The notes under the pieces were generated by a model. It was not told the origin of the DNA. It saw only the letters and a list, made by a program, of their open reading frames with translations, and searched no databases. The translations under genes and the position numbers were made by a program. Positions 1-64,000 of a DNA stretch of 64,000 bases are shown in pieces; within the stretch, counting starts at the first letter, position 1; the number at the start of each line of letters is the position of its first letter. The stretch spans positions 4,526,001 through 4,590,000 of the forward strand of contig UYFQ01000001.1 in NCBI GenBank assembly GCA_900617105.1, in the 5' to 3' direction. This DNA is from Hydrurus foetidus (lineage: Eukaryota).

Positions 1-806
<806 letters not shown>

Positions 807-894
807 TTAATACCAATCAGTCACAATAAATACTTACTAGTAAATATCGCATCAATTAGTAGCAATTGCCATTTAAAACCGAAAAGGACACACC

Positions 895-1527
895 ATGCAA
901 GCACAGCCAATGAATCGCCGCCAGTTCGCGCAGCGCGCTAGCAGCGCCGCTTTGCTGGCGCACGGTGCGTTGACTTTTGCTCAATCGCCGCCGCGAGCAG
1001 TTGCTGCAAAAGCGCCGCCTGAACTCGGTGCATTCGGCAGCGGTACGCCGTGGCAATTGATGGGAGCCGGCGCGTTGCGATTTTTCGGCTTCAAAGCGTA
1101 CGACGCTCATTTGTGGAACAGCGGCCCGACCGCGGCTGGGGCAAATCCGTTCACTGCCAAGGGCTTGTATGCGCTGGAAATTGTATACAACACAGGCATC
1201 AAGGCAGAGGAAATTGTCAATGTTTCGCTGGTTGAAATGGCGCGCTTGCGCAAACTGAGCGAAGCGCAAGTCAAGTCCTGGACGCTTGAAATGCAGCGCA
1301 CTTTTCCGTCGGTGGTAACGGGAGACCGGCTAACCGGGTTGCACGTCCCAAAAGTGGGCACGCGTTTCTTTTTTAACTCGCGTTTGATCTCTGAAATCAA
1401 CGACCCAGCTTTTGGCGATGCGTTCTTTGCAATTTGGCTCGACGAAGGCACCAAGCGCGCCGACTTGCGCAAGCAGTTGCTTGGCCAAACGACCGCAGCG
1501 CCTGCTGCAGCGCCAACCAACAATTGA
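895..1527 (+). CDS. chalcone isomerase-like fold protein, probable Tat signal
   Basis: MNRRQF twin-Arg leader; G-x-LRFFGFKAYDA and F..AFFAIWL motifs of the bacterial chalcone-isomerase-like family. Confidence 0.7.
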   Translation: MQAQPMNRRQFAQRASSAALLAHGALTFAQSPPRAVAAKAPPELGAFGSGTPWQLMGAGALRFFGFKAYDAHLWNSGPTAAGANPFTAKGLYALEIVYNTGIKAEEIVNVSLVEMARLRKLSEAQVKSWTLEMQRTFPSVVTGDRLTGLHVPKVGTRFFFNSRLISEINDPAFGDAFFAIWLDEGTKRADLRKQLLGQTTAAPAAAPTNN

Positions 1528-1542
1528 TGCGTCTGCATTGGT

Positions 1543-2286
1543 TCAAACGCCAAGGTATTGCTGAAGCAAATCAGGCTGGGCATTCAGCGCTGCTGAGGTG
1601 CCCTCAAACACCACTTCACCCTTGACCAAAATCACATTGCGGTCGGTGATTTGCGTGACATGTTTATGGTTTTTGTCGACGATGACGGTGCTGATGCCGG
1701 TGCCTTTGATTAACTGACAAATTCGCCAGATGTCTTTGGCTATCAGCGGGGCCAAGCCTTCGGTGGCTTCGTCGAGGATCAGCACATCGGGGTTGGTCAT
1801 CAGCGCGCGGCCGATGGTGAGCATTTGCTGCTCGCCACCGCTGAGTTGTTGACCGCCGTGGTTTAGGCGCTCTTTTAATCTGGGGAAAGTTTCTAGCACT
1901 CGGTCGTAAGTCCAGTCGGCTCGCTGGCCCGTGCCGCCAGCGGCACTTCCTTGCTTGCCCGCCCGCGCAGCCATCTTTAAATTTTCAGTCACGCTCAGGT
2001 TGCCGAAGATACCGCGCCCCTCGGGTACGTACGCAATACCGAGCTGCGCAATTTCATAGGGCGCTTGGCCGGTCATGGCTTTTCCTGCAATCTCAATCGA
2101 GCCACTGCGCGGCTTGACCAGGCCCATGATGCTTTTGAGCAGTGTGCTTTTGCCCATGCCGTTGCGGCCCATCAGGCCAATGGTCTCGCCGGGTGCAACG
2201 GTGAAGTTAACGCCGCGCAGTATGTGGCTGGCACCGTAGTAAGTTTGAAGGCCTTGGGCGTTGATGATGAGGTCTTGGGTCATCAC
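1543..2286 (-). CDS. LIV-type ABC transporter ATP-binding subunit (LivF-like)
   Basis: Walker A GRNGMGKST, LSGGEQQ signature, ILDE Walker B. Confidence 0.93.
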   Translation of the reverse strand: MMTQDLIINAQGLQTYYGASHILRGVNFTVAPGETIGLMGRNGMGKSTLLKSIMGLVKPRSGSIEIAGKAMTGQAPYEIAQLGIAYVPEGRGIFGNLSVTENLKMAARAGKQGSAAGGTGQRADWTYDRVLETFPRLKERLNHGGQQLSGGEQQMLTIGRALMTNPDVLILDEATEGLAPLIAKDIWRICQLIKGTGISTVIVDKNHKHVTQITDRNVILVKGEVVFEGTSAALNAQPDLLQQYLGV

Positions 2287-3032
2287 TGTTCCTCCCCGAG
2301 GTAAGCGGCTTGCACACCAGCATCTGAGCGAATCTCTAAGGGGGTGCCGCTGGCAATCACTTGGCCATTGACCATCACCGTCAGTTTGTCTGCGAGCTGG
2401 AACACCGCATCCATGTCATGCTCGACCAGCAAAATGCCGTGGTCTTTTTTAATCGCCAGCAACAGTGCCACCATGCGTTCAGCCTCAACTGCGCCCATGC
2501 CTGCCAGCGGTTCGTCTAGCAAAATCACTTGAGGTTCGGTCGCCAGTGTCATGGCAATTTCTAGTTGGCGTTGCTCGCCGTGGCTAATGGTGCCAGCAAC
2601 GCTTTTAACCCTATTTTTAAGGCCAGATAGCTCTATAGCCTGTTCAATACGGGCGCGAGCAGCTATGAATTGCGTAGCGTTTGACAACCACCTATGCGCT
2701 TGCGGTTCGCGTGACTGCGCTGCCAGGTGCACGTTGTCCCATACAGTAAACGGCAAAAAGATATTGGTCTTCTGGTAGCTGCGGCCCAAGCCCTGGCGAG
2801 AGATTTTCTCGGGCGTCCAGCCTGTGATGTCGGTGTTGCCAAGTGCGACAGTGCCCGTAGTCGGCGGCAAGTCACCTGACAGCAAATTGGTCAGTGTTGA
2901 CTTACCCGCGCCGTTGGGGCCGATCACGGCGTGAATGTGGTTGCGCAGCAGGTCGATTGACACGTTGTCAACTGCGGCCAAACCGCCGAAGCGTTTGGTC
3001 AAGCCCTTTGCTGAAAGCAGAACTTCACTCAT
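2283..3032 (-). CDS. LIV-type ABC transporter ATP-binding subunit (LivG-like)
   Basis: GPNGAGKST, LLDEP, VEHDM, C-terminal VQAAYLG. Confidence 0.93.
   Translation of the reverse strand: MSEVLLSAKGLTKRFGGLAAVDNVSIDLLRNHIHAVIGPNGAGKSTLTNLLSGDLPPTTGTVALGNTDITGWTPEKISRQGLGRSYQKTNIFLPFTVWDNVHLAAQSREPQAHRWLSNATQFIAARARIEQAIELSGLKNRVKSVAGTISHGEQRQLEIAMTLATEPQVILLDEPLAGMGAVEAERMVALLLAIKKDHGILLVEHDMDAVFQLADKLTVMVNGQVIASGTPLEIRSDAGVQAAYLGEEQ
2614..2679 (+). repeat. 66-bp dispersed motif copy 1 (inside livG-like CDS)
   Basis: Core GGGCGCGAGCAGCT at 2651; TAGC at core+24. Confidence 0.8.
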
Positions 3033-4050
3033 GATCTGCTTTCTTGCGCGTCATGAATTTTTCAACCAGTCCCAAAATACCGCGCGGCGCAAACACCACC
3101 AGCAGCACGATGAAAAGGCCCATCCACAACTGCCAGTGCTTGCCCAAATTCACCTTGCCCAAACTGGTAGTGAAGGTCGGCAAGTCTTTGAACACATGCA
3201 GCAAATACTCAAACGCAAACGCGCCCACAATCGCGCCGGAAAAGTTGCCCATGCCGCCCAAAATCACCATCATGATGGCATGTGCGCTCATGTGAAAACC
3301 CATCAATTCAGGGTTGATGTAACCAGTTTGTGCGCCCCACAAATAACCCGCCAGCCCAGCCAGCGCCCCGGCCACAGTAAATGCCGCCAGCTTGTAGCCA
3401 AACACGCCGTAACCCATGGCGCGCATGCGGTGCTCGTTGACGCGAATGCCGCTTAGCGTGCGGCCAAACGGGCTGAACAGCAGGCGGCGTAAAAAGACGT
3501 AAGTGACCAGCAGCGCGGCCAGTGTGAAGTAGTAAAGCGCCCGCTTGTTGTCCAAATCAAAAGGTACCCAGCCAAAAATCGATGTGCTGGGTTTGAAGTT
3601 GATGTAAAGCCCGTCCGAGCCGCCCAACACCTTGTTGTCAAAGAACAGATAAAACACCATCTGCGCAAACGCCATGGTGACCATGATGAAGTAAATGCCG
3701 TGTGTGCGCACCACAAAAAACCCAATGATGAGTGCAGCCAAGCCTGATGCCAGCACAGCCACGGGCAGCGTCCACCACAGGCTGGCAGCCTCACCCTGCG
3801 GTGTGAGAAAAGCCAGCGCATAACCCGCCAGCCCAAAGTAAGCCGCGTGGCCAAGCGACACCAGACCGGTCACGCCTTGCAGCAAGTCCAGGCTCATGGC
3901 GAAAATCGCCATGATCATCATGCGTGTGACCATCTCGGTATAAAACGGCGTGCCAACGAAAGGGAAGGCAAGCAGGGCGACGAGGCCCATGCCCAGCACC
4001 AGCTTGATGCTGACTGGCAGTACTTCCAAATTCGCTTCTTGCGAGCTCAT
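3025..4050 (-). CDS. LIV-type ABC transporter permease (LivM-like)
   Basis: G..GLVSLGHAAYFG motif, hydrophobic. Start placed at ATG 4050, overlapping the upstream stop, rather than at the ORF-track start. Confidence 0.9.
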   Translation of the reverse strand: MSSQEANLEVLPVSIKLVLGMGLVALLAFPFVGTPFYTEMVTRMMIMAIFAMSLDLLQGVTGLVSLGHAAYFGLAGYALAFLTPQGEAASLWWTLPVAVLASGLAALIIGFFVVRTHGIYFIMVTMAFAQMVFYLFFDNKVLGGSDGLYINFKPSTSIFGWVPFDLDNKRALYYFTLAALLVTYVFLRRLLFSPFGRTLSGIRVNEHRMRAMGYGVFGYKLAAFTVAGALAGLAGYLWGAQTGYINPELMGFHMSAHAIMMVILGGMGNFSGAIVGAFAFEYLLHVFKDLPTFTTSLGKVNLGKHWQLWMGLFIVLLVVFAPRGILGLVEKFMTRKKADHE

Positions 4051-4910
4051 TGTTTGAACAAGCCTTCGGGCTTCCAAAGCAGCACCGCCGCCATCAACAT
4101 GTAAACCAACATGCCTGACACGGACGGCAGCAGCACCTTGCCAAACGTATCGACCAAGCCCACCAGCAGCGCCGCAATCAGTGCGCCGCGCACCGAGCCA
4201 ATGCCGCCAATCACCACTACCACAAAGCACATGATGAGCACCTGTGAGCCCATGTTGGGGTAAACGCTGGCAATCGGTGCGGCGATCATGCCTGCGACTG
4301 CGGCCAGGCCAACGCCGAGTGCAAACACTGTCGCGTGAATCAGTTTGATGTTGATGCCGAGTGATTCCGCCATGTCGCGGTTAAACGCGCCTGCGCGGAT
4401 TTTCATGCCCAGGCGGGTTTTTGAAATTAGCAAATACAAACCAATCGCTAACGCAATGCAGACTCCCGACATGAAGAGGCGATACACGGGGTACGACAAG
4501 TTTTCAGTCAGCGGAATTGATGCACTGAGAAGCGCAGGAATCGCCACGCCATGCACATCGTCGCCCCAAACAATCGAGCGCAGCTCTTCAAAAATATAAA
4601 TCAAACCAAACGTAAGCAGCACTTGGTCAAGGTGATCGCGTTTGTAAAAGTGCCTGAACAGCAGCCATTCAAGCGCCAAGCCAAAAGCAACGGCCAGCAC
4701 CGCGCCCAACAAAATAGCCAGCGTCAAGCTACCAAAAGCGGAGCTAAGCGACCACGCCAAATACGCACCCAGCATGTAAAAACTGCCATGCGCCAAGTTC
4801 ACCACGCCCATGATGCCGAAAATCAGCGTCAGGCCCGCAGCCAGCATGAACAGTAGCAGGCCGTATTGAACGCTGTTGAGCAGTTGAATCAGGAATTGAG
4901 CCAAGTCCAT
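4047..4910 (-). CDS. LIV-type ABC transporter permease (LivH-like)
   Basis: GLTLIFG.MGVVNLAHG and VVVIGGIGS motifs. Confidence 0.92.
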   Translation of the reverse strand: MDLAQFLIQLLNSVQYGLLLFMLAAGLTLIFGIMGVVNLAHGSFYMLGAYLAWSLSSAFGSLTLAILLGAVLAVAFGLALEWLLFRHFYKRDHLDQVLLTFGLIYIFEELRSIVWGDDVHGVAIPALLSASIPLTENLSYPVYRLFMSGVCIALAIGLYLLISKTRLGMKIRAGAFNRDMAESLGINIKLIHATVFALGVGLAAVAGMIAAPIASVYPNMGSQVLIMCFVVVVIGGIGSVRGALIAALLVGLVDTFGKVLLPSVSGMLVYMLMAAVLLWKPEGLFKQ

Positions 4911-4920
4911 CGCTAAAGTC

Positions 4921-5553
4921 TCAGGCTTGCCGCTTGGTAAACAGCAGCGCCAGGCCCATCAGCGTGAACAAGCCGCCACAAACACGGTTCACCCAGCGCA
5001 TGGGGCCGCTTTGCCGCAGCAGCGGGGCGATGCGCGACACGCCCAGTGCGCACAGGGTGAGCACAGTCAATTCAAAAGCTACGAACGTCAGCGCAAGAAT
5101 AGCGAACTGCGGCGCAAAGGGCAGATTCGGATTTAAAAACTGAGGGAAAAACGCCGCAAAAAACAGCAGTGCCTTTGGGTTGCTGGCACCCACCAAAAAA
5201 CCGCGCACGTAGCTCGCGCGGTTGGTAACGGCACTTACTTCAGCGCTAGCATCGTTGGTCAGCAGCGTCCCTTGGCTGCGAAACGTCTTGATACCCAGCG
5301 CGATTAAATAGCTCGCGCCCAGCAGCTTGGCGATGGCAAACGCGACATCAGATGCGGCAAGCAACGCGCCCAAGCCGAGCGCCGATAAAAACATCACCCC
5401 CAACACTGCGCTGACGCTGCCCGCAGCTGACAACATTGCTTTGCGCGGCCCATGGTTAATTGCGGTCGTGATGCACATCAGCATGGTCGGGCCGGGGGAC
5501 AGCACCAGAAGCGCAACGGCGGCCAAGTAGAGCAGGTAGGTGGTGAGGGTCAT
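4921..5553 (-). CDS. LysE/RhtB family exporter
   Basis: SPGP and NPKALLFFAAFFPQF motifs; start at ATG 5553 (MTLTTY). Confidence 0.9.
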   Translation of the reverse strand: MTLTTYLLYLAAVALLVLSPGPTMLMCITTAINHGPRKAMLSAAGSVSAVLGVMFLSALGLGALLAASDVAFAIAKLLGASYLIALGIKTFRSQGTLLTNDASAEVSAVTNRASYVRGFLVGASNPKALLFFAAFFPQFLNPNLPFAPQFAILALTFVAFELTVLTLCALGVSRIAPLLRQSGPMRWVNRVCGGLFTLMGLALLFTKRQA

Positions 5554-5610
5554 GGAACAACAGTAACAGAGCAGGTCAAAGCAGAAGAAACGCCGCGCTC
5601 CCATCCAAGC

Positions 5611-5700
5611 AGGGGCCGCGGACCTGGCTCTGCCAGTCCGCAGGCGCAGCGGCCCCCTCGGGGGGAAGGGCGTTACACGAAGTGAACAACCGTGGGGGTC
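5611..5700 (-). repeat. palindromic extragenic repeat, family 2, copy A
   Basis: Reverse complement (…CCCCCCGAGGGGGC…CCTGCGGACTGGCAGAGCCAGGTCCGCG) resembles 15001-15075; lies directly after the stop of the binding-protein gene. Confidence 0.65.
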
Positions 5701-6886
5701 ATGTCATCTTGCAACCAGCACCGCTGTCAGCCAGCGCTTTGGCGCCGATGCCAATCACCTTGTTCTCTTTATTCTCAACGCGACGCACGTAAATGTCTTG
5801 CACCGGATTGTGCGACGTACTCATCGTCCACTTGCCGCGCGGGCTGTCGATGGTGGCACCCTCCATGGCTTTATACAGGGCGGCCTTGTTGGCCAAATCG
5901 CCTTTGACGGCGTTGACGCCTTGCACCAGCAGCAGGCCTGTGTCATAGCCTTGCACGGCATAAACGTCGGGTTGTGACTTGAATGTTTTGGCATACGCCA
6001 AGCGGAAATTCTTGTTGCGCGGCGTGTCCAGCGAGTCGCTGTAGTGCATGGTGGTAATGATGCCGTCAGCCGCTGGGCCGGCAGCGTCCAGCACGCCTTC
6101 AGTCAAAAAACCAGAACCGTAAAGTGGAATCTTGTCTTTCAGGCCAGCGGCTGCGTAGTCGCGAATGAACTTGGCCGCGCCGCCGCCCGCCCAGAAGCAG
6201 GCTACTGCGTCGGGTTTCAACGCTGCAATTTCAGTCAGCAGCGCCTGGAATTCCACTTGTGGAAACGGCAAGCCCAGTTCTTTGATGATGGTGCCGCCTG
6301 CGGCCAGGTAGCCTTCTTTAAAGCCCTCAAAAGCTTCATCACCGGCTGCGTACTTCCAGGTGATCCAAACCGCTTTTTTGTGGCCCTTGTCGACCATGAC
6401 TTTGCCCAGCGCGCGGGTGGGTTGCGAGTTGGCAAAAGATGTGCGAAACACATTGGGCGCGCACAGGCTGCGCGTAGCAGCGTGTACGCCTGCGTTCGGA
6501 ATCAAACTCAACACGCCTGAGTCACGCGCGACTTTTTGAATGCCCATTTGCACGCCTGAATGTACGGTGCCCACCAGCACATCAACTTTGTCGCGCTGCA
6601 CCAGTTTGTTGGCGTTTTCAATGCCTTTGGACGGGTCTGACTCGTCGTCGACTTTGAAAAACTCAATTTCACGGCCACCGAGTTTGCCGCCTTGCTCATT
6701 AATCGCCATGCGAAAACCGTTTTCAATCGCTACGCCCAGTTGTGCAAACGTACCGGTGTAAGGCAGCATCAAGCCCACGCGCACTTTTGCGCCTTGCGCC
6801 CGCACAATTTCAGGCAACAGCAAGCCCGTGGATGCAGCGCCAACCAGGGCGGCACTGCGAGTCAAAACTAGGCGGCGAGAGGTCAT
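5699..6886 (-). CDS. ABC transporter substrate-binding protein (LivJ-like, probably aromatic acid/benzoate binding)
   Basis: Tat-like leader SRRLVL..VRAQ and periplasmic binding protein type-1 features; substrate inferred from the adjacent box cluster. Confidence 0.85.
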   Translation of the reverse strand: MTSRRLVLTRSAALVGAASTGLLLPEIVRAQGAKVRVGLMLPYTGTFAQLGVAIENGFRMAINEQGGKLGGREIEFFKVDDESDPSKGIENANKLVQRDKVDVLVGTVHSGVQMGIQKVARDSGVLSLIPNAGVHAATRSLCAPNVFRTSFANSQPTRALGKVMVDKGHKKAVWITWKYAAGDEAFEGFKEGYLAAGGTIIKELGLPFPQVEFQALLTEIAALKPDAVACFWAGGGAAKFIRDYAAAGLKDKIPLYGSGFLTEGVLDAAGPAADGIITTMHYSDSLDTPRNKNFRLAYAKTFKSQPDVYAVQGYDTGLLLVQGVNAVKGDLANKAALYKAMEGATIDSPRGKWTMSTSHNPVQDIYVRRVENKENKVIGIGAKALADSGAGCKMT

Positions 6887-7120
6887 GGAAAACTCCTGGT
6901 TTTAGGTGAAACGAGACAGCTGAAATGTTAGTCGCTAGTGAGCTTAACAAGCTTAGTGTTAAACCCGAGCTTTAGACCTGAACTGTTTAAGGTTAAAGCA
7001 ATGATATGCCCGGCTCCTTGGTACAGTTTGTGGGTATCAATCTGTCAAATTCGTCGCGGCTGGCTGGCTAGCCCCATTAGAACGGCCAAGCCCTGACTGC
7101 AGTTTCAAAAGGATTTTTTC

Positions 7121-7984
7121 ATGACTACCCCCACTCAAAATGAATCGCCGACCTTGCCCCTGAATCCCGATTTATACGGCCACTACCAGTCCCTGACCCT
7201 CAAACGCCACGACCACGGCATCTTAGAAATCGTTATCGGCGCTGCCAAAAGCGCCAACGGCAAGCTGTCAACCGCCGACCACAACATGCACAAAGAGTTG
7301 TCAACCATCTGGCAAGACATTGACAAAGACTCAGACACCCGTGTGGCGCTGATCAGGGGCGAAGGCAAAGGCTTTTCGGCCGGTGGCGATTTGGGTTTGG
7401 TTGAAGACATGGCGAATGATTTCAACGTGCGCGCCCGGGTGTGGAAGGAGGCGCGCGACCTGGTTTGCAACGTCATCAATTGCGGCAAACCCATCGTGTC
7501 TGCCATGCATGGCCCAGCGGTGGGGGCAGGGCTGGTGGCGGGTTTGCTGGCCGACATTTCCATCGCCTCAAAAACCGCTCGCATCATCGACGGCCACACC
7601 CGCTTGGGCGTAGCCGCAGGCGACCACGCCGCCATCGTTTGGCCGCTGCTGTGCGGCATGGCCAAGGCCAAATATTATTTGCTGCTGTGCGAGGCCGTGT
7701 CGGGCGAAGAAGCCGAACGTATTGGCTTGGTGTCACTCACGGTTGATGAAGCCGACCTGCTGCCCAAAGCGTTCGAGGTAGCCACCAAACTGGCTAAGGG
7801 CTCACCCACAGCCATCCGCTGGACGAAATACGCATTGAACAACTGGCTGCGCCTGGCCGGACCGACGTTTGACGCGTCATTGGCGCTGGAATTTATGGGC
7901 TTTTCAGGCCCCGATGTGCATGAGGGTATTGCGTCGTTGCGCGGGCGGCGCGATCCGCAGTTTGATCAGAATAGTCCGATTTAA
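7121..7984 (+). CDS. enoyl-CoA hydratase/isomerase family protein
   Basis: FSAGGDL and [15 protein letters not shown] crotonase motifs. Confidence 0.9.
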
Positions 7985-7990
7985 GGGTAG

Positions 7991-8056
7991 ATTTCGGGAG
8001 TAAATCGGCAGCTAGCCCAATAGAAACAGGCGCGACCAGCTCCTGAATTTATAGCG
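7991..8056 (+). repeat. 66-bp dispersed motif copy 2
   Basis: TAGCCCAAT…AGGCGCGACCAGCT (8028)…TAGC. Confidence 0.8.
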
Positions 8057-8247
8057 ATTAACTTTGCGTGGTTTGCCGGGGTCGCCCGGCTGCGAGTCAC
8101 TTTCTTTTGCTTCGCCAAAAGAAAGTAACCAAAGAAAAGGCGACCCGCAGTCTGGGGGGTTTTTGGGGTCAGAGCCCAAATTCGCCGAGCCTTTGGCTCG
8201 CCCTTCGGGCGTAGTGCTTTGCACTGCAGCGAAATTGGTGTCTGACC

Positions 8248-9705
8248 CAATACTGTTCAGTTAGTAAAATTTGAAGTAAACTTGTATTCCAGTTGCATCA
8301 CCAACTGGAGGCTTCATGGCAAGAACCAAAGCAGTGCTACCCACGGGCACACGAATCGCAGACTACTTAAGCGTCGGCCTGCTGGCTCAGGTCTGCCCGC
8401 TGGCCAAGATTCACCAAATACTTCAAGACACTGGCAGGCAGTCCCAAAGACAGCGTGACTTGCCCGCCCATGGCGTTGTTTACTACGTCTTGGCTCTCGG
8501 GCTTTACATGGGCGTGGCTTACGAAGAAGTGCTGCGTTTGACCCTTGAAGCAATGAGCTTTCTAGGCTCACCCATCAAGCGCGAAATCACCAAATCAGCC
8601 CTGTCCCAGGCGCGCAGCCGCCTGAGCTGGCAAGTTATGGAGCGCCTGGCCAATGAGTGCTTGATGCCGATAGCCCAGCCGCACACGAAGGGTGCCTGGT
8701 TCAAAGGAATGCGCCTGGTCAGCGTCGATGGCAGCACACTGGACTTAGCCCACGAAAGCGCCAACATTGAGGCCTTTGGCGGCCCGACCGCTAATGTCGG
8801 TGTCGCAGGCTATGCGCAACTGCGCTTTGCTGGATTGGTAGAGGGCGGCACGCACGTCATGTTCGCATTAGCCCATGGCGCGTATACCGACAGCGAGATC
8901 ACCTTATTTGACAAGCTATTGCCCAAACTAAAGCCCGACATGCTGCTGCTAGCCGACCGGTACTTTCTGGGCTACAAAGCATGGGCAAAGGCGCGCCAGA
9001 CAGGCGCTCAGTTGCTGTGGCGAGCCAAAAAGAACAACATACTGCCAGTGGATCACGCGCTGCCTGATGGCTCATTCCTGTCGCACTTAAATCCAAGCCG
9101 CGGCAACAAAGACACCACCTTGCAAAGCTTGCCTGTCAGAGTGGTCGAGTACTTCATTGATGGCGACCCCCAGGCCGAGCCGCTGTACAGGCTGGTAACA
9201 AGTTTGCTCGATCCTGAAGTCGCAACTGCGCACGAGCTTGCACAGGTGTATCACGAGCGCTGGGAGATTGAGACGACCCTCAAAGAGATGAAGACTCATC
9301 TGCGGGGTGCAAGGGTGGTGCTTCGCAGCAAGACGCCAGACTTGGTCAGGCAAGAGTTCTATGGGTTGTGGCTGGCGCACTTTGCGGTGCGCCGCCTGAT
9401 GCATGAGGCAGCGCTGCAAAAGGACATTGATCCCGATGAGCTGTCGTTTAAAAAGAGTCTTCAAATCGTGCGCTGCAAGCTGCCCCATGCTGGGGCTGTT
9501 CCCCCCTGAGCGCTATGCAATTTGGTATGCAGAGGTGATCAACTGCGTAGCCCGCGCCAAATCTGTCAGTTCACGAGGCAAAAGAAACCCGAGGGTGGTC
9601 AAAAGACGAACCAGCTACTATCCTTCGAGAAAAGGCGATGAGCCCTTGAATGTGCTGATTCAAACTGTCATTCGAGTTAAAAATACTTCTAACTGAACAG
9701 TATTG
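8248..9705 (+). mobile_element. IS4-family insertion sequence, 1458 bp
   Basis: 17-bp perfect terminal inverted repeats CAATACTGTTCAGTTAG / CTAACTGAACAGTATTG; 10-bp target duplication GTGTCTGACC at 8238-8247 and 9706-9715; internal DDE transposase. Confidence 0.95.
8316..9509 (+). CDS. IS4-family DDE transposase (may extend to 9696 by +1 frameshift)
   Basis: VDGS, LADRYF and the YHERWEIETTLKEMK (Y-x2-R-x3-E-x6-K) IS4 signature. Confidence 0.95.
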   Translation: MARTKAVLPTGTRIADYLSVGLLAQVCPLAKIHQILQDTGRQSQRQRDLPAHGVVYYVLALGLYMGVAYEEVLRLTLEAMSFLGSPIKREITKSALSQARSRLSWQVMERLANECLMPIAQPHTKGAWFKGMRLVSVDGSTLDLAHESANIEAFGGPTANVGVAGYAQLRFAGLVEGGTHVMFALAHGAYTDSEITLFDKLLPKLKPDMLLLADRYFLGYKAWAKARQTGAQLLWRAKKNNILPVDHALPDGSFLSHLNPSRGNKDTTLQSLPVRVVEYFIDGDPQAEPLYRLVTSLLDPEVATAHELAQVYHERWEIETTLKEMKTHLRGARVVLRSKTPDLVRQEFYGLWLAHFAVRRLMHEAALQKDIDPDELSFKKSLQIVRCKLPHAGAVPP

Positions 9706-9855
9706 GTGTCTGACCCCAATAACCCGATCTTCCGGTGCTCAGAAAAAGCGGGGTCACGTGCAAACTCGCTACGCTCAAACAAGCACGCGCCCTGATCCGC
9801 TTTTTCTTCCGCTCCTCAGCCCAGCCAGGAAGGGGTAGAGAAAATTCGGGGTCGA

Positions 9856-9921
9856 ATTTAGGGAGAAAGTCGGCCTCCAGACCAATCGATATAGGCGTGA
9901 GCAGCTCCTGAATTAGAAGCG
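9856..9921 (+). repeat. 66-bp dispersed motif copy 3
   Basis: AGACCAAT…AGGCGTGAGCAGCT (9893)…AAGC. Confidence 0.75.
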
Positions 9922-9948
9922 AATGCCGTCACTAAAATCAAGCAGTGA

Positions 9949-10107
9949 GCCCGCTGATTGCGTCATGCGACCGGGCTTTGGGGTGAAAGGCGCGCGGGAG
10001 CGCCATCAAAATCAGCACAAAAAATGACCGAGCGAAAGCTCGACGCATTTTTCGTCCCCGCGTGTGATTTCACTCCAAAACCGCAGCGCATGGCGCAGTC
10101 GGCGGGC
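9949..10107 (+). ncRNA. putative structured RNA or long hairpin element of unknown class
   Basis: About 40-bp outer stem whose isolated mismatches are G-U pairs on the + strand; inner GAGC-GAAA-GCTC GNRA tetraloop. Confidence 0.4.
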
Positions 10108-10130
10108 GGTGTCGGTTGCATAAAGAACGG

Positions 10131-11741
10131 CTAAGCAGACGCCCGCAACTTGAACCGCTGAATCTTCCCCGTCGCCGTCTTCGGCAGCTCCCCTACAAAC
10201 TCAAACCAGCGAGGGTATTTGTACGGCGCCAGGTGCTGCTTGACGTGCATTTTCAGCTCGTCAACGCTTGCGCTTTGACCTGATTTAAAAACGACATACG
10301 CTTTGGGCTTGACCAGCTCGTCTGCGTCTTGCACGCCTATCACGGCCACTTCAAGCACGGCGGGGTGCGTCATCAAACAGGCCTCTACTTCAAACGGTGA
10401 CACGTAAATGCCGCCGACTTTCAGCATGTCGTCGCTGCGGCCGCCGTAGGTGTAGTAGCCGTCTGCATCTAACGTGTACTTATCACCGCTTTTGGTCCAG
10501 TCGCCTGCAAAGGTGGCTTTGGTTTTGGCGCGGTTGTTCCAGTACATGATGGCGGACGTAGGGCCGCTGATGTGCAGCTCGCCAATTTCGCCCACCGCGC
10601 AGTCTTTACCGTCGTCGCCGACTATGCGCAACGCGTAACCCGGCACAGCTTGGCCCGTGGTGCCGTAACGCACTGCGCCGGGGCGGTTGCTTAAAAAGAT
10701 GTGCAGCATCTCAGTCGAGCCAATGCCGTCCAGGATTTCTACGCCGTAAGCGGCGGTGAATTTTTTGCCGATTTCAGCGGGCAGTGCCTCACCCGCGCTG
10801 GTGCACAGTCGCAGGGCGACTTCGGTTTTAGCGGGTCGGGCGGGGTCCGCCAGCAACGCGGCGTACAGCGTGGGCACGCCATAAAAAATAGTCGGCTTAA
10901 AGTCTTTGAGAATGAGAAACACATCCATCGGCGTGGGTCGGGCCGGCAGCAATACGGTGGTGGCACCGACTGCCATGGGGAAGGTCAGCGCGTTGCCCAG
11001 GCCGTACGCAAAAAACAGCTTGGCGGCTGAATAAACAATGTCCGAATGCTGTATGCCCAGCACGCCGCGCCCATACAACTCGGCAGTTTGAATCAGGTGG
11101 CTGTGCAAATGCACTGTGCCTTTGGGAGTGCCGGTTGATCCGCTGGAATACAACCAAAAGCAGATGTCATCCGCTGAGGTATCGGCAGATGTATCTGCTA
11201 TGTTTTGCGTAGCTGCTTGCGCCCGAATCAATTGGGCTAGAGGCTGATTTAATACTGAATTTTGGCCTGCGTTGTCGCTTTTTTCCTCTCCCGCAACAAT
11301 GACTGTTTTTAAGGTGTCGATGTGGCCGATCAGCGGCTCAAAAGCAGGCAAAAGCGCACCGGAAACAACCAGGCCCTGCGCCCGCGAATCACGCAGCATG
11401 AACTCAAAATCAGCCGTGGTTAACAGCGTGTTGGCCGCCACGGGTACCACGCCCGCCAAAATACAGCCGAGGAAAACTACCGGCCAGTCTGGTGTGTCGA
11501 GCATGGCCACCAGCATCCGGCTTTCAGGTGCAAAGTCTTGGGCACGCAGAGCGTTGGCAAACTGGTGTGCTTGCTGGGTGAGCTCGCCGTAGCTGAGCTT
11601 GTCGCCGCTGCTGGCGTTAATGAACGCAGTTTTTTCAGGCCAGGCGGCGTTGCGCGCCAGCAGGTCGTGTGCTGCGTTGTAGCGCCGTGGGATGGTGATG
11701 TGCGGCGGTTGAACTCGATGGTCGGCAGTGCTCAGGTTCAT
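10131..11741 (-). CDS. bclA: benzoate-CoA ligase family protein
   Basis: FWLYSSGSTGTPKG, SAAKLFFAYGLGN, DGIGSTEMLHIF and LPKTATGKIQRF motifs; lies in the box cluster. Confidence 0.92.
   Translation of the reverse strand: MNLSTADHRVQPPHITIPRRYNAAHDLLARNAAWPEKTAFINASSGDKLSYGELTQQAHQFANALRAQDFAPESRMLVAMLDTPDWPVVFLGCILAGVVPVAANTLLTTADFEFMLRDSRAQGLVVSGALLPAFEPLIGHIDTLKTVIVAGEEKSDNAGQNSVLNQPLAQLIRAQAATQNIADTSADTSADDICFWLYSSGSTGTPKGTVHLHSHLIQTAELYGRGVLGIQHSDIVYSAAKLFFAYGLGNALTFPMAVGATTVLLPARPTPMDVFLILKDFKPTIFYGVPTLYAALLADPARPAKTEVALRLCTSAGEALPAEIGKKFTAAYGVEILDGIGSTEMLHIFLSNRPGAVRYGTTGQAVPGYALRIVGDDGKDCAVGEIGELHISGPTSAIMYWNNRAKTKATFAGDWTKSGDKYTLDADGYYTYGGRSDDMLKVGGIYVSPFEVEACLMTHPAVLEVAVIGVQDADELVKPKAYVVFKSGQSASVDELKMHVKQHLAPYKYPRWFEFVGELPKTATGKIQRFKLRASA
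11196..11261 (-). repeat. 66-bp dispersed motif copy 4 (inside bclA CDS)
   Basis: Minus strand TAGCCCAATTGATTCGGGCGCAAGCAGCT…TAGC. Confidence 0.85.
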
Positions 11742-11766
11742 TTTTGTCTCCAGCGATTATTTAAAT

Positions 11767-11832
11767 CACTATCATTTTTATAGCTGCTGGAGCCCGTATA
11801 AGTTGGGCCACAGGCCTATTAGATACTCAAAA
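11767..11832 (-). repeat. 66-bp dispersed motif copy 5
   Basis: Minus strand TGGCCCAACTTATACGGGCTCCAGCAGCT…TAGT. Confidence 0.8.
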
Positions 11833-11850
11833 ATGACCTTTTTAATCATC

Positions 11851-12330
11851 TCAGGCAGTTGCCGCGCTTTGCAGCGCCTCAGTCAGCCACTGCCTGCACC
11901 ACACCGTGCCTTCTTCTTCAGGCATGGTGCCGGTCGTCGCATCGTGACACCACACTTCGCCAATGCGTTGCGCGCCCAGGTCAATCAGGCGTTCGTCAAA
12001 CTTTTTGCCGCCAAAGCAAAAGGTTTGCAGGTAGGTGCGGTCGCCCAGTGCTATCACGCCATATTTGACGTGACCTAAAAACTGGGGCGCTGCGGCCATG
12101 GATTCATACAGTGCCCGGGCGTTGTCAGGCACGTCGCCCTGCCCGTAGGTCGATGTGCAAATGAGGTATATCGCATCTTTGGCATTGTCTGCACTGAAAA
12201 CACTGATGTCGAGGTTGTCCATCAAGTCAATGTCAATGCTGTCAACCAGGTCCGCACATTCCATCTGGATCGCCTGCGCAACGTAGTCGGCAGTGCTGGT
12301 CATGGTGCCTACCAAAATTTTGAGTTTCAT
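11851..12330 (-). CDS. flavodoxin (MioC-like)
   Basis: GTMTSTA phosphate loop, TSTYGQGDVPDN and ALGD..Y..FC.GG flavodoxin motifs. Confidence 0.88.
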   Translation of the reverse strand: MKLKILVGTMTSTADYVAQAIQMECADLVDSIDIDLMDNLDISVFSADNAKDAIYLICTSTYGQGDVPDNARALYESMAAAPQFLGHVKYGVIALGDRTYLQTFCFGGKKFDERLIDLGAQRIGEVWCHDATTGTMPEEEGTVWCRQWLTEALQSAATA

Positions 12331-12350
12331 TTTTTAGCCCTGATTTGATA

Positions 12351-12394
12351 TGCAATAAACTGCTTGACTCATACGGCAAGTGAAGTATACTGCA
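12351..12394. promoter_or_regulatory. putative BoxR/BzdR operators overlapping a sigma70 promoter
   Basis: TGCA-N6-TGCT (12351-12364) and TGAA-N6-TGCA (12381-12394); TTGACT (12364) and TATACT (12386) are 16 bp apart. Confidence 0.55.
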
Positions 12395-12398
12395 ATTC

Positions 12399-13301
12399 AT
12401 GAGCGCCGCAATAGACATTGCCAACACCCAATTCAACGCCACGCTGGCAGAGCTGGGTGGCCGAGTGCGCGCGTGGCGGGCCCGGCGCGGCATGACTCGC
12501 AAAGCGCTGGCCGCAGATTCAGGCCTGAGCGAGCGCTTTTTGGCTGATGTGGAAGGTGGCAAAGGCAATGTGTCGATCAACTCGCTCGAAGCGGTTGCCC
12601 AAGCCTTGAACATCACGGTGATTGACTTGCTGCAAGATGCACCGCGCCCCGCGCTGGCTCGTATTCAAGGGTTGTTGGCGAGTCTGGACGACTCGCAGCT
12701 GGACCAAGCCCACAGCTTGTTGGGCACCACATTTGGCGTTATCGATGCGCAGGGCAGGGAGCAGCGGGTGGCGCTGATTGGCTTGCGCGGCGCGGGCAAA
12801 TCAACACTCGGTGCGCAACTGGCCGCCGAGCGCGGCGTACCCTTTATTGAACTTGACCGCGAAATTGAACGCAAAGCCGGCACCAGCATGAACGAGATTT
12901 TGCTGTTGCACGGCCAGGCGGGTTACCGACGGTACGAGCGGCGCGCGCTGCTCAGAATCGCCGAAGAGCACTCAGGCGGCGTGGTGATGACCACTGGCGG
13001 CAGCATTGTCAGTGAACGTGAAACTTTTGATTTGCTGCAAAGCCGCTTTTATTGCGTGTGGCTCAAAGCCAGCCCTGAAGAGCACATGGCACGCGTGGTG
13101 GCGCAAGGCGACATGCGGCCGTTTGACTCCAGCGGCGCCAACCACGAGGCGCTTGATGACTTGCGCCGTATCTTGGTCAGCCGCGAGGCACTGTATGCGC
13201 GTGCTGATGCAGTTGTTGACACTGCGGCGAGAACGCTCAAGCAAAGTATCACGGACTTGAAAAGAGCCGTTCCCGAAACAATCCTGAAAGAGAGAACATG
13301 A
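12399..13301 (+). CDS. boxR: benzoyl-CoA-responsive regulator (XRE HTH plus shikimate-kinase-like domain)
   Basis: N-terminal HTH (GMTRKALAADSGLSERFLA) fused to IGLRGAGKSTLG..GGSIV..QGDMRP; directly upstream of boxC. Confidence 0.9.
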   Translation: MSAAIDIANTQFNATLAELGGRVRAWRARRGMTRKALAADSGLSERFLADVEGGKGNVSINSLEAVAQALNITVIDLLQDAPRPALARIQGLLASLDDSQLDQAHSLLGTTFGVIDAQGREQRVALIGLRGAGKSTLGAQLAAERGVPFIELDREIERKAGTSMNEILLLHGQAGYRRYERRALLRIAEEHSGGVVMTTGGSIVSERETFDLLQSRFYCVWLKASPEEHMARVVAQGDMRPFDSSGANHEALDDLRRILVSREALYARADAVVDTAARTLKQSITDLKRAVPETILKERT

Positions 13302-15001
13302 ACGCCATGACTGAGCCGCTTTTGTTCAAACAAACCATCAGCGGCGTAGAGCGCGACATGGTCAGCTTTGCCACCCACCCGGCTAAATACCAGCACTGGA
13401 CGTTGTCAGTTGAAGGCGACGTGGCCAGGCTAAAACTCGACATCAATGAAGACGGCGGCATCAAACCCGGCTACAAACTGAAACTGAACAGTTATGACCT
13501 GGGCGTGGACATTGAACTGCACGACGCGATCAACCGCATTCGGTTTGAACACCCCTCCGTCAAGGTGGTGGTGTTCGAGTCAGGCAAAGAAAAAATCTGG
13601 TGTTCAGGCGCCAACATCTACATGCTGGGCGTGTCCACCCACGGCTGGAAGGTGAACTTTTGCAAGTTCACGAACGAGACGCGCAACGGCCTGGAAGATT
13701 CATCAAAGCATGACGGCTTGCAGTCGATCGCATCCGTCACTGGCGCATGCGCAGGCGGCGGCTACGAGCTGGCGCTGGCGTGCGACCGCATCATCATGGT
13801 CGATGACCGCTCATCTACCGTCAGCCTGCCTGAAGTGCCGCTGCTGGGCGTGCTGCCGGGCACAGGCGGCCTGACCCGCGTGACTGACAAACGCAAGGTG
13901 CGCCGCGACCTGGCAGATATTTTTTGCACCACATCTGAAGGCGTGCGCGCTGACCGCGCCAAAGACTGGAAGCTGATTGACGCGCATGCCAAGCCGCAAG
14001 GGTTTGGTGAATTGCTTGCTACTGAAATAGAAGCTGCTCGCGCCCGTTCTGCAAGGGATGGAGGCTTAAAAGGCATCGAATTAACAGCTTTAAAGCCCTT
14101 GATTGATGATGCTGGCTACCACTACAGTTTGGTCGATGCGCAGATTGACCGCACCAGCCGCATCGCCACGCTCACGGTCAAAGCGCCAGCGGCTGCGATT
14201 GAGTCCACGCCTGAAACCATTGAAGCGGCGGGCGCCAACTGGTACCCGCTTAAACTGCAACGTGAACTCGACGACGCGATCTTGAACCTGCGCACGAACG
14301 AGCTGGAAGTCGGCACCTGGGTCATCAAAACCCACGGCGATGCAGCACACGTCATTCAGATGGACGGCGTGCTTGAAAAACTAAAAACCCATTGGCTGGT
14401 GAAAGAAACCACAGGCGCGCTACGCCGCACGCTGGCCCGGCTAGATGTGACGAGTCGCTCACTGATTGCATTGATTGATTCAGGCTCGTGTTTTGTCGGT
14501 ACGTTTTATGAACTAGCCCTTGGCTGTGATCGTATTTACATGCTGGACTTGCCCGATTCGCCAGAAGCAGCACCTGCCTTGCAGCTAAGCGTCGCTAACT
14601 TCGGCTGGTTCCCCGCAGTCAACGGTTTAACGCGTTTGCAAACCCGCTTTTATGAAGACGATGCAACGATTACCCAGCTGAAAAACCTGAACGACAGTTC
14701 GCTTCGTGCCGACCAAGCATTGGCACTCGGGCTCGTCACGCTGACGCCTGACGACATCGACTGGGAAGACGAAATCCGCATCATGCTGGAAGAGCGCGCC
14801 AGCCTGTCGCCAGACGCGATGACGGGCCTGGAAGCATCGCTGCGTTTCCCCGGTAAAGAGACGATGGAAACCCGCATTTTTGGCCGCTTGTCTGCTTGGC
14901 AGAACTGGATTTTTATTCGCCCCAATGCGGTGGGCGAAGAGGGCGCACTCAAATTGTTTGGCACAGGAAAAAAAGCCAAATTCGACTGGAAGAGGGTGTA
15001 G
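13298..15001 (+). CDS. boxC: 2,3-epoxybenzoyl-CoA dihydrolase
   Basis: YKLKLNSYDLGVDIEL, KVNFCKFTNETRN and RLSAWQNWIF motifs. Confidence 0.95.
   Translation: MNAMTEPLLFKQTISGVERDMVSFATHPAKYQHWTLSVEGDVARLKLDINEDGGIKPGYKLKLNSYDLGVDIELHDAINRIRFEHPSVKVVVFESGKEKIWCSGANIYMLGVSTHGWKVNFCKFTNETRNGLEDSSKHDGLQSIASVTGACAGGGYELALACDRIIMVDDRSSTVSLPEVPLLGVLPGTGGLTRVTDKRKVRRDLADIFCTTSEGVRADRAKDWKLIDAHAKPQGFGELLATEIEAARARSARDGGLKGIELTALKPLIDDAGYHYSLVDAQIDRTSRIATLTVKAPAAAIESTPETIEAAGANWYPLKLQRELDDAILNLRTNELEVGTWVIKTHGDAAHVIQMDGVLEKLKTHWLVKETTGALRRTLARLDVTSRSLIALIDSGSCFVGTFYELALGCDRIYMLDLPDSPEAAPALQLSVANFGWFPAVNGLTRLQTRFYEDDATITQLKNLNDSSLRADQALALGLVTLTPDDIDWEDEIRIMLEERASLSPDAMTGLEASLRFPGKETMETRIFGRLSAWQNWIFIRPNAVGEEGALKLFGTGKKAKFDWKRV
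14017..14082 (-). repeat. 66-bp dispersed motif copy 6 (inside boxC CDS)
   Basis: Minus strand TTTTAAGCCTCCATCCC…ACGGGCGCGAGCAGCT…TAGC. Confidence 0.75.
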
Positions 15002-15075
15002 CCCCCCGAAGCGGCTTCGCCGCCTCCCCCCAGGGGGCGGCCTCTGTGGCCCGGCAAAGCCGGTTCCACGCCGCC
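15001..15075 (+). repeat. palindromic extragenic repeat, family 2, copy B
   Basis: CCCCCCAGGGGGC..GTGGCCCGGCAAAGCCGGTTCCAC directly after the boxC stop; similar to the reverse complement of 5611-5700. Confidence 0.65.
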
Positions 15076-15127
15076 ACTTGGTGAGATTTTTACGGTATTT
15101 TTTAAGTTTTTTATCTAAGGAAACATC

Positions 15128-16552
15128 ATGAGCAACATCGACCTGCAAGCATTGATCCCTAACAACGTTCACCTTGGTGAAAACCGCCAGCTTCAGCGCG
15201 CGCTCGAGCATTGGCAACCCGCCTTTTTAAACTGGTGGGAAGAAATGGGCCCGTCCGACTTCAAGGCCAAAGAAGTCTATTTACGCACCGCCGTCGGTGT
15301 TGACGCTTCGGGCTGGGCCAGCTACGGCTACACCCCCATGCCCGACTACCGCTGGGGCATCTTTTTGGCTGATAAAGAAGAAGGCCGCAAGATTGGTTTT
15401 GGCGACCACAAAGGCGAGGACGTGTGGCAAGAAGTGCCGGGCGAATACCGCTCAACTTTCCGTCGCCTGATCGTCACGCAGGGCGACACTGAACCCGCAT
15501 CAGTCGAGCAGCAGCGCCTGCTGGGCCACACTGCGCCTAGTTTGTATGACCTGCGCAATTTGTTCCAGGTCAACGTCGAAGAAGGCCGCCACCTGTGGGC
15601 CATGGTTTACCTGCTGCACGCGCACTTCGGCCGTGATGGCCGTGAGGAAGCTGAAGAGCTCTTGATGCGCCACAGTGGCGACGCCGACAAGCCGCGCATT
15701 TTGGGCACCTTCAACGAGCCGATGGACAACTGGCTCAGCTTTTTCATGTTCACGTACTTCACAGACCGTGATGGCAAGTTTCAGTTAAAGAGCTTTGCCG
15801 AAAGCGCGTTTGACCCACTGGCCCGCACCACCCGCTTCATGTTGACTGAAGAAGCGCACCATATGTTTGTGGGTGAAACCGGCATTGGCCGGGTCATCAA
15901 GCGCACGGTGGAAGTGATGAAAGAGCTCGACACCAGCGACAAAGCCACGCTGCGCAATGCCGGCGTGATTGACTTGCCCACGATTCAAAAATTCATGAAC
16001 TTCTGGTTCACCTCATCGCTTGATTTGTTTGGCTCTGAATCATCGAGTAACGCCGCCAACGCGTTTGCCAATGGCATCAAAGGCCGGCCTGACGAAGCCA
16101 AGTTCACCGACCACGTCGAGCTGGACACCGAAATGCAAATTTGCGTGCCCGATGGCAAAGGCGGCATGAGGCAAGAAACCATCGCCACCCGCGTTGGCAT
16201 GAATGAAGTCACGCGCCTCGAATACGTTAAAGACTGCAACGTCGGCGTGACCCGCTGGAACATGGGCCTCAAACGCGCGGCCATCAGCTTTGAATTGTCG
16301 TTGCCATCTACTCGCTTTCGCCGCAGCGTAGGCGCGTGGGCCGGGATGCACACCGACCCGCAAGGCACGCCAATTAGCAGCGCGCAGTTTGAAGCGAAAA
16401 AAGACGAGTGGCTGCCAACCGATTCCGACAAAACCTTCATTCACAGCCTGATGCATCGCGTCACCGAGCCCGGCAAGATGGCCGGCTGGATAGCACCGCC
16501 TGACCGCGGTATCAACGCCAACGCGGTGGAGTACGAATACGTGAAGCTGTAA
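15128..16552 (+). CDS. boxB: benzoyl-CoA 2,3-epoxidase diiron subunit
   Basis: QGDTEPASVEQQ, VEEGRHLW and EEAHHMFVGETG diiron ExxH motifs. Confidence 0.95.
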   Translation: MSNIDLQALIPNNVHLGENRQLQRALEHWQPAFLNWWEEMGPSDFKAKEVYLRTAVGVDASGWASYGYTPMPDYRWGIFLADKEEGRKIGFGDHKGEDVWQEVPGEYRSTFRRLIVTQGDTEPASVEQQRLLGHTAPSLYDLRNLFQVNVEEGRHLWAMVYLLHAHFGRDGREEAEELLMRHSGDADKPRILGTFNEPMDNWLSFFMFTYFTDRDGKFQLKSFAESAFDPLARTTRFMLTEEAHHMFVGETGIGRVIKRTVEVMKELDTSDKATLRNAGVIDLPTIQKFMNFWFTSSLDLFGSESSSNAANAFANGIKGRPDEAKFTDHVELDTEMQICVPDGKGGMRQETIATRVGMNEVTRLEYVKDCNVGVTRWNMGLKRAAISFELSLPSTRFRRSVGAWAGMHTDPQGTPISSAQFEAKKDEWLPTDSDKTFIHSLMHRVTEPGKMAGWIAPPDRGINANAVEYEYVKL

Positions 16553-16586
16553 GCGATTCACCCGGCGTAGGCAGCGCCGTGCGTGT

Positions 16587-16634
16587 TTGCGGGCAAGCCC
16601 TTTTAAAAATTAATCAAAAGGGCTTACCCGGCAA
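16587..16634. terminator. inverted repeat after boxB (possible terminator)
   Basis: GGGCAAGCCCTTTT..AAAAGGGCTTACCC stem; no clear U-tract. Confidence 0.4.
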
Positions 16635-16683
16635 GGTCAACTTGGGTATTATCCGAATTCATTCAACGATTTAGGGGATTGCT

Positions 16684-17019
16684 ATGGCAGGTTGGTTCGA
16701 GATTTCTCAAAACGACAACGGCAAGGTCAGCTTTGTGCTCAAAGCAGGCAACGCAGAAGTGATTTTGCGCAGCCAGATGTACGCCAGCATGGCGTCCGCC
16801 GAAAACGGCGTGGCGTCAGTGCAAACCAACTGCGGCATGGACGAGCGCTACGAAAAGAAAGAGGCAGCAGACGGCCGCCCGTATTTCAACCTGAAAGCAG
16901 CCAACTCACAAATCATCGGCACCAGCCAGATGTATGCAGCAGCGAGTGGGCGGGATAACGGGATTGCTTCGGTTAAAACCAACGGCGTGAGCAAAACCGT
17001 TAAGCAGGTCGGTCCGTAA
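16684..17019 (+). CDS. yegP: YegP/DUF1508 family protein
   Basis: Two tandem F.LKA.N.xxI..SQMY…NG(V/I)ASV..N repeats. Confidence 0.88.
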   Translation: MAGWFEISQNDNGKVSFVLKAGNAEVILRSQMYASMASAENGVASVQTNCGMDERYEKKEAADGRPYFNLKAANSQIIGTSQMYAAASGRDNGIASVKTNGVSKTVKQVGP

Positions 17020-17042
17020 AGCGCTTTGCTAAAACCAGAGAC

Positions 17043-17079
17043 AGCCGGCTGTGCGCTTTGCGTACAGCTGGTTTTTTTT
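17043..17079 (+). terminator. Rho-independent terminator
   Basis: GC-rich stem-loop followed by T8 after yegP. Confidence 0.7.
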
Positions 17080-17139
17080 ATGGGTTTTAGGGGTTTAGGC
17101 CTTCAAATACGGGCGCAAGCAGCTACTAAAGGGATAGCA
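17074..17139 (+). repeat. 66-bp dispersed motif copy 7
   Basis: AATACGGGCGCAAGCAGCT (core 17111)…TAGC. Confidence 0.8.
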
Positions 17140-17144
17140 AAAAT

Positions 17145-17173
17145 TGGTCTGCCCGGAGGGGATCGAACCCCCG

Positions 17174-17204
<31 letters not shown>

Positions 17205-17221
17205 GACTGAGCTACGGGCAG
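17145..17221 (-). tRNA. tRNA-Arg(TCT)
   Basis: Cloverleaf CTGCCCGTAGCTCAG…TCAGC-CTTCTAA-GCTGA…GGTTCGAT…CCA. Confidence 0.96.
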
Positions 17222-17325
17222 ATTTTGATGTTGCTGATAATTCATTTTCAGCAACATCAACGATGATTAAAAAAAAAGCTCACACTGTTTACGTGCGTAA
17301 ACTTTGCGAGCTTTTCAAATCTTTT

Positions 17326-17402
17326 TGGTCGGAGTACAAGGATTCGAACCTTGGACCCCCTGGTCCCAAACCAGGTGCGCTACCAGACTGCGCCACACTC
17401 CG
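17326..17402 (-). tRNA. tRNA-Pro(TGG)
   Basis: Cloverleaf CGGAGTGTGGCGCAG…CCTGG-TTTGGGA-CCAGG…GGTTCGAAT…CCA. Confidence 0.96.
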
Positions 17403-17479
17403 ACAAGTCTTAAATTATAGCGCGAACTGCTCAAGGCGGCGGCCAAGTCTATGAAAACTTTGCTCAGGCCGCGCAACGC

Positions 17480-18184
17480 CTATCGCTTAGCGTACTGGGC
17501 ATTGCCAAAAAGCACGTCGCGCGCCTTGTCGCCCGTGATCGGCTTGCGCAAATCGGCCAGCACCGCCACGCCGCGCTTAACGGCGGGCCGTGCGGCAATG
17601 CCGTCGTACCAAGCCTTTAAATGCGGGTAGTCAGCCCAGTCGATGCCGTGGTTTTCCCAGTTGCGTAGCCACGGGAATATTGCCATGTCAGCAATGGTGT
17701 ATTGCCCGCATGCGATAAATTTGCTGGTGGCGAGTTGCTTGTTCATTACCCCGTACAGGCGTTTGGTTTCGTTGGTGTAGCGGTTGATGGCGTAGTCGAT
17801 TTTTTCGGGTGCGTACTGCCTGAAGTGATGGGTTTGGCCAATCATGGGGCCGACGCCGCCCATTTGAAACATCAACCACTGCAGGGTTTGAAATTTCAGG
17901 CGGTCGGTTTTGGGCAAAAACTTACCCGTTTTGGCAGCCAGGTACAGCAAGATTGCGCCGGATTCAAACAGCGCAATAGGCTTGCCGTCCGGGCCATTGG
18001 TGTCAAGCAGCGCCGGTATTTTGTTGTTGGGGCTGATAGCCAAAAACTCTGGGGCAAACTGATCGCCGGTGCCAATGTTGACGGGTATGGCCTGCCAGTC
18101 ACGGTTGAGTAAAAAACCACACTCCTCCAGCATGATGTGAATTTTGTGGCCATTTGGAGTGGGCCAAGTGTAAGCGGTGAGCAT
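17480..18184 (-). CDS. glutathione S-transferase, YfcG-like (Nu class)
   Basis: TPNG, SPNNKIPA, FESGAILLYLA; start at ATG 18184. Confidence 0.9.
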   Translation of the reverse strand: MLTAYTWPTPNGHKIHIMLEECGFLLNRDWQAIPVNIGTGDQFAPEFLAISPNNKIPALLDTNGPDGKPIALFESGAILLYLAAKTGKFLPKTDRLKFQTLQWLMFQMGGVGPMIGQTHHFRQYAPEKIDYAINRYTNETKRLYGVMNKQLATSKFIACGQYTIADMAIFPWLRNWENHGIDWADYPHLKAWYDGIAARPAVKRGVAVLADLRKPITGDKARDVLFGNAQYAKR

Positions 18185-18238
18185 GACGGTTGTCCTTTGA
18201 TAATATGCAGCTCGTACTCTAAAAGAAATCAGCACACC

Positions 18239-18958
18239 ATGTTTGATCGGCTAAAAAAAGCGTTCTCAAAAGGAACGCCGCCACCTGTCTCTATATTGCC
18301 ATTACCGTCGTCAGGTGCGGCCCAACAAGCGCTTGACCAAATCACGACATGGGGCGCAGGGCGCGGCTTAAAACCAGTCAGCCCAGCTCCTAAAGACGGC
18401 AGGGGCTTTGCCCTGACCGGCTACTTCGGCAACAAGTCCCGGAAGCTGGAATGCAGCCGATCGTCGCGCGACTACATACGCGGAGACGAGCTGCGGGCGC
18501 GGGCCGACCTGAAAATTAACGACGACGCCTCTGTGCTTATCATGAATCGGCCGCTGAAAAACGCGCTGGAAAAACGTGCCTACGAGATGTATACCGACAC
18601 GCTGCAAACTACTGCAGACCCCAGCCTGCCCGAAGAAATGCGTTGGCTGGCGATGTACCCTGAAGCCGATTGGCCAGCCATGCCACGCCCGTTTTGGGAC
18701 CGCTACGTGGTGCTTGCCGACACGCAGGAACACGCATTGGCTTGGGTTGACAAAGACTTGATGACCCAGCTAATGGCTTGGCCAACTCCTGGCCCTGATG
18801 AACAAACCCCGTTTATTTTGATGTTGCTGCGCGGCAAGGCTTACTTGCGCATGCAGTACACGGTTGGCGACATGCCAACCCTGAACCACGCGACCGACGT
18901 TTTTACGAAAGCCTGCACATCAGCCGTTAGCACTCTGACCGCTGACTTTACGCTGTAG
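18239..18958 (+). CDS. hypothetical protein
   Basis: Long ORF with host-like codon use, divergent from the GST gene; start at ATG 18239 (MFDRLKK). Confidence 0.75.
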   Translation: MFDRLKKAFSKGTPPPVSILPLPSSGAAQQALDQITTWGAGRGLKPVSPAPKDGRGFALTGYFGNKSRKLECSRSSRDYIRGDELRARADLKINDDASVLIMNRPLKNALEKRAYEMYTDTLQTTADPSLPEEMRWLAMYPEADWPAMPRPFWDRYVVLADTQEHALAWVDKDLMTQLMAWPTPGPDEQTPFILMLLRGKAYLRMQYTVGDMPTLNHATDVFTKACTSAVSTLTADFTL

Positions 18959-19008
18959 CTGGGCGGCATTGCAGAGCCAACTACCTGTTTTGAGCAGTTT
19001 TCGGGCTA

Positions 19009-19074
19009 ATTTCAGGTAAAAATTGGGCTGCGACCCAATAAATACGGGTGCGAGCAGCTCCCCTATTTATAGCA
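19009..19074 (+). repeat. 66-bp dispersed motif copy 8
   Basis: ACCCAATAAATACGGGTGCGAGCAGCT…TAGC. Confidence 0.85.
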
Positions 19075-19086
19075 AACTAAATCTGC

Positions 19087-20346
19087 TTAGCTCCCTCGGG
19101 TTACCGGCATTTCGACTTCACCCGGCAGCAGCAAGTGCCGCGCCAGCTCCAGCTTGGCAATCGATGCGCGGTGTACTTCGTCCGGGCCGTCGGCCAGGCG
19201 CAGCGTGCGTTGGTGGGCGTAGGCGTAGGCCAGCGGGAAGTCGTCAGACACGCCGCCGCCGCCGTGGGCCTGGATGGCCCAGTCGATGATCTGGCAGGCC
19301 ATGTTGGGCGCGACGACCTTGATCATGGCGATTTCTGCTTTAGCGACTTTGTTGCCGACCGTGTCCATCATGTAGGCGGCTTTGAGCGTTAGCAGGCGCG
19401 CTTGCTCAATCATGCAGCGTGACTCGGCAATGCGCTCTTGCCACACTGATTGACGCGAAATGGGTTTGCCAAAAGCGACACGGCTGTTCAGGCGTTTGCA
19501 CATCAATTCAAGCGCGCGCTCGGCGCAGCCGATGGTGCGCATGCAGTGGTGAATGCGTCCGGGGCCAAGGCGGCCTTGGGCGATTTCAAAGCCGCGGCCT
19601 TCGCCCAGCAGCATGTTGTCTACCGGCACGCGGACATTGGTCAAGCGCACTTCCATGTGGCCGTGCGGTGCGTCGTCGTAGCCGAAAACGGTGAGCGGGC
19701 GAATCACGGTGATGCCGGGTGTGTTGGCTGGCACCAGAATCATCGATTGCTGCTCGTGGCGGCCAGCGTCGGGGTTGGTCTTGCCCATCACGATGTAGAC
19801 GGCGCAGCGTGGGTCGCCCGCGCCGGATGACCACCACTTCAGGCCGTTCAGCACGTAGTGGTCGCCATCTCGCTCGATTCGGCAGGCGATGTTGGTGGCG
19901 TCTGATGAAGCGACTTCGGGCTCGGTCATCAAAAACGCTGAGCGGATTTCGCCGCGCAGCAGTGGGTCTAGCCATTGGTCTTTGTTAGCTTCTGAGCCAT
20001 AGCGGGCGATGGTTTCCATGTTGCCAGTGTCGGGCGCAGAGCAGTTGAAGACTTCAGCCGCAAAAGGCACACGGCCCATGATCTCGCACAGCGGTGCGTA
20101 TTCGAGGTTGCTCAGGCCTTCAGGAGCGCGTGGTGAATGCGGCAGGAACAAATTCCACAATCCAGCGGCGCGTGCTTTGGGTTTGAGTTCTTCAATGATG
20201 GCCGTCGGTATCCAGGCGTTGCCTTTGGCGCGGTTGTCAGCAATTTCTTTGAAAAAGCGAGCCTCATTCGGGTAAATGTGCTCGTCCATGAATGCGAGCA
20301 AACGGGCCTGCATTTGTTGTACTTTGGGGGTGAAATTAAAGTCCAT
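19087..20346 (-). CDS. acyl-CoA dehydrogenase, ACAD10/11-like
   Basis: [48 protein letters not shown]. Confidence 0.92.
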
Positions 20347-20380
20347 TTTTGTCTCCGGTGAATTCGTGAAAATCTAAAAA

Positions 20381-21472
20381 TCAGGCACCGCTTTTAACGG
20401 CAAAGCCCCAAGCCATCTTGGCCAGCACGGGCGCACCTGCTGCTGAGCTAACCGCCTGCGCGCTCGACGCCGTACCCGCCTCAACCCGTTTGGCGATGCC
20501 CTGCAAAATCGCCGCCAGCCTGAACAGGTTGTAGGCCAGGTAAAAGTTCCAGTCGGCTTTGAGTTGGCTTGGCGTGGTGATACCGGTGCGTTCGCAATAC
20601 TTGGCGATGTATTCAGCTTCACTGGGTATGCCCAGCGCAGCAATGTCCAGCCCGCCGATGCCGCGAAACGCCCCCGGCGGAATGTGCCAGGCCATGCAGT
20701 GGTAGCTGAAGTCAGCCAGCGGGTGGCCGAGCGTTGACAGCTCCCAGTCCAGCACCGCCAGCACGCGTGGCTCGGTCGGGTGAAACATCAGGTTGTCAAG
20801 CCGAAAGTCACCATGCACGATGCTGGTCATGGTTTCATCACGCGCGGTGGCCGGTATGTTGACGGGCAACCAGGCCATCAGCTTGTCCATCTCGGGGATG
20901 GGCGCGGTGATGGATGCCGTGTACTGCTTGCTCCAGCGGCCAATTTGGCGCTCAAAGTAGTTGCCAGGCTTGCCGTAGTCAGACAAGCCGCGTTCGGCAA
21001 ATTTAACCTTGTGCAGAGCGCTAATGACGCGGTTCATCTCGTCATAAATTTCGCTGCGCTGGGGGTTCGTCATGCCCGGCAGGGCCTGGTCCCACAAAAC
21101 GCGGCCTTCGACAAATTCCATCACGTAAAACATACGGCCAATGACGGACTCGTCTTCACACAGGCAATGCATTTTTGCGACCGGCACATCGGTGCCTTGC
21201 AAGCCGCTCATGACCTTGAATTCACGCTCTACCGCATGCGCCGATGGCAGCAGTTTGGCAATTGGGCCTGGCTTGGCCCGCATTACATACGACTCGCTGG
21301 GTGTGACGAGTTTGTAGGTGGGGTTGGACTGGCCGCCTTTGAAGATTTCAACGTTGATGGGGCCGTTAAAGCCGGGCATGTGCTGGTCGAGATATGCCGT
21401 TAGTGCGGCCACGTCAAATGCGTGCTGCGCCGTGACTTTTCGCGTGCCAACAAAATGGTCGAAGTTACTCAT
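20381..21472 (-). CDS. APH-family phosphotransferase (ACAD10/11 kinase-domain-like)
   Basis: GGQSNPTY, HGDFRLDN, LDWELSTLGHP. Confidence 0.92.
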   Translation of the reverse strand: MSNFDHFVGTRKVTAQHAFDVAALTAYLDQHMPGFNGPINVEIFKGGQSNPTYKLVTPSESYVMRAKPGPIAKLLPSAHAVEREFKVMSGLQGTDVPVAKMHCLCEDESVIGRMFYVMEFVEGRVLWDQALPGMTNPQRSEIYDEMNRVISALHKVKFAERGLSDYGKPGNYFERQIGRWSKQYTASITAPIPEMDKLMAWLPVNIPATARDETMTSIVHGDFRLDNLMFHPTEPRVLAVLDWELSTLGHPLADFSYHCMAWHIPPGAFRGIGGLDIAALGIPSEAEYIAKYCERTGITTPSQLKADWNFYLAYNLFRLAAILQGIAKRVEAGTASSAQAVSSAAGAPVLAKMAWGFAVKSGA

Positions 21473-21481
21473 CGATTTTTT

Positions 21482-22210
21482 TCAAGATTTCTCAGGATCC
21501 GTGTCCGAAATACGCATCAAGGCTTCGCGGCTGCGCACTACCAAGCCGCCCGGCTCGATGCGAATGCTGTCTTCGCGCTCCATGGCTTTGAGCTCCTGGT
21601 TCACGCGCTGGCGTGATGCGCCCAGCAGCTGTGCAAGCTCTTCCTGCGCCAAGTGCAGGCCAATACGCACTTCGTTGCTGTCGGACAGGCTCGGCACCCC
21701 GTAACTGCGGACCAAATGCAACAACTGTTTGGCCAGGCGCGCGCGTAGGGGCAAAGTGTTGAGGTCTTCTACCAAGCCGAACAGCTGCCGGATGCGCCGC
21801 GCGTGCAACCTCAGCATGGCCTCGTACAGCTCCGTATGCATGGCCAGAATTTTCCGAAAATCGGCCTTGGCGACACATAAAATGGTACTGTCGCCATGCG
21901 CATAGGCGTCGTGCGTGCGCCGGTCGCCGTCGAAAATGGCGACATCTCCAAACCATATGCCCGGCTCTACGTAGGTCAGCGTGATCTGCTTGCCGGAAAG
22001 CGATGTGGAGCTGACGCGCACCGCGCCTTTGGCACAGGCTATCCACTCCTCGGGTGGATCGCCCCGGGCGGCAATCAGGTCGCCGTCTCGAAACCGTTTG
22101 ACGTAAGCGCATCTAAGTATGTCGTGCCTAAGCGACGGGGACAGGCTTGAAAACCAGCGGCCAGCGTTAATCGCCTCGCGCTCTTCGATGTTAAGGATGG
22201 GGTCGTCCAT
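21482..22210 (-). CDS. Crp/Fnr family transcriptional regulator
   Basis: cNMP-binding domain (WFGD..FDG..RTHDA) plus HTH QEELAQLLGASRQRVNQ; start at ATG 22210. Confidence 0.9.
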   Translation of the reverse strand: MDDPILNIEEREAINAGRWFSSLSPSLRHDILRCAYVKRFRDGDLIAARGDPPEEWIACAKGAVRVSSTSLSGKQITLTYVEPGIWFGDVAIFDGDRRTHDAYAHGDSTILCVAKADFRKILAMHTELYEAMLRLHARRIRQLFGLVEDLNTLPLRARLAKQLLHLVRSYGVPSLSDSNEVRIGLHLAQEELAQLLGASRQRVNQELKAMEREDSIRIEPGGLVVRSREALMRISDTDPEKS

Positions 22211-22213
22211 GGC

Positions 22214-22293
22214 TTGTCTTTTGAGTGACTTCAAGAGCTCTGATTGTCGCTTGAGTGACGATGCAAATAGACACCGATTGTCGCTTGCGTGTC
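22214..22293. promoter_or_regulatory. three direct repeats, putative operator array
   Basis: TTGTCTTTTGAGTGAC (22214), TTGTCGCTTGAGTGAC (22244), TTGTCGCTTGCGTGTC (22278). Confidence 0.5.
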
Positions 22294-22310
22294 CGCAAGT
22301 TCATCGCACA

Positions 22311-23090
22311 TTAGCGGTAATTGGGTGTGCGCTTGGTTAGAAAAGCGTCAATCCCTTCGCCCGCATTGGCATGGCGAAGATTGGCCACGAAGTGATCGCG
22401 TTCGTAGTCAAAGTGCTGGCTTAATGAATGTGTTTGCGCGTCGTTAACCAGCTCTTTGACGCTGGCCAGTGCATTGGGTGCCCGCGCGTTGAGCCGCTCC
22501 GCAAGCTTAAGTGCCTCACTAAGAGCGCTACCGCTGCTGCACACGGTGTTGACCAAGCCAAACGAGTAGAGGCGCTGGGCATTGATGCGCGCGCCGCACA
22601 TCATCAATTCATTGGCTAGCTGGCGGGGCAGGGTGCGGGCCAGCACCCAACTGCCGCCGCCGTCGGGCGACAAGCCCACCGTACTGTAGGCCATGACGAA
22701 CACAGCGTTTTCAGCCGCCACGCAAAAATCGCAGGCCAGCGCTATTGAAAAGCCAGCGCCTGCCGCTGCGCCTTCAACTGCCGCAATAACGGGTTTGGGG
22801 TAGGTGCGGATGGACTCAATCCAGGTGTGCAGACCATCAATACTCTGCGCCTGAACCTCTTTAGGCAGGGCACGGTTAGCGAGCAAACGCTGCAAATTGC
22901 CGCCCGCGCAAAACGTGTTGCCCTCGCCGGTGATGATCACGCTGCGGATGTTGGGGTTGGTTTCAGCAGCATTCAGCGCTTCGGTGCCTGCGGCATACAT
23001 CTCAGGACTGAGTGCGTTTTTAAACTCGGGGTTGCTAATGGTCAAGATGAGCGTTTGGCCTTGCCGGGTGCTTTTAAGTAGCGCGGTCAT
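22311..23090 (-). CDS. enoyl-CoA hydratase family protein (possible oxepin-CoA hydrolase type)
   Basis: FCAGGNL, KPVIAAVEGAAAGAG, GLSPDGG. Confidence 0.85.
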   Translation of the reverse strand: MTALLKSTRQGQTLILTISNPEFKNALSPEMYAAGTEALNAAETNPNIRSVIITGEGNTFCAGGNLQRLLANRALPKEVQAQSIDGLHTWIESIRTYPKPVIAAVEGAAAGAGFSIALACDFCVAAENAVFVMAYSTVGLSPDGGGSWVLARTLPRQLANELMMCGARINAQRLYSFGLVNTVCSSGSALSEALKLAERLNARAPNALASVKELVNDAQTHSLSQHFDYERDHFVANLRHANAGEGIDAFLTKRTPNYR

Positions 23091-24611
23091 TTAGCTTTCC
23101 TCGTGCAGCAGGCTCAAGCCAATAGCGCCGCGCCTGCGCAACCAAGGCGAGGGTCGGTAGCGTTGGTCGCCGTAGACGGTTTGCATATTAAAAAGCACCT
23201 CCAGTATGTTGGTGGGGCCGTACAAGTTACCCATTGCCAACGGCCCGTGCGGGTAGCCTAAGCCCAGGGTTACCGCGGTTTCCAGGTCCGCGGGGCTGCA
23301 GATACCTTGCTGGCAAATGTCGCTGGCAATGTTGACGATGGTGCTGACCACGCGTTGGGTGACGAACCCGCCGCTGTCGCGAATCACGCTGACTGCCTTG
23401 CCGTCCCGAGCAAACAGCGCATGCGCGGCGTCACGCATGTCGATTCTGGTGGCGGGGTTGGTGGCCAGCACGCGGCGTTTGGTCGCGGCGTCATCAATCA
23501 ACATATCGATGCCCACCGTTCTGGCGGGGTCAAGTCGTTCAACGACCGCTACGGTTGTAATGTCAAAACCCAATGGCGCTACCAGCATCAAGGCTTGTGG
23601 CGATGCGGAAACGCCGGTTTCAATTTTTGCACCCAGCTTTTTAAGCAGTTCAAGCAATTCCGACCGGCGGGCTGCTCTGGGAGACACCCAAACTGCCGGC
23701 ATTTCTTCGACCATCGGCGCAACGGCTTCTAGGCTGGTTTGCATCACACCTGCTTCGTATTTGTAAAACCCTTCGCCGGTTTTGCGGCCCAGCAGGCCAC
23801 CGGCCAGGCGCTGGGCAGTAATCACGCTGGGGCGGTACCTGGCTTCTTCAAAGTACTGGTGGTAGACCGACTCCATGACAGGGTGCGAGACATCAAGTGC
23901 AGTCAAATCCATCAATTCAAATGGGCCAAGCTTAAAGCCTGCCTGGTCTCGCAAAATGCGGTCGATCGTGGCAAAGTCGGCTATGCCTTCGCTAACGATG
24001 CGTAGCGCCTCGGTGCCGTAACCCCGGCCCGCGTGGTTGACGATAAAGCCGGGCGTGTCTTGCGCCAGCACAGGGGTGTGGCCCATTTGGCGGGCGTAGT
24101 CACTCAGCTGCTGGCAAACGGCCGGGCTTGTTTTTAGCCCAGCTATTACTTCAACCACTTTCATCAGCGGCACCGGGTTAAAAAAGTGATAACCGGCAAA
24201 ACGCTCTGGGCGAGTTAAACGCGCCCCAATGGCGGTAATAGAAAGCGACGACGTGTTAGACACGATCACTGCCTGCCGGGACACGACCTGTTCAATTTGT
24301 GCAAGCAGCTCTTGCTTGATGCTCAAATTTTCAACAATCGCTTCAATCACCAAATCGCAAGCCGCCAAGTCGGACAGCGCGTTTACAGGATGTAAAAGTT
24401 GTGCAAGTTGACTGGCTTTTGCGGCGTCTAAGCGTCCCTTGGCAACGAGTTTTTCCCACTGGGCGATGAGTTGGGTTTTGGCTTTTTCAGCTAGATGTGG
24501 GGTACCATCAAACAAATTGATGCGGCTTTGAGCTTGAGCTGCAACTTGAGCAATCCCCTGACCCATTGCACCGCAGCCGACAATACCAACAGTTTTATAC
24601 GCATGTTCCAT
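23091..24611 (-). CDS. 3-hydroxyacyl-CoA dehydrogenase (PaaH-like)
   Basis: GCGAMGQG, SNTSSLS, HFFNPVPLM, PGFIVN; duplicated C-terminal domain. Confidence 0.9.
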   Translation of the reverse strand: MEHAYKTVGIVGCGAMGQGIAQVAAQAQSRINLFDGTPHLAEKAKTQLIAQWEKLVAKGRLDAAKASQLAQLLHPVNALSDLAACDLVIEAIVENLSIKQELLAQIEQVVSRQAVIVSNTSSLSITAIGARLTRPERFAGYHFFNPVPLMKVVEVIAGLKTSPAVCQQLSDYARQMGHTPVLAQDTPGFIVNHAGRGYGTEALRIVSEGIADFATIDRILRDQAGFKLGPFELMDLTALDVSHPVMESVYHQYFEEARYRPSVITAQRLAGGLLGRKTGEGFYKYEAGVMQTSLEAVAPMVEEMPAVWVSPRAARRSELLELLKKLGAKIETGVSASPQALMLVAPLGFDITTVAVVERLDPARTVGIDMLIDDAATKRRVLATNPATRIDMRDAAHALFARDGKAVSVIRDSGGFVTQRVVSTIVNIASDICQQGICSPADLETAVTLGLGYPHGPLAMGNLYGPTNILEVLFNMQTVYGDQRYRPSPWLRRRGAIGLSLLHEES

Positions 24612-24696
24612 TGAAAAGTATTATTACGCAGTGAGGTCAGTCTGAATTTTGTCTCAAGTCTTGGATTTTTAACTTTGTACACTTGCCGATCCGAGC

Positions 24697-27036
24697 GTGA
24701 AACATCATCTTGCCACCAAGCCACCGTTAGTCCGGGATCTTTACCTGTTCGCGCTGGTAGTGTGGTCATTGTCAGCTGACGCTAGCCACGCGTTGCAGCT
24801 CGGCAAGCACCGCGGTGCGGCGGTGATGGGGCAGCCCCTGAACATTTCCGTACAAGCTACCGTAGATGGTTCAGACGACCTTGCCGCAGGTTGCGTTGAG
24901 GCAGACGTGTTTTACGCGGACAGCCGGGTGCAAAAATCTAGCGTTCGGGTGAGCACTGAAAAATCATCTGCTGGCGGACCAGACGCTTTGATCCGCATTC
25001 AAAGCACCCTGCCTATCGATGAACCCGTGGTTACCGTGTACTTGCGTGCAGGGTGCCAGCGAAAAGTTGAAAAACGCTATGTAGTGCTGGCAGACCTGCT
25101 GTCTGAGCCCGCTGCTAATGCGCCGTCGGTGGCGCCAGTGGCGCCGCCGCAAGGACGGTCTGCAGCCTCAAGTGCGTCCAGCGGGCCAAATGCGGTAGCA
25201 ACATCGCCCACAGCCGCGCAGGCGCGCGAGGCGGGGCGCATCGAACGCGAAACGCGGCGTGCCGAGCGCAAAGCATTAGCGGCTGACGCCCCACTTGTTC
25301 GCAAACCGAAAACACAAAACCCTTCACCGGCTGCAACGGATGCACCACCCGCAGCGCCCTCTGGTGGCTTGGCAGATAGCAAAAAATCGCCTGCGCACAC
25401 CGCAAAAACGAAAGCGCCAGAGACGCAAAAATCAAGGCTCAAGCTGGAGCCGCTGGAACTGCTTGCTGAGCGTGATCCTAATTTGAAGGCGTCAGCTGAA
25501 TTGCGATCTGCCCCCGCGACTGACCCCGCGCAGCGGGCCGCGGCTGCTGCACTGTGGCGCGCTATCGCGGCACAGCCTGAAGACATTTTGAACGATTCAC
25601 AAAAGCTGAAATCCCTGGAATCAGTGGTGTCGGTGCTCCAGCTTCAGATGAAGCAAAACCAGCAGGGCATACAGGATTTGAGCGAGGACGTCAAAAAAGC
25701 GCAGTCTGAACGATTTTCCAACCCACTCGTCTATGGCCTGGCCTTGGTGGTTTTTGCGGCTGCGATGGGATTGGCGTGGCTTTTCCGCAAGCGCGCGTTT
25801 TCAGCCAGCCATGACAACGCAGTGCAGCCGTGGTGGCGCAAAAGCGGCGGGCAACGAGTCGGCTGGGCAGACAGCGCTCAAGGGGTCAAGCCGGGAGCGT
25901 CTGGACATCCGTATCGGTCGGACTCCAGCTACCCGCCTGATGGGGCAGGCCAGAAAGCGGCGCCAGCAAGTTTTCTTGATCTGGATCTGACCGATGATTT
26001 TGGCCATCAAGGTCCGGCCGCTGAGCGTGCTGGAGCCTCAGGTAGGCAGGACTCGCTAGATTTTAAAGCCGCTGCCGGCATGCACCGCGGCCGGGCGGCG
26101 AGCGATTCCAAACCCAATTCAAGAGGCGGCTTTGCGCTGAGCGCGCCGTTTACTGCCCGGGCAGTAAAAGCAGAAGAGCTTTTTGACGTTCAGCAGCAGG
26201 CTGATTTTTTTGTGTCGCTCGGCCAAAAAGACCAAGCCATTGAGGTGCTTCGGCTGCACATTGAAGAGTCTGAACAAACCAGCGCGCTGGTCTACCTTGA
26301 CCTGCTAAGCCTGTACCACCAAACCAAGGAAGAATTAGAGTTTGAAGCGTTCCGGCTGGAGTTCAATGCCAGATTTAACGCGGAAATGCCAGCGTTTGAC
26401 GCCTACAACGAGGTCACTGACAGCGCCGGTTTGCAGGGCTACCCGACTGCGATGTCTCGTATTGTTACGCTTTGGCCCCTACCTAAAGTAGTCACGGTGA
26501 TTGAGGAGTCATTGTTCCGGCAGGCCGACGTGCAAACCCCCACCTTTGATCTGGAGGCGTACCGCGAACTTTTATTGTTGTACGCGATGATCAAGGACAT
26601 CCTGCACTCGCAAGCATCGGGCAAGAGCGAAACCGATGTTCTGGTTGCGCCGCTGTCAGCGGCGAATGGTCCAATTGGTTTCGGCGCAGATCACGATTTT
26701 CAGGCCGACCGCGGGATGGAAAATACGCAGACCTTTGCAGGAACAGCAGTTGTTCCATTAACCGCGACACCGGGCACTTACATTAGTGATGTGGAAATTG
26801 ATTTCGACTTGACCAGCGATGGCAACAACGGATTCAAATCTGTCAGAGTTGAGCCCGCAGGCGCTTCGCTGCCAGCCGACAAAAGCGGAACAATAGACAT
26901 GCTGCAAACCAACACAACCCGAGCCGCGGCTAGCTCAACTGGTGCGGCAGGTTCGGCGGCTGACAGGAATGCCATTGACTTTGATCTCGAACAGTTCAGT
27001 CAGGGCATTAAGCCAACATTGAAAAAGACACGTTGA
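24697..27036 (+). CDS. FimV-like polar landmark/pilus assembly protein
   Basis: Signal peptide plus LQLG…GQPL N-domain, coiled coil, TM helix and EELFDVQQQADFFVSLG TPR-like C-domain. Confidence 0.7.
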   Translation: MKHHLATKPPLVRDLYLFALVVWSLSADASHALQLGKHRGAAVMGQPLNISVQATVDGSDDLAAGCVEADVFYADSRVQKSSVRVSTEKSSAGGPDALIRIQSTLPIDEPVVTVYLRAGCQRKVEKRYVVLADLLSEPAANAPSVAPVAPPQGRSAASSASSGPNAVATSPTAAQAREAGRIERETRRAERKALAADAPLVRKPKTQNPSPAATDAPPAAPSGGLADSKKSPAHTAKTKAPETQKSRLKLEPLELLAERDPNLKASAELRSAPATDPAQRAAAAALWRAIAAQPEDILNDSQKLKSLESVVSVLQLQMKQNQQGIQDLSEDVKKAQSERFSNPLVYGLALVVFAAAMGLAWLFRKRAFSASHDNAVQPWWRKSGGQRVGWADSAQGVKPGASGHPYRSDSSYPPDGAGQKAAPASFLDLDLTDDFGHQGPAAERAGASGRQDSLDFKAAAGMHRGRAASDSKPNSRGGFALSAPFTARAVKAEELFDVQQQADFFVSLGQKDQAIEVLRLHIEESEQTSALVYLDLLSLYHQTKEELEFEAFRLEFNARFNAEMPAFDAYNEVTDSAGLQGYPTAMSRIVTLWPLPKVVTVIEESLFRQADVQTPTFDLEAYRELLLLYAMIKDILHSQASGKSETDVLVAPLSAANGPIGFGADHDFQADRGMENTQTFAGTAVVPLTATPGTYISDVEIDFDLTSDGNNGFKSVRVEPAGASLPADKSGTIDMLQTNTTRAAASSTGAAGSAADRNAIDFDLEQFSQGIKPTLKKTR

Positions 27037-27103
27037 CCTGAAGTCGGCGATTGGCAGAGTCACATGCCTTGGGCGGTGCCGGGGCACCTCGGCCCGGGCT
27101 AAA

Positions 27104-28111
27104 TTAGCGCCTGACCTGCAGCGCCCCAGGATTAATGATGTTGGTTGGCGTGCCTTGAATGAAGTTAACCACGTTGTCAAACGCGGCTCCAAAATAAAGC
27201 TCGTAACTGTCTTGCTCCACGTAGCCAATATGCGGCGTGCAGATACAGTTTTCCAGCCGCAGCAGCGCGTGCCCTTGCAAGATTGGTTCAGACTCGAAAA
27301 CGTCTACGGCGGCCAGGCCGGGTCGCCCCCGATTCAAGGCGGCAATGAGCGCGTCAACTTCAATTAATTCAGCCCGCGAGGTGTTCACCAGAAGGGCGGT
27401 AGGTTTCATGCGGGAAAGGTCTTCTGACGTAACCAGCCCGCGCGTTTCTTCGTTCAGGCGCAGTTGCAGCGTGAGCACATCGCTTTCCTCAAAAAGCGCT
27501 GCCTTGCTGGGCGCGATCTCAAAACCGTCGGCCCGGGCGCGCTCAATGGATGCCTCCCTGCCCCAAACCAATACCCGCATGCCAAAGGCTCGCCCGTAAC
27601 CCGCCAAAATTTGGCCTATCTTCCCGTAGCTCCAAATGCCTAGGGTTTTGCCTTTAAGCACAGTGCCAATACCAAAATTAACCGGCATGGCAGCCGATTT
27701 CAGGCCCGCCTGCTGCCAGGCGCCATGTTTAAGGTGCGCCACGTAATGAGGAATTCGCCGGGTCGCAGCCATGATTAAAGCCCAGGCAAGCTCTGCCGGG
27801 GCGGTAGGAGAGCCCACGCCTTCTGACACGACCACGCCGCGTTCCGTGCAGGCGCCTACGTCGACGTGCGCACCGACTTTTCCGGTTTGCGAAATCATCT
27901 TCAGCTTTGGCAGCTTTTCAATCAGCTGGCGGCTTAATTGGGTGCGTTCCCGAATTAAAACAATGACATCAGCGTCTTTTAACCGCACCGAAAGTTGGCC
28001 AATACCTTTAACGGTGTTGGTATAAACCTTGGCCGGATAAGCATCTAGTTTTGCAGCGCAACTCAGCTTGCGAACGGCATCTTGATAGTCGTCCAAAATC
28101 ACAATATTCAT
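27104..28111 (-). CDS. D-2-hydroxyacid dehydrogenase family protein
   Basis: ILDDYQ, NTSRAELI, DVFESEP, CTPHIGYV. Confidence 0.9.
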   Translation of the reverse strand: MNIVILDDYQDAVRKLSCAAKLDAYPAKVYTNTVKGIGQLSVRLKDADVIVLIRERTQLSRQLIEKLPKLKMISQTGKVGAHVDVGACTERGVVVSEGVGSPTAPAELAWALIMAATRRIPHYVAHLKHGAWQQAGLKSAAMPVNFGIGTVLKGKTLGIWSYGKIGQILAGYGRAFGMRVLVWGREASIERARADGFEIAPSKAALFEESDVLTLQLRLNEETRGLVTSEDLSRMKPTALLVNTSRAELIEVDALIAALNRGRPGLAAVDVFESEPILQGHALLRLENCICTPHIGYVEQDSYELYFGAAFDNVVNFIQGTPTNIINPGALQVRR

Positions 28112-28254
28112 AGCGATATTGTGCCTTTAAGTTCGCCTCCTAAATTGCATACCAAAGCAAATGCCAACGCCTCGCCAGCTGGCCGGGTAACTGCCTCACT
28201 GCAAGTTGCCCTGCAAGCACTTGAGTAGCGACTTTCAAGCAGCACGGCACGGCT

Positions 28255-28668
28255 TTAGTGCGCGGTAGCGCTTTGGGTAGCCATGCGGTCAAGCGCGGCG
28301 CAAACGTCGACCATGCGACCAGAAATGATCAATCGGCCGGTTGATGACCGACATTTACCGGGTTCAAACTCCCTCAGAATTTTCAAGCCGCTAGGCCTGC
28401 CAGCGTTGGCTCCAGGCGCAAGCTGCTTTGGCGGCGCTTTTTTATTGAACCAAACTGCGGCTTCGGCTCGAATTGACGGTGCTGGTAGCTCCGACCTAGC
28501 AACCACCGTTGGGATGGCTGGGGACGATTCAATGGCTACTTTGTTTGAAATAGCGTGGACGCGCACTGGTGGCGCCACAAAAAATGCAAACACGGCTTGT
28601 ACTGGCGACATCCACTCCATTGCAGTTGATGCACGCCCAGATGGCGACGAAAAAGTAGTGGCTCCCAT
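28255..28668 (-). CDS. hypothetical protein downstream of lexA
   Basis: ATG 28668 preceded by a CAGGAG RBS; C-terminal GRLIISGRMVDVCAALDRM. Confidence 0.65.
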   Translation of the reverse strand: MGATTFSSPSGRASTAMEWMSPVQAVFAFFVAPPVRVHAISNKVAIESSPAIPTVVARSELPAPSIRAEAAVWFNKKAPPKQLAPGANAGRPSGLKILREFEPGKCRSSTGRLIISGRMVDVCAALDRMATQSATAH

Positions 28669-28824
28669 GACTGACTCCTGAAGAAAGGGGTTCACCCCGT
28701 TGGCTACAGGCGAGATTTCAAAAGTGGCAAAAAGCCACCATTGACCGCAGCAACAGGGTGTTGACTTGACCGCAGATGCAGCCTTGCCAAACGCCCGCCA
28801 CCTGTTGTGCGGCAAACATCCAAA

Positions 28825-29553
28825 TTACATCAACACGGTGTTTCTGATCAAGCCGACCGCCAGGCCTTCAATTTCAAACGGGTCGCCGGGGTTGACCACA
28901 ATCGTTTTGAAATCTGCGTTCTCGGGCATCAGCTCAACCAGGTTTTGTGTGCGTTTGTAGCGCTTGACTGTGACTTCGTCGCCCAAGCGTGCGACCACGA
29001 TTTGCCCGTTTTTAGCGTCTTTGGCTTGCTTTACAGCCAGCAAGTCGCCGTCAATGATGCCGATGTCACGCATGCTCATGCCGCGTACTTTCAGCAGGTA
29101 GTCGGGCTGCTTTTCAAACATGCCCGCACCAAAACTGTAAGTTTGTTCAATATGCTCTGCAGCAAGAATGGGTGAGCCAGCAGCAACTCGTCCTACCAAT
29201 GGCAGGACGAGTTGGGCCAGGCTTTGCAACGGCAGGGAAAACTGATGAAGTCGGGACTCGTTCAAAGTGCGTATAGCGCCGGCCCGCAAGCGAATGCCAC
29301 GTGAGGTTCCGCTGACCAGCTCAATCACGCCTTTTCGGGCCAGCGCTTGCAAATGTTCTTCAGCGGCGTTGGCCGACTTGAAGCCTAGCTCAGTGGCGAT
29401 TTCGACACGGGTAGGCGGTGCGCCAGTGGTGGTGATGGCGCGCTGAATCAGCTCGAAAATCTGCTGCTGGCGTGCAGTCAGTTTGGGGCCATCGGCGGCT
29501 ATATTTGACGACATGTTGGATGACAAGTTGGAAAAGTGATTCAAGGTGCTCAT
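28825..29553 (-). CDS. lexA: SOS repressor LexA
   Basis: LTARQ..PPTR.EIA HTH, GRVAAG cleavage site, GMSM and VTVK catalytic residues; exact start uncertain. Confidence 0.96.
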
Positions 29554-29608
29554 GGTTGCTGTCCTTGCGTTGCGATCGGTTTAAAAAATTGAGAAATTCT
29601 TAAGTAGG

Positions 29609-29643
29609 CTGTTTGAATATCCAGTAACTGTATTTTTAGCCAG
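29609..29643. promoter_or_regulatory. two tandem SOS (LexA) boxes
   Basis: CTGT-N8-CCAG at 29609-29624 and 29628-29643, upstream of lexA. Confidence 0.8.
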
Positions 29644-29683
29644 CTTTTATGCAATTGCAAGTTATTTTTGAAGTATTTGTTTG

Positions 29684-30435
29684 ATGCAACACAAAAAAAT
29701 CGTTATTTTGGGAACCGGCGGCACCGTTGCTGGCATGGCGTCCCAAGCGGCCAGCCATATTGACTACACAGCCGCCCAGCTGGGCGAAAACCAAGTGGTG
29801 ATAGCCATCAGAGGGTTAAAAACACATGCAGGCGTGTTGACTGAGCAGCGTGCACAAATTGACAGTAAGGACATGTCTTTTAAAGTTTAGACCGCATTCG
29901 TCAGTTGTGTGCAGCACCCACTGGCCAAATAAGATGTTCAACGCATGGTGATGTCTTATGGCAGCGACACACTCTAAGAAACCTTTGACTCTGGCGGTGG
30001 GGGCGGCATCGACTACCTAAGGAAATGCGCCTAAAGTTAACATACAATTGGCCGTTAGCCCAATATAAACAGGCGCAAGTAGCTATCTAAAACATAGCAA
30101 TTTTGGGGCAACCTCACCCTTGACCATGAATTGAAATCGTTATGAATTACGCGGGAGTCAATGGGGCCGTGGTTGATGTGTTGCTTGCCCGCGGCGTGCC
30201 AGGGCTGGTCGTGGCGGGTACTGGTGACGGCATCGTCCATCAAGCTTCGGCGGCTGCTTTGCTGAGAGCGCAGACCCAGAATGCGCCGGTGGTGCGGGCC
30301 ACGCGCTGCACGCAGGGCAGGGTACTGGCAAGAGTCGATGATCGCTTGCCCATTTTATGTGCGCTAATTCCGGTCAAGGCACGAATTGAGCTGATCCTCA
30401 GCTTGATGCTCACCAGCAGTTACCCGGCGCAATAG
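29684..30435 (+). pseudogene. L-asparaginase pseudogene
   Basis: ILGTGGTVAG, then IDSKDM, in-frame stops and a degenerate SYGSDTL*ET (normally THGTDTLEET); separate C-terminal fragment GLVVAGTGDG..VVRATRC. Confidence 0.85.
30034..30099 (+). repeat. 66-bp dispersed motif copy 9 (inside asparaginase pseudogene)
   Basis: TAGCCCAATATAAACAGGCGCAAGTAGCT…TAGC. Confidence 0.82.
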
Positions 30436-30437
30436 CC

Positions 30438-30863
30438 ATGAACTTTTTTGCAGCGCTGAAGTCCAGCGTATGGGCTTATCCGGCTTTAGAAGTTATGCAT
30501 ATTTGCGGCATAGCGCTACTTTTGGGAAACCTGGTACTGCTAGAGATGCGGGTGTTTGGGCGTGGTGCGCAGCTCGACGTTAAAGCCTTAGCCAGTTTGA
30601 GTTTGGGCATTGCGGCGGCTGGGTTTTGCATGGCCGCAGCTTCGGGTTTGCTGATGTTTGCGTCTCAGGCCTCAGAGCTGCTGACCAACCGGGCTTTTAC
30701 TTTGAAGATGATTTTATTAACTGCTGCCGGTTGCAATGCCGCTTGGTTTCACGGGCGAGCATCGCTTGACAAACTCGACTGGGTAGCCAAGGTGCAGATG
30801 GTGGTCTCCAGCCTGATTTGGCTGGCCGTGGTGGCTTGTGGCCGTTGGATCGCGTATGTTTAA
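30438..30863 (+). CDS. membrane protein (DUF6644-like)
   Basis: Four hydrophobic segments; WAYP..E..H and GRWIAY motifs. Family assigned from memory. Confidence 0.7.
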   Translation: MNFFAALKSSVWAYPALEVMHICGIALLLGNLVLLEMRVFGRGAQLDVKALASLSLGIAAAGFCMAAASGLLMFASQASELLTNRAFTLKMILLTAAGCNAAWFHGRASLDKLDWVAKVQMVVSSLIWLAVVACGRWIAYV

Positions 30864-30895
30864 CACCAAAGCTTGCACAAGCTAGGGTCTTAAAC

Positions 30896-31375
30896 ATGAA
30901 TCGACGCAACGTGCTGAAAATTTCTGCGGCTTTGTCTGCTGCTGGTGTCGGCCTTCCTGCCTTGGCCCACCATGGCTGGAGCAGTTTTGACCAAGACCGG
31001 CCGATTTATCTGTAGGGCAAGGTGGTCAAGTCAGCTTGGCAAAACCCACACGCCGAACTTGAGACTGATCTGCCCGCTGGCTTCAAGCTGCCTGCTGGTC
31101 TGGCCCAGAGAACCTTGCCTGCTCAAACGGCGCGGGTAGACGGCAAAGCGCTGCTGGCCAAAGCAGTTGCGCCAACCCGCAAGGACGTGCGCTGGGAAAT
31201 TGAGCTGGCGCCGCTGAGCCGCCTGCAAGCATGGAATGTGGCCGAAATCATGCCCGGTACCAGTGTGGCTGTGCTGGGCTTTACCTTCACGGCTGAAAAA
31301 GGCGAGGCGGTGTTGCGCGCCGAATACCTGTTTGTCGCCAGCAATATCTACGCGTTGCGCTCCAGCCCCGCTTAA
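30896..31375 (+). pseudogene. DUF6152-like exported protein with a single in-frame TAG
   Basis: MNRRNVL..AHHGWSSFDQDRPIYL*GKVVKSAWQNPHAE; the two ORF-track pieces are in the same frame, with the stop at 31013-31015. Confidence 0.75.
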
Positions 31376-31411
31376 GGCTTGGGTCAAGGTTCAGGCCGAG
31401 TTTGAATAAGC

Positions 31412-32116
<705 letters not shown>

Positions 32117-32260
32117 CTAACGGTGTCTCAATTAAATCCGTTAAAGGATAGCACGCAGGTCTTCAATCGGGCTTACGGAAAACGAGCAGTTCGGCCCCAC
32201 TGCGCACAGGCCGCGCTTGCCGATTGCGCAGCTATCCGGCTAGCAAGCTAAGCAAACAGG

Positions 32261-33040
32261 CTAAGCAAACAACAAGCGCACCCGATCAAGGTCTTGCTGG
32301 GTGTCGACACCGGCGCCGGGTGCCGAAGCTGTTACGTGCACCGCAATTTTGTAGCCGTGCCATAAAGCGCGAAGCTGCTCCAGCGACTCCAGCAGCTCCA
32401 TTGGCGCTGGGCTCATCTGCGGAAAGCGCTTTAAAAAGCTGACCCGGTAGCCGTAAATGCCAATATGGCGCAGTGGCTTTGGCAGGGCGCTGCCGTTTTT
32501 CCACCAGGCCTGCGCCGCGAAATCGCGCGCATGGGGAATCGCCGATCGGCTGAAATACAGCGCCGTGCTGGCGTGGTCAAGCACCACCTTCACGACGTTT
32601 GGATTTTCAAAGTCTTCCAGCGTGTCAATTCCATGGGCGGCAGTGCTCATAGCGCAATCGGGTCTGCGGGCCAACAGAGCGGCCGTATCGGCAATCAACT
32701 GTGGATCAATCAAGGGCTCGTCACCTTGCACATTGACGACCAAGGCATCGTCTTCAAGCGCTAGCAGCTCGCAGGCCTGAGCCAGACGGTCGCTGCCGCT
32801 CGCATGATCAGCGCGCGTCAACAGCACATCTACCTTGAATTGTTTGCAGGCTTCAATGACTTCCAGGCTGTCGGTGGCAACCACTACTCGCTCAGCGCCG
32901 CTATTGCTTGCCTGCTGCGCCACCCGCACAATCATGGGCGTGCCGCCAATGTCAGCCAGTGGTTTGTTGGGCAGCCGTGTGGATGCCATTCGGGCCGGAA
33001 TCAGGGCGGTAAAGCGCGGCTGCGCTGGCGCGGTCGTCAC
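32261..33040 (-). CDS. kdsB: 3-deoxy-manno-octulosonate cytidylyltransferase
   Basis: [32 protein letters not shown]. Confidence 0.96.
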
Positions 33041-33043
33041 CTT

Positions 33044-33226
33044 TTACAGGCCAAGTTCTTCGTCAGTCAACGTGCGCGCCTGCACTTCGAGCATCACGGG
33101 CATGCCGTCTCGAACGGGGTAGGCCAGACGCGCGCTGCGTGAAATCAGCTCTTGCGTTTCGCGGTTGTAGGTGAGCGGGCCTTTAGTGACCGGGCAAACC
33201 AAGAGTTCGAGTAATTTGGGTTCCAT
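33044..33226 (-). CDS. ycaR: Trm112-like protein (YcaR)
   Basis: [25 protein letters not shown]; lpxK-ycaR-kdsB synteny. Confidence 0.9.
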
Positions 33227-33256
33227 AGCGTGATGGTAATGCCTGCGGGCTGCGCG

Positions 33257-34297
33257 TCACTCGGTTGGCAGGCGCAAGGCTTTTTCCAAGGCCGTAAAAA
33301 ACGCAGGCTCTGGGGTAAAAAGCAGCGGAACCGCCAAAACCCGCACGTCAGGGCGCTGCGCCAATTGGAAGATTTTGACGGCGTCTTTTTCGGTACACAG
33401 CACGGTCAGATGTGCTTCGCCGAGCCGCTTCAAGCTCGCCAAGTCAAAGCGACTGAAATCAGCATGATCAGGCATCGCCACCGTTCGGCTGAGCGATAAA
33501 CCCTTTGCGCGCAGCATGTCAAAAAAAGCTTCGGGGTGAGCAATGCCAGCTAACGCGATCAGCACGGCTTGGTTAGCCTGACTCGTTTGCAGGCTGGCTA
33601 GGGGAACCCGCGTACCGTTTGCTGCGACAGCATGGCCAGCCAGCTCGCGCCGCGATACAAACCCCGAAAAAGCCGGTTTAACACCCGTGTGCAAAACCAA
33701 AGGTGCCGCGCTTTGCCCGTGTAGCGGCCATGGCTGGCGAAGTGGCCCAGCCGGCAGCAGCCAGCCGTTGCCCAAGCCGCCGTCATCAAACACAACAACA
33801 TTCACCGTGCGCGACAAGCGCAGGTGTTGCAGCCCGTCATCGCAGATGAGCAAGCGCGTTTGTGGGTAGACTGCCAGCAGAGCTTTGGCTGCCGTAAGCC
33901 TGTCAGTTGCTACAAATACAGGAGCTGCTCTCGCCCGTTTTATAAGGGCTGGCTCGTCGCCAGACTCGTCAATGGGCGTGTTTTCAAGCACTTCCTGGCA
34001 GTCTGAGCGGTTTCGCCCGTAACCGCGTGACACCACTCCTACCTTGATGCCTTGGTTTGAAAAATAAGCCACCAGCGCCATCACCAGCGGTGTTTTTCCG
34101 CCGCCGCCAGCCACCACGTTTCCAACAACGATGGTGGGCACACCCGCTTGTTTCACAGAACAAATGCCGCGTGCGTACAGCCAGGCTCGCAAGCTAATGA
34201 GTGCGCCATAGAACTGCGCAATTGGCCACAGCGCACAGGCCAGTGGGCCGCGGCTTTTCCAGGCGCGTTGCAAGGCAGAAGTTAACAATGAGCTCAC
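33257..34297 (-). CDS. lpxK: tetraacyldisaccharide 4'-kinase
   Basis: VGN..GGGGKTP, SRGYG, GDEP, DDGLQH, TEKDAVK. Confidence 0.95.
   Translation of the reverse strand: MSSLLTSALQRAWKSRGPLACALWPIAQFYGALISLRAWLYARGICSVKQAGVPTIVVGNVVAGGGGKTPLVMALVAYFSNQGIKVGVVSRGYGRNRSDCQEVLENTPIDESGDEPALIKRARAAPVFVATDRLTAAKALLAVYPQTRLLICDDGLQHLRLSRTVNVVVFDDGGLGNGWLLPAGPLRQPWPLHGQSAAPLVLHTGVKPAFSGFVSRRELAGHAVAANGTRVPLASLQTSQANQAVLIALAGIAHPEAFFDMLRAKGLSLSRTVAMPDHADFSRFDLASLKRLGEAHLTVLCTEKDAVKIFQLAQRPDVRVLAVPLLFTPEPAFFTALEKALRLPTE
33908..33973 (-). repeat. 66-bp dispersed motif copy 10 (inside lpxK CDS)
   Basis: Minus strand CAGCCCTTATAAAACGGGCGAGAGCAGCT…TAGC. Confidence 0.75.
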
Positions 34298-34367
34298 GAT
34301 GCGGTGGGCGAGCCGTCAGTTGCCGGAGCCGGGCCTGATTGACCGCACATGGGCAGTTTGCGCCTGC

Positions 34368-34796
34368 TCAGCGCGGGCCGGCTTGCGCAGCGCTTTGCGT
34401 TGCAAAGGTGATCTGGCTGAACCCGCTGCGCCGGGCGGCTTCCATCACCGTGATAACGGCTTGATGAGTCGCGCTGGCGTCGGCGCTGATGATGATGATG
34501 CTGTCTTTACCGGCCGTAGCGCCCAGCGTGAGTGCCTCGCCAATGGCCTGCAACGATCGGCCCTCTACCGGGGTTTTATTGACCATATAACGCCCATCGC
34601 TGCTCACGGCCACGATGACTTCTTTAGGGTAATCACGCTGCTTTTCGGCATCAGCCAACGGCAGCTTGATCTGTAGCTCGGTGAACTTGCTGTAAGTCGT
34701 TGACAGCATGAGAAAAATGAGTACCACCAACAGTACGTCAATGAACGGAATCAAATTGATTTCCGGCTCGTCGCGGTTGCTTTTTCTGAAGTTCAT
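34368..34796 (-). CDS. exbD: biopolymer transport protein ExbD/TolR
   Basis: EINLIPFIDVLLVVLIF. Confidence 0.9.
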   Translation of the reverse strand: MNFRKSNRDEPEINLIPFIDVLLVVLIFLMLSTTYSKFTELQIKLPLADAEKQRDYPKEVIVAVSSDGRYMVNKTPVEGRSLQAIGEALTLGATAGKDSIIIISADASATHQAVITVMEAARRSGFSQITFATQSAAQAGPR

Positions 34797-34827
34797 GGCG
34801 TGTTGTGTTTAAGCTGGCCCACGGCCA

Positions 34828-35466
34828 TTAGAACTTGCGCAGGCTGTTGAGGTGGCGCAAAAACCGTTCGGACGCCAGTTCCATCGACAGCAAATAGCCG
34901 TCCACGCGCCCCCTGAAATAGCGCCAGAAGATAAGCGACGGTATCGCCACAATCAAGCCAAATGCCGTGTTGTACAGCGCAATAGAAATACCTTGCGCCA
35001 ACTGCGCCGGGTTTGCGCCGCCAGTGCTTACCGCTCCGCCACCGGCTTGGGAGCCAAAAATCTCAATCATGCCAATTACCGTGCCCAGCAGGCCGAGCAG
35101 TGGCGCTGCTGAAGCAATGGTGGCTAGCGCGGCCAGGTAGCGCTCTAGTCCGTGGGCAGCTTGCCGGCCTGCGCCCTCGATGGTGGCGCGCAGGTCGCTT
35201 TCACTGATGCGGGGGTTTGCGTTAAGTGCCCGAAAGCCGCTGGCCAGCACTTGGCCCAGCGCGGAGTTTTGTTCAAGTTGGGTCACTACATCCGGCGCAG
35301 GCACGGTGCCGCGCGACACGGTAATGGCTTCGTCAAGCAGCGTTGGCGGCACCACTTTTGCCGTTTTAAGGCTGCTAAAGCGCTCAATGACCAGTGCTAA
35401 CGCCAAAATTGAGCACCCAATCAGCGGCCAAATCGGCCAACCTGCGGCTTGTATGATTGAAAACAA
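34828..35466 (-). CDS. exbB: MotA/TolQ/ExbB proton channel protein
   Basis: APLLGLLGTV and GISIALYNTAFGL; probable TTG start at 35466. Confidence 0.9.
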   Translation of the reverse strand: MFSIIQAAGWPIWPLIGCSILALALVIERFSSLKTAKVVPPTLLDEAITVSRGTVPAPDVVTQLEQNSALGQVLASGFRALNANPRISESDLRATIEGAGRQAAHGLERYLAALATIASAAPLLGLLGTVIGMIEIFGSQAGGGAVSTGGANPAQLAQGISIALYNTAFGLIVAIPSLIFWRYFRGRVDGYLLSMELASERFLRHLNSLRKF

Positions 35467-35541
35467 CGCGTCTCTCCGAACAAATAAACTGGCTGAATTA
35501 TGGCCTACGCTTTCATCTTGACTTTTAAATTTCAGCCGATT

Positions 35542-35576
35542 CAATGCACAAAAAGTGTGAATAACTTTGTGGACAA
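35542..35576. promoter_or_regulatory. cluster of three DnaA-box-like 9-mers (DARS-like core)
   Basis: CAATGCACA-N5-TGTGAATAA-N3-TGTGGACAA; the middle box is a perfect TTWTNCACA on the minus strand. Confidence 0.5.
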
Positions 35577-35780
35577 CTCAGTGCTGAACTGCCTCAACCC
35601 CACGCCTGCGTTGGGCTCGCCCTCATTGGCGCAAAATTCAGCACTGGAAAGGCCATATAGATCAACGGCTTGCACCAGCTTGCGGGTGGTTGGGCTGCGT
35701 TGTATGGCGGCGCTTGCCAAATTGGCGGCTTGGATAAATCGCTCAGTAAATTCGTCTTGGCCCAAGCCTACGGGTGTTCC

Positions 35781-37076
35781 GTGCTGACGCCTGAAAGCCC
35801 TGGCGCCGAGCGCAAATCGGGCATCAAGGTATGGCCGGTTGCGTCGCTGCTCAGGGCGATTGCCGATAGCCTGGAGGCCCGATTTAACCCCGTAGCGGTT
35901 CAGGGCGAAATCTCTGGCTTTTCACGCGCTGCCAGCGGGCATTGTTATTTTTCGCTGAAAGACGGTGATGCACAAATTCGCTGTGCCATGTTTCGGCGCG
36001 CTGCTACTTTGCTGGACTTTGCCCCGCGCGACGGGCAATTGGTAGAGCTGCGCGGACGCTTGGGCGTGTACGACTCGCGCGGCGAGCTCCAGCTGGTGGT
36101 TGAGGCGATGCGCCAAGCCGGGCAGGGTACCTTGTTTGAGCAATTTCTAAAGCTAAAAGCCTTGCTTGAAGCGCAAGGTTTATTTGATGCCAGCCGCAAA
36201 CGGCCGCTGCCGTTGATGCCCAAAGCCATCGGCGTGGTGACCTCACTTGGCGCGGCAGCGCTGCACGACGTGGTGACCACGCTGCAGCGCCGGGTGCCGC
36301 ACATACCGGTGCTGATTTACCCGGCAACCGTGCAGGGCGCGCAAGCCGCTGGCGAGCTGCGTTCCGCTCTGCAGCTGGCATTCGAGCGCCACGAAGTCGA
36401 TGTGCTGCTGCTGGTGCGCGGCGGCGGTGCCATGGAAGATTTGTGGGCATTTAATGACGAGCAATTGGCCCGAACCATAGTGCAGTCGCCCATGCCCATC
36501 ATCAGCGGCGTAGGCCATGAAACAGATTTCACCATTGCCGACTTTTGTGCTGATGTTCGCGCGCCAACGCCCACTGCGGCGGCCGAGCTTTGTGCGCAGC
36601 CACAAGCGGTGTGGCTCAATGTGCTCGACGCCATTGAGGAGCGGCTGCAAAACGGGGTTGACCAACAAGTGCAGGCCAGCGCTCAGCGGCTTGACTTGGC
36701 TTGCGCACGCTTTAGTCAGCCGTCTCATTTCGTTACGCGTCAGCAGTCAAGGTTGGCCCTGCAAGCGCAAAAGCTAAAGCATGCTGAGGGCGCTGCGCTG
36801 GCTAGCGCGCGGGCTGGCCTGGACGCTTCAGGCCGCGATTTCACCTTTGCATCAAGCAGCGCGCTGGCGCAACATAAAAGGCGTCTTGAAAGCGCTGATT
36901 TGCGGCTGGACTTGCTCAATCCGAAGCTGGTGCTTGAGCGCGGCTACGCCTGGCTGGTCGACACGCAAGGCAAGGCCATCACGCGGGTTAAAGACACCCA
37001 GCCCGGCCAAGCGGTTCGCGCTACCCTTACCGATGGCGAGGTCGATTTGAAAGTCACGAGTCCCCGGCTGATTTAG
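35781..37076 (+). CDS. xseA: exodeoxyribonuclease VII large subunit
   Basis: GEISG..SGHCYFSLKD, RGGG..EDLWAFN, GVGHETD, APTPTAAAE; GTG start approximate. Confidence 0.95.
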   Translation: MLTPESPGAERKSGIKVWPVASLLRAIADSLEARFNPVAVQGEISGFSRAASGHCYFSLKDGDAQIRCAMFRRAATLLDFAPRDGQLVELRGRLGVYDSRGELQLVVEAMRQAGQGTLFEQFLKLKALLEAQGLFDASRKRPLPLMPKAIGVVTSLGAAALHDVVTTLQRRVPHIPVLIYPATVQGAQAAGELRSALQLAFERHEVDVLLLVRGGGAMEDLWAFNDEQLARTIVQSPMPIISGVGHETDFTIADFCADVRAPTPTAAAELCAQPQAVWLNVLDAIEERLQNGVDQQVQASAQRLDLACARFSQPSHFVTRQQSRLALQAQKLKHAEGAALASARAGLDASGRDFTFASSSALAQHKRRLESADLRLDLLNPKLVLERGYAWLVDTQGKAITRVKDTQPGQAVRATLTDGEVDLKVTSPRLI

Positions 37077-37148
37077 TTTTTACAATAAAACTGGTAAGCT
37101 TTTCAAAGCCTTAAAACTAAGTCGTATCAACCCCACCAAGGAATAATC

Positions 37149-37730
37149 ATGGAACACAAACTCCCCGCATTGCCTTACGCCATCGACGCACTGGCCCCCA
37201 ACTACAGCCAGGAAGCGGTTGAGTACCACCACGGCAAGCACCACAACGCGTATGTGGTCAACCTCAATAACCTGCAAAAGGGCACTGAGTTCGAAGCCAT
37301 GACGCTGGAAGACATCATCAAAAAATCAAGCGGCGGCGTTTACAACAACGCGGCTCAAATCTGGAACCACACCTTTTTCTGGAGCTGCATGAAGCCTGCC
37401 GGCGGCGGTGAGCCTTCTGGTGCGCTGGCAACGGCGATCAATGCCAAATTTGGCTCTTACGCTGCTTTTAAAGAAGCGTTTGTCAAATCTGCTGTGGGCA
37501 ACTTTGGCTCGGGATGGACGTGGCTGGTCAAAAAAGCTGACGGTTCAGTTGATATTGTTAACACCGGCCCAGCTGGCACACCGCTAACCACCGCTGACAA
37601 AGCATTGATGACCGTTGATGTATGGGAGCATGCTTACTACATCGACTACCGTAATGCGCGGCCAAAGTTTGTAGAAACTTACCTTGCCAGTTTGGTGAAC
37701 TGGAGCTTTGCTGAAGCCAACTTCGCCTGA
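37149..37730 (+). CDS. sodB: Fe-superoxide dismutase
   Basis: HHGKHH, NNAAQIWNH (Fe type), DVWEHAYY. Confidence 0.95.
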   Translation: MEHKLPALPYAIDALAPNYSQEAVEYHHGKHHNAYVVNLNNLQKGTEFEAMTLEDIIKKSSGGVYNNAAQIWNHTFFWSCMKPAGGGEPSGALATAINAKFGSYAAFKEAFVKSAVGNFGSGWTWLVKKADGSVDIVNTGPAGTPLTTADKALMTVDVWEHAYYIDYRNARPKFVETYLASLVNWSFAEANFA

Positions 37731-37758
37731 TTTTTATTGGCAGATTTCGGTCGCTAAA

Positions 37759-37789
37759 CAAAAAGCCGACTTTTGAGTCGGCTTTTTTA
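37759..37789. terminator. bidirectional Rho-independent terminator
   Basis: AAAAAGCCGAC-TTTTGA-GTCGGCTTTTTT between convergent genes. Confidence 0.8.
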
Positions 37790-38257
37790 TTTCTGAACTT
37801 GAAACAGCGAACCCTGCAATTGGCTCCCGGCCTTGATTCCTTTTTTGGCAAACCAGCCTTTGTTCATTTCTAGTACGTAGCGCACAGGCTTTGCCGAACA
37901 ATGGGCGTCAAGCACCAATGGCTTCATGTCTTCAATATTGACGATGGTGCCGTCATCGGCAATAAACGCTGCGCTTAGCGGTAACAGCGTGTTTTTCATC
38001 CAAAAGCACTGCTGTGCGGGCTGGTCAAATACAAAGATCATGCCTTCGTGCTGAGGCATGTCTTTGCGAAACATCAGCCCGATTTGGCGTTGTTCGGGTG
38101 TGGCGGCGACCTGAACGTCTATCCGGTGCATGCCCGAGGCCAGTTTGACGCGTTCAAGCGTTAACTGCGGCGCGACTTGCGCGCAGGAGGCCAGCGAAGT
38201 GGCTAGCAAAGCGACTAAAACGAAGGTTTCGGCGGCGAGTGGCAGTTTTAACTTCAT
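37787..38257 (-). CDS. DUF192 family exported protein
   Basis: GLMFRK.M..GMIFVF, FWMKNT..PLS.AFI, YVLEMN.G; start at ATG 38257. Confidence 0.88.
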   Translation of the reverse strand: MKLKLPLAAETFVLVALLATSLASCAQVAPQLTLERVKLASGMHRIDVQVAATPEQRQIGLMFRKDMPQHEGMIFVFDQPAQQCFWMKNTLLPLSAAFIADDGTIVNIEDMKPLVLDAHCSAKPVRYVLEMNKGWFAKKGIKAGSQLQGSLFQVQK

Positions 38258-38334
38258 GGCGACAACCGACGGTTCATATGTCAATAAGCCCCAGCATAAA
38301 CCAGCAACTTGAAGGCATGCGGTTTGATGGGCCA

Positions 38335-38367
38335 TAAAAAATGCCCGCACTAGGCGAGCATTTTTTG
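38335..38367 (-). terminator. Rho-independent terminator
   Basis: AAAAAATGCCCGC..GCGAGCATTTTTT after the Ala/Lys-rich gene. Confidence 0.7.
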
Positions 38368-38381
38368 GTGTCAACAGCTAA

Positions 38382-38705
38382 TTATTTAGCAGCTGGCTTT
38401 TCAGCTTTTTTGGCGGCCATTGCAGCGGCTTTTTCTTTTTTGGCAGCAGCAGCTTTTTCTTTCTTGGCGGCTTTAGCAGCAGCTTTTTCTTCTTTTGTCA
38501 TGGCAGCTTTTGCAGCTGGCTTGGCATCAGCCTTCGCAGCTGGAGCAGCAGCAGCAGGTGCAGCAGCAGCAGCAGCAGCAGCAGGTGCAGCAGCCATTGC
38601 TGGCTTGGCAGCCGAAGCGCCGGCCATAGGAGCGCCAGCGTGGGAAGCGGCGAATGCGCCGACAGCAAACAGGCTAGAAATCAAAGCAGCGAGGATTTTG
38701 TTCAT
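38382..38705 (-). CDS. small Ala/Lys-rich exported protein
   Basis: Signal peptide MNKILAALISSLFAVGAFA, low-complexity A/K/P body, own terminator. Confidence 0.8.
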   Translation of the reverse strand: MNKILAALISSLFAVGAFAASHAGAPMAGASAAKPAMAAAPAAAAAAAAPAAAAPAAKADAKPAAKAAMTKEEKAAAKAAKKEKAAAAKKEKAAAMAAKKAEKPAAK

Positions 38706-38911
38706 TTGGAGGTTCCTGAAATAACGTTATTGGAGAAAATACCCCGAAATTTTCGGAGGCATAGCTGTAACGAGGGTGCTTTGCAATCGGTTGACACGCC
38801 GTGCGATTTTTTTGACAGAAAAACTTTGCGGCTAGAATTTAGGGGTTTTCACCTAAAACGTGACTGCGTACGCGTTGGCCTACCCACACAAATAACGGAG
38901 ACTTTCCATAT

Positions 38912-40165
38912 ATGTACAAACACATTAAAGTGCCTGCCCAAGGCCACAAAATCACCGTCAACGCCGATAACTCGTTGAATGTGCCGGACGAGCCGGTCAT
39001 TCCGTTCATTGAAGGCGACGGTACGGGCCAAGACATCACGCCGGTCATGCTCAAAGTAGTTGACGCCGCTGTGGCCAAAGCTTATGGCGGCAAGCGAAAA
39101 ATCCACTGGATGGAAGTCTACGCAGGCGAAAAATCAACCAAAGTTTACGGCCCTGACGTTTGGTTGCCTGAAGAAACGCTGCATGCCGTGCGCGACTATG
39201 TGGTGTCGATCAAAGGCCCGCTGACCACCCCAGTAGGCGGCGGCATTCGCAGTTTGAATGTAGCGATGCGACAAGAGCTTGATTTGTACGTTTGCCTGCG
39301 GCCTATCCAATACTTCAAAGGCGTGCCGTCACCCGTCAAGGAGCCTGAAAAAACCCACATGGTGATTTTTCGTGAAAACTCGGAAGACATTTATGCTGGC
39401 ATTGAGTTTGAAGCTGGCAGCGACAAGGCTAAAAAGCTGATCAAGTTTTTGCAAGACGAAATGGGCGTCAAAAAAATTCGTTTCCCCAACACCTCAGGCA
39501 TTGGCATCAAGCCAGTGTCGAGTGAAGGCACCGAGCGCTTGATGCGCAAAGCCATCCAGTACACCATCGACAATGACAAGCCCAGCGTGACCATCGTGCA
39601 CAAAGGCAACATCATGAAGTACACCGAAGGCGGCTTTCGTGACTGGGCTTACGCGCTGGCGCAAAAAGAGTTTGGCGCTGAACTGATCGACGGCGGCCCG
39701 TGGTGCAAATTCAAAAACCCAAAAACGGGCAAAGAAATCATCGTCAAAGACGTCATTGCCGACGCGTTTTTGCAGCAAATTTTGCTTCGCCCAGCCGAAT
39801 ACTCAGTTGTGGCCACGCTTAATTTGAACGGCGACTACATTTCTGATGCGCTGGCCGCGCAGGTAGGCGGCATTGGCATTGCACCAGGCGCCAATTTGTC
39901 AGACACCGTGGCCTGCTTTGAAGCAACGCACGGCACCGCGCCAAAATACGCCGGCAAAGACTACGTTAACCCGGGTTCGGAGATTTTGTCGGCAGAAATG
40001 ATGCTGCGACACATGGGCTGGTTTGAAGCTGCAGACCTCATCATCAGCTCAATGGAAAAGTCTATTGCGTCGAAAAAAGTAACGTACGACTTTGCGCGCC
40101 TGATGGAAGGCGCCACGCAAGTCAGCTGCTCAGGCTTTGGCCAGGTGATGATTGACCACATGTAA
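38912..40165 (+). CDS. icd: NADP-dependent isocitrate dehydrogenase
   Basis: [36 protein letters not shown]. Confidence 0.97.
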
Positions 40166-40190
40166 TTGCGCCGGCTTTTGCTGCGCAGTC

Positions 40191-40227
40191 AAAAACCGCA
40201 TCGGGGCAACCCGGCGCGGTTTTTTTA
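40191..40227 (+). terminator. Rho-independent terminator
   Basis: AAAAACCGC..GCGGTTTTTTTT after icd. Confidence 0.7.
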
Positions 40228-40318
40228 ATGGGGCGCTTGAATGTCGCACCCGCGCCACCATTTCTTTTTCTATGCCCCCATTGCACACGGGCGCCAAGCT
40301 GTGGCTAGAATGAAATTC

Positions 40319-40687
40319 ATGGCGACGAACCCCCCCAAAAGCCCGCAATCTCCCCAACCTCCTGGCTATAAGCCTGAAGACGACAGTGGCGGCACGGTAT
40401 TGCTGGAGCGCAGACCGCAAAAAACAAAACCGCCGCAAATGTTCCAGGTGGTTTTGCTCAACGACGACTACACGCCGATGGAGTTTGTTGTCATGGTGAT
40501 TCAGGAATTTTTTAATAAAGACCGCGAAACGGCGACGCAGATCATGCTCAAAATCCACTTGGACGGTAAGGGCGTTTGTGGTGTGTTTTCCAAAGACGTT
40601 GCCGCCACCAAGGTTGATCAGGTCAGCGAAGCGGCCCGCAAGCATGGGCATCCGCTGCAGTGCGTGAGCGAACCCATTGAATTGTGA
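40319..40687 (+). CDS. clpS: Clp protease adaptor ClpS
   Basis: [19 protein letters not shown]; start approximate. Confidence 0.95.
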
Positions 40688-40771
40688 ATATCATGACCCA
40701 TATTCACACGGTACAAGTCTTGATAGTTAGTTTTAGTCTGTAGTAAACGTAGCAAGCTCGAAGGAAACCAA

Positions 40772-43111
40772 ATGATTGCCCAAGAATTAGAAGTCAGCTT
40801 GCACATGGCGTTTGTAGAAGCTCGCCAGCAGCGTCACGAGTTCATTACTGTTGAACATTTGCTGTTAGCGTTGCTTGACAACCCCAGCGCCGCCGAAGTG
40901 CTGCGTGCATGTTCAGCCAATGTCGATGATTTGCGCAAAGCATTAAGCAATTTCATCAAAGACAACACCCCGCAAGTCGCGGGCACTGAAGATGTTGATA
41001 CGCAGCCCACACTCGGTTTTCAGCGCGTGATTCAGCGCGCCATCATGCACGTGCAGTCGACCGGCAACGGCAAAAAAGAAGTCACTGGCGCGAATGTGCT
41101 GGTCGCTATTTTTGGTGAAAAAGACTCGCACGCGGTGTATTACCTCCACCAGCAGGGCGTGACGCGACTTGACGTCGTTAACTTTATTGCCCACGGCATT
41201 AAAAAGAGCGACCCCCCCGAGCCTGCCAAGGCCGGCGAAAGCGCGGCTGAAAACGAAGAAGGCGGTTCTGAAAAGAACGAAAAGCAGTCGCCACTCGAGC
41301 AGTACACCCAAAACCTGAACCAGCTTGCCAAAGACGGAAAAATTGACCCGCTGATTGGGCGGCATTATGAAGTTGAGCGTGTCATTCAAATCTTGTGCCG
41401 CCGCCGCAAAAACAACCCACTGCTGGTGGGTGAGGCGGGCGTGGGCAAGACCGCAATCGCTGAGGGCCTGGCTTGGCGCATCACGCAAAAAGATGTGCCG
41501 GAAATTTTGGCTGAGGCGCAGGTTTATTCGCTTGATATGGGCGCCTTGCTGGCCGGTACCAAATACCGGGGTGATTTTGAGCAGCGTTTGAAGGGCGTTT
41601 TGAAGTCGCTTAAAGACAAGCCCAACGGCATTTTGTTCATTGACGAAATTCACACGTTGATTGGCGCGGGTGCGGCTTCTGGCGGCACACTGGACGCTTC
41701 GAATTTGCTCAAACCTGCGCTCAGCTCCGGCCAGCTCAAATGCATCGGCGCAACAACGTTCACTGAATACCGCAGTATTTTTGAAAAAGACGCTGCGTTG
41801 GCGCGGCGTTTTCAGAAGGTCGATGTGGTCGAGCCGACTGTGCAGGAAACGGTCGACATTCTCAAGGGCCTCAAGTCGCGTTTTGAGGAGCACCATAGCG
41901 TGAAGTACGCAGTAGCCGCACTGCAAGCCGCCGCCGAGTTGTCTGCGAAGTACATCAACGACCGCCATTTGCCTGACAAGGCGATTGACGTGATTGACGA
42001 AGCGGGTGCTGCGCAGCGGATTTTGCCGGCGTCAAAGCGCAAGAAGATCATCACTAAAACCGAGGTGGAAGAAATCGTTGCCAAAATCGCCCGCATTCCG
42101 CCCGCCAATGTTTCGAACGATGACCGCGGCAAGCTCAAAACGCTCGAGCGTGATTTGAAAAGCGTGGTGTTCGGCCAAGACAAAGCGCTCGACGTGCTGG
42201 CCAGCGCTGTAAAAATGGCGCGCTCCGGTTTGGGCAAAGACGACAAGCCGATCGGTTCGTTCTTGTTCAGCGGCCCCACCGGCGTTGGTAAAACCGAAGC
42301 CGCCAAGCAGCTGGCCTACATCATGGGCATTGAGCTGATTCGCTTTGACATGAGCGAGTACATGGAGCGCCATGCCGTCAGCCGGCTGATTGGTGCGCCA
42401 CCGGGCTACGTGGGCTTTGACCAAGGCGGTTTGCTGACGGAAGCGGTCACGAAAAAGCCGCATTGCGTTCTGCTGCTTGACGAGATTGAAAAAGCCCACC
42501 CCGACATCTTCAATGTGCTGTTGCAGGTGATGGACCACGGCACGTTGACGGACAACAACGGGCGCAAGGCAGACTTTAGAAACGTCATCATCGTCATGAC
42601 CACCAACGCTGGTGCCGAGACGATGAACAAAGCCACGATTGGCTTTACCAACCCGCGCGAGGCGGGCGACGAGATGGCCGACATCAAGCGCCTCTTTACG
42701 CCAGAGTTCCGCAATCGGCTGGACGCTACCGTCAGCTTCAAGGCGCTCGACGAAATCGTGATTTTGCGGGTGGTCGACAAGTTCTTGCTGCAATTAGAGA
42801 CGCAATTGGCCGAGAAGAAAGTCGAAGTCACCTTTACCGACACGCTGCGCAAATACTTGGGCAAAAAAGGCTTTGATCCGCTGATGGGCGCACGCCCAAT
42901 GCAGCGTTTGATTCAAGACACCATTCGCCGCGCGCTCGCTGATGAGCTGTTGTTTGGCCGCTTGATGGACGGCGGGCGTTTGACGGTGGACGTTAAGGTC
43001 ACGGCAGACGAGAAGGGTGTTGAAAACGGCGAGGTGTTACTAGACATTCAGCCATTGCCGAAAAAAGAAACTAAGGCCAAGCCTGAGGCAGAGTCAGCAG
43101 AAGCCAGTTAA
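40772..43111 (+). CDS. clpA: ATP-dependent Clp protease ATPase ClpA
   Basis: Two AAA+ modules ([16 protein letters not shown]); follows clpS. Confidence 0.97.
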
Positions 43112-43159
43112 TGTGCCGCTGCGGACTCGGTCCGCAGGCCATGCACCCGGCCACCGCTT

Positions 43160-43193
43160 AAAAAGCCGTTAGCATCAAGCTAACGGCTTTTTT
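43160..43193 (+). terminator. Rho-independent terminator
   Basis: AAAAAGCCGTTAGC-ATCAA-GCTAACGGCTTTTTT. Confidence 0.8.
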
Positions 43194-43197
43194 ATTT

Positions 43198-43263
43198 TGC
43201 TACATTACTTATAGCTGCTCGCGCCCGTATTTATTGGGCTATAGGCTTATTTGATACTCCAAA
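43198..43263 (-). repeat. 66-bp dispersed motif copy 11
   Basis: Minus strand TAGCCCAATAAATACGGGCGCGAGCAGCT…TAGC. Confidence 0.9.
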
Positions 43264-43284
43264 ATACCTGAAAACACCTCAAAT

Positions 43285-44757
43285 ATGGCTTCCCACACCT
43301 TTTTATGGCACGACTACGAAACCTTTGGCTTGAACCCACGCCGTGAGCGACCATCGCAGTTTGCGGGCATTAGAACCGACGCTGAGCTCAACGAAATTGG
43401 CGAGCCTGTCATGCTGTATTGCCAGCCCGCCAATGACTATTTGCCAGACCCAGCATCGTGTTTGCTCACCGGCATCACGCCGCAAATTTGCTTGGAGCGC
43501 GGTGTGCCCGAGTACGAATTTGCAGCGCAAATCGAAGCGCTGCTGGCCGCGCCCGATACCATTGGCGTGGGCTACAACTCGATTCGGTTTGACGACGAAG
43601 TCACCCGTCATTTATTCTGGCGCAACCTGATTGACCCGTACGCGCGTGAATGGCAAAACGGCTGTGGCCGTTGGGACATTCAAGACGTGGTGCGCATGGC
43701 CTACGCGTTGCGGCCGGAGGGCGTCGTATGGCCAAGCAAGCCTTATGACCGCAAGCCGAATGACGCAACCGCTACACGTCCAAGCTTCAAGCTCGAAGAC
43801 CTGGCACGCGCCAACGGCTTGCTACACGAAGCCGCGCACGATGCGCTGTCAGACGTGCGCGCAACGATTGCGCTGGCCCGCCTGATTCGCACGGCACAGC
43901 CCAAGCTGTTTGAGTTCTGCCTGAGCCTGCATAAAAAAGATCGTGTGGCTGCAGAGCTGGGCTTTCCGACCAGCCCGCAAACCGCGCAGCCGTTTTTGCA
44001 TGTGTCGGGCATGTTCCCGCCCGAGCGCGGCTGCCTGGCCGTCATGTGGCCGCTGGCCACGCACCCGAGCAACAAGAACGAGTTGCTGGCTTGGGACTTG
44101 GCGCACGACCCGAGCGAGCTGCCGCTGCTGGACATTGCCACGCTGCGCCAGCGGCTGTTTACCAAGCAGTCTGATTTGCCTGAAGGCGTGCAGCGCTTGC
44201 CCATCAAATCCGTGCATTTAAACAAGTCACCGATGGTGGTTAAAAAGCTGAAAACTCTGACTGACGAGATGGCTGCCAGGTGGAACATTGACATTGATGC
44301 AGCACTTGCCAATGCCGAAAAAGCCCGAGCATTACCCGACATGAGCGCCATTTGGCCCGACCTGTTCAATCGCCCATCCGTTGCCGCGCCAGATGTAGAC
44401 GAAGACCTGTACGGCGGCTTCATAGGCAACGCCGACCGCCGCCGTTTGAACCAGCTGCGAGAGTTGTCGCCCGCAGAGTTGGCAGTCAGCCGAGTCGGGT
44501 TTGACGACGACCGATTGGCCGAGCTGGTTTTCAGATACCGCGCGCGTAATTTTCCGCAGACGCTGAACGAGGGCGATCAGGAGCGCTGGGAAGCGCATCG
44601 AGCTGCGCGCCTGCTTGAAGGCGAAGGCGGAGCGCGCAATGTCGATGCGCTGTTTGCGCAGATAGACGAGCTGCAGGAAACCGCTGACGAGCGCGGGGAG
44701 GCGATTTTGGGGTCGCTTTATGACTATGCGGAGTTGATTGCGCCTGAGGCTAATTGA
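43285..44757 (+). CDS. sbcB: exodeoxyribonuclease I
   Basis: WHDYETFG, GYNSIRFDDE, AHDALSDV (DEDDh). Confidence 0.95.
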   Translation: MASHTFLWHDYETFGLNPRRERPSQFAGIRTDAELNEIGEPVMLYCQPANDYLPDPASCLLTGITPQICLERGVPEYEFAAQIEALLAAPDTIGVGYNSIRFDDEVTRHLFWRNLIDPYAREWQNGCGRWDIQDVVRMAYALRPEGVVWPSKPYDRKPNDATATRPSFKLEDLARANGLLHEAAHDALSDVRATIALARLIRTAQPKLFEFCLSLHKKDRVAAELGFPTSPQTAQPFLHVSGMFPPERGCLAVMWPLATHPSNKNELLAWDLAHDPSELPLLDIATLRQRLFTKQSDLPEGVQRLPIKSVHLNKSPMVVKKLKTLTDEMAARWNIDIDAALANAEKARALPDMSAIWPDLFNRPSVAAPDVDEDLYGGFIGNADRRRLNQLRELSPAELAVSRVGFDDDRLAELVFRYRARNFPQTLNEGDQERWEAHRAARLLEGEGGARNVDALFAQIDELQETADERGEAILGSLYDYAELIAPEAN

Positions 44758-44817
44758 TATATAAATTGGGCTGTAACGCAATAATTACGGGCGCGAGCAG
44801 CTCCTGAATTAATAGTG
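44752..44817 (+). repeat. 66-bp dispersed motif copy 12
   Basis: GGCTGTAACGCAATAATTACGGGCGCGAGCAGCT…TAGT. Confidence 0.85.
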
Positions 44818-44922
44818 ATTGAGCTGCTGTTCGAGGTCGCGACTTAATCCAAGCAGATTGCACCTGGTAAGCATTAGCCTCCTAGATTTCGACTGAAGTG
44901 GGTTAAGCGCAGACTCTGGTTT

Positions 44923-44935
44923 TTGTAGATACAAT
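44923..44935. promoter_or_regulatory. putative brnTA operator overlapping a -10 box
   Basis: Palindrome TTGTA-GA-TACAA overlapping TACAAT, just upstream of brnT. Confidence 0.5.
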
Positions 44936-44942
44936 AACCCCT

Positions 44943-45218
44943 ATACGTATTACCTTCGATCCTGCCAAGCGACAGATTGCTTTGGCGGAAAGAGGCTTGG
45001 ATTTCCTGGATGCAGCCATCGTTTTTCAAGGCGTTACTCTGGAAGTCGAAGACATTCGCAAAGCCTATGGCGAGCAGCGAATCATTTGTTTCGGCTTTTT
45101 GGCAGAGCGAATGGTCGTTGTTGGCTACACACCGCGTGGTACGGATCGCCACATATTCAGTATGAGGAAAGCAAATGAACGCGAAAAACTCCGCATTGCC
45201 CCGCTCCTTGACGTCTGA
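44943..45218 (+). CDS. brnT: BrnT family toxin; the expected ATG start reads ATA
   Basis: In-frame (I)RITFDPAKRQIALAERGLDF..YGEQR..IFSMRKANERE; overlaps brnA. Confidence 0.82.
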   Translation: MRITFDPAKRQIALAERGLDFLDAAIVFQGVTLEVEDIRKAYGEQRIICFGFLAERMVVVGYTPRGTDRHIFSMRKANEREKLRIAPLLDV

Positions 45219-45447
45219 CCTCGCGCGGATTGACACACACGTCGTTAAGGCAGCCGAATACGACGAACTTCCTGAACTGGATGAGGCCATGCTGGCGCGT
45301 GCCACCGTCAACCGGGGCGGGCGACCTATATCAACCAATCCGCGCAAACTGCTGTCGATTCGCTTGCCTGCCGATGTGATTGACCGATGGAAGCAAACCG
45401 GGCCGGGCTGGCAAACGCGTATGGCTGAGCGATTGAGTTCTGTTTGA
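45175..45447 (+). CDS. brnA: BrnA family antitoxin
   Basis: GRP..SIRLPADVI..WK.TGPGWQTRM. Confidence 0.88.
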   Translation: MNAKNSALPRSLTSDLARIDTHVVKAAEYDELPELDEAMLARATVNRGGRPISTNPRKLLSIRLPADVIDRWKQTGPGWQTRMAERLSSV

Positions 45448-45550
45448 TTTTTTGAGATGCATTAGCTGAACTGGCTCAAAGAATTCATTCAGCGTTGAGT
45501 GATCTTTATTAGCGTCAGGGGTAGCGGAACATGCTTTTAAGGAAATAACG

Positions 45551-45826
45551 ATGGCGAAAGAAAATGAACAGTACCGCCAGTTGATAGTTGAAAGCTATAT
45601 AGCGGTTAATACGTCTGGGCTGCACGGCGAAGTACACATAAGACCAGTCGACGGTCAAGGGCTATCGAGAAAGTTGCAGGTCGAATGTTCCAAGAAGCTG
45701 TCCCGTAATTTTCCCGTGGGTACACAGTTTCAGATTCGAGCAAAGCTAACAGACCGGGAGGGGGGTGGGGAGTATCTTTACAGTTATCCCGGCTGGCCCG
45801 TTACCGTACTCCCGCTCAAGTGTTGA
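45551..45826 (+). CDS. hypothetical protein
   Basis: 91-aa ORF with an AAGGA RBS; codon use looks atypical. Confidence 0.65.
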   Translation: MAKENEQYRQLIVESYIAVNTSGLHGEVHIRPVDGQGLSRKLQVECSKKLSRNFPVGTQFQIRAKLTDREGGGEYLYSYPGWPVTVLPLKC

Positions 45827-45828
45827 AC

Positions 45829-46488
45829 TTAAAAATGGATAGAGCAAGTTTTGTAAGACCACGGCTTGTGTTTCGCCATTGCCGCTTCGAACAACTCGCT
45901 GCTCTCAAATCGTTCTAGCCAAGTCCGCAACATCGGCCAAGGCTGCGCTGCAAACCAAGCCGTATCCGCATGCGCAAACTGGCGCACGAAGGGCAGGGTG
46001 GCCATGTCTGCCAGGCTGGGTTGGTTGCCGAATAACCAGCCTTGACTTAATCGTGACTGCAGCGTTCGCAGCCAACTTGCAGCTTCAAAGCGCTGCGCTT
46101 GAGCAAACGCACGCACGTCACCGCCAGACTCCAGCGGGTAACGGTTTGGGTATTTGTAGCGGTCTAGCGCGTGTTTGAATCGCCCGTCGTTGGCTGCAAT
46201 CAACGCCAGCATCTCGTCCAACGCGCTTTGGGTTAGCCAACCCTCCGGGTCGTTCTGTGCCAGCGCCCAGCGCATGATGTCCAGGCTTTCGTCTATGACT
46301 TCGCGGCTTGGCAGTATGAGAACGGGCACGGTGCCTTTGGGCGACGCTGCCAGCAGTTCTGGTGGTTTGCTTTTCAAAGACACCTCACGCAGGTCGTATG
46401 GCACGCCGCTGACTTGCAAAGCCAGCCTTGCACGAATGGCATATGGGCAGCGCCTGAAACTGTACAGAATGGGCAGTGCTGCAGTCAC
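45829..46488 (-). CDS. glutathione S-transferase family protein
   Basis: YSFRRCPYA.RAR, SPKGTVPVL, ESLDIM. Confidence 0.9.
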   Translation of the reverse strand: MTAALPILYSFRRCPYAIRARLALQVSGVPYDLREVSLKSKPPELLAASPKGTVPVLILPSREVIDESLDIMRWALAQNDPEGWLTQSALDEMLALIAANDGRFKHALDRYKYPNRYPLESGGDVRAFAQAQRFEAASWLRTLQSRLSQGWLFGNQPSLADMATLPFVRQFAHADTAWFAAQPWPMLRTWLERFESSELFEAAMAKHKPWSYKTCSIHF

Positions 46489-47462
46489 GGTTTTTGCGAC
46501 GTGGTTTTCCCAGCGCTCCGTGCTGTTTCCTGTTTTGCACCGATATGTGCCTGCTTGCGCAACTCAGCCAAATCAACCTGCTTCTGCCGCTGCCGGTAAC
46601 CGGCTTTTTGCACATCTGTCGTGGCGCCATGGCAACCCGGGCAGCTCACGCCGCGCTCGTACAAGGGCGAAGCCATCGCCTCGTTGGTAATCGGGTCGCG
46701 GCACGACCTGCACAGCGCCAAGCCGCCTTCAAGCAAACCGTGGCCTACCGATACGCGCTCGTCGAATACAAAGCACTGACCTTGCCAGGTGCTTTGGGCT
46801 TCGGGCACGGTCTCCAGGTATTTCAAAATGCCGCCCTGCAGGTGATACACCTCGTCAAAGCCTTTGGACTTTAAAAACGCGGTGGACTTTTCACACCGGA
46901 TGCCGCCTGTGCAAAACATGGCGACTTTGGGTTTGACCCCGCCCACTTCAGCCAGTTTGCCGCCGGGCTGCATTTGCGCATCGACCCACGCGGGCAGTTC
47001 TGAAAAGCTGGTGGTGGCCGGGTTAATTGCACCTGCAAACGTGCCGATGGACACTTCGTAGTCATTGCGCGTGTCGACCAGCACCACGCCGGGTTGCTCG
47101 ATCAGCTCGTTCCACGCTTCAGGCTTCACGTACTGCCCGGCCATCAACGCTGGGTGCACATCGGGCACGCCCAGCGTGACGATTTCTTTTTTTAGCCGCA
47201 CCTTCATGCGGTAAAACGGCATGGCGCTGGCCCATGATTCTTTGTGCTCTAACGCAGCCAAGCGTGCATCGCTGCGCAAATAAGTCAGCACTGCGTGCAC
47301 GTCATCTTGCCGCCCAGCTATCGTGCCGTTGATGCCTTCCGCCGCGAGCAGCAGCGTGCCTTTGATTCCATGCGCCTCACACACGGCCAGCAGCGGCGCT
47401 TGCATTGCCGCATAGTCGGGCAACTCGACAAACTTGTACAGGGCAGCGGTAAGGAACGGCAT
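46485..47462 (-). CDS. trhO: rhodanese-domain tRNA U34 hydroxylase (YceA/TrhO family)
   Basis: EGINGTIAG, DTRNDYE..GTF, FCTGGIRCEKS, LQGGILKYL, CFVFDER. Confidence 0.9.
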   Translation of the reverse strand: MPFLTAALYKFVELPDYAAMQAPLLAVCEAHGIKGTLLLAAEGINGTIAGRQDDVHAVLTYLRSDARLAALEHKESWASAMPFYRMKVRLKKEIVTLGVPDVHPALMAGQYVKPEAWNELIEQPGVVLVDTRNDYEVSIGTFAGAINPATTSFSELPAWVDAQMQPGGKLAEVGGVKPKVAMFCTGGIRCEKSTAFLKSKGFDEVYHLQGGILKYLETVPEAQSTWQGQCFVFDERVSVGHGLLEGGLALCRSCRDPITNEAMASPLYERGVSCPGCHGATTDVQKAGYRQRQKQVDLAELRKQAHIGAKQETARSAGKTTSQKP

Positions 47463-47477
47463 TTAAGTATGAATATT

Positions 47478-47543
47478 TGCTATATAAATAATAGCTGCTT
47501 GCGCCCGTATTTATTGAGCTACAGGCCTAAAAGATCTCTATTT
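47478..47543 (-). repeat. 66-bp dispersed motif copy 13
   Basis: Minus strand TAGCTCAATAAATACGGGCGCAAGCAGCT…TAGC. Confidence 0.9.
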
Positions 47544-48479
47544 TAGGCGTTTTTTAGTGTTCTTACGCTTTGAACCAGCTGGGGCGCCTGAATCGCGCAA
47601 GATGCTCTGCATCAACGTGCGCACCTTGTCCATCAACGGTGGCTCGGTGCGGGCGGCAATTGTTACCAAGCCAAAACGTGCGGTGGCGCTCAAAGGTGGC
47701 GACAAGCGCAGCTCCACCAAGTCGGGCGCGGCGGCGCGGATGGTCAGCACCACCGCATCGCTGCGCCGCACCACTTCGAGCAGGCTGGAGATTTCTTCAG
47801 AACGCAGGTTAACCAGCTTGTCGGGGTGCGCCTCTGGGCCGAAGCGCTCCATCAAAATTCGCGCCACTTCATCGCTGAGTGGGGTCGATGCAATCGGGTA
47901 GCGGCGCAGCTCGGCAAACGGTATGTTGCGTTTACCGCCTTCACTGGCCAAAGGGTGACCGGGCCGGCACATAAAAGCGCCCTGCATTTCTGGAAGCGCC
48001 TCAACCTTCAAATCAGGCGAAGGTTGCAATGAGCGAATGTCCAAAATCAGTGCGTCCAGCAGGCGCTCTTGCAGCGCTTGCACCAGCAGCGTGGTGCTGC
48101 CGCGCGAAATGTCGATATGCGCCTTAGGGTGGTCGGTGGCCATCAGCATCATCAGCGGGGTCATCAGCATGGCGCCGGGGCCAGAACCCATGCCAATGCG
48201 GATTTGGCCCATCTCCCCCTTTTTCAACTGCACGCCGGTTTGGCGCAGCTCGTTGGCTTCGTCTACCAAAGCTCTGGCGCGCTGCACGATGTGCGTGCCA
48301 AAAGCCGTCAACTCATTTTTATGGCCAATGCGGTCGAACAATTTTTGGCCCAGTTCATCCTCAAGCGCGGCAATGCTGCGGCTCAGCGCGGGCTGCGTCA
48401 GGTGCAGTTTGACGGCTGCCTGGCTGAACGAGCCGGTGGCGGCCAGCTCAATCAAATGCCGGAGTTGAACCAGGGTCAT
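47538..48479 (-). CDS. LysR family transcriptional regulator
   Basis: GSFSQAA..LHLTQPALSRSI..LE HTH. Confidence 0.93.
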   Translation of the reverse strand: MTLVQLRHLIELAATGSFSQAAVKLHLTQPALSRSIAALEDELGQKLFDRIGHKNELTAFGTHIVQRARALVDEANELRQTGVQLKKGEMGQIRIGMGSGPGAMLMTPLMMLMATDHPKAHIDISRGSTTLLVQALQERLLDALILDIRSLQPSPDLKVEALPEMQGAFMCRPGHPLASEGGKRNIPFAELRRYPIASTPLSDEVARILMERFGPEAHPDKLVNLRSEEISSLLEVVRRSDAVVLTIRAAAPDLVELRLSPPLSATARFGLVTIAARTEPPLMDKVRTLMQSILRDSGAPAGSKRKNTKKRLK

Positions 48480-48601
48480 GTTGGCTCCTATCTATTCATT
48501 AAAGTTATAAAAATCAATATAACAATGCATTAGACATTATAAAAACGCCTGACTACGATGCATCTGCCACCCATTTAACAACTACTTTTAAAGGCAGAGA
48601 C

Positions 48602-49588
48602 ATGACTAACTCACTTCACCGCTACGCCGCTTTGCTTGGCGGTTTTCTGCTTGCAGGTGCCGCTTGCGCGCAAACTTACCCCACCAAGCCCGTCACATTG
48701 ATGGTGCCTTACCCCGCAGGCGGTTTGTCTGACGTGATTGCCCGCACCGTGAACACCACGCTGGCTAAAAACATGGGCCAGCCCGTGTTGGTTGAAAACT
48801 TGGGCGGTGCCAGCGGCGCGATTGGCGCGCAAAAAGTACTGAGTGCACCGTCTGATGGGCAAATGATTTTTCAAGGCTCGCCTAACGAATTGATTTTGGC
48901 GCCGCTGGCTATTTCGGCTGTCAAATACAAAAGCGAAGACTTCCGTTTAGTGCAAATGATTGCCACCGCGCAAATCGGTTTTGTCACGCGCAAAGATTTG
49001 CCCGTCAATACAGTGGATGAATTTTTGGACTACGCCCGCAAAGAAGCCAGTGGCGGGCGACCCATCACTTACGCCAGCGTGGGGCCCGGCACTTTCTACC
49101 ATTTGCTGGGCGAGCAATTGTCTAAAGTCACCAACATACCGATGACGCACGTGCCGTACAAAGGCATTGCGCCAGCGCTGCAAGACGTGATGGGCGGCCA
49201 GGTCGACATCTTTTTGGCGCCGATGGGCAAAGCCAATGTTGAGCTGCAAAAGCAGGGCAAGCTCAAAGTGCTGGCCATGCTGAACAGTGAGCGTGTAGAG
49301 GCATTTAAAGACTACCCGGCGATTAGCGAAAGCAAGTCTTTGAAGAACTTCACCTTCAATATCTGGACGGGGTACTTTGTGAAAAAAGACACGCCGGAGC
49401 CGATTGTTCAAGTGATCTACAAAGCCATCACCGACACGCTGTCTGACGCCACCGTGCGCGGCGGCCTGGAGGCCAACAGCCAAATGGTGGCCAAGCCGCT
49501 GTCGTTGCAGGCCATGGACAAGGCCTATGCGGATGGCACCGCGCAGTTCCGCGGCATTGCCAAAGCGATTAATTTGCAGCCGCAGTAA
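48602..49588 (+). CDS. Bug/TctC tripartite tricarboxylate transporter binding protein
   Basis: YPTKPV..VPYPAGG..D..AR, VEN.GGASG, HVPYKG. Confidence 0.92.
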   Translation: MTNSLHRYAALLGGFLLAGAACAQTYPTKPVTLMVPYPAGGLSDVIARTVNTTLAKNMGQPVLVENLGGASGAIGAQKVLSAPSDGQMIFQGSPNELILAPLAISAVKYKSEDFRLVQMIATAQIGFVTRKDLPVNTVDEFLDYARKEASGGRPITYASVGPGTFYHLLGEQLSKVTNIPMTHVPYKGIAPALQDVMGGQVDIFLAPMGKANVELQKQGKLKVLAMLNSERVEAFKDYPAISESKSLKNFTFNIWTGYFVKKDTPEPIVQVIYKAITDTLSDATVRGGLEANSQMVAKPLSLQAMDKAYADGTAQFRGIAKAINLQPQ

Positions 49589-49600
49589 GGTAGGCCGAGC

Positions 49601-50782
49601 ATGAGCTACATGGGTAATGCGCTGGTTAGTAAGGTGGGTGAATTTATTCAGCTGCGGCGGGACATTCATCGCCACCCCGAGCTGGCTTTTCAAGAACACC
49701 GCACTTCTGACCTGGTAGCGGCCAAATTAGAAGGCTGGGGCTACACCGTGAACCGCGGTTTGGGCGGCACGGGTGTGGTGGGTGTTTTAAAGCGCGGGAG
49801 AAGTGTGCTGAGCCTGGGTATTCGCGCCGACATGGATGCGCTGCCGATTACGGAGGCCACCGGCCTGGACTGGGCCAGCAGCAAGCCGGGTTTGATGCAC
49901 GCCTGCGGCCATGACGGGCACACCGCCATGCTGCTGGCGGCAGCTAAATCAATAGCCGCTGATGCAAACTTTGAAGGCACGCTGAACCTGATTTTTCAGC
50001 CCGCAGAAGAAGGCGGCGGCGGCGCGGTGCGCATGATGGACGATGGCTTGTTTAGCCAGCACCCGTGCGATGCCGTATTCGCCATGCACAACATGCCGGG
50101 CGTACCTGCAGGGCATTTTTTGTTTCGCGATGGCGCGGCCATGGCGTCTAGCGACTACGCCACCATTCGCATACACGGCACAGGCGGCCATGGCGCCATG
50201 CCGCATCGTGCGGCAGATCCCTTGGTAGCAAGCGCGTCAATCATCATGGCACTGCAAACCGTGGTGTCGCGCAATGTTGATCCGCTGCACACCGCCGTAG
50301 TCACCGTCGGCGCGCTGCACGCGGGCAACGCGAACAACGTGATACCGGCGATGGCAACGATGGAGATGAGCGTGCGTGCGCTAGGTCCCGACGTGCGGCT
50401 GCTGCTTGAGCAGCGCATCAAGGCGCTTGTCAATGCACAAGCGGAAAGTTTTGGCGTGCGGGCAGAAATTGATTGGCGCAAGGGCTACTGCGTGCTGGTC
50501 AACCATGCAAGTGAAACCGACTTCGCACGGCAGGTGGCGCTTGATTTGGTAGGGCCAGATCGCGTGATTTTGAACGGCCCGCAACTGACGGGCAGCGAAG
50601 ACTTCGCCTTCATGCTGGAGAAAATCCCCGGTAGCTATTTGCTGATTGGCAATGGTGATGGCGACTCAGCGGGTGCGTGCATGGTGCATAACCCGGTGTA
50701 TGACTTCAATGACGACAACATTGCCGTGGGCAGCGCGTATTGGGCGGCGTTGGTCAACGCGTTTTTTGCACGTAAAATCTAA
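49601..50782 (+). CDS. M20D amidohydrolase (hippurate hydrolase-like)
   Basis: RRDIHRHPEL, RADMDAL, MHACGHDGH, FQPAEE, GSEDF. Confidence 0.9.
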   Translation: MSYMGNALVSKVGEFIQLRRDIHRHPELAFQEHRTSDLVAAKLEGWGYTVNRGLGGTGVVGVLKRGRSVLSLGIRADMDALPITEATGLDWASSKPGLMHACGHDGHTAMLLAAAKSIAADANFEGTLNLIFQPAEEGGGGAVRMMDDGLFSQHPCDAVFAMHNMPGVPAGHFLFRDGAAMASSDYATIRIHGTGGHGAMPHRAADPLVASASIIMALQTVVSRNVDPLHTAVVTVGALHAGNANNVIPAMATMEMSVRALGPDVRLLLEQRIKALVNAQAESFGVRAEIDWRKGYCVLVNHASETDFARQVALDLVGPDRVILNGPQLTGSEDFAFMLEKIPGSYLLIGNGDGDSAGACMVHNPVYDFNDDNIAVGSAYWAALVNAFFARKI

Positions 50783-50805
50783 GTATTGAATTCGACTTCG
50801 TGTCG

Positions 50806-51020
50806 ACATGTGATCGGGAGAGACTGCCAGCGCCAATCGACAAAAATGGCATGTGGGCAGCGCCGAAGGAGCAACCGCCCCGGAAACTCTCAGGCAAAAG
50901 AACCGATCACCTGCAACTACTCTGAAGAGCTGCTGGCATCGTCTGCCAGCGCACCGAAGGAGCAAACGATGCGTCGTATACGCGCATCGTGAATCTCTCA
51001 GGTCCAGAACAGAGGGGGCG
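50806..51020 (+). ncRNA. tandem glycine riboswitch
   Basis: Two aptamers: GGAGAG…CGCCGAAGGAGCAA…CTCTCAGG and TGAAGAG…CACCGAAGGAGCAA…CTCTCAGG. Confidence 0.92.
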
Positions 51021-51082
51021 CTTTGGTTATGCGGCTTGCATGGCAGAGCTCCACCCCCCGACGTTTTGAAAGCACCTGATTC

Positions 51083-52354
51083 ATGAAAACCATAGCAGTC
51101 ATTGGCGGCGGCATCACCGGCGTTACCACGGCTTACGCGCTTGCCAAGCGCGGCTTTACCGTCACTTTGTTCGAGCGCCATCGCTATGCGGCGATGGAAA
51201 CATCGTTTGCCAATGGCGGGCAACTGTCAGCATCAAACGCTGAGGTGTGGACACATTGGTCAACCATCGTCAAAGGCCTGAAGTGGATGCTGAACCGCAA
51301 CGCGCCGCTGCTGGTCAACCCGGCACCCACCTGGCACAAGTTGTCGTGGTTTGCTGAATTTATTGCCGCCATGCCGCACTACGAGCGCAACACGATTGAA
51401 ACCGCACGCATGGCCGTGGCTGCGCGCCAGCATTTGTTTGCGTGGGCGCAAGAAGAAAGCATTGATTTCGATTTGAAGCAGCAAGGCATCTTGCACATTT
51501 ACCGCGATAAAAAGGGCTTTGACCATGCAGGCCGTGTATCAGTCATGCTGGCCAAAGGCGGCTTGCCGCGCCGCGCTGTAACGCCTGAGGAAATGAAAGG
51601 CATTGAGCCCACCCTGGCAGGCAATTACTACGGCGGCTACTTCACTGAAAGCGATTCAACCGGCGACATTCACAAGTTCACCCACGGCCTGGCGCAAGCT
51701 GCCGAGCGTTTGGGCGTGCGCACTTTGTATGGCCAAGACGTCAAGTCGGTGCAAAGCGATGGCAAAAAAGCAATCGTGGTCACTGCATCACAAGATAACG
51801 CGGAAGGCGAAGTGCAGTCCTTCGACGGCATCGTGGTTTGTGCAGGCGTGGCCAGCCGCAACCTGGCTGCGCAACTGGGCGACCGAGTCAATATTTACCC
51901 AGTCAAAGGCTATTCGATCACCGTTAATTTAAATGACGAGCAAAGCCGGTTGGGCGCACCTAACGTGAGCTTGCTGGACGATGAAACCAAGCTGGTCACC
52001 AGCCGCTTGGGGCTCAACCGCTTTCGGGTGGCGGGCACAGCCGAGTTCAACGGGGTGGACTACGACATTCGCGCAGACCGCATTCAGCCATTGATCAATT
52101 GGGTGGCGCAATGTTTTCCACAAATCGACACGCGCTCTGTCGTGCCGTGGGCCGGCTTGCGCCCGATGATGCCCAATATGTTGCCGCGTGTTGGCGCAGG
52201 TCGTGCGGCCAATGTGTTTTACAACACGGGTCACGGGCATTTGGGTTGGACGCTGTCTGCGATTACGGCAGACATGGTGGGCGATGTGGTGTTGGCAGCA
52301 GCCAAGCCCATGCAAGTTCTGGGCGGTTTGCAGCCCGGTGCCGCTTCCGCTTAA
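51083..52354 (+). CDS. dadA: D-amino acid dehydrogenase
   Basis: IGGGITG, TSFANGGQ, PVKGYS, WAGLRP, GHGHLGWT. Confidence 0.88.
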   Translation: MKTIAVIGGGITGVTTAYALAKRGFTVTLFERHRYAAMETSFANGGQLSASNAEVWTHWSTIVKGLKWMLNRNAPLLVNPAPTWHKLSWFAEFIAAMPHYERNTIETARMAVAARQHLFAWAQEESIDFDLKQQGILHIYRDKKGFDHAGRVSVMLAKGGLPRRAVTPEEMKGIEPTLAGNYYGGYFTESDSTGDIHKFTHGLAQAAERLGVRTLYGQDVKSVQSDGKKAIVVTASQDNAEGEVQSFDGIVVCAGVASRNLAAQLGDRVNIYPVKGYSITVNLNDEQSRLGAPNVSLLDDETKLVTSRLGLNRFRVAGTAEFNGVDYDIRADRIQPLINWVAQCFPQIDTRSVVPWAGLRPMMPNMLPRVGAGRAANVFYNTGHGHLGWTLSAITADMVGDVVLAAAKPMQVLGGLQPGAASA

Positions 52355-52399
52355 GTAGCCGCTGTGGCCCTGCGCTTTAATTCAGCGCGGGGCTGCAAT

Positions 52400-53620
52400 C
52401 TACAAATCAAACATGCGCTGCACCAGCCACCAGCTGGCCAGCAGCGCAACGATGACAGAGCCGCCAGTCAGCACGCCCACGCGGTAAAACGTGGTGGCGC
52501 GTAGCCAGAAGGCGATGGGCAAAAACACCGCCACAATCGCCAGCTGGCCCAGCTCAACGCCCACGTTAAAGCCAACCAGCGCCAATACCAGCGCGCCTTG
52601 CGGCAACCCCAAGTCGGCCAGCACAGATGCAAAGCCAAAGCCGTGAATCAACCCGAACACAAACGCCATCACCCAGCGGCGTTTGTCGATGGTGCCGCGC
52701 AAATTGTTAAGCGCGGCCAGCACGACCGATGCCGCTATCACTGATTCAACTAAGCGCGACGGCAAGCTGATGACCCCCAGCGCCGCTAGGCTCAGCGTGA
52801 TGGAATGCGCAAGCGTAAACGCAGTGACCACCTTGAGCACCTCAACCACCGAGCCGCGCAATGTGGGCGCCGGGTCCCACTGCGCCAAGCCGCGCGGCGC
52901 AGGCTCCGACTGATTAGCGCGGCGCACCAGCACGGCGGGCAACAGCAGTGAGAGTAAAAACAAAATATGGTCGTAACCAATCCAGATGTGCCAGACACCG
53001 TCAACGATGTATTGGCTCAATGTTTGCCACCAGCCAGCGGGCACCAGCGACAGCGACTGGCTGGCGGATTCGGCGCTAAAAATCAGGGCCTGGGAGGAGG
53101 GCGCATCGCCTGCTTGGGTAGGCACCAGCCACTGCACCAAACCGCGGTGGGAAGGGTCCACATCAAAAAACAGGCTGTAAGTAACGCTGATATTTTTGGG
53201 CGCGCTTGACCCAGCAGCTGATGTTGGGCACTGCGCCGTCAATGACAGCACCGCATAGGTTCCGTCGCTGTGTTTGTCAAGTGACAGAGGCGCGGTGGCA
53301 GACCATGGGCAAGTTTGATTTTCAGAGCTGACCACCAACGCGCCGGTAGCCAGCTTGATGATGTCGGCTTCACGTTGCCGTGTTTCGCCCCAGGTCAGCT
53401 CGCCGTTGCCGTCCCGGTCAAGCTGCAGTACGTAGTCGAGGTCGCGCAGCGAGATGTCCCACGCTGCGTTAATGACTTGCCCCTTGGTCGCGGTGGCCGG
53501 GGTGGATGCAGCCAACGTCAGGTAGCTGTCGCTGGGTTTGTGGGCGTGCGCGGCTGTATGCGCGGCAAGCGAAACAACCACCAACAGCAGACGGATGAAG
53601 GTAGATTTCAACCGCATCAT
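52400..53620 (-). CDS. HupE/UreJ-family membrane protein with N-terminal exported domain
   Basis: AHAH leader, HIWIGYDHILF, FTLAHSITL, FGLIHGFGFA, GFNVGVELGQ. Confidence 0.88.
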   Translation of the reverse strand: MMRLKSTFIRLLLVVVSLAAHTAAHAHKPSDSYLTLAASTPATATKGQVINAAWDISLRDLDYVLQLDRDGNGELTWGETRQREADIIKLATGALVVSSENQTCPWSATAPLSLDKHSDGTYAVLSLTAQCPTSAAGSSAPKNISVTYSLFFDVDPSHRGLVQWLVPTQAGDAPSSQALIFSAESASQSLSLVPAGWWQTLSQYIVDGVWHIWIGYDHILFLLSLLLPAVLVRRANQSEPAPRGLAQWDPAPTLRGSVVEVLKVVTAFTLAHSITLSLAALGVISLPSRLVESVIAASVVLAALNNLRGTIDKRRWVMAFVFGLIHGFGFASVLADLGLPQGALVLALVGFNVGVELGQLAIVAVFLPIAFWLRATTFYRVGVLTGGSVIVALLASWWLVQRMFDL

Positions 53621-54825
53621 TTTTCAGCCCCTTGGCCAACGAGTAGCGTGGCCAGGTCGCTGATGTGCGGGTCTTCATAGCTGGACGCTCGCCACCAGGC
53701 CAGCGCAGGCCGGGCGGCTTCACCTTTGCCGGCGCTCATGGCGGCGCGCATCAGTATTTCAGCGTCGCGCGGTTCTTTTTGTGCGGTGTAGTTGGCGCTG
53801 GCCAAAGCCAAGGCCTTTTTTGCGTTGCGTTCAATGTCGAGCTCAAATCGCGCGGCTTCTTGCTCGTGCAGGCGGTCGCCGCGCTTGGCGGCGTCTTCAA
53901 ACCGCTCACGCAATTGCGCAGCAAAATTGGCAGCGCGTGAGTCTTTGGTAGCCCGCGCGGCCAGTGCCAGGCGCAGCAGCAAAATATCAGAGCGCTCCCA
54001 GTCGGCCAGCAAAACCAACACTTCAGCTGGCCGTTTGCGCGCAAGTAAAAAGTCGGCATAACTGCCTAGCAAAAATTGGTCGGTGATGCCCAGCTTCAAG
54101 GCGCTTTTGTAGTAGCCCTCGGCCATGTCAAAGCGGTCGAGCCGCAGCGCCATTTCGGCCAGGCGCGTGTACTGCCACAGCAGCAGCTCAGGGGCGCTTT
54201 GCGGGTACTGCTTGACTGCGCTTGAAAGCTTGTCAAAGGCCGGTTGCAGGCCGCCGCCACTGCTGCCCTCAACATAGGCACTGCAGCCAACGGCTACCAG
54301 CGCCTCAGCTATGGGTTTAAGTTTGGCGCATTCGGCCGCGGCCTCAGGGTATTTGGCCTGCACCATGTAAATGGCGCTGCGCCACAGCAGGGACTCGGTC
54401 GAGGTCGGATTGAGCTGGCTGGCGGTGGCCAGGCTGACAAGCGCTGCATCAAATTGGTGGGTAAATTGCTCAATCATGCCGCGCACCTGAAAGTACTCGG
54501 CGCCCAATGCGGGTGCAGCAGGAACGGCGCTTGCCAGCGGCTTTAAAGCGCCAGCGGCATAGCCCACATAACGTGGGTCTCCCTGAGCCATAGCCATGTC
54601 AAAGTAGCGCCTGCCGATTTCAACCCGCAGTGCTGCGTCATCGGGCCGGGCGGCCAATTGTTTGCGCAGCGATTCAACGCGCCGCGTGGCGGGGTCGCTC
54701 GCGCGGCCGGGCAGGCGCTCAACCACCTCTGCATCGCTGGCGGGTATGAAGGGTGCTGCGTGAGTTTGTGCGTGCGCCAGGCAAGCCGCCAGGGCCAGCA
54801 GGGCAGTGAGGGTTTTAAATTTCAT
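53617..54825 (-). CDS. exported TPR-like protein
   Basis: Signal peptide and Ala-rich helical repeats; overlaps the start of the HupE/UreJ gene. Confidence 0.75.
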   Translation of the reverse strand: MKFKTLTALLALAACLAHAQTHAAPFIPASDAEVVERLPGRASDPATRRVESLRKQLAARPDDAALRVEIGRRYFDMAMAQGDPRYVGYAAGALKPLASAVPAAPALGAEYFQVRGMIEQFTHQFDAALVSLATASQLNPTSTESLLWRSAIYMVQAKYPEAAAECAKLKPIAEALVAVGCSAYVEGSSGGGLQPAFDKLSSAVKQYPQSAPELLLWQYTRLAEMALRLDRFDMAEGYYKSALKLGITDQFLLGSYADFLLARKRPAEVLVLLADWERSDILLLRLALAARATKDSRAANFAAQLRERFEDAAKRGDRLHEQEAARFELDIERNAKKALALASANYTAQKEPRDAEILMRAAMSAGKGEAARPALAWWRASSYEDPHISDLATLLVGQGAEK

Positions 54826-54843
54826 GTTTTCAAGTCAAATATC

Positions 54844-54909
54844 AGTGTCGAAAATAATAGCTGCTCGCGCCCGTATTTATTGGGCTACAGGCTTATTTAA
54901 TATCGAATT
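54844..54909 (-). repeat. 66-bp dispersed motif copy 14
   Basis: Minus strand TAGCCCAATAAATACGGGCGCGAGCAGCT; terminal TAGC lost. Confidence 0.88.
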
Positions 54910-54921
54910 AACGTGTTGAAT

Positions 54922-55914
54922 TCAAGTTTTAACAGTGTTTGGCAGTACTATCGGTTTTCCACTGGCCCGTACGCCAACCGCAATGCCGCAAGTCACCAAC
55001 AGCAGCCCGGCAATCAGGTTCCAGTACAGCGGCTCGTTTAAAAATACCACCGCACCGAGGGCCGACAAGCCGGGCACCACCGCCGTCAGCATGGTGGTGC
55101 GCACCGGGCCAAAGTATTCAATCATTTTGGTAAACGAAATGCCCGAAATCACCACCGAGCCGCCACCTTGCCACACGGTGTGAAAAATAATTTCAGACCA
55201 CGGCGCGGTGGCCAGCTTGCTGTGCAGCACCCCCGCCCACACCAGCGCACCGTAGGCCGGGATGAAGGTGACCACGCAAAACACAATAACCGCAATGGTG
55301 GCGGGCACCGCGCCCAGCGCATTTTTGCGGCAAGTCACTGCGTAAAAAGCCCAGCAGCTCGACGCGCACACAAACAGGGCGTCTCCAATGTAGGTTTGGC
55401 TGGTGTTGTTGGCATTAAAAATGGCGTTAAAAATTGACACCCCGCCGACCAGCATGGCCCCGCCAAAAATCATGGCCAGCCCGGTGATGCGCCCAGCGCT
55501 CAAGCGTTCATGCAGCAGCCACACCGACAGCAGCGCGGTCGACAGTGGCAGCATGCCCGGCAGCAGCACCGAGCCGTGCGCGGCAGGCGCGTACACAAAG
55601 GCGCTGTAAGCCAGCACGGCGTACGCCACGCCGCCAAAGGTACCAATCAGCGCGGTGATGCGCAGTGGCAGCGGCGACAAACCCAGCCAGGTTTGGTTAG
55701 CCCGGTACCCCGGGTTGTTTAACTTCATTTTGCGCACCATAAAGTAGCCCCAAGGCAACAGCACAATGGCTGCACCCACAATGCGGCACAGCACAATGTC
55801 AAGTGGGGTCAAGCCCTTAAGCGCCATTAATCGGGCTACAACGATGAAAGAGGTCCAAATGACGATGGTGACCACAGCGGCAGTGATGCCGACGGTCTTG
55901 GGTGAAAAGCGCAT
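54922..55914 (-). CDS. DMT/EamA family transporter
   Basis: About 10 TM segments with duplicated EamA pattern (L.ER.S, FLNEPL); start at ATG 55914. Confidence 0.88.
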   Translation of the reverse strand: MRFSPKTVGITAAVVTIVIWTSFIVVARLMALKGLTPLDIVLCRIVGAAIVLLPWGYFMVRKMKLNNPGYRANQTWLGLSPLPLRITALIGTFGGVAYAVLAYSAFVYAPAAHGSVLLPGMLPLSTALLSVWLLHERLSAGRITGLAMIFGGAMLVGGVSIFNAIFNANNTSQTYIGDALFVCASSCWAFYAVTCRKNALGAVPATIAVIVFCVVTFIPAYGALVWAGVLHSKLATAPWSEIIFHTVWQGGGSVVISGISFTKMIEYFGPVRTTMLTAVVPGLSALGAVVFLNEPLYWNLIAGLLLVTCGIAVGVRASGKPIVLPNTVKT

Positions 55915-55959
55915 GCGGTGATTATCGCGGCGACGGTGTTTTGGCACATTTTTACGCTA

Positions 55960-56025
55960 ATTTATGCATAAAATAGCACTGTAGCCCAATTGATACGGGC
56001 GCAAGCAGCTATTAAATACATAGCG
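55960..56025 (+). repeat. 66-bp dispersed motif copy 15
   Basis: TAGCCCAATTGATACGGGCGCAAGCAGCT…TAGC. Confidence 0.9.
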
Positions 56026-56145
56026 TAAAGTGGGCTGGCGGTGGTTAACGCGTGCAGCGCGTTTTTAATTGCAACGGTTATTCACCTAGCCATTCATCAC
56101 GCGATTCGACCCGCCATGACACTTGCTTTGTAGTAAAACCTATCT

Positions 56146-56997
56146 ATGCCTGATCCGACCCGTCCAACTACTGAAGTCAGATTGGTGAATCAAGTGGTTC
56201 CAATCCAGGGCCGCATTCATTTTGCGGGCAACCCTTGGCCGCTGGGTCACAGGGTGGTGTCGTGCACGTTCAATGCGTCCATTCATCCGGCGGTAGGCGC
56301 GTATGCCTCGAGCTACCCCAACCCCGGCCCGGGCTTGATGCTGGAGTTTGTTCTGACGACGGCCGAGTATGACGAAGACGACGAACACGACGAAGATAGC
56401 GAAAATAACCCGCCTGCTGAGCTTGGCCAAAGCGACTCAGACCAGCCCGACTGGACTTCAAAAATCGTCTGGAACAACTACCACTGCTGCACGATTGGCT
56501 CCAGCCAGTCCAGCCAGGTGCAGGGCATTCGCGTGGCCGATGGCAGCACGCCGTTTGCGTTTGATCTTCCCGAGTACCGATTCGCCGTTGATATGCTGCC
56601 GATTGATTGGCAGAACTTTCACGAAACGTCGGCTTTTGGCATTTATCTATTGGGCCACGACTCGGTCGCTAACCACCATATTCACTTGCACAGTCGCCAG
56701 CCAGATGGCAGCTACACCCTGGACTGGACGGGCAAAATCGCGCTGACCTACGCGGGCCAGGAAAATTTCGCACACGACTTCAGCGCGCACGTTACCGGCG
56801 TTCGGTTTGACTCGCTGATGCTGTTTTACTTCGACGCGGGGCGTGCCAAAGAGTACTTTGACATCGAGCTTGACCCCGCACTTTCTGCGTGGGACTACAT
56901 CGCACCGTTTGTGGTCGACCCTGATAACTTCATGTTTGAAACCCGCGTTGACGGGTTGAAGCGCGCGGTTGTTTTCGCCACCCGCAAGGCACCTTGA
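56146..56997 (+). CDS. hypothetical protein, acidic
   Basis: 283-aa ORF filling the gap between two genes; no family recognised. Confidence 0.7.
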   Translation: MPDPTRPTTEVRLVNQVVPIQGRIHFAGNPWPLGHRVVSCTFNASIHPAVGAYASSYPNPGPGLMLEFVLTTAEYDEDDEHDEDSENNPPAELGQSDSDQPDWTSKIVWNNYHCCTIGSSQSSQVQGIRVADGSTPFAFDLPEYRFAVDMLPIDWQNFHETSAFGIYLLGHDSVANHHIHLHSRQPDGSYTLDWTGKIALTYAGQENFAHDFSAHVTGVRFDSLMLFYFDAGRAKEYFDIELDPALSAWDYIAPFVVDPDNFMFETRVDGLKRAVVFATRKAP

Positions 56998-57052
56998 AGC
57001 GTCTGCCGGGGCCGCTTGAAGGTCTCGACTGTCAGCCTTTTAAAATGTAACC

Positions 57053-57961
57053 ATGACTCAATTATTGAAATTTGCCGTGATGGGCGCGGGCGCCGTGGGC
57101 TGCTACTACGGCGGCATGCTGGCCAGGGCAGGGCACCCGGTGGTGCTGGTTGCGCGCCCGCAGCATGTTGCCGCCATTGCGCACGCCGGGCTGCGCCTGC
57201 AAACCCAAACCTTTGATGAGCATATTCAGGTGCAAGCCAGCATTGAGGCCAGCGCCGTGCGCGGTGCAGACGTGGTTTTGTTTTGCGTGAAGTCCAGCGA
57301 TACCGAGGCGGCCGGGCGCTTGATAGAGCCGTTTTTGCAGCCCGATACGCTGGTGGTGTGCCTGCAAAACGGCGTTGACAACGCCGACCGGCTGCGTGCC
57401 GTGCTGCCTGCGCACCAGGTCTGCGCAGCGGTGGTTTACGTTGCCACTGAAATGGCAGGCCCGGGCCACGTCAAACACAACGGCCGGGGCGATTTGGTCA
57501 TTGAGCCATCGGCCGGCAGTGCGGCAGTGGCGCAGGCATTCGCTGCGGCAGGCGTGCCGACCAAGGTGTCAGACAACGTGCGCGGCGAGCTGTGGGCCAA
57601 ACTGATACTTAACTGCGCCTACAACGCTGTGTCGGCCATTAGCCAACTGCCGTACGGCAAAACGGTGGCAGGTGTGGGCGTACAAGACGTGATGCGTGAT
57701 GTGGTGGCCGAATGCCTGGCGGTTGCCAAGGCGGATGGCGTGACGGTAGCAGGCAACGTGCACGCCGCCGTGGCTCAACTGGCAGGCAGTATGCCGCTGC
57801 AACTGTCGTCAACCGCGCAAGATTTGGCGCGGGGCAAGCCGACTGAAATTGACTATTTGAATGGTTTTATTGTGCAGCGTGGGCAAGCGTTAGGCATTGC
57901 CACACCAGCCAACCGGGTGCTGTGGGCGCTGGTGAAGCTGTTAGAGACGAAAACACCGTAA
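57053..57961 (+). CDS. panE: 2-dehydropantoate 2-reductase family protein
   Basis: GAGAVG, VKS, LQNG, WAKL..N, SSTAQDL..G..TEID.LNG. Confidence 0.88.
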   Translation: MTQLLKFAVMGAGAVGCYYGGMLARAGHPVVLVARPQHVAAIAHAGLRLQTQTFDEHIQVQASIEASAVRGADVVLFCVKSSDTEAAGRLIEPFLQPDTLVVCLQNGVDNADRLRAVLPAHQVCAAVVYVATEMAGPGHVKHNGRGDLVIEPSAGSAAVAQAFAAAGVPTKVSDNVRGELWAKLILNCAYNAVSAISQLPYGKTVAGVGVQDVMRDVVAECLAVAKADGVTVAGNVHAAVAQLAGSMPLQLSSTAQDLARGKPTEIDYLNGFIVQRGQALGIATPANRVLWALVKLLETKTP

Positions 57962-57971
57962 ATTCACACTA

Positions 57972-58037
57972 AATTGAGCTTATTTTAAGGCTGTAGCCCA
58001 ATTAATACGGGCGCAAGCAGCTCCTAAATACATAGCG
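57972..58037 (+). repeat. 66-bp dispersed motif copy 16
   Basis: TAGCCCAATTAATACGGGCGCAAGCAGCT…TAGC. Confidence 0.9.
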
Positions 58038-58041
58038 TATT

Positions 58042-58503
58042 TCAAGCCGCAAGCAGCTTGGAAATCACCCGCCAGTGCTGCGGTGTGACTGGCGTAATTG
58101 ACAAACGGTTGCCTTTTTTCAGCACCAGCAAGTCAGCCAACGCCGGCGTTTCGCGCAACTCGGTTAGCCCCAAGTTTCGGGTCTTGCGAATCACGCGAAC
58201 ATCGACCAACACCCAGCGCGGCTCGGCCGGTTTTGATTTGGCGTCAAAGTAATGCGAAGCCGAATCAAACTCGGTTGGGTCAGGGTAGGGCGCAGAACTC
58301 ACTTCAGCTATGCCAACAACCCCCGGCTCGGCACAACTTGAATGATAAAAAAGCACGCCATCGCCAATCTGCATGTCGTCCCGCATGAAGTTGCGGGCCT
58401 GGTAGTTGCGCACACCGACCCAAGGCACCGTTGCGTTTTTAGCGGCCAGCGCATCGTCCACCGAGCATTCGCTGGGTTCGGACTTCATGAGCCAGTACTT
58501 CAT
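58042..58503 (-). CDS. EVE domain protein
   Basis: YWLMKSEP, W.GVRNYQARN, FYHS, RLSITPV. Confidence 0.93.
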   Translation of the reverse strand: MKYWLMKSEPSECSVDDALAAKNATVPWVGVRNYQARNFMRDDMQIGDGVLFYHSSCAEPGVVGIAEVSSAPYPDPTEFDSASHYFDAKSKPAEPRWVLVDVRVIRKTRNLGLTELRETPALADLLVLKKGNRLSITPVTPQHWRVISKLLAA

Positions 58504-58892
58504 TCGCCAAACTCCGGACGTTCAAACTTGAAAGCCAGCTGCCGGTGGTGCCGTATGGACAACAGGTAGGTAACCGACTGGTCTTGCAGCACGGTATAGA
58601 GCACCAAATAGTCACCATGCAAATATTCGCGCAGCTTGTCTGCGGCGCCTGCTGGCAGCGCAGCAAGCTGCACCAGCGCTTCGGCAGACTGTGGCGGCTT
58701 GTCAAGGTAACGGCGGCCCATCAGTGGAAAGCGGCGCAGGTTGGGGATGACTTTGGTACGCAAACCTGCCAGCAACTTATCGAAAGCTGGCATTGCGTCG
58801 GCTTCAGTTAAAAAAAGCTCAATTGCAGACAACCGATTTGAGAAACTTTCCGTCAGCTCTACACGGCACAAAGCCTGAGTTGGCCTAATCAC
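58500..58892 (-). CDS. RelE/ParE family toxin
   Basis: V..TESF…L..FP.MGR…REY..GDY.VLY…LLSIRH.RQ; downstream of the Phd antitoxin. Confidence 0.82.
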   Translation of the reverse strand: MIRPTQALCRVELTESFSNRLSAIELFLTEADAMPAFDKLLAGLRTKVIPNLRRFPLMGRRYLDKPPQSAEALVQLAALPAGAADKLREYLHGDYLVLYTVLQDQSVTYLLSIRHHRQLAFKFERPEFGE

Positions 58893-58898
58893 GTTTTG

Positions 58899-59225
58899 TC
58901 AGATTCCAACACGGCTTTTAGCTGGCTTGCTTAGATCTAGCGCGCGTCGACGTTGCAACTTGGCCAGTGCCGCGTCAGCGTCCTGCGTGCGCCCGGCGGC
59001 AATGTCGGCAAGCCCACGCCGCGCATCGCCAATTAGCAGCAGGTGAATGTGCTCCCGCTCAAGCTGGTGATAGTAGTCCAGCCTATTCGCGTCTATCAGC
59101 GCAACGTAGCTCTCGCCATTTTTGGTGATGATCTTTTCAGCACCGGCTTTCACCTGAATCGCCAAGTCAGACAAATTGGCCCGTGCTTGGGAGAAGGGAA
59201 TGACGTCGCTGGCTTGGAATGACAT
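58899..59225 (-). CDS. Phd/YefM family antitoxin
   Basis: SQARANLSDL…EKIITKNG..VALI; start at ATG 59225. Confidence 0.85.
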   Translation of the reverse strand: MSFQASDVIPFSQARANLSDLAIQVKAGAEKIITKNGESYVALIDANRLDYYHQLEREHIHLLLIGDARRGLADIAAGRTQDADAALAKLQRRRALDLSKPAKSRVGI

Positions 59226-59334
59226 GAAGAACTCCTTTTCTGTGTACCGTATTGTGTGCAGTATATTGTGCAATAAAAAGTTGGCTTTCAAGATTTTTTT
59301 AGCTTTTCAAGCCACCTCACTAACTTTCGGCCAT

Positions 59335-61734
59335 TCATCGCAAAAAGCCCAAGCTAAACACCTGGGGGCGCAATTTTTCGCTCAATACTTGGTAAGCCGC
59401 CTCCATCGGGCTGAAGTTGACGGGGGCCGTATCGCCACTTGAATTGCGCGCCGCCAGTGCATTGCGAATTTGGTACCAACCCACGTCAGGGCGATTCAGC
59501 TTGTAGGTGTCGCGCACCGTGCGCACATCGGTGTGGGCAAAGTAGCCTTGCCACAGGTCGCGCCCGGCATTGAGCACTGCCTGCGCTTCAGTTGACAAGG
59601 CCAACCCTGCCAGGTACTGCACCATAAAGTCGGATTCAAATCGGTCAGGTGCGCCTACTTCGGCCTCGGTGAAGGGGATGAAGTGGTTGACGATGGACCA
59701 CTTCCTGTTTTTCCATTCAAGGTCGTTGGCGCTGGCGGTTCTGTTGCAACGGTTAAAGAGCATCCAGATTAGGCAGTCGTTTTTGAATTGGTCTGGTATT
59801 GGCTCGATGGGCTGCAGGAATTGGTCGCGGTCATTCAGCCAAGTTGGGCGAACTAAGCGGCGTACTGAGAAAACAATTGCAGCTTGCCAAAGGTTTTCTT
59901 TGGTAATAAAAAAACCACGGGCACTACCGTAGCCAGAGGAAAAAATCACCGTTTGCTGCTCGGCATGTTGCAAATCATTTCCACCAGACAACATGTAGCC
60001 TATCGCGTTATCTGCCCACTTTGTGCCCCTTAAGTCTTTGGTAGCCGTTGCTGGCGCCACCGCATTTTTCAAAGGTACCACCTCAACACTGTTCGTCTTC
60101 GGCCTTTCAAACCACTGACTCAGACATTGGCTGTTGGGGATGTTGAAAAATACTTTATCGCCTATGGCATTCGCGTCTTTGTCTAAGACCTCAGTAAGAA
60201 TTTCGGTGAATCTTTTGTTTTTACTTTGATCGGTTTTCCAAATCAGAAAACCAATAGGAAACTTTCCACTCAGCCCATCAAATGCTTGGTTATGAACAAC
60301 AAAACCGTCTAGGTACGTTGCACTCCATGCTTTCCGAAAAATCGCCAGCGTTGGTGCATTGACGTACTTCAAGGTGCTAAACATTGCAAGCGTTGCGGTT
60401 GGAATTTCTTTGGCAATTCGCGCTACAAACTGGGTAAATAGCTCATTGCTAGCTTTGCCAAACTCTGCCATCGCGGTAGCAGCAAATTTTGTCTTGGCCA
60501 CACCTGTCTTGTTTTCTGCATCGACCAAGCCTGTCGAGATGTTTTCGAAATTCGTAGCTTCCGCATAGGGTGGATTGATCAACACCAATATCTTCTTGCC
60601 CGCGGCTATCGCAGCCCGCAAAGACGCAGGCACCTTGTTGCTCAAGCTGTAGTCAATCTTGCCGTCTAGCGTGATGTCATCGTTAAGGTAGTCATACTGA
60701 AAACGCTGCGCGGCCACGCAGGTTTTGGTGGCTCTCATCACGTCAATGTCTGCCTGGTCTAGCGTAGACATATAAATGTTGCGCGGGTTGCTGTGTTTGA
60801 CCTCCAGGTTGCCTACGCCGCAGCACATGTCCCACACGATGTAGTCTTTTTGCCAGTTTTTGCCCAGCGTCTCGGTTAATTTGTCATAGGCTTTGTCCAC
60901 CACATGCAGCGGGGTGTAGTACGCACCATTGAAGCTGCGCTCGTCCAGCGGAATCAGGCTGTCTCGGCGCTCAAGCAGGTAGTCGCGGTATTCAGACTTA
61001 GGCGGCTTGTGGTAAATCGCCCAAAACTGCCGGTAGCCTTCTTTGTTGCCCAACTCGTAGTTCTTACCGCCCAGGCTAAACACTGGCGCGCCGTTTTTAT
61101 GCAGCAACTCAGCCGGCAGGTTGGCGTGAGTAGACAAGGTGCCGTCGTGCATGATGTCGGCGAAAAACAGCAGGGCATAGTCCTCTGGCTCAACGCCTTT
61201 AATTTCCTGCCCCACCATGGCCACCCATTTGTCAAATACCTGTTTCAGGTTGTCGGGTGTGATTTGCGTGCGCAGAATGTCGCCAGATTTGATGGCGGCT
61301 TTGACGGTGCTGATGAACTCGTCTTCGTGCGTGGAGATTTTGAAGGATACAAAGTGCGCGCCAATATGCGCAGAAATTTCGTCGAGCGCTTCTTGCGGGT
61401 ACTGGCTGGCAGACTTGCCCCATTTGACGGTTTTTTTGGCTAAAAAAGGCAATACGTCGGTGCTTTTCATCAGCGCCGCTTTTTGGGTGTCGATCACTGC
61501 CAAAAACGGCGGTACCGCTTCACCCTTGTTTAACGCCACCTGCACGTAATGCAGTAGCTGGGTGAACATTGCATAGCTTGAAGTTTTGCCGGTGTCTTTA
61601 GCCTCAAACCAGATCTCTTTGGTCTGGATATCAATCAGGCCTTTGGTGTAGCCCTTGAGCCCCAAAGCCTTTATGTAGGCATCTTTAACGTCTTCTTCGC
61701 TCTTGGCGGTTTGCAGTTGGGTGTGTAAGGTCAC
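59335..61734 (-). CDS. Type IIG-like fused restriction endonuclease / N6-adenine methyltransferase
   Basis: N-terminal E..D..EAK…Q..Y PD-(D/E)XK pattern, then GAYYTP (motif X), WDMCCGVGNL (motif I), NPPY (motif IV) and a C-terminal TRD-like region. Start is GTG 61734 or ATG 61797. Confidence 0.75.
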   Translation of the reverse strand: MTLHTQLQTAKSEEDVKDAYIKALGLKGYTKGLIDIQTKEIWFEAKDTGKTSSYAMFTQLLHYVQVALNKGEAVPPFLAVIDTQKAALMKSTDVLPFLAKKTVKWGKSASQYPQEALDEISAHIGAHFVSFKISTHEDEFISTVKAAIKSGDILRTQITPDNLKQVFDKWVAMVGQEIKGVEPEDYALLFFADIMHDGTLSTHANLPAELLHKNGAPVFSLGGKNYELGNKEGYRQFWAIYHKPPKSEYRDYLLERRDSLIPLDERSFNGAYYTPLHVVDKAYDKLTETLGKNWQKDYIVWDMCCGVGNLEVKHSNPRNIYMSTLDQADIDVMRATKTCVAAQRFQYDYLNDDITLDGKIDYSLSNKVPASLRAAIAAGKKILVLINPPYAEATNFENISTGLVDAENKTGVAKTKFAATAMAEFGKASNELFTQFVARIAKEIPTATLAMFSTLKYVNAPTLAIFRKAWSATYLDGFVVHNQAFDGLSGKFPIGFLIWKTDQSKNKRFTEILTEVLDKDANAIGDKVFFNIPNSQCLSQWFERPKTNSVEVVPLKNAVAPATATKDLRGTKWADNAIGYMLSGGNDLQHAEQQTVIFSSGYGSARGFFITKENLWQAAIVFSVRRLVRPTWLNDRDQFLQPIEPIPDQFKNDCLIWMLFNRCNRTASANDLEWKNRKWSIVNHFIPFTEAEVGAPDRFESDFMVQYLAGLALSTEAQAVLNAGRDLWQGYFAHTDVRTVRDTYKLNRPDVGWYQIRNALAARNSSGDTAPVNFSPMEAAYQVLSEKLRPQVFSLGFLR

Positions 61735-61798
61735 GGCTTGCGATGTTGTCGGTAGGCTTATTGAACTGAAATTTACTGGGCTACAGATAAATTTCATT

Positions 61799-61864
61799 TG
61801 GTATGAAAGTTATAGCTGCTCGCGCCCGTACTTGTTGGGCAAGCGGCCTATTTAGTACCGAAAA
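61799..61864 (-). repeat. 66-bp dispersed motif copy 17 (overlaps upp 3' end)
   Basis: Minus strand TTGCCCAACAAGTACGGGCGCGAGCAGCT…TACC. Confidence 0.85.
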
Positions 61865-62477
61865 TACGGTCCCCAGCATCACCCAGGCCCGGCAAAATGT
61901 AGCCGTGGTCATTTAACTGCCGGTCGATCGCGGCTGTGTAAATCGGCACGTCGGGGTGAGCTTTATGCAGCGTGGCGATGCCTTCGGGGCAGGTCAGCAG
62001 GCAAACGAATTTGATGGACTTGGGGTTGAGCTTTTTCAAGCGGTCAATCGCCGCAATGGCTGAGTTGCCGGTGGCCAGCATCGGGTCGACCACGATGATG
62101 TCGCGCTCGGCCATTTCGCTGGGCATTTTGAAGTAGTACTCCACCGCCTGCAGCGTGGCGGGGTCGCGGTACAGGCCGACGTGGCCTACGCGCGCGCCGG
62201 GCACCACGTTCAGCATGCCTTCCAAAATACCGTTGCCCGCCCGCAAGATGGACACAAAAACCAGTTTTTTGCCATCGATCATCTTGCCTGTCATGGTCTC
62301 CAGCGGCGTTTCAATTTGCACGTCTTGCAACGGCATGTCGCGCGTGACTTCGTATGCCATCAGGCTGGAGAGTTCATTGAGCAGGGTGCGAAAAGTGTTG
62401 GTCGATGCGTCTTTGCGGCGCATCAGCGTCAGCTTGTGCTGCACCAGCGGGTGGTTGATCAGGTGAACGTTTGACAT
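61848..62477 (-). CDS. upp: uracil phosphoribosyltransferase
   Basis: [32 protein letters not shown]. Confidence 0.97.
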
Positions 62478-62500
62478 TTAAAAATTCCTTTTTATTTGAG

Positions 62501-64000
62501 TTAACGGCGGCCGCCAAACAAGCTGCCCAGCACGCCGCGAATAATTTGCCGGCCCACCGTTGAGCCCATGGTGCGCACGGCCGACCTGGCCATGCTTTGG
62601 GCCAGGCCGTCATGCACGCCGCCGCGTGGGCCAGTGGTGCCAAACAGCACGTCTTTGAGCCCGCCCATCATGCCGCCAGATTCGGTTTGGCCTGCAGCGC
62701 CGCTGTTCGGTGCGCTTTGCGCCGTGGCAGTGCTAGTCGCCGCACGGGTTTGTAGTTTTTCGTAGGCAGATTCACGGTCAACTGCTTTTTCATACACACC
62801 TGCCACCAGCGAATTGCTGAGCAAGGCCTTGCGCTGCTCGGGCGTGATGGGGCCAATCTGGCTGCCGGGTGGCAACACGTATACGCGCTCTGTTTCAGTC
62901 GGCCTGCCTTTTGCATCCAGCAGGCTGATCAGTGCTTCGCCAACTGCCAATTCGGTAATCGCCGTTTCAATGTCGAGGCCGGGCTTTTGCCGCATGGTTT
63001 GCGCCGTGGCTTTGACGGCTTTTTGGTCACGCGGCGTGAAAGCGCGCAGTGCATGTTGCACCCGGTTGCCGAGCTGGGCCAACACAGAATCTGGAATATC
63101 CAGCGGGTTTTGCGTCACAAAATACACGCCCACGCCTTTAGAACGCACCAGCCGTACGACCAGCTCAATGCGCTCGACCAGCACCTTGGGCGCTTCATTG
63201 AACAGCAAGTGCGCCTCGTCAAAAAAGAACACCAGCTTGGGTTGGTCTAAGTCACCAACTTCGGGCAGCTGCTCAAACAGCTCAGACAGCATCCACAGCA
63301 AAAATGTGGCGTACAGGCGGGGTGCGTTCAGCAGCTTGTCGGCAGCAAGTATGTTGATAACGCCTTGGCCGTCAGTTGTCTGCATGAAGTCGCTGATGTT
63401 GAGCATCGGCTCCCCAAAAAACTTGTCTGCGCCCTGGCTTTCAATTTGCAGCAGCCCGCGCTGAATGGCGCCCACGCTGGCGGCGCTCACGTTGCCGTAC
63501 TGGGTGGTGAACTCGCTGCCGTTGTCGCCCACGTACTGCAACATGGCGCGCAGGTCTTTCAGGTCCAGCAGCAGCATGGCGTTGTCGTCGGCAATTTTGA
63601 AGACGATGTTCAGCACGCCGGCCTGCGTCTCATTGAGGTTCAGCATGCGCCCCAAGAGCAGCGGGCCCATGTCTGAAATGGTGGCGCGCACTGGGTGGCC
63701 TTGCTCGCCGAACACGTCCCACAGGGTGGCGGGGCAGGCGGCAGAAACTGGTGTTTCTATGCTGCGTTCTTTTAGAATGCTGGCCATTTTTTCGCCGATT
63801 TTGCCGGCCTGGCTGATGCCTGTGAGGTCGCCCTTCACATCGGCCATAAACACGGGCACGCCGATTTTTGAGAAGTTCTCGGCCAACGTTTGCAGCGTGA
63901 CGGTTTTACCGGTACCGGTAGCGCCAGTAATCAAGCCATGGCGGTTGGCTAGCGCGGGCAGCAGGGCGCAGGTGGTGGCGGCGTTTTTGGCAATTAAAAG
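62501..64000 (-). CDS. DUF853/YjgR HerA-FtsK-superfamily ATPase (5' end beyond window)
   Basis: [27 protein letters not shown]; the frame stays open to the right edge. Confidence 0.9.

Follow-up and report, generated by a model that had tools for sequence, protein, structure and literature searches.

The question raised by this locus is what a motif of about 66 bp, recurring on both strands of a 64-kb stretch of DNA (the whole stretch analysed, hereafter the window), represents and what keeps its copies in place. With an iterated profile, exactly 17 copies were found within positions 2614–61864, 9 on the plus strand and 8 on the minus strand (Table 1), and their leave-one-out scores were 35–69 bits, whereas 20 order-3 Markov windows reached 4.1 at most. 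A family-wide profile recovered the same 17 copies at 40–76 bits, with the rest of the window all at or below 14 and a top score of 12.4 in 960 kb of Markov sequence. Both profiles reproduced the count and the strand split given in an earlier note on this DNA, and the window copies were confirmed as real and far above chance in number. Four of them lay entirely within genes, three ran across a stop codon and ten were intergenic.

Table 1. Motif copies in the window, with their gene context and their counterparts in the nearest genome (G001).
Position	Strand	Location	Comparison with G001
2614..2681	+	entirely within livG-like ABC ATPase gene (2283-3032, -), antisense	
7991..8058	+	intergenic, directly past enoyl-CoA hydratase gene	also present
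9856..9923	+	intergenic, IS4 transposase / benzoate-CoA ligase	identical
11194..11261	-	entirely within benzoate-CoA ligase gene (10131-11741, -), sense, variable linker	also present
11765..11832	-	fills flavodoxin / benzoate-CoA ligase spacer	
14015..14082	-	entirely within boxC (13298-15001, +), antisense	
17074..17141	+	convergent spacer, yegP-like gene / tRNA gene	14 substitutions, score kept
19009..19076	+	directly past acyl-CoA dehydrogenase gene end	16 substitutions, score kept
30034..30101	+	spacer upstream of lexA	
33906..33973	-	entirely within lpxK (33257-34297, -), sense, on conserved DEPxLI..APVFV codons	
43196..43263	-	clpA / exonuclease I spacer	
44752..44819	+	across exonuclease I stop codon, convergent spacer	
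47476..47543	-	across LysR gene stop, upstream of trhO-like gene	
54842..54909	-	fills eamA / TPR-gene spacer	
55960..56027	+	upstream of eamA, divergent spacer; top-scoring copy	
57972..58039	+	fills 80-bp convergent panE / EVE spacer	
61797..61864	-	across upp stop codon	identical

Geometry of the motif

The motif is 66–68 bp long (up to 80 bp in the comparison with the gyrase motif) and holds about 55 bits of information. Its spacing was constant, as had been noted beforehand: of 116 strong right halves, 110 had the left half at offset 0 (a strong match in 102), the TAGC end was at offset 0 in 100 of 100, and 389–486 matches with the correct spacer were counted in G001 against a single match with a spacer one base longer. 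The earlier note correctly placed TAGC at a fixed distance, but its value of 24 nt after the core start did not hold; the distance is 37 nt from the start of GCCC and 24 nt from the GGGC half. The A/T content is periodic within the motif, the strongest period being 10.75 bp, in agreement with the helical-turn spacing proposed for the A/T tracts, and the A/T profile is roughly two-fold symmetric about position 9. The core is base-specific, with AGCT and TAG almost invariant, and two pseudo-palindromes were recognized (GCTAT-N7-ATAGC and GCSC..GCGC).

The copies act like independent draws from one profile. Pairwise identity had a mean of 54% and a maximum of 79% (101 copies), inside the Markov null, with no near-identical copies, and indels were almost absent. 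Covariation was limited to neighbouring bases; Watson-Crick covariation was absent in 20 of 21 putative pairs, and no stem covariation was observed among 138 copies. The consensus ends are not complementary and target-site duplications occurred at a rate at or below the null for k=3–8, in line with the terminal inverted repeats and target duplications reported as missing before. No family matched the motif in an Rfam scan of the window. The score distribution was bimodal, most hits falling at 40–70 bits and 2 of 133 at 12–20, with few sites at 12–25 bits.

Copies within genes and between them

About 30% of the motif copies are genic, and comparisons with homologues showed that these copies overlay native codons, having arisen by point substitution with a frame bias and not by insertion. 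BoxC, whose gene carries the motif, aligned without gaps to PDB 2w3p (546 vs 546 residues). The lpxK site contained no insertion relative to orthologues, its scores being graded in relatives (52, 33, 20 and 17), and a second, independent motif site in lpxK was found in five other genomes. At the livG-like site, 119 of 120 close homologues were of equal length and one motif-less homologue was 3–4 aa longer. The copy in the benzoate-CoA ligase gene was also found in the G001 paralogue, and the enzyme has 5–9 extra residues, not 22, at the motif linker compared with solved orthologues. For 9 distinct genic sites a homologue lacking the motif was available, and there the proteins differed in net length by -10 to +16 aa, never by +22. 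Genic copies were evenly oriented (16 sense, 16 antisense), and 14 and 13 of the 32 were read in the two most stop-free frames. Since the motif occupies conserved gene codons without lengthening the genes, it is likely to be a protein-read "self" signal and not a jumping repeat; a mobile-repeat origin of the genic copies is largely refuted.

Orthologous motif copies were shown to be conserved. All 13 window copies covered by G001 were at the same site without gaps, and no pair of empty and filled sites was seen among these 13. The 48 substitutions between the window and G001 changed the score less than random ones (1.92 vs 2.63 bits each, P=0.001); the substitution rates of conserved and variable columns (8/234 vs 40/650, P=0.13) did not differ significantly by themselves. 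In four metagenome runs no contig joint skipped the copy in the panE / EVE spacer, and between 42.5 and 62.4 kb no copy was skipped among the 15 of 204 contig joints listed, a result too limited to be informative. For 7 of 12 gene pairs, spacers with the motif were longer than every orthologous spacer lacking it, and DNA may therefore have been gained or lost at intergenic copies.

Distribution among genomes and along the chromosome

Hundreds of copies per genome were found in part of the Comamonadaceae, at a density of 140–260 per Mb or one site per 4–7 kb, whereas 245 genomes from other families had no more copies than expected by chance; the motif is thus over-represented genome-wide on both strands and restricted to the family. 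Dialects of the motif differ by lineage, and within the genus itself 46 out of 151 genomes do without it. Acidovorax temperans, a naturally transformable species (PMC4212676), had 546 matches in strain DSM 7270.

Copies were located in 25 of 63 convergent spacers, 44 of 304 tandem spacers (22 in one orientation, 22 in the other) and 9 of 97 divergent spacers. The gaps between copies were more even than random (CV 0.73 vs 0.94, P=0.017), and block-count dispersion was not significant. No copy was present in 179 kb of secondary replicons, and the 3 of 40 20-kb blocks without the motif were an O-antigen-type cluster, an Rhs/secretion island and accessory genes. It is the core chromosome, not the secondary replicons, that carries the motif as a mark, and native codon usage showed a weak correlation (rho 0.28, P=0.03). 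Some proviruses carried 2–8 copies, and a blastn search of plasmid and phage collections with one copy, a degenerate 81-mer of low sensitivity, gave nothing meaningful.

Readings of the motif and its earlier traces

We judge the chances about even that the motif is a long double-stranded recognition site, formed in place by substitution, which serves as a DNA uptake signal in the natural transformation of Comamonadaceae. The motif would be bound and bent by some part of the type IV pilus or uptake machinery, and fragments with a better motif would gain entry more frequently and, through homologous recombination, take the place of the resident allele; permissive positions that are already motif-like would therefore be driven toward the motif. 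Such molecular drive is established for the USS of Pasteurellaceae and the DUS of Neisseriaceae. Lineages without uptake bias would lose, or never gain, motif sites. Somewhat more tentatively, the motif may represent a third, independently evolved family of uptake signals, a pseudo-symmetric, bendable 66-bp site whose receptor is unrelated to both ComP and ComN; this signal would be powerful enough to rewrite conserved enzymes in Polaromonas, Rhodoferax, Acidovorax and Comamonas, and lineages would switch it on or off. The earlier note had proposed a protein-read site kept by selection or drive, as opposed to a MITE, and this part is well supported by the overprinting, the conservation and the lack of target duplications, covariation and recent copies. 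Of the two options it gave, uptake and a gyrase or nucleoid site, the evidence leans to uptake because of the base-specific core, the absence from whole lineages and from secondary replicons, and the lack of an excess behind rRNA operons.

Among the observations that speak against uptake are the scarcity of weak sites and the occurrence of competence genes regardless of the motif. Known uptake sequences have a graded excess of mismatched sites (PMC1939737), which the motif does not show. Genes for comEC, comEA and a FimT-like pilin are present in G001 and its relatives without telling motif-rich from motif-poor genomes; comEC was found in 81 of 82 near-complete genomes of the genus and the FimT-like pilin in 41 of 42 genomes, rich and poor alike, and FimT sequences did not sort by motif presence. 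ComEA and the PF16732 and PF12019 pilins, the only receptor candidates tried besides FimT and comEC, likewise occurred in both rich and poor genomes, and none of these candidates qualified as a receptor. Thus the proposed correlation with ComP-like minor pilins or RAYT transposases yielded no gene that separates rich from poor genomes. Copies were frequently located near competence genes (20 of 23 comEA loci, 10 of 15 fimT loci), but enrichment there was dropped as an argument because the control gene tex had copies at 19 of 20 loci.

Comparison with established signals showed both likeness and difference. The 29-bp USS of Pasteurellaceae, a core with two helically phased T-tracts (PMC3458573, PMC1939737), resembles the motif in its core and phased A/T tracts on both strands, its origin by point mutation in coding sequence, its frame bias, permissive sites and restriction to a family; the motif, in contrast, is over twice as long, pseudo-symmetric and rarer, and has its high information content, mostly intergenic copies and few weak sites. 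The DUS of Neisseriaceae and its dialects (PMC3630211; bioRxiv 10.1101/2025.10.24.684340) likewise vary by lineage, occur within and between genes, are limited in frame by stop codons and are missing from some lineages. DUS are 10–12 bp, often form inverted pairs in terminators and are tied to ComP, whereas no ComP-like receptor tracks the motif and its pairs are rare: frequent inverted terminator pairs were not seen, and 112 copies included 4 close pairs on opposite strands.

It is rather unlikely, though more probable than the other alternatives, that the motif is an intracellular site of chromosome architecture, where some 70 bp of bent DNA are wrapped around a dimeric nucleoid protein or a topoisomerase, with selection keeping one site per 4–7 kb. 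The period of 10.75 bp is that of the flanks of the E. coli gyrase motif (PMC6379681), which, with BIME-2, shares the rough symmetry; the preference for convergent spacers, the even spacing and the covariation of neighbouring bases only, as in shape readout, also fit. However, the gyrase motif is 130 bp, degenerate and enriched behind highly transcribed operons, and the motif, with near-invariant bases, had no excess in the 10 kb behind rRNA operons (8 ends; 7 copies in 79 kb, or 88 per Mb vs about 140). The lack of an ori-ter gradient, the empty secondary replicons and the same-genus genomes that do without the motif argue against it as well, and selection for one extra site among 600 would be a weak reason for rewriting enzyme codons. 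We regard it as improbable that the motif acts inside the cell in a Chi-like manner, giving protection or licence to self DNA that is incoming or broken, or that it starts the packaging or transfer of chromosomal DNA. Any biased step of entry or survival followed by homologous recombination would yield the same overprinting, and under such a route pilus genes would not be expected to follow the motif; the copies in proviruses and a mild leading-strand excess in one genome (G377, 68/112, P=0.03, with a 400-kb stretch at 41:16) are consistent with it. The polarity is, however, weak and inconsistent (54/95 in G377, P=0.22; no strand switch visible in G464), and no candidate gene was identified. 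Known Chi-like and packaging signals are, to our knowledge, short.

There is a still smaller chance that the copies are an old mobile repeat (MITE, REP or RPE) which a transposase, for instance a RAYT-like HUH protein, had spread and which was later partly domesticated. The intergenic and convergent bias, the often longer spacers, the bimodal scores, GTAG adjoining GCCC-N9-GGGC in some copies, a comEC loop that is longer where it holds a copy than in distant homologues and a single-copy RAYT-like gene in 41 of 42 genomes point in this direction. Genic copies nevertheless add no residues, and the lack of target duplications, stem covariation and near-identical copies, together with the near absence of indels, argues against transposition. 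The RAYT-like gene was rejected as mobilizer: 15 of 16 motif-poor genomes carry it as well, and at 5 of 7 loci it is flanked by unrelated 25-bp inverted repeats of its own, which is the TIRYT arrangement (PMC3733652). The IS4 of the window is unrelated to the motif; it is missing from G001, where both flanking motif copies are present. GTAG/CGTC REPs, REPtrons and RPEs (PMC3733652) and BRE (PMC3110155) are similarly dispersed, with intergenic bias, some genic copies and partial palindromes. REPs and RPEs, however, are inserted stem-loops, often dimers, and BRE is 75–91 bp, 69% GC and tandem, whereas the motif is single and overprinted and lacks a GTAG/CGTC-tagged stem-loop with complementary stem variants; BRE and the GTAG/CGTC REPs were rejected as its identity from their descriptions, not base by base. 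Neither terminal repeats, target duplications and clean empty and filled sites linked to a transposase nor a catalogued REP match, named in advance as grounds for abandoning a protein-read site, turned up. An RNA element, terminator or transcription-factor operator is highly improbable. The pseudo-palindromes and the many copies close to gene ends would suit it, but the copies have no orientation to genes, either within them or in tandem spacers, and are fewest in divergent promoter regions. Hairpin or RNA structure was rejected, as 1 of the 8 strands folded had a z-score better than -2, in addition to the lack of covariation and of an Rfam match.

In the literature searched, sequence-specific DNA uptake has been reported for only two bacterial families. 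If the uptake reading and its third family are correct, tags of self DNA have evolved again, with a very different architecture, in abundant bacteria of freshwater, soil and wastewater, and gene transfer in these strains could be explained and improved. Motif-rich and motif-poor genomes coexist in one genus and therefore allow a direct test of molecular drive. If an intracellular protein reads the motif instead, a 66-bp signal written into genes in hundreds of copies would be a new kind of chromosome organizer.

Whether the motif had been described was left undecided by the earlier note. Its fragments had in fact been listed in 2017 as unexplained spaced pairs by Tong, Schliekelman and Mrazek (PMC5217627), while the literature searched contains no description of the whole motif and assigns no function to this family-wide signal. 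That paper gives separate fragments per genome, and not one motif, overprinting, family range or function. Verminephrobacter eiseniae, the one relative with reported sequence-specific uptake, has only one, unrelated, pair in Tables S2/S3 of that paper and so probably has few copies; Verminephrobacter seems to lack the motif, which counts against the uptake reading. Among the pairs listed for Acidovorax ebreus, Polaromonas naphthalenivorans and Rhodoferax ferrireducens, GCTTAT-N5-AAGCG, ATAGCT-N22-CAAAAG and the first 30 of 140 Rhodoferax pairs match the motif with the correct distances, and the convergent bias reported there is the same as that of the motif.

The motif and its range in the Comamonadaceae

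A seed search followed by an iterated profile identified 17 motif copies in the window, nine on the plus and eight on the minus strand, and a profile trained mainly on other genomes returned the identical 17, with everything else at or below 14 bits and no match above 14 bits in 960 kb of Markov sequence. Both profiles thus recovered exactly the count and strand split of the earlier note. Leave-one-out scores of the window copies were 35-69 bits, against at most 4.1 in 20 Markov windows. The consensus of 138 copies, ttt-N7-AAAt.gGcCt.tAGCCCaa..aa.acggGCGCaAgcAGCTAT.aAatt.ATAGCaa, amounts to about 55 bits. Half-sites lay at offset 0 in 110/116 and 100/100 cases, so the geometry is constant, and the A/T period peaked at 10.75 bp (138 copies), in agreement with the constant spacing and roughly helical A/T tracts described previously. 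The motif is a base-specific, helically phased site of fixed length. Gene content of the window is ordinary for Comamonadaceae, and its copies are intergenic (10), within genes (4) or over stop codons (3). Density was 266 per Mb in the window and about 140 per Mb in G377, a complete chromosome.

The scan of related Comamonadaceae proposed in the earlier note revealed up to 951 matches per genome. Among 301 family genomes, 65 had at least 18 matches, 39 at least 100 and 223 at most 3; of 151 genomes in the genus, 100 had at least 60 matches, 46 at most 13 and 5 were intermediate. These tallies were compiled from manually typed counts and include the genomes G146, G332 and G482, flagged as unpublished, never as sole support. 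G001, the genome nearest to the window (2.7 Mb, 81% complete), contained 452-601 pattern matches, versus 0-2 for the reversed control, and none of 245 genomes from the order's other families exceeded 8, the control level. Scanning one 64th of the genome collection matched 127 loci, titled nearly all as Comamonadaceae (Polaromonas, Acidovorax, Rhodoferax, Simplicispira, Curvibacter, Comamonas and others), from which we estimate about 25,000 motif-bearing stretches. Dialects follow lineage: GCAC replaces GCGC, GCCGCT replaces GCAGCT, and central spacers differ; the window appears to use the dialect of Polaromonas-titled loci. A Tex tree was built for 30 genomes out of the panel of 42; most motif-poor genomes were basal on it and two were nested. 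Because the rich/poor label needs 3 changes on this tree, the two groups represent few independent contrasts.

The motif is real, family-wide and no catalogued repeat. No match to a known REP family, an identity considered in the earlier note, was found. Rfam gave 0 matches. BRE, as described in part of PMC3110155, is unlike the motif in its length, its GC content and its tandem arrangement, and RepRanger makes no mention of the genera concerned. Fragments appear in passages of PMC5217627 as potential novel motifs of three genomes, with no function and never joined there. No account of the whole motif was found in the literature covered, to which subscription papers, figures and bioRxiv supplements did not belong, and a description may exist.

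Conservation of the motif and its formation within genes

The motif is conserved. G001 contigs cover 13 of the 17 window copies, and all 13 are present and gap-free; the 48 substitutions between the two left the summed score unchanged (+12 bits, where a single neutral branch predicts -105), with a per-substitution score shift smaller than random (P=0.001). Copies occupied 25/63 convergent, 44/304 tandem and 9/97 divergent spacers (P=6e-7), with no orientation relative to genes found. The suggested ori/ter check showed no ori-ter gradient of copies, and their replication-strand polarity was weak and inconsistent. Exact matches were also present in about 130 viral contigs; five examined carried 2-8 copies each, and four of them were proviruses.

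At least within genes, the motif formed in place. The lpxK copy of the window sits on conserved codons, and no corresponding insertion is seen in the orthologues aligned over it; scores at this place in relatives are 52, 33, 20 and 17; a second, different lpxK site bears the motif in five other genomes with no residues added. BoxC aligns gap-free with its solved orthologue 2w3p (546 residues each), LivG was equal in length in 119/120 close homologues (most sharing the motif-like peptide), and one motif-less LivG homologue was longer by 3-4 residues. Benzoate-CoA ligase with the motif has 5-9 additional residues, not 22. Across nine distinct genic sites having a motif-less homologue, the net length difference was -10 to +16 residues. 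The genic fraction, which the earlier note had asked for, was 32 of 112 copies in 800 kb of G377 (12 partial, 68 intergenic; simple in-house gene caller), and a further 380 kb held 16 genic, 10 partial and 27 intergenic copies. The two frames with fewest stops were occupied by 27 of the 32 genic copies.

Longer spacers (motif-bearing spacers exceeded every motif-less orthologous spacer in 7/12 gene pairs, by varying amounts), the long comEC loop holding a copy and the scarcity of weak-scoring sites count against an origin by pure substitution. The ComEC loop retains an ATD.G peptide, the translated motif end (loci L180, L185, L181, L184), which persists where the DNA no longer scores and is a possible relic.

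A putative uptake signal and competing explanations

Pairwise identity of 101 copies averaged 54% and peaked at 79%, and because this fits a first-order Markov null, the copies are not one another's descendants. Long-range dependence was modestly in excess of the same null (z 4.3), dependence between positions was chiefly among neighbouring bases, and complementary covariation was absent in 20/21 putative stem pairs. As the earlier note had claimed, no excess of target-site duplications was found around copies. A mobile repeat spread by a transposase is contradicted by the genic copies, for which it fails. A RAYT-like HUH gene was considered as mobiliser and rejected: it is single-copy (about 233 aa), fixed beside gltB in 41/42 genomes (loci L240-L246), at times tandemly duplicated, and its own 25-bp inverted repeats flank 5/7 loci. 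It scores just under the RAYT cut-off and looks like a domesticated TIRYT, genes for which passages of PMC3733652 and PMC6006769 describe this arrangement.

The motif is very probably a maintained DNA signal read by a protein, the part of the earlier proposal that stood; that it is a DNA uptake signal has about even chances. Biased uptake with recombination would create a molecular drive rewriting the site independently at many loci despite protein constraint, the uptake machinery being the presumed reader. Such drive is described for USS and DUS in parts of PMC1939737, PMC3458573, PMC3630211 and bioRxiv 10.1101/2025.10.24.684340, and the independent rewriting at many loci against protein constraint matches its prediction. 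A chromosome-architecture site read inside the cell would fit the 10.75-bp period, compared here with the gyrase-type periodicity in passages of PMC6379681, and the even spacing (57 copies in contiguous 400 kb, gap CV 0.73 vs 0.94 for a null preserving spacer classes, P=0.017). It is contradicted by the base specificity, by the dispensability of the motif, by the absence of copies on secondary replicons (none in nine 20-kb stretches) and by a lack of fit with rRNA operons (7 copies in 79 kb downstream). The motif is DUS/USS-like in genomic behaviour and may belong to that class, but three defining features that were looked for were not seen.

Regarding the uptake reading, passages of PMC4212676 report pilus-dependent transformation of V. 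eiseniae, which foreign DNA in 1500-fold excess inhibited only tenfold, as well as competence of A. temperans and A. facilis; no uptake sequence is named in these passages. The motif matched 546 times in A. temperans DSM 7270. Counting against uptake, V. eiseniae has a single, unrelated motif pair in the portion of PMC5217627 concerned, whose method does detect Pasteurellaceae genomes. The correlation with ComP-like minor pilins sought by the earlier note did not emerge: comEC, comEA, FimT-like and ComP-family pilin genes were common to rich and poor genomes and did not discriminate. Proximity to competence genes was discarded as evidence, the control gene tex lying equally near motif copies.

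Other features

ComEA ends in a Lys/Ala-rich tail that is long in many genus members, reaching about 130 aa, and short in others (loci L431-L450); tail length is not strictly tied to motif presence. The identity mosaic between the window and G001 suggests that homologous exchange is frequent or that the bin is mixed. G001 has a second benzoate box cluster copy at 85-95% identity (loci L175, L476), whose ligase region carries the motif at both of the corresponding positions.

Coordinates of features in the window and of one G377 locus
Position	Feature	Observation
1-64000	Comparison with G001	Identity mosaic, 88% to 99% between adjoining segments
2614-61864	Span of motif copies	
8252-9702	IS4-family element (transposase 8316-9509)	Inserted between two motif copies that lie 397 bp apart in G001, which lacks the element
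10131-16552	Benzoate box cluster	Ligase, boxR, boxC, boxB
17148-17221	tRNA gene	
17329-17402	tRNA gene	
24697-27036	779-aa ORF	0 Pfam matches; identity to G001 is only about 88% in this region
38382-38705	107-aa ORF	Lys/Ala-rich, internal repeats, histone H1-like composition; 0 Pfam matches
50805-50915	Glycine riboswitch aptamer	
58500-59291	ParE/Phd toxin-antitoxin pair	Adjoins 820-aa ORF
59335-61797	820-aa ORF	0 Pfam matches; has the NPPY and glycine-rich motifs that typify an adenine methyltransferase; may be a fused restriction-modification enzyme
G377:C1:3419755-3430103 (locus L212)	Variable fimT-pilV-pilW-pilX-pilY1-pilE cluster	Between nrdR and riboflavin genes; a motif copy flanks each side
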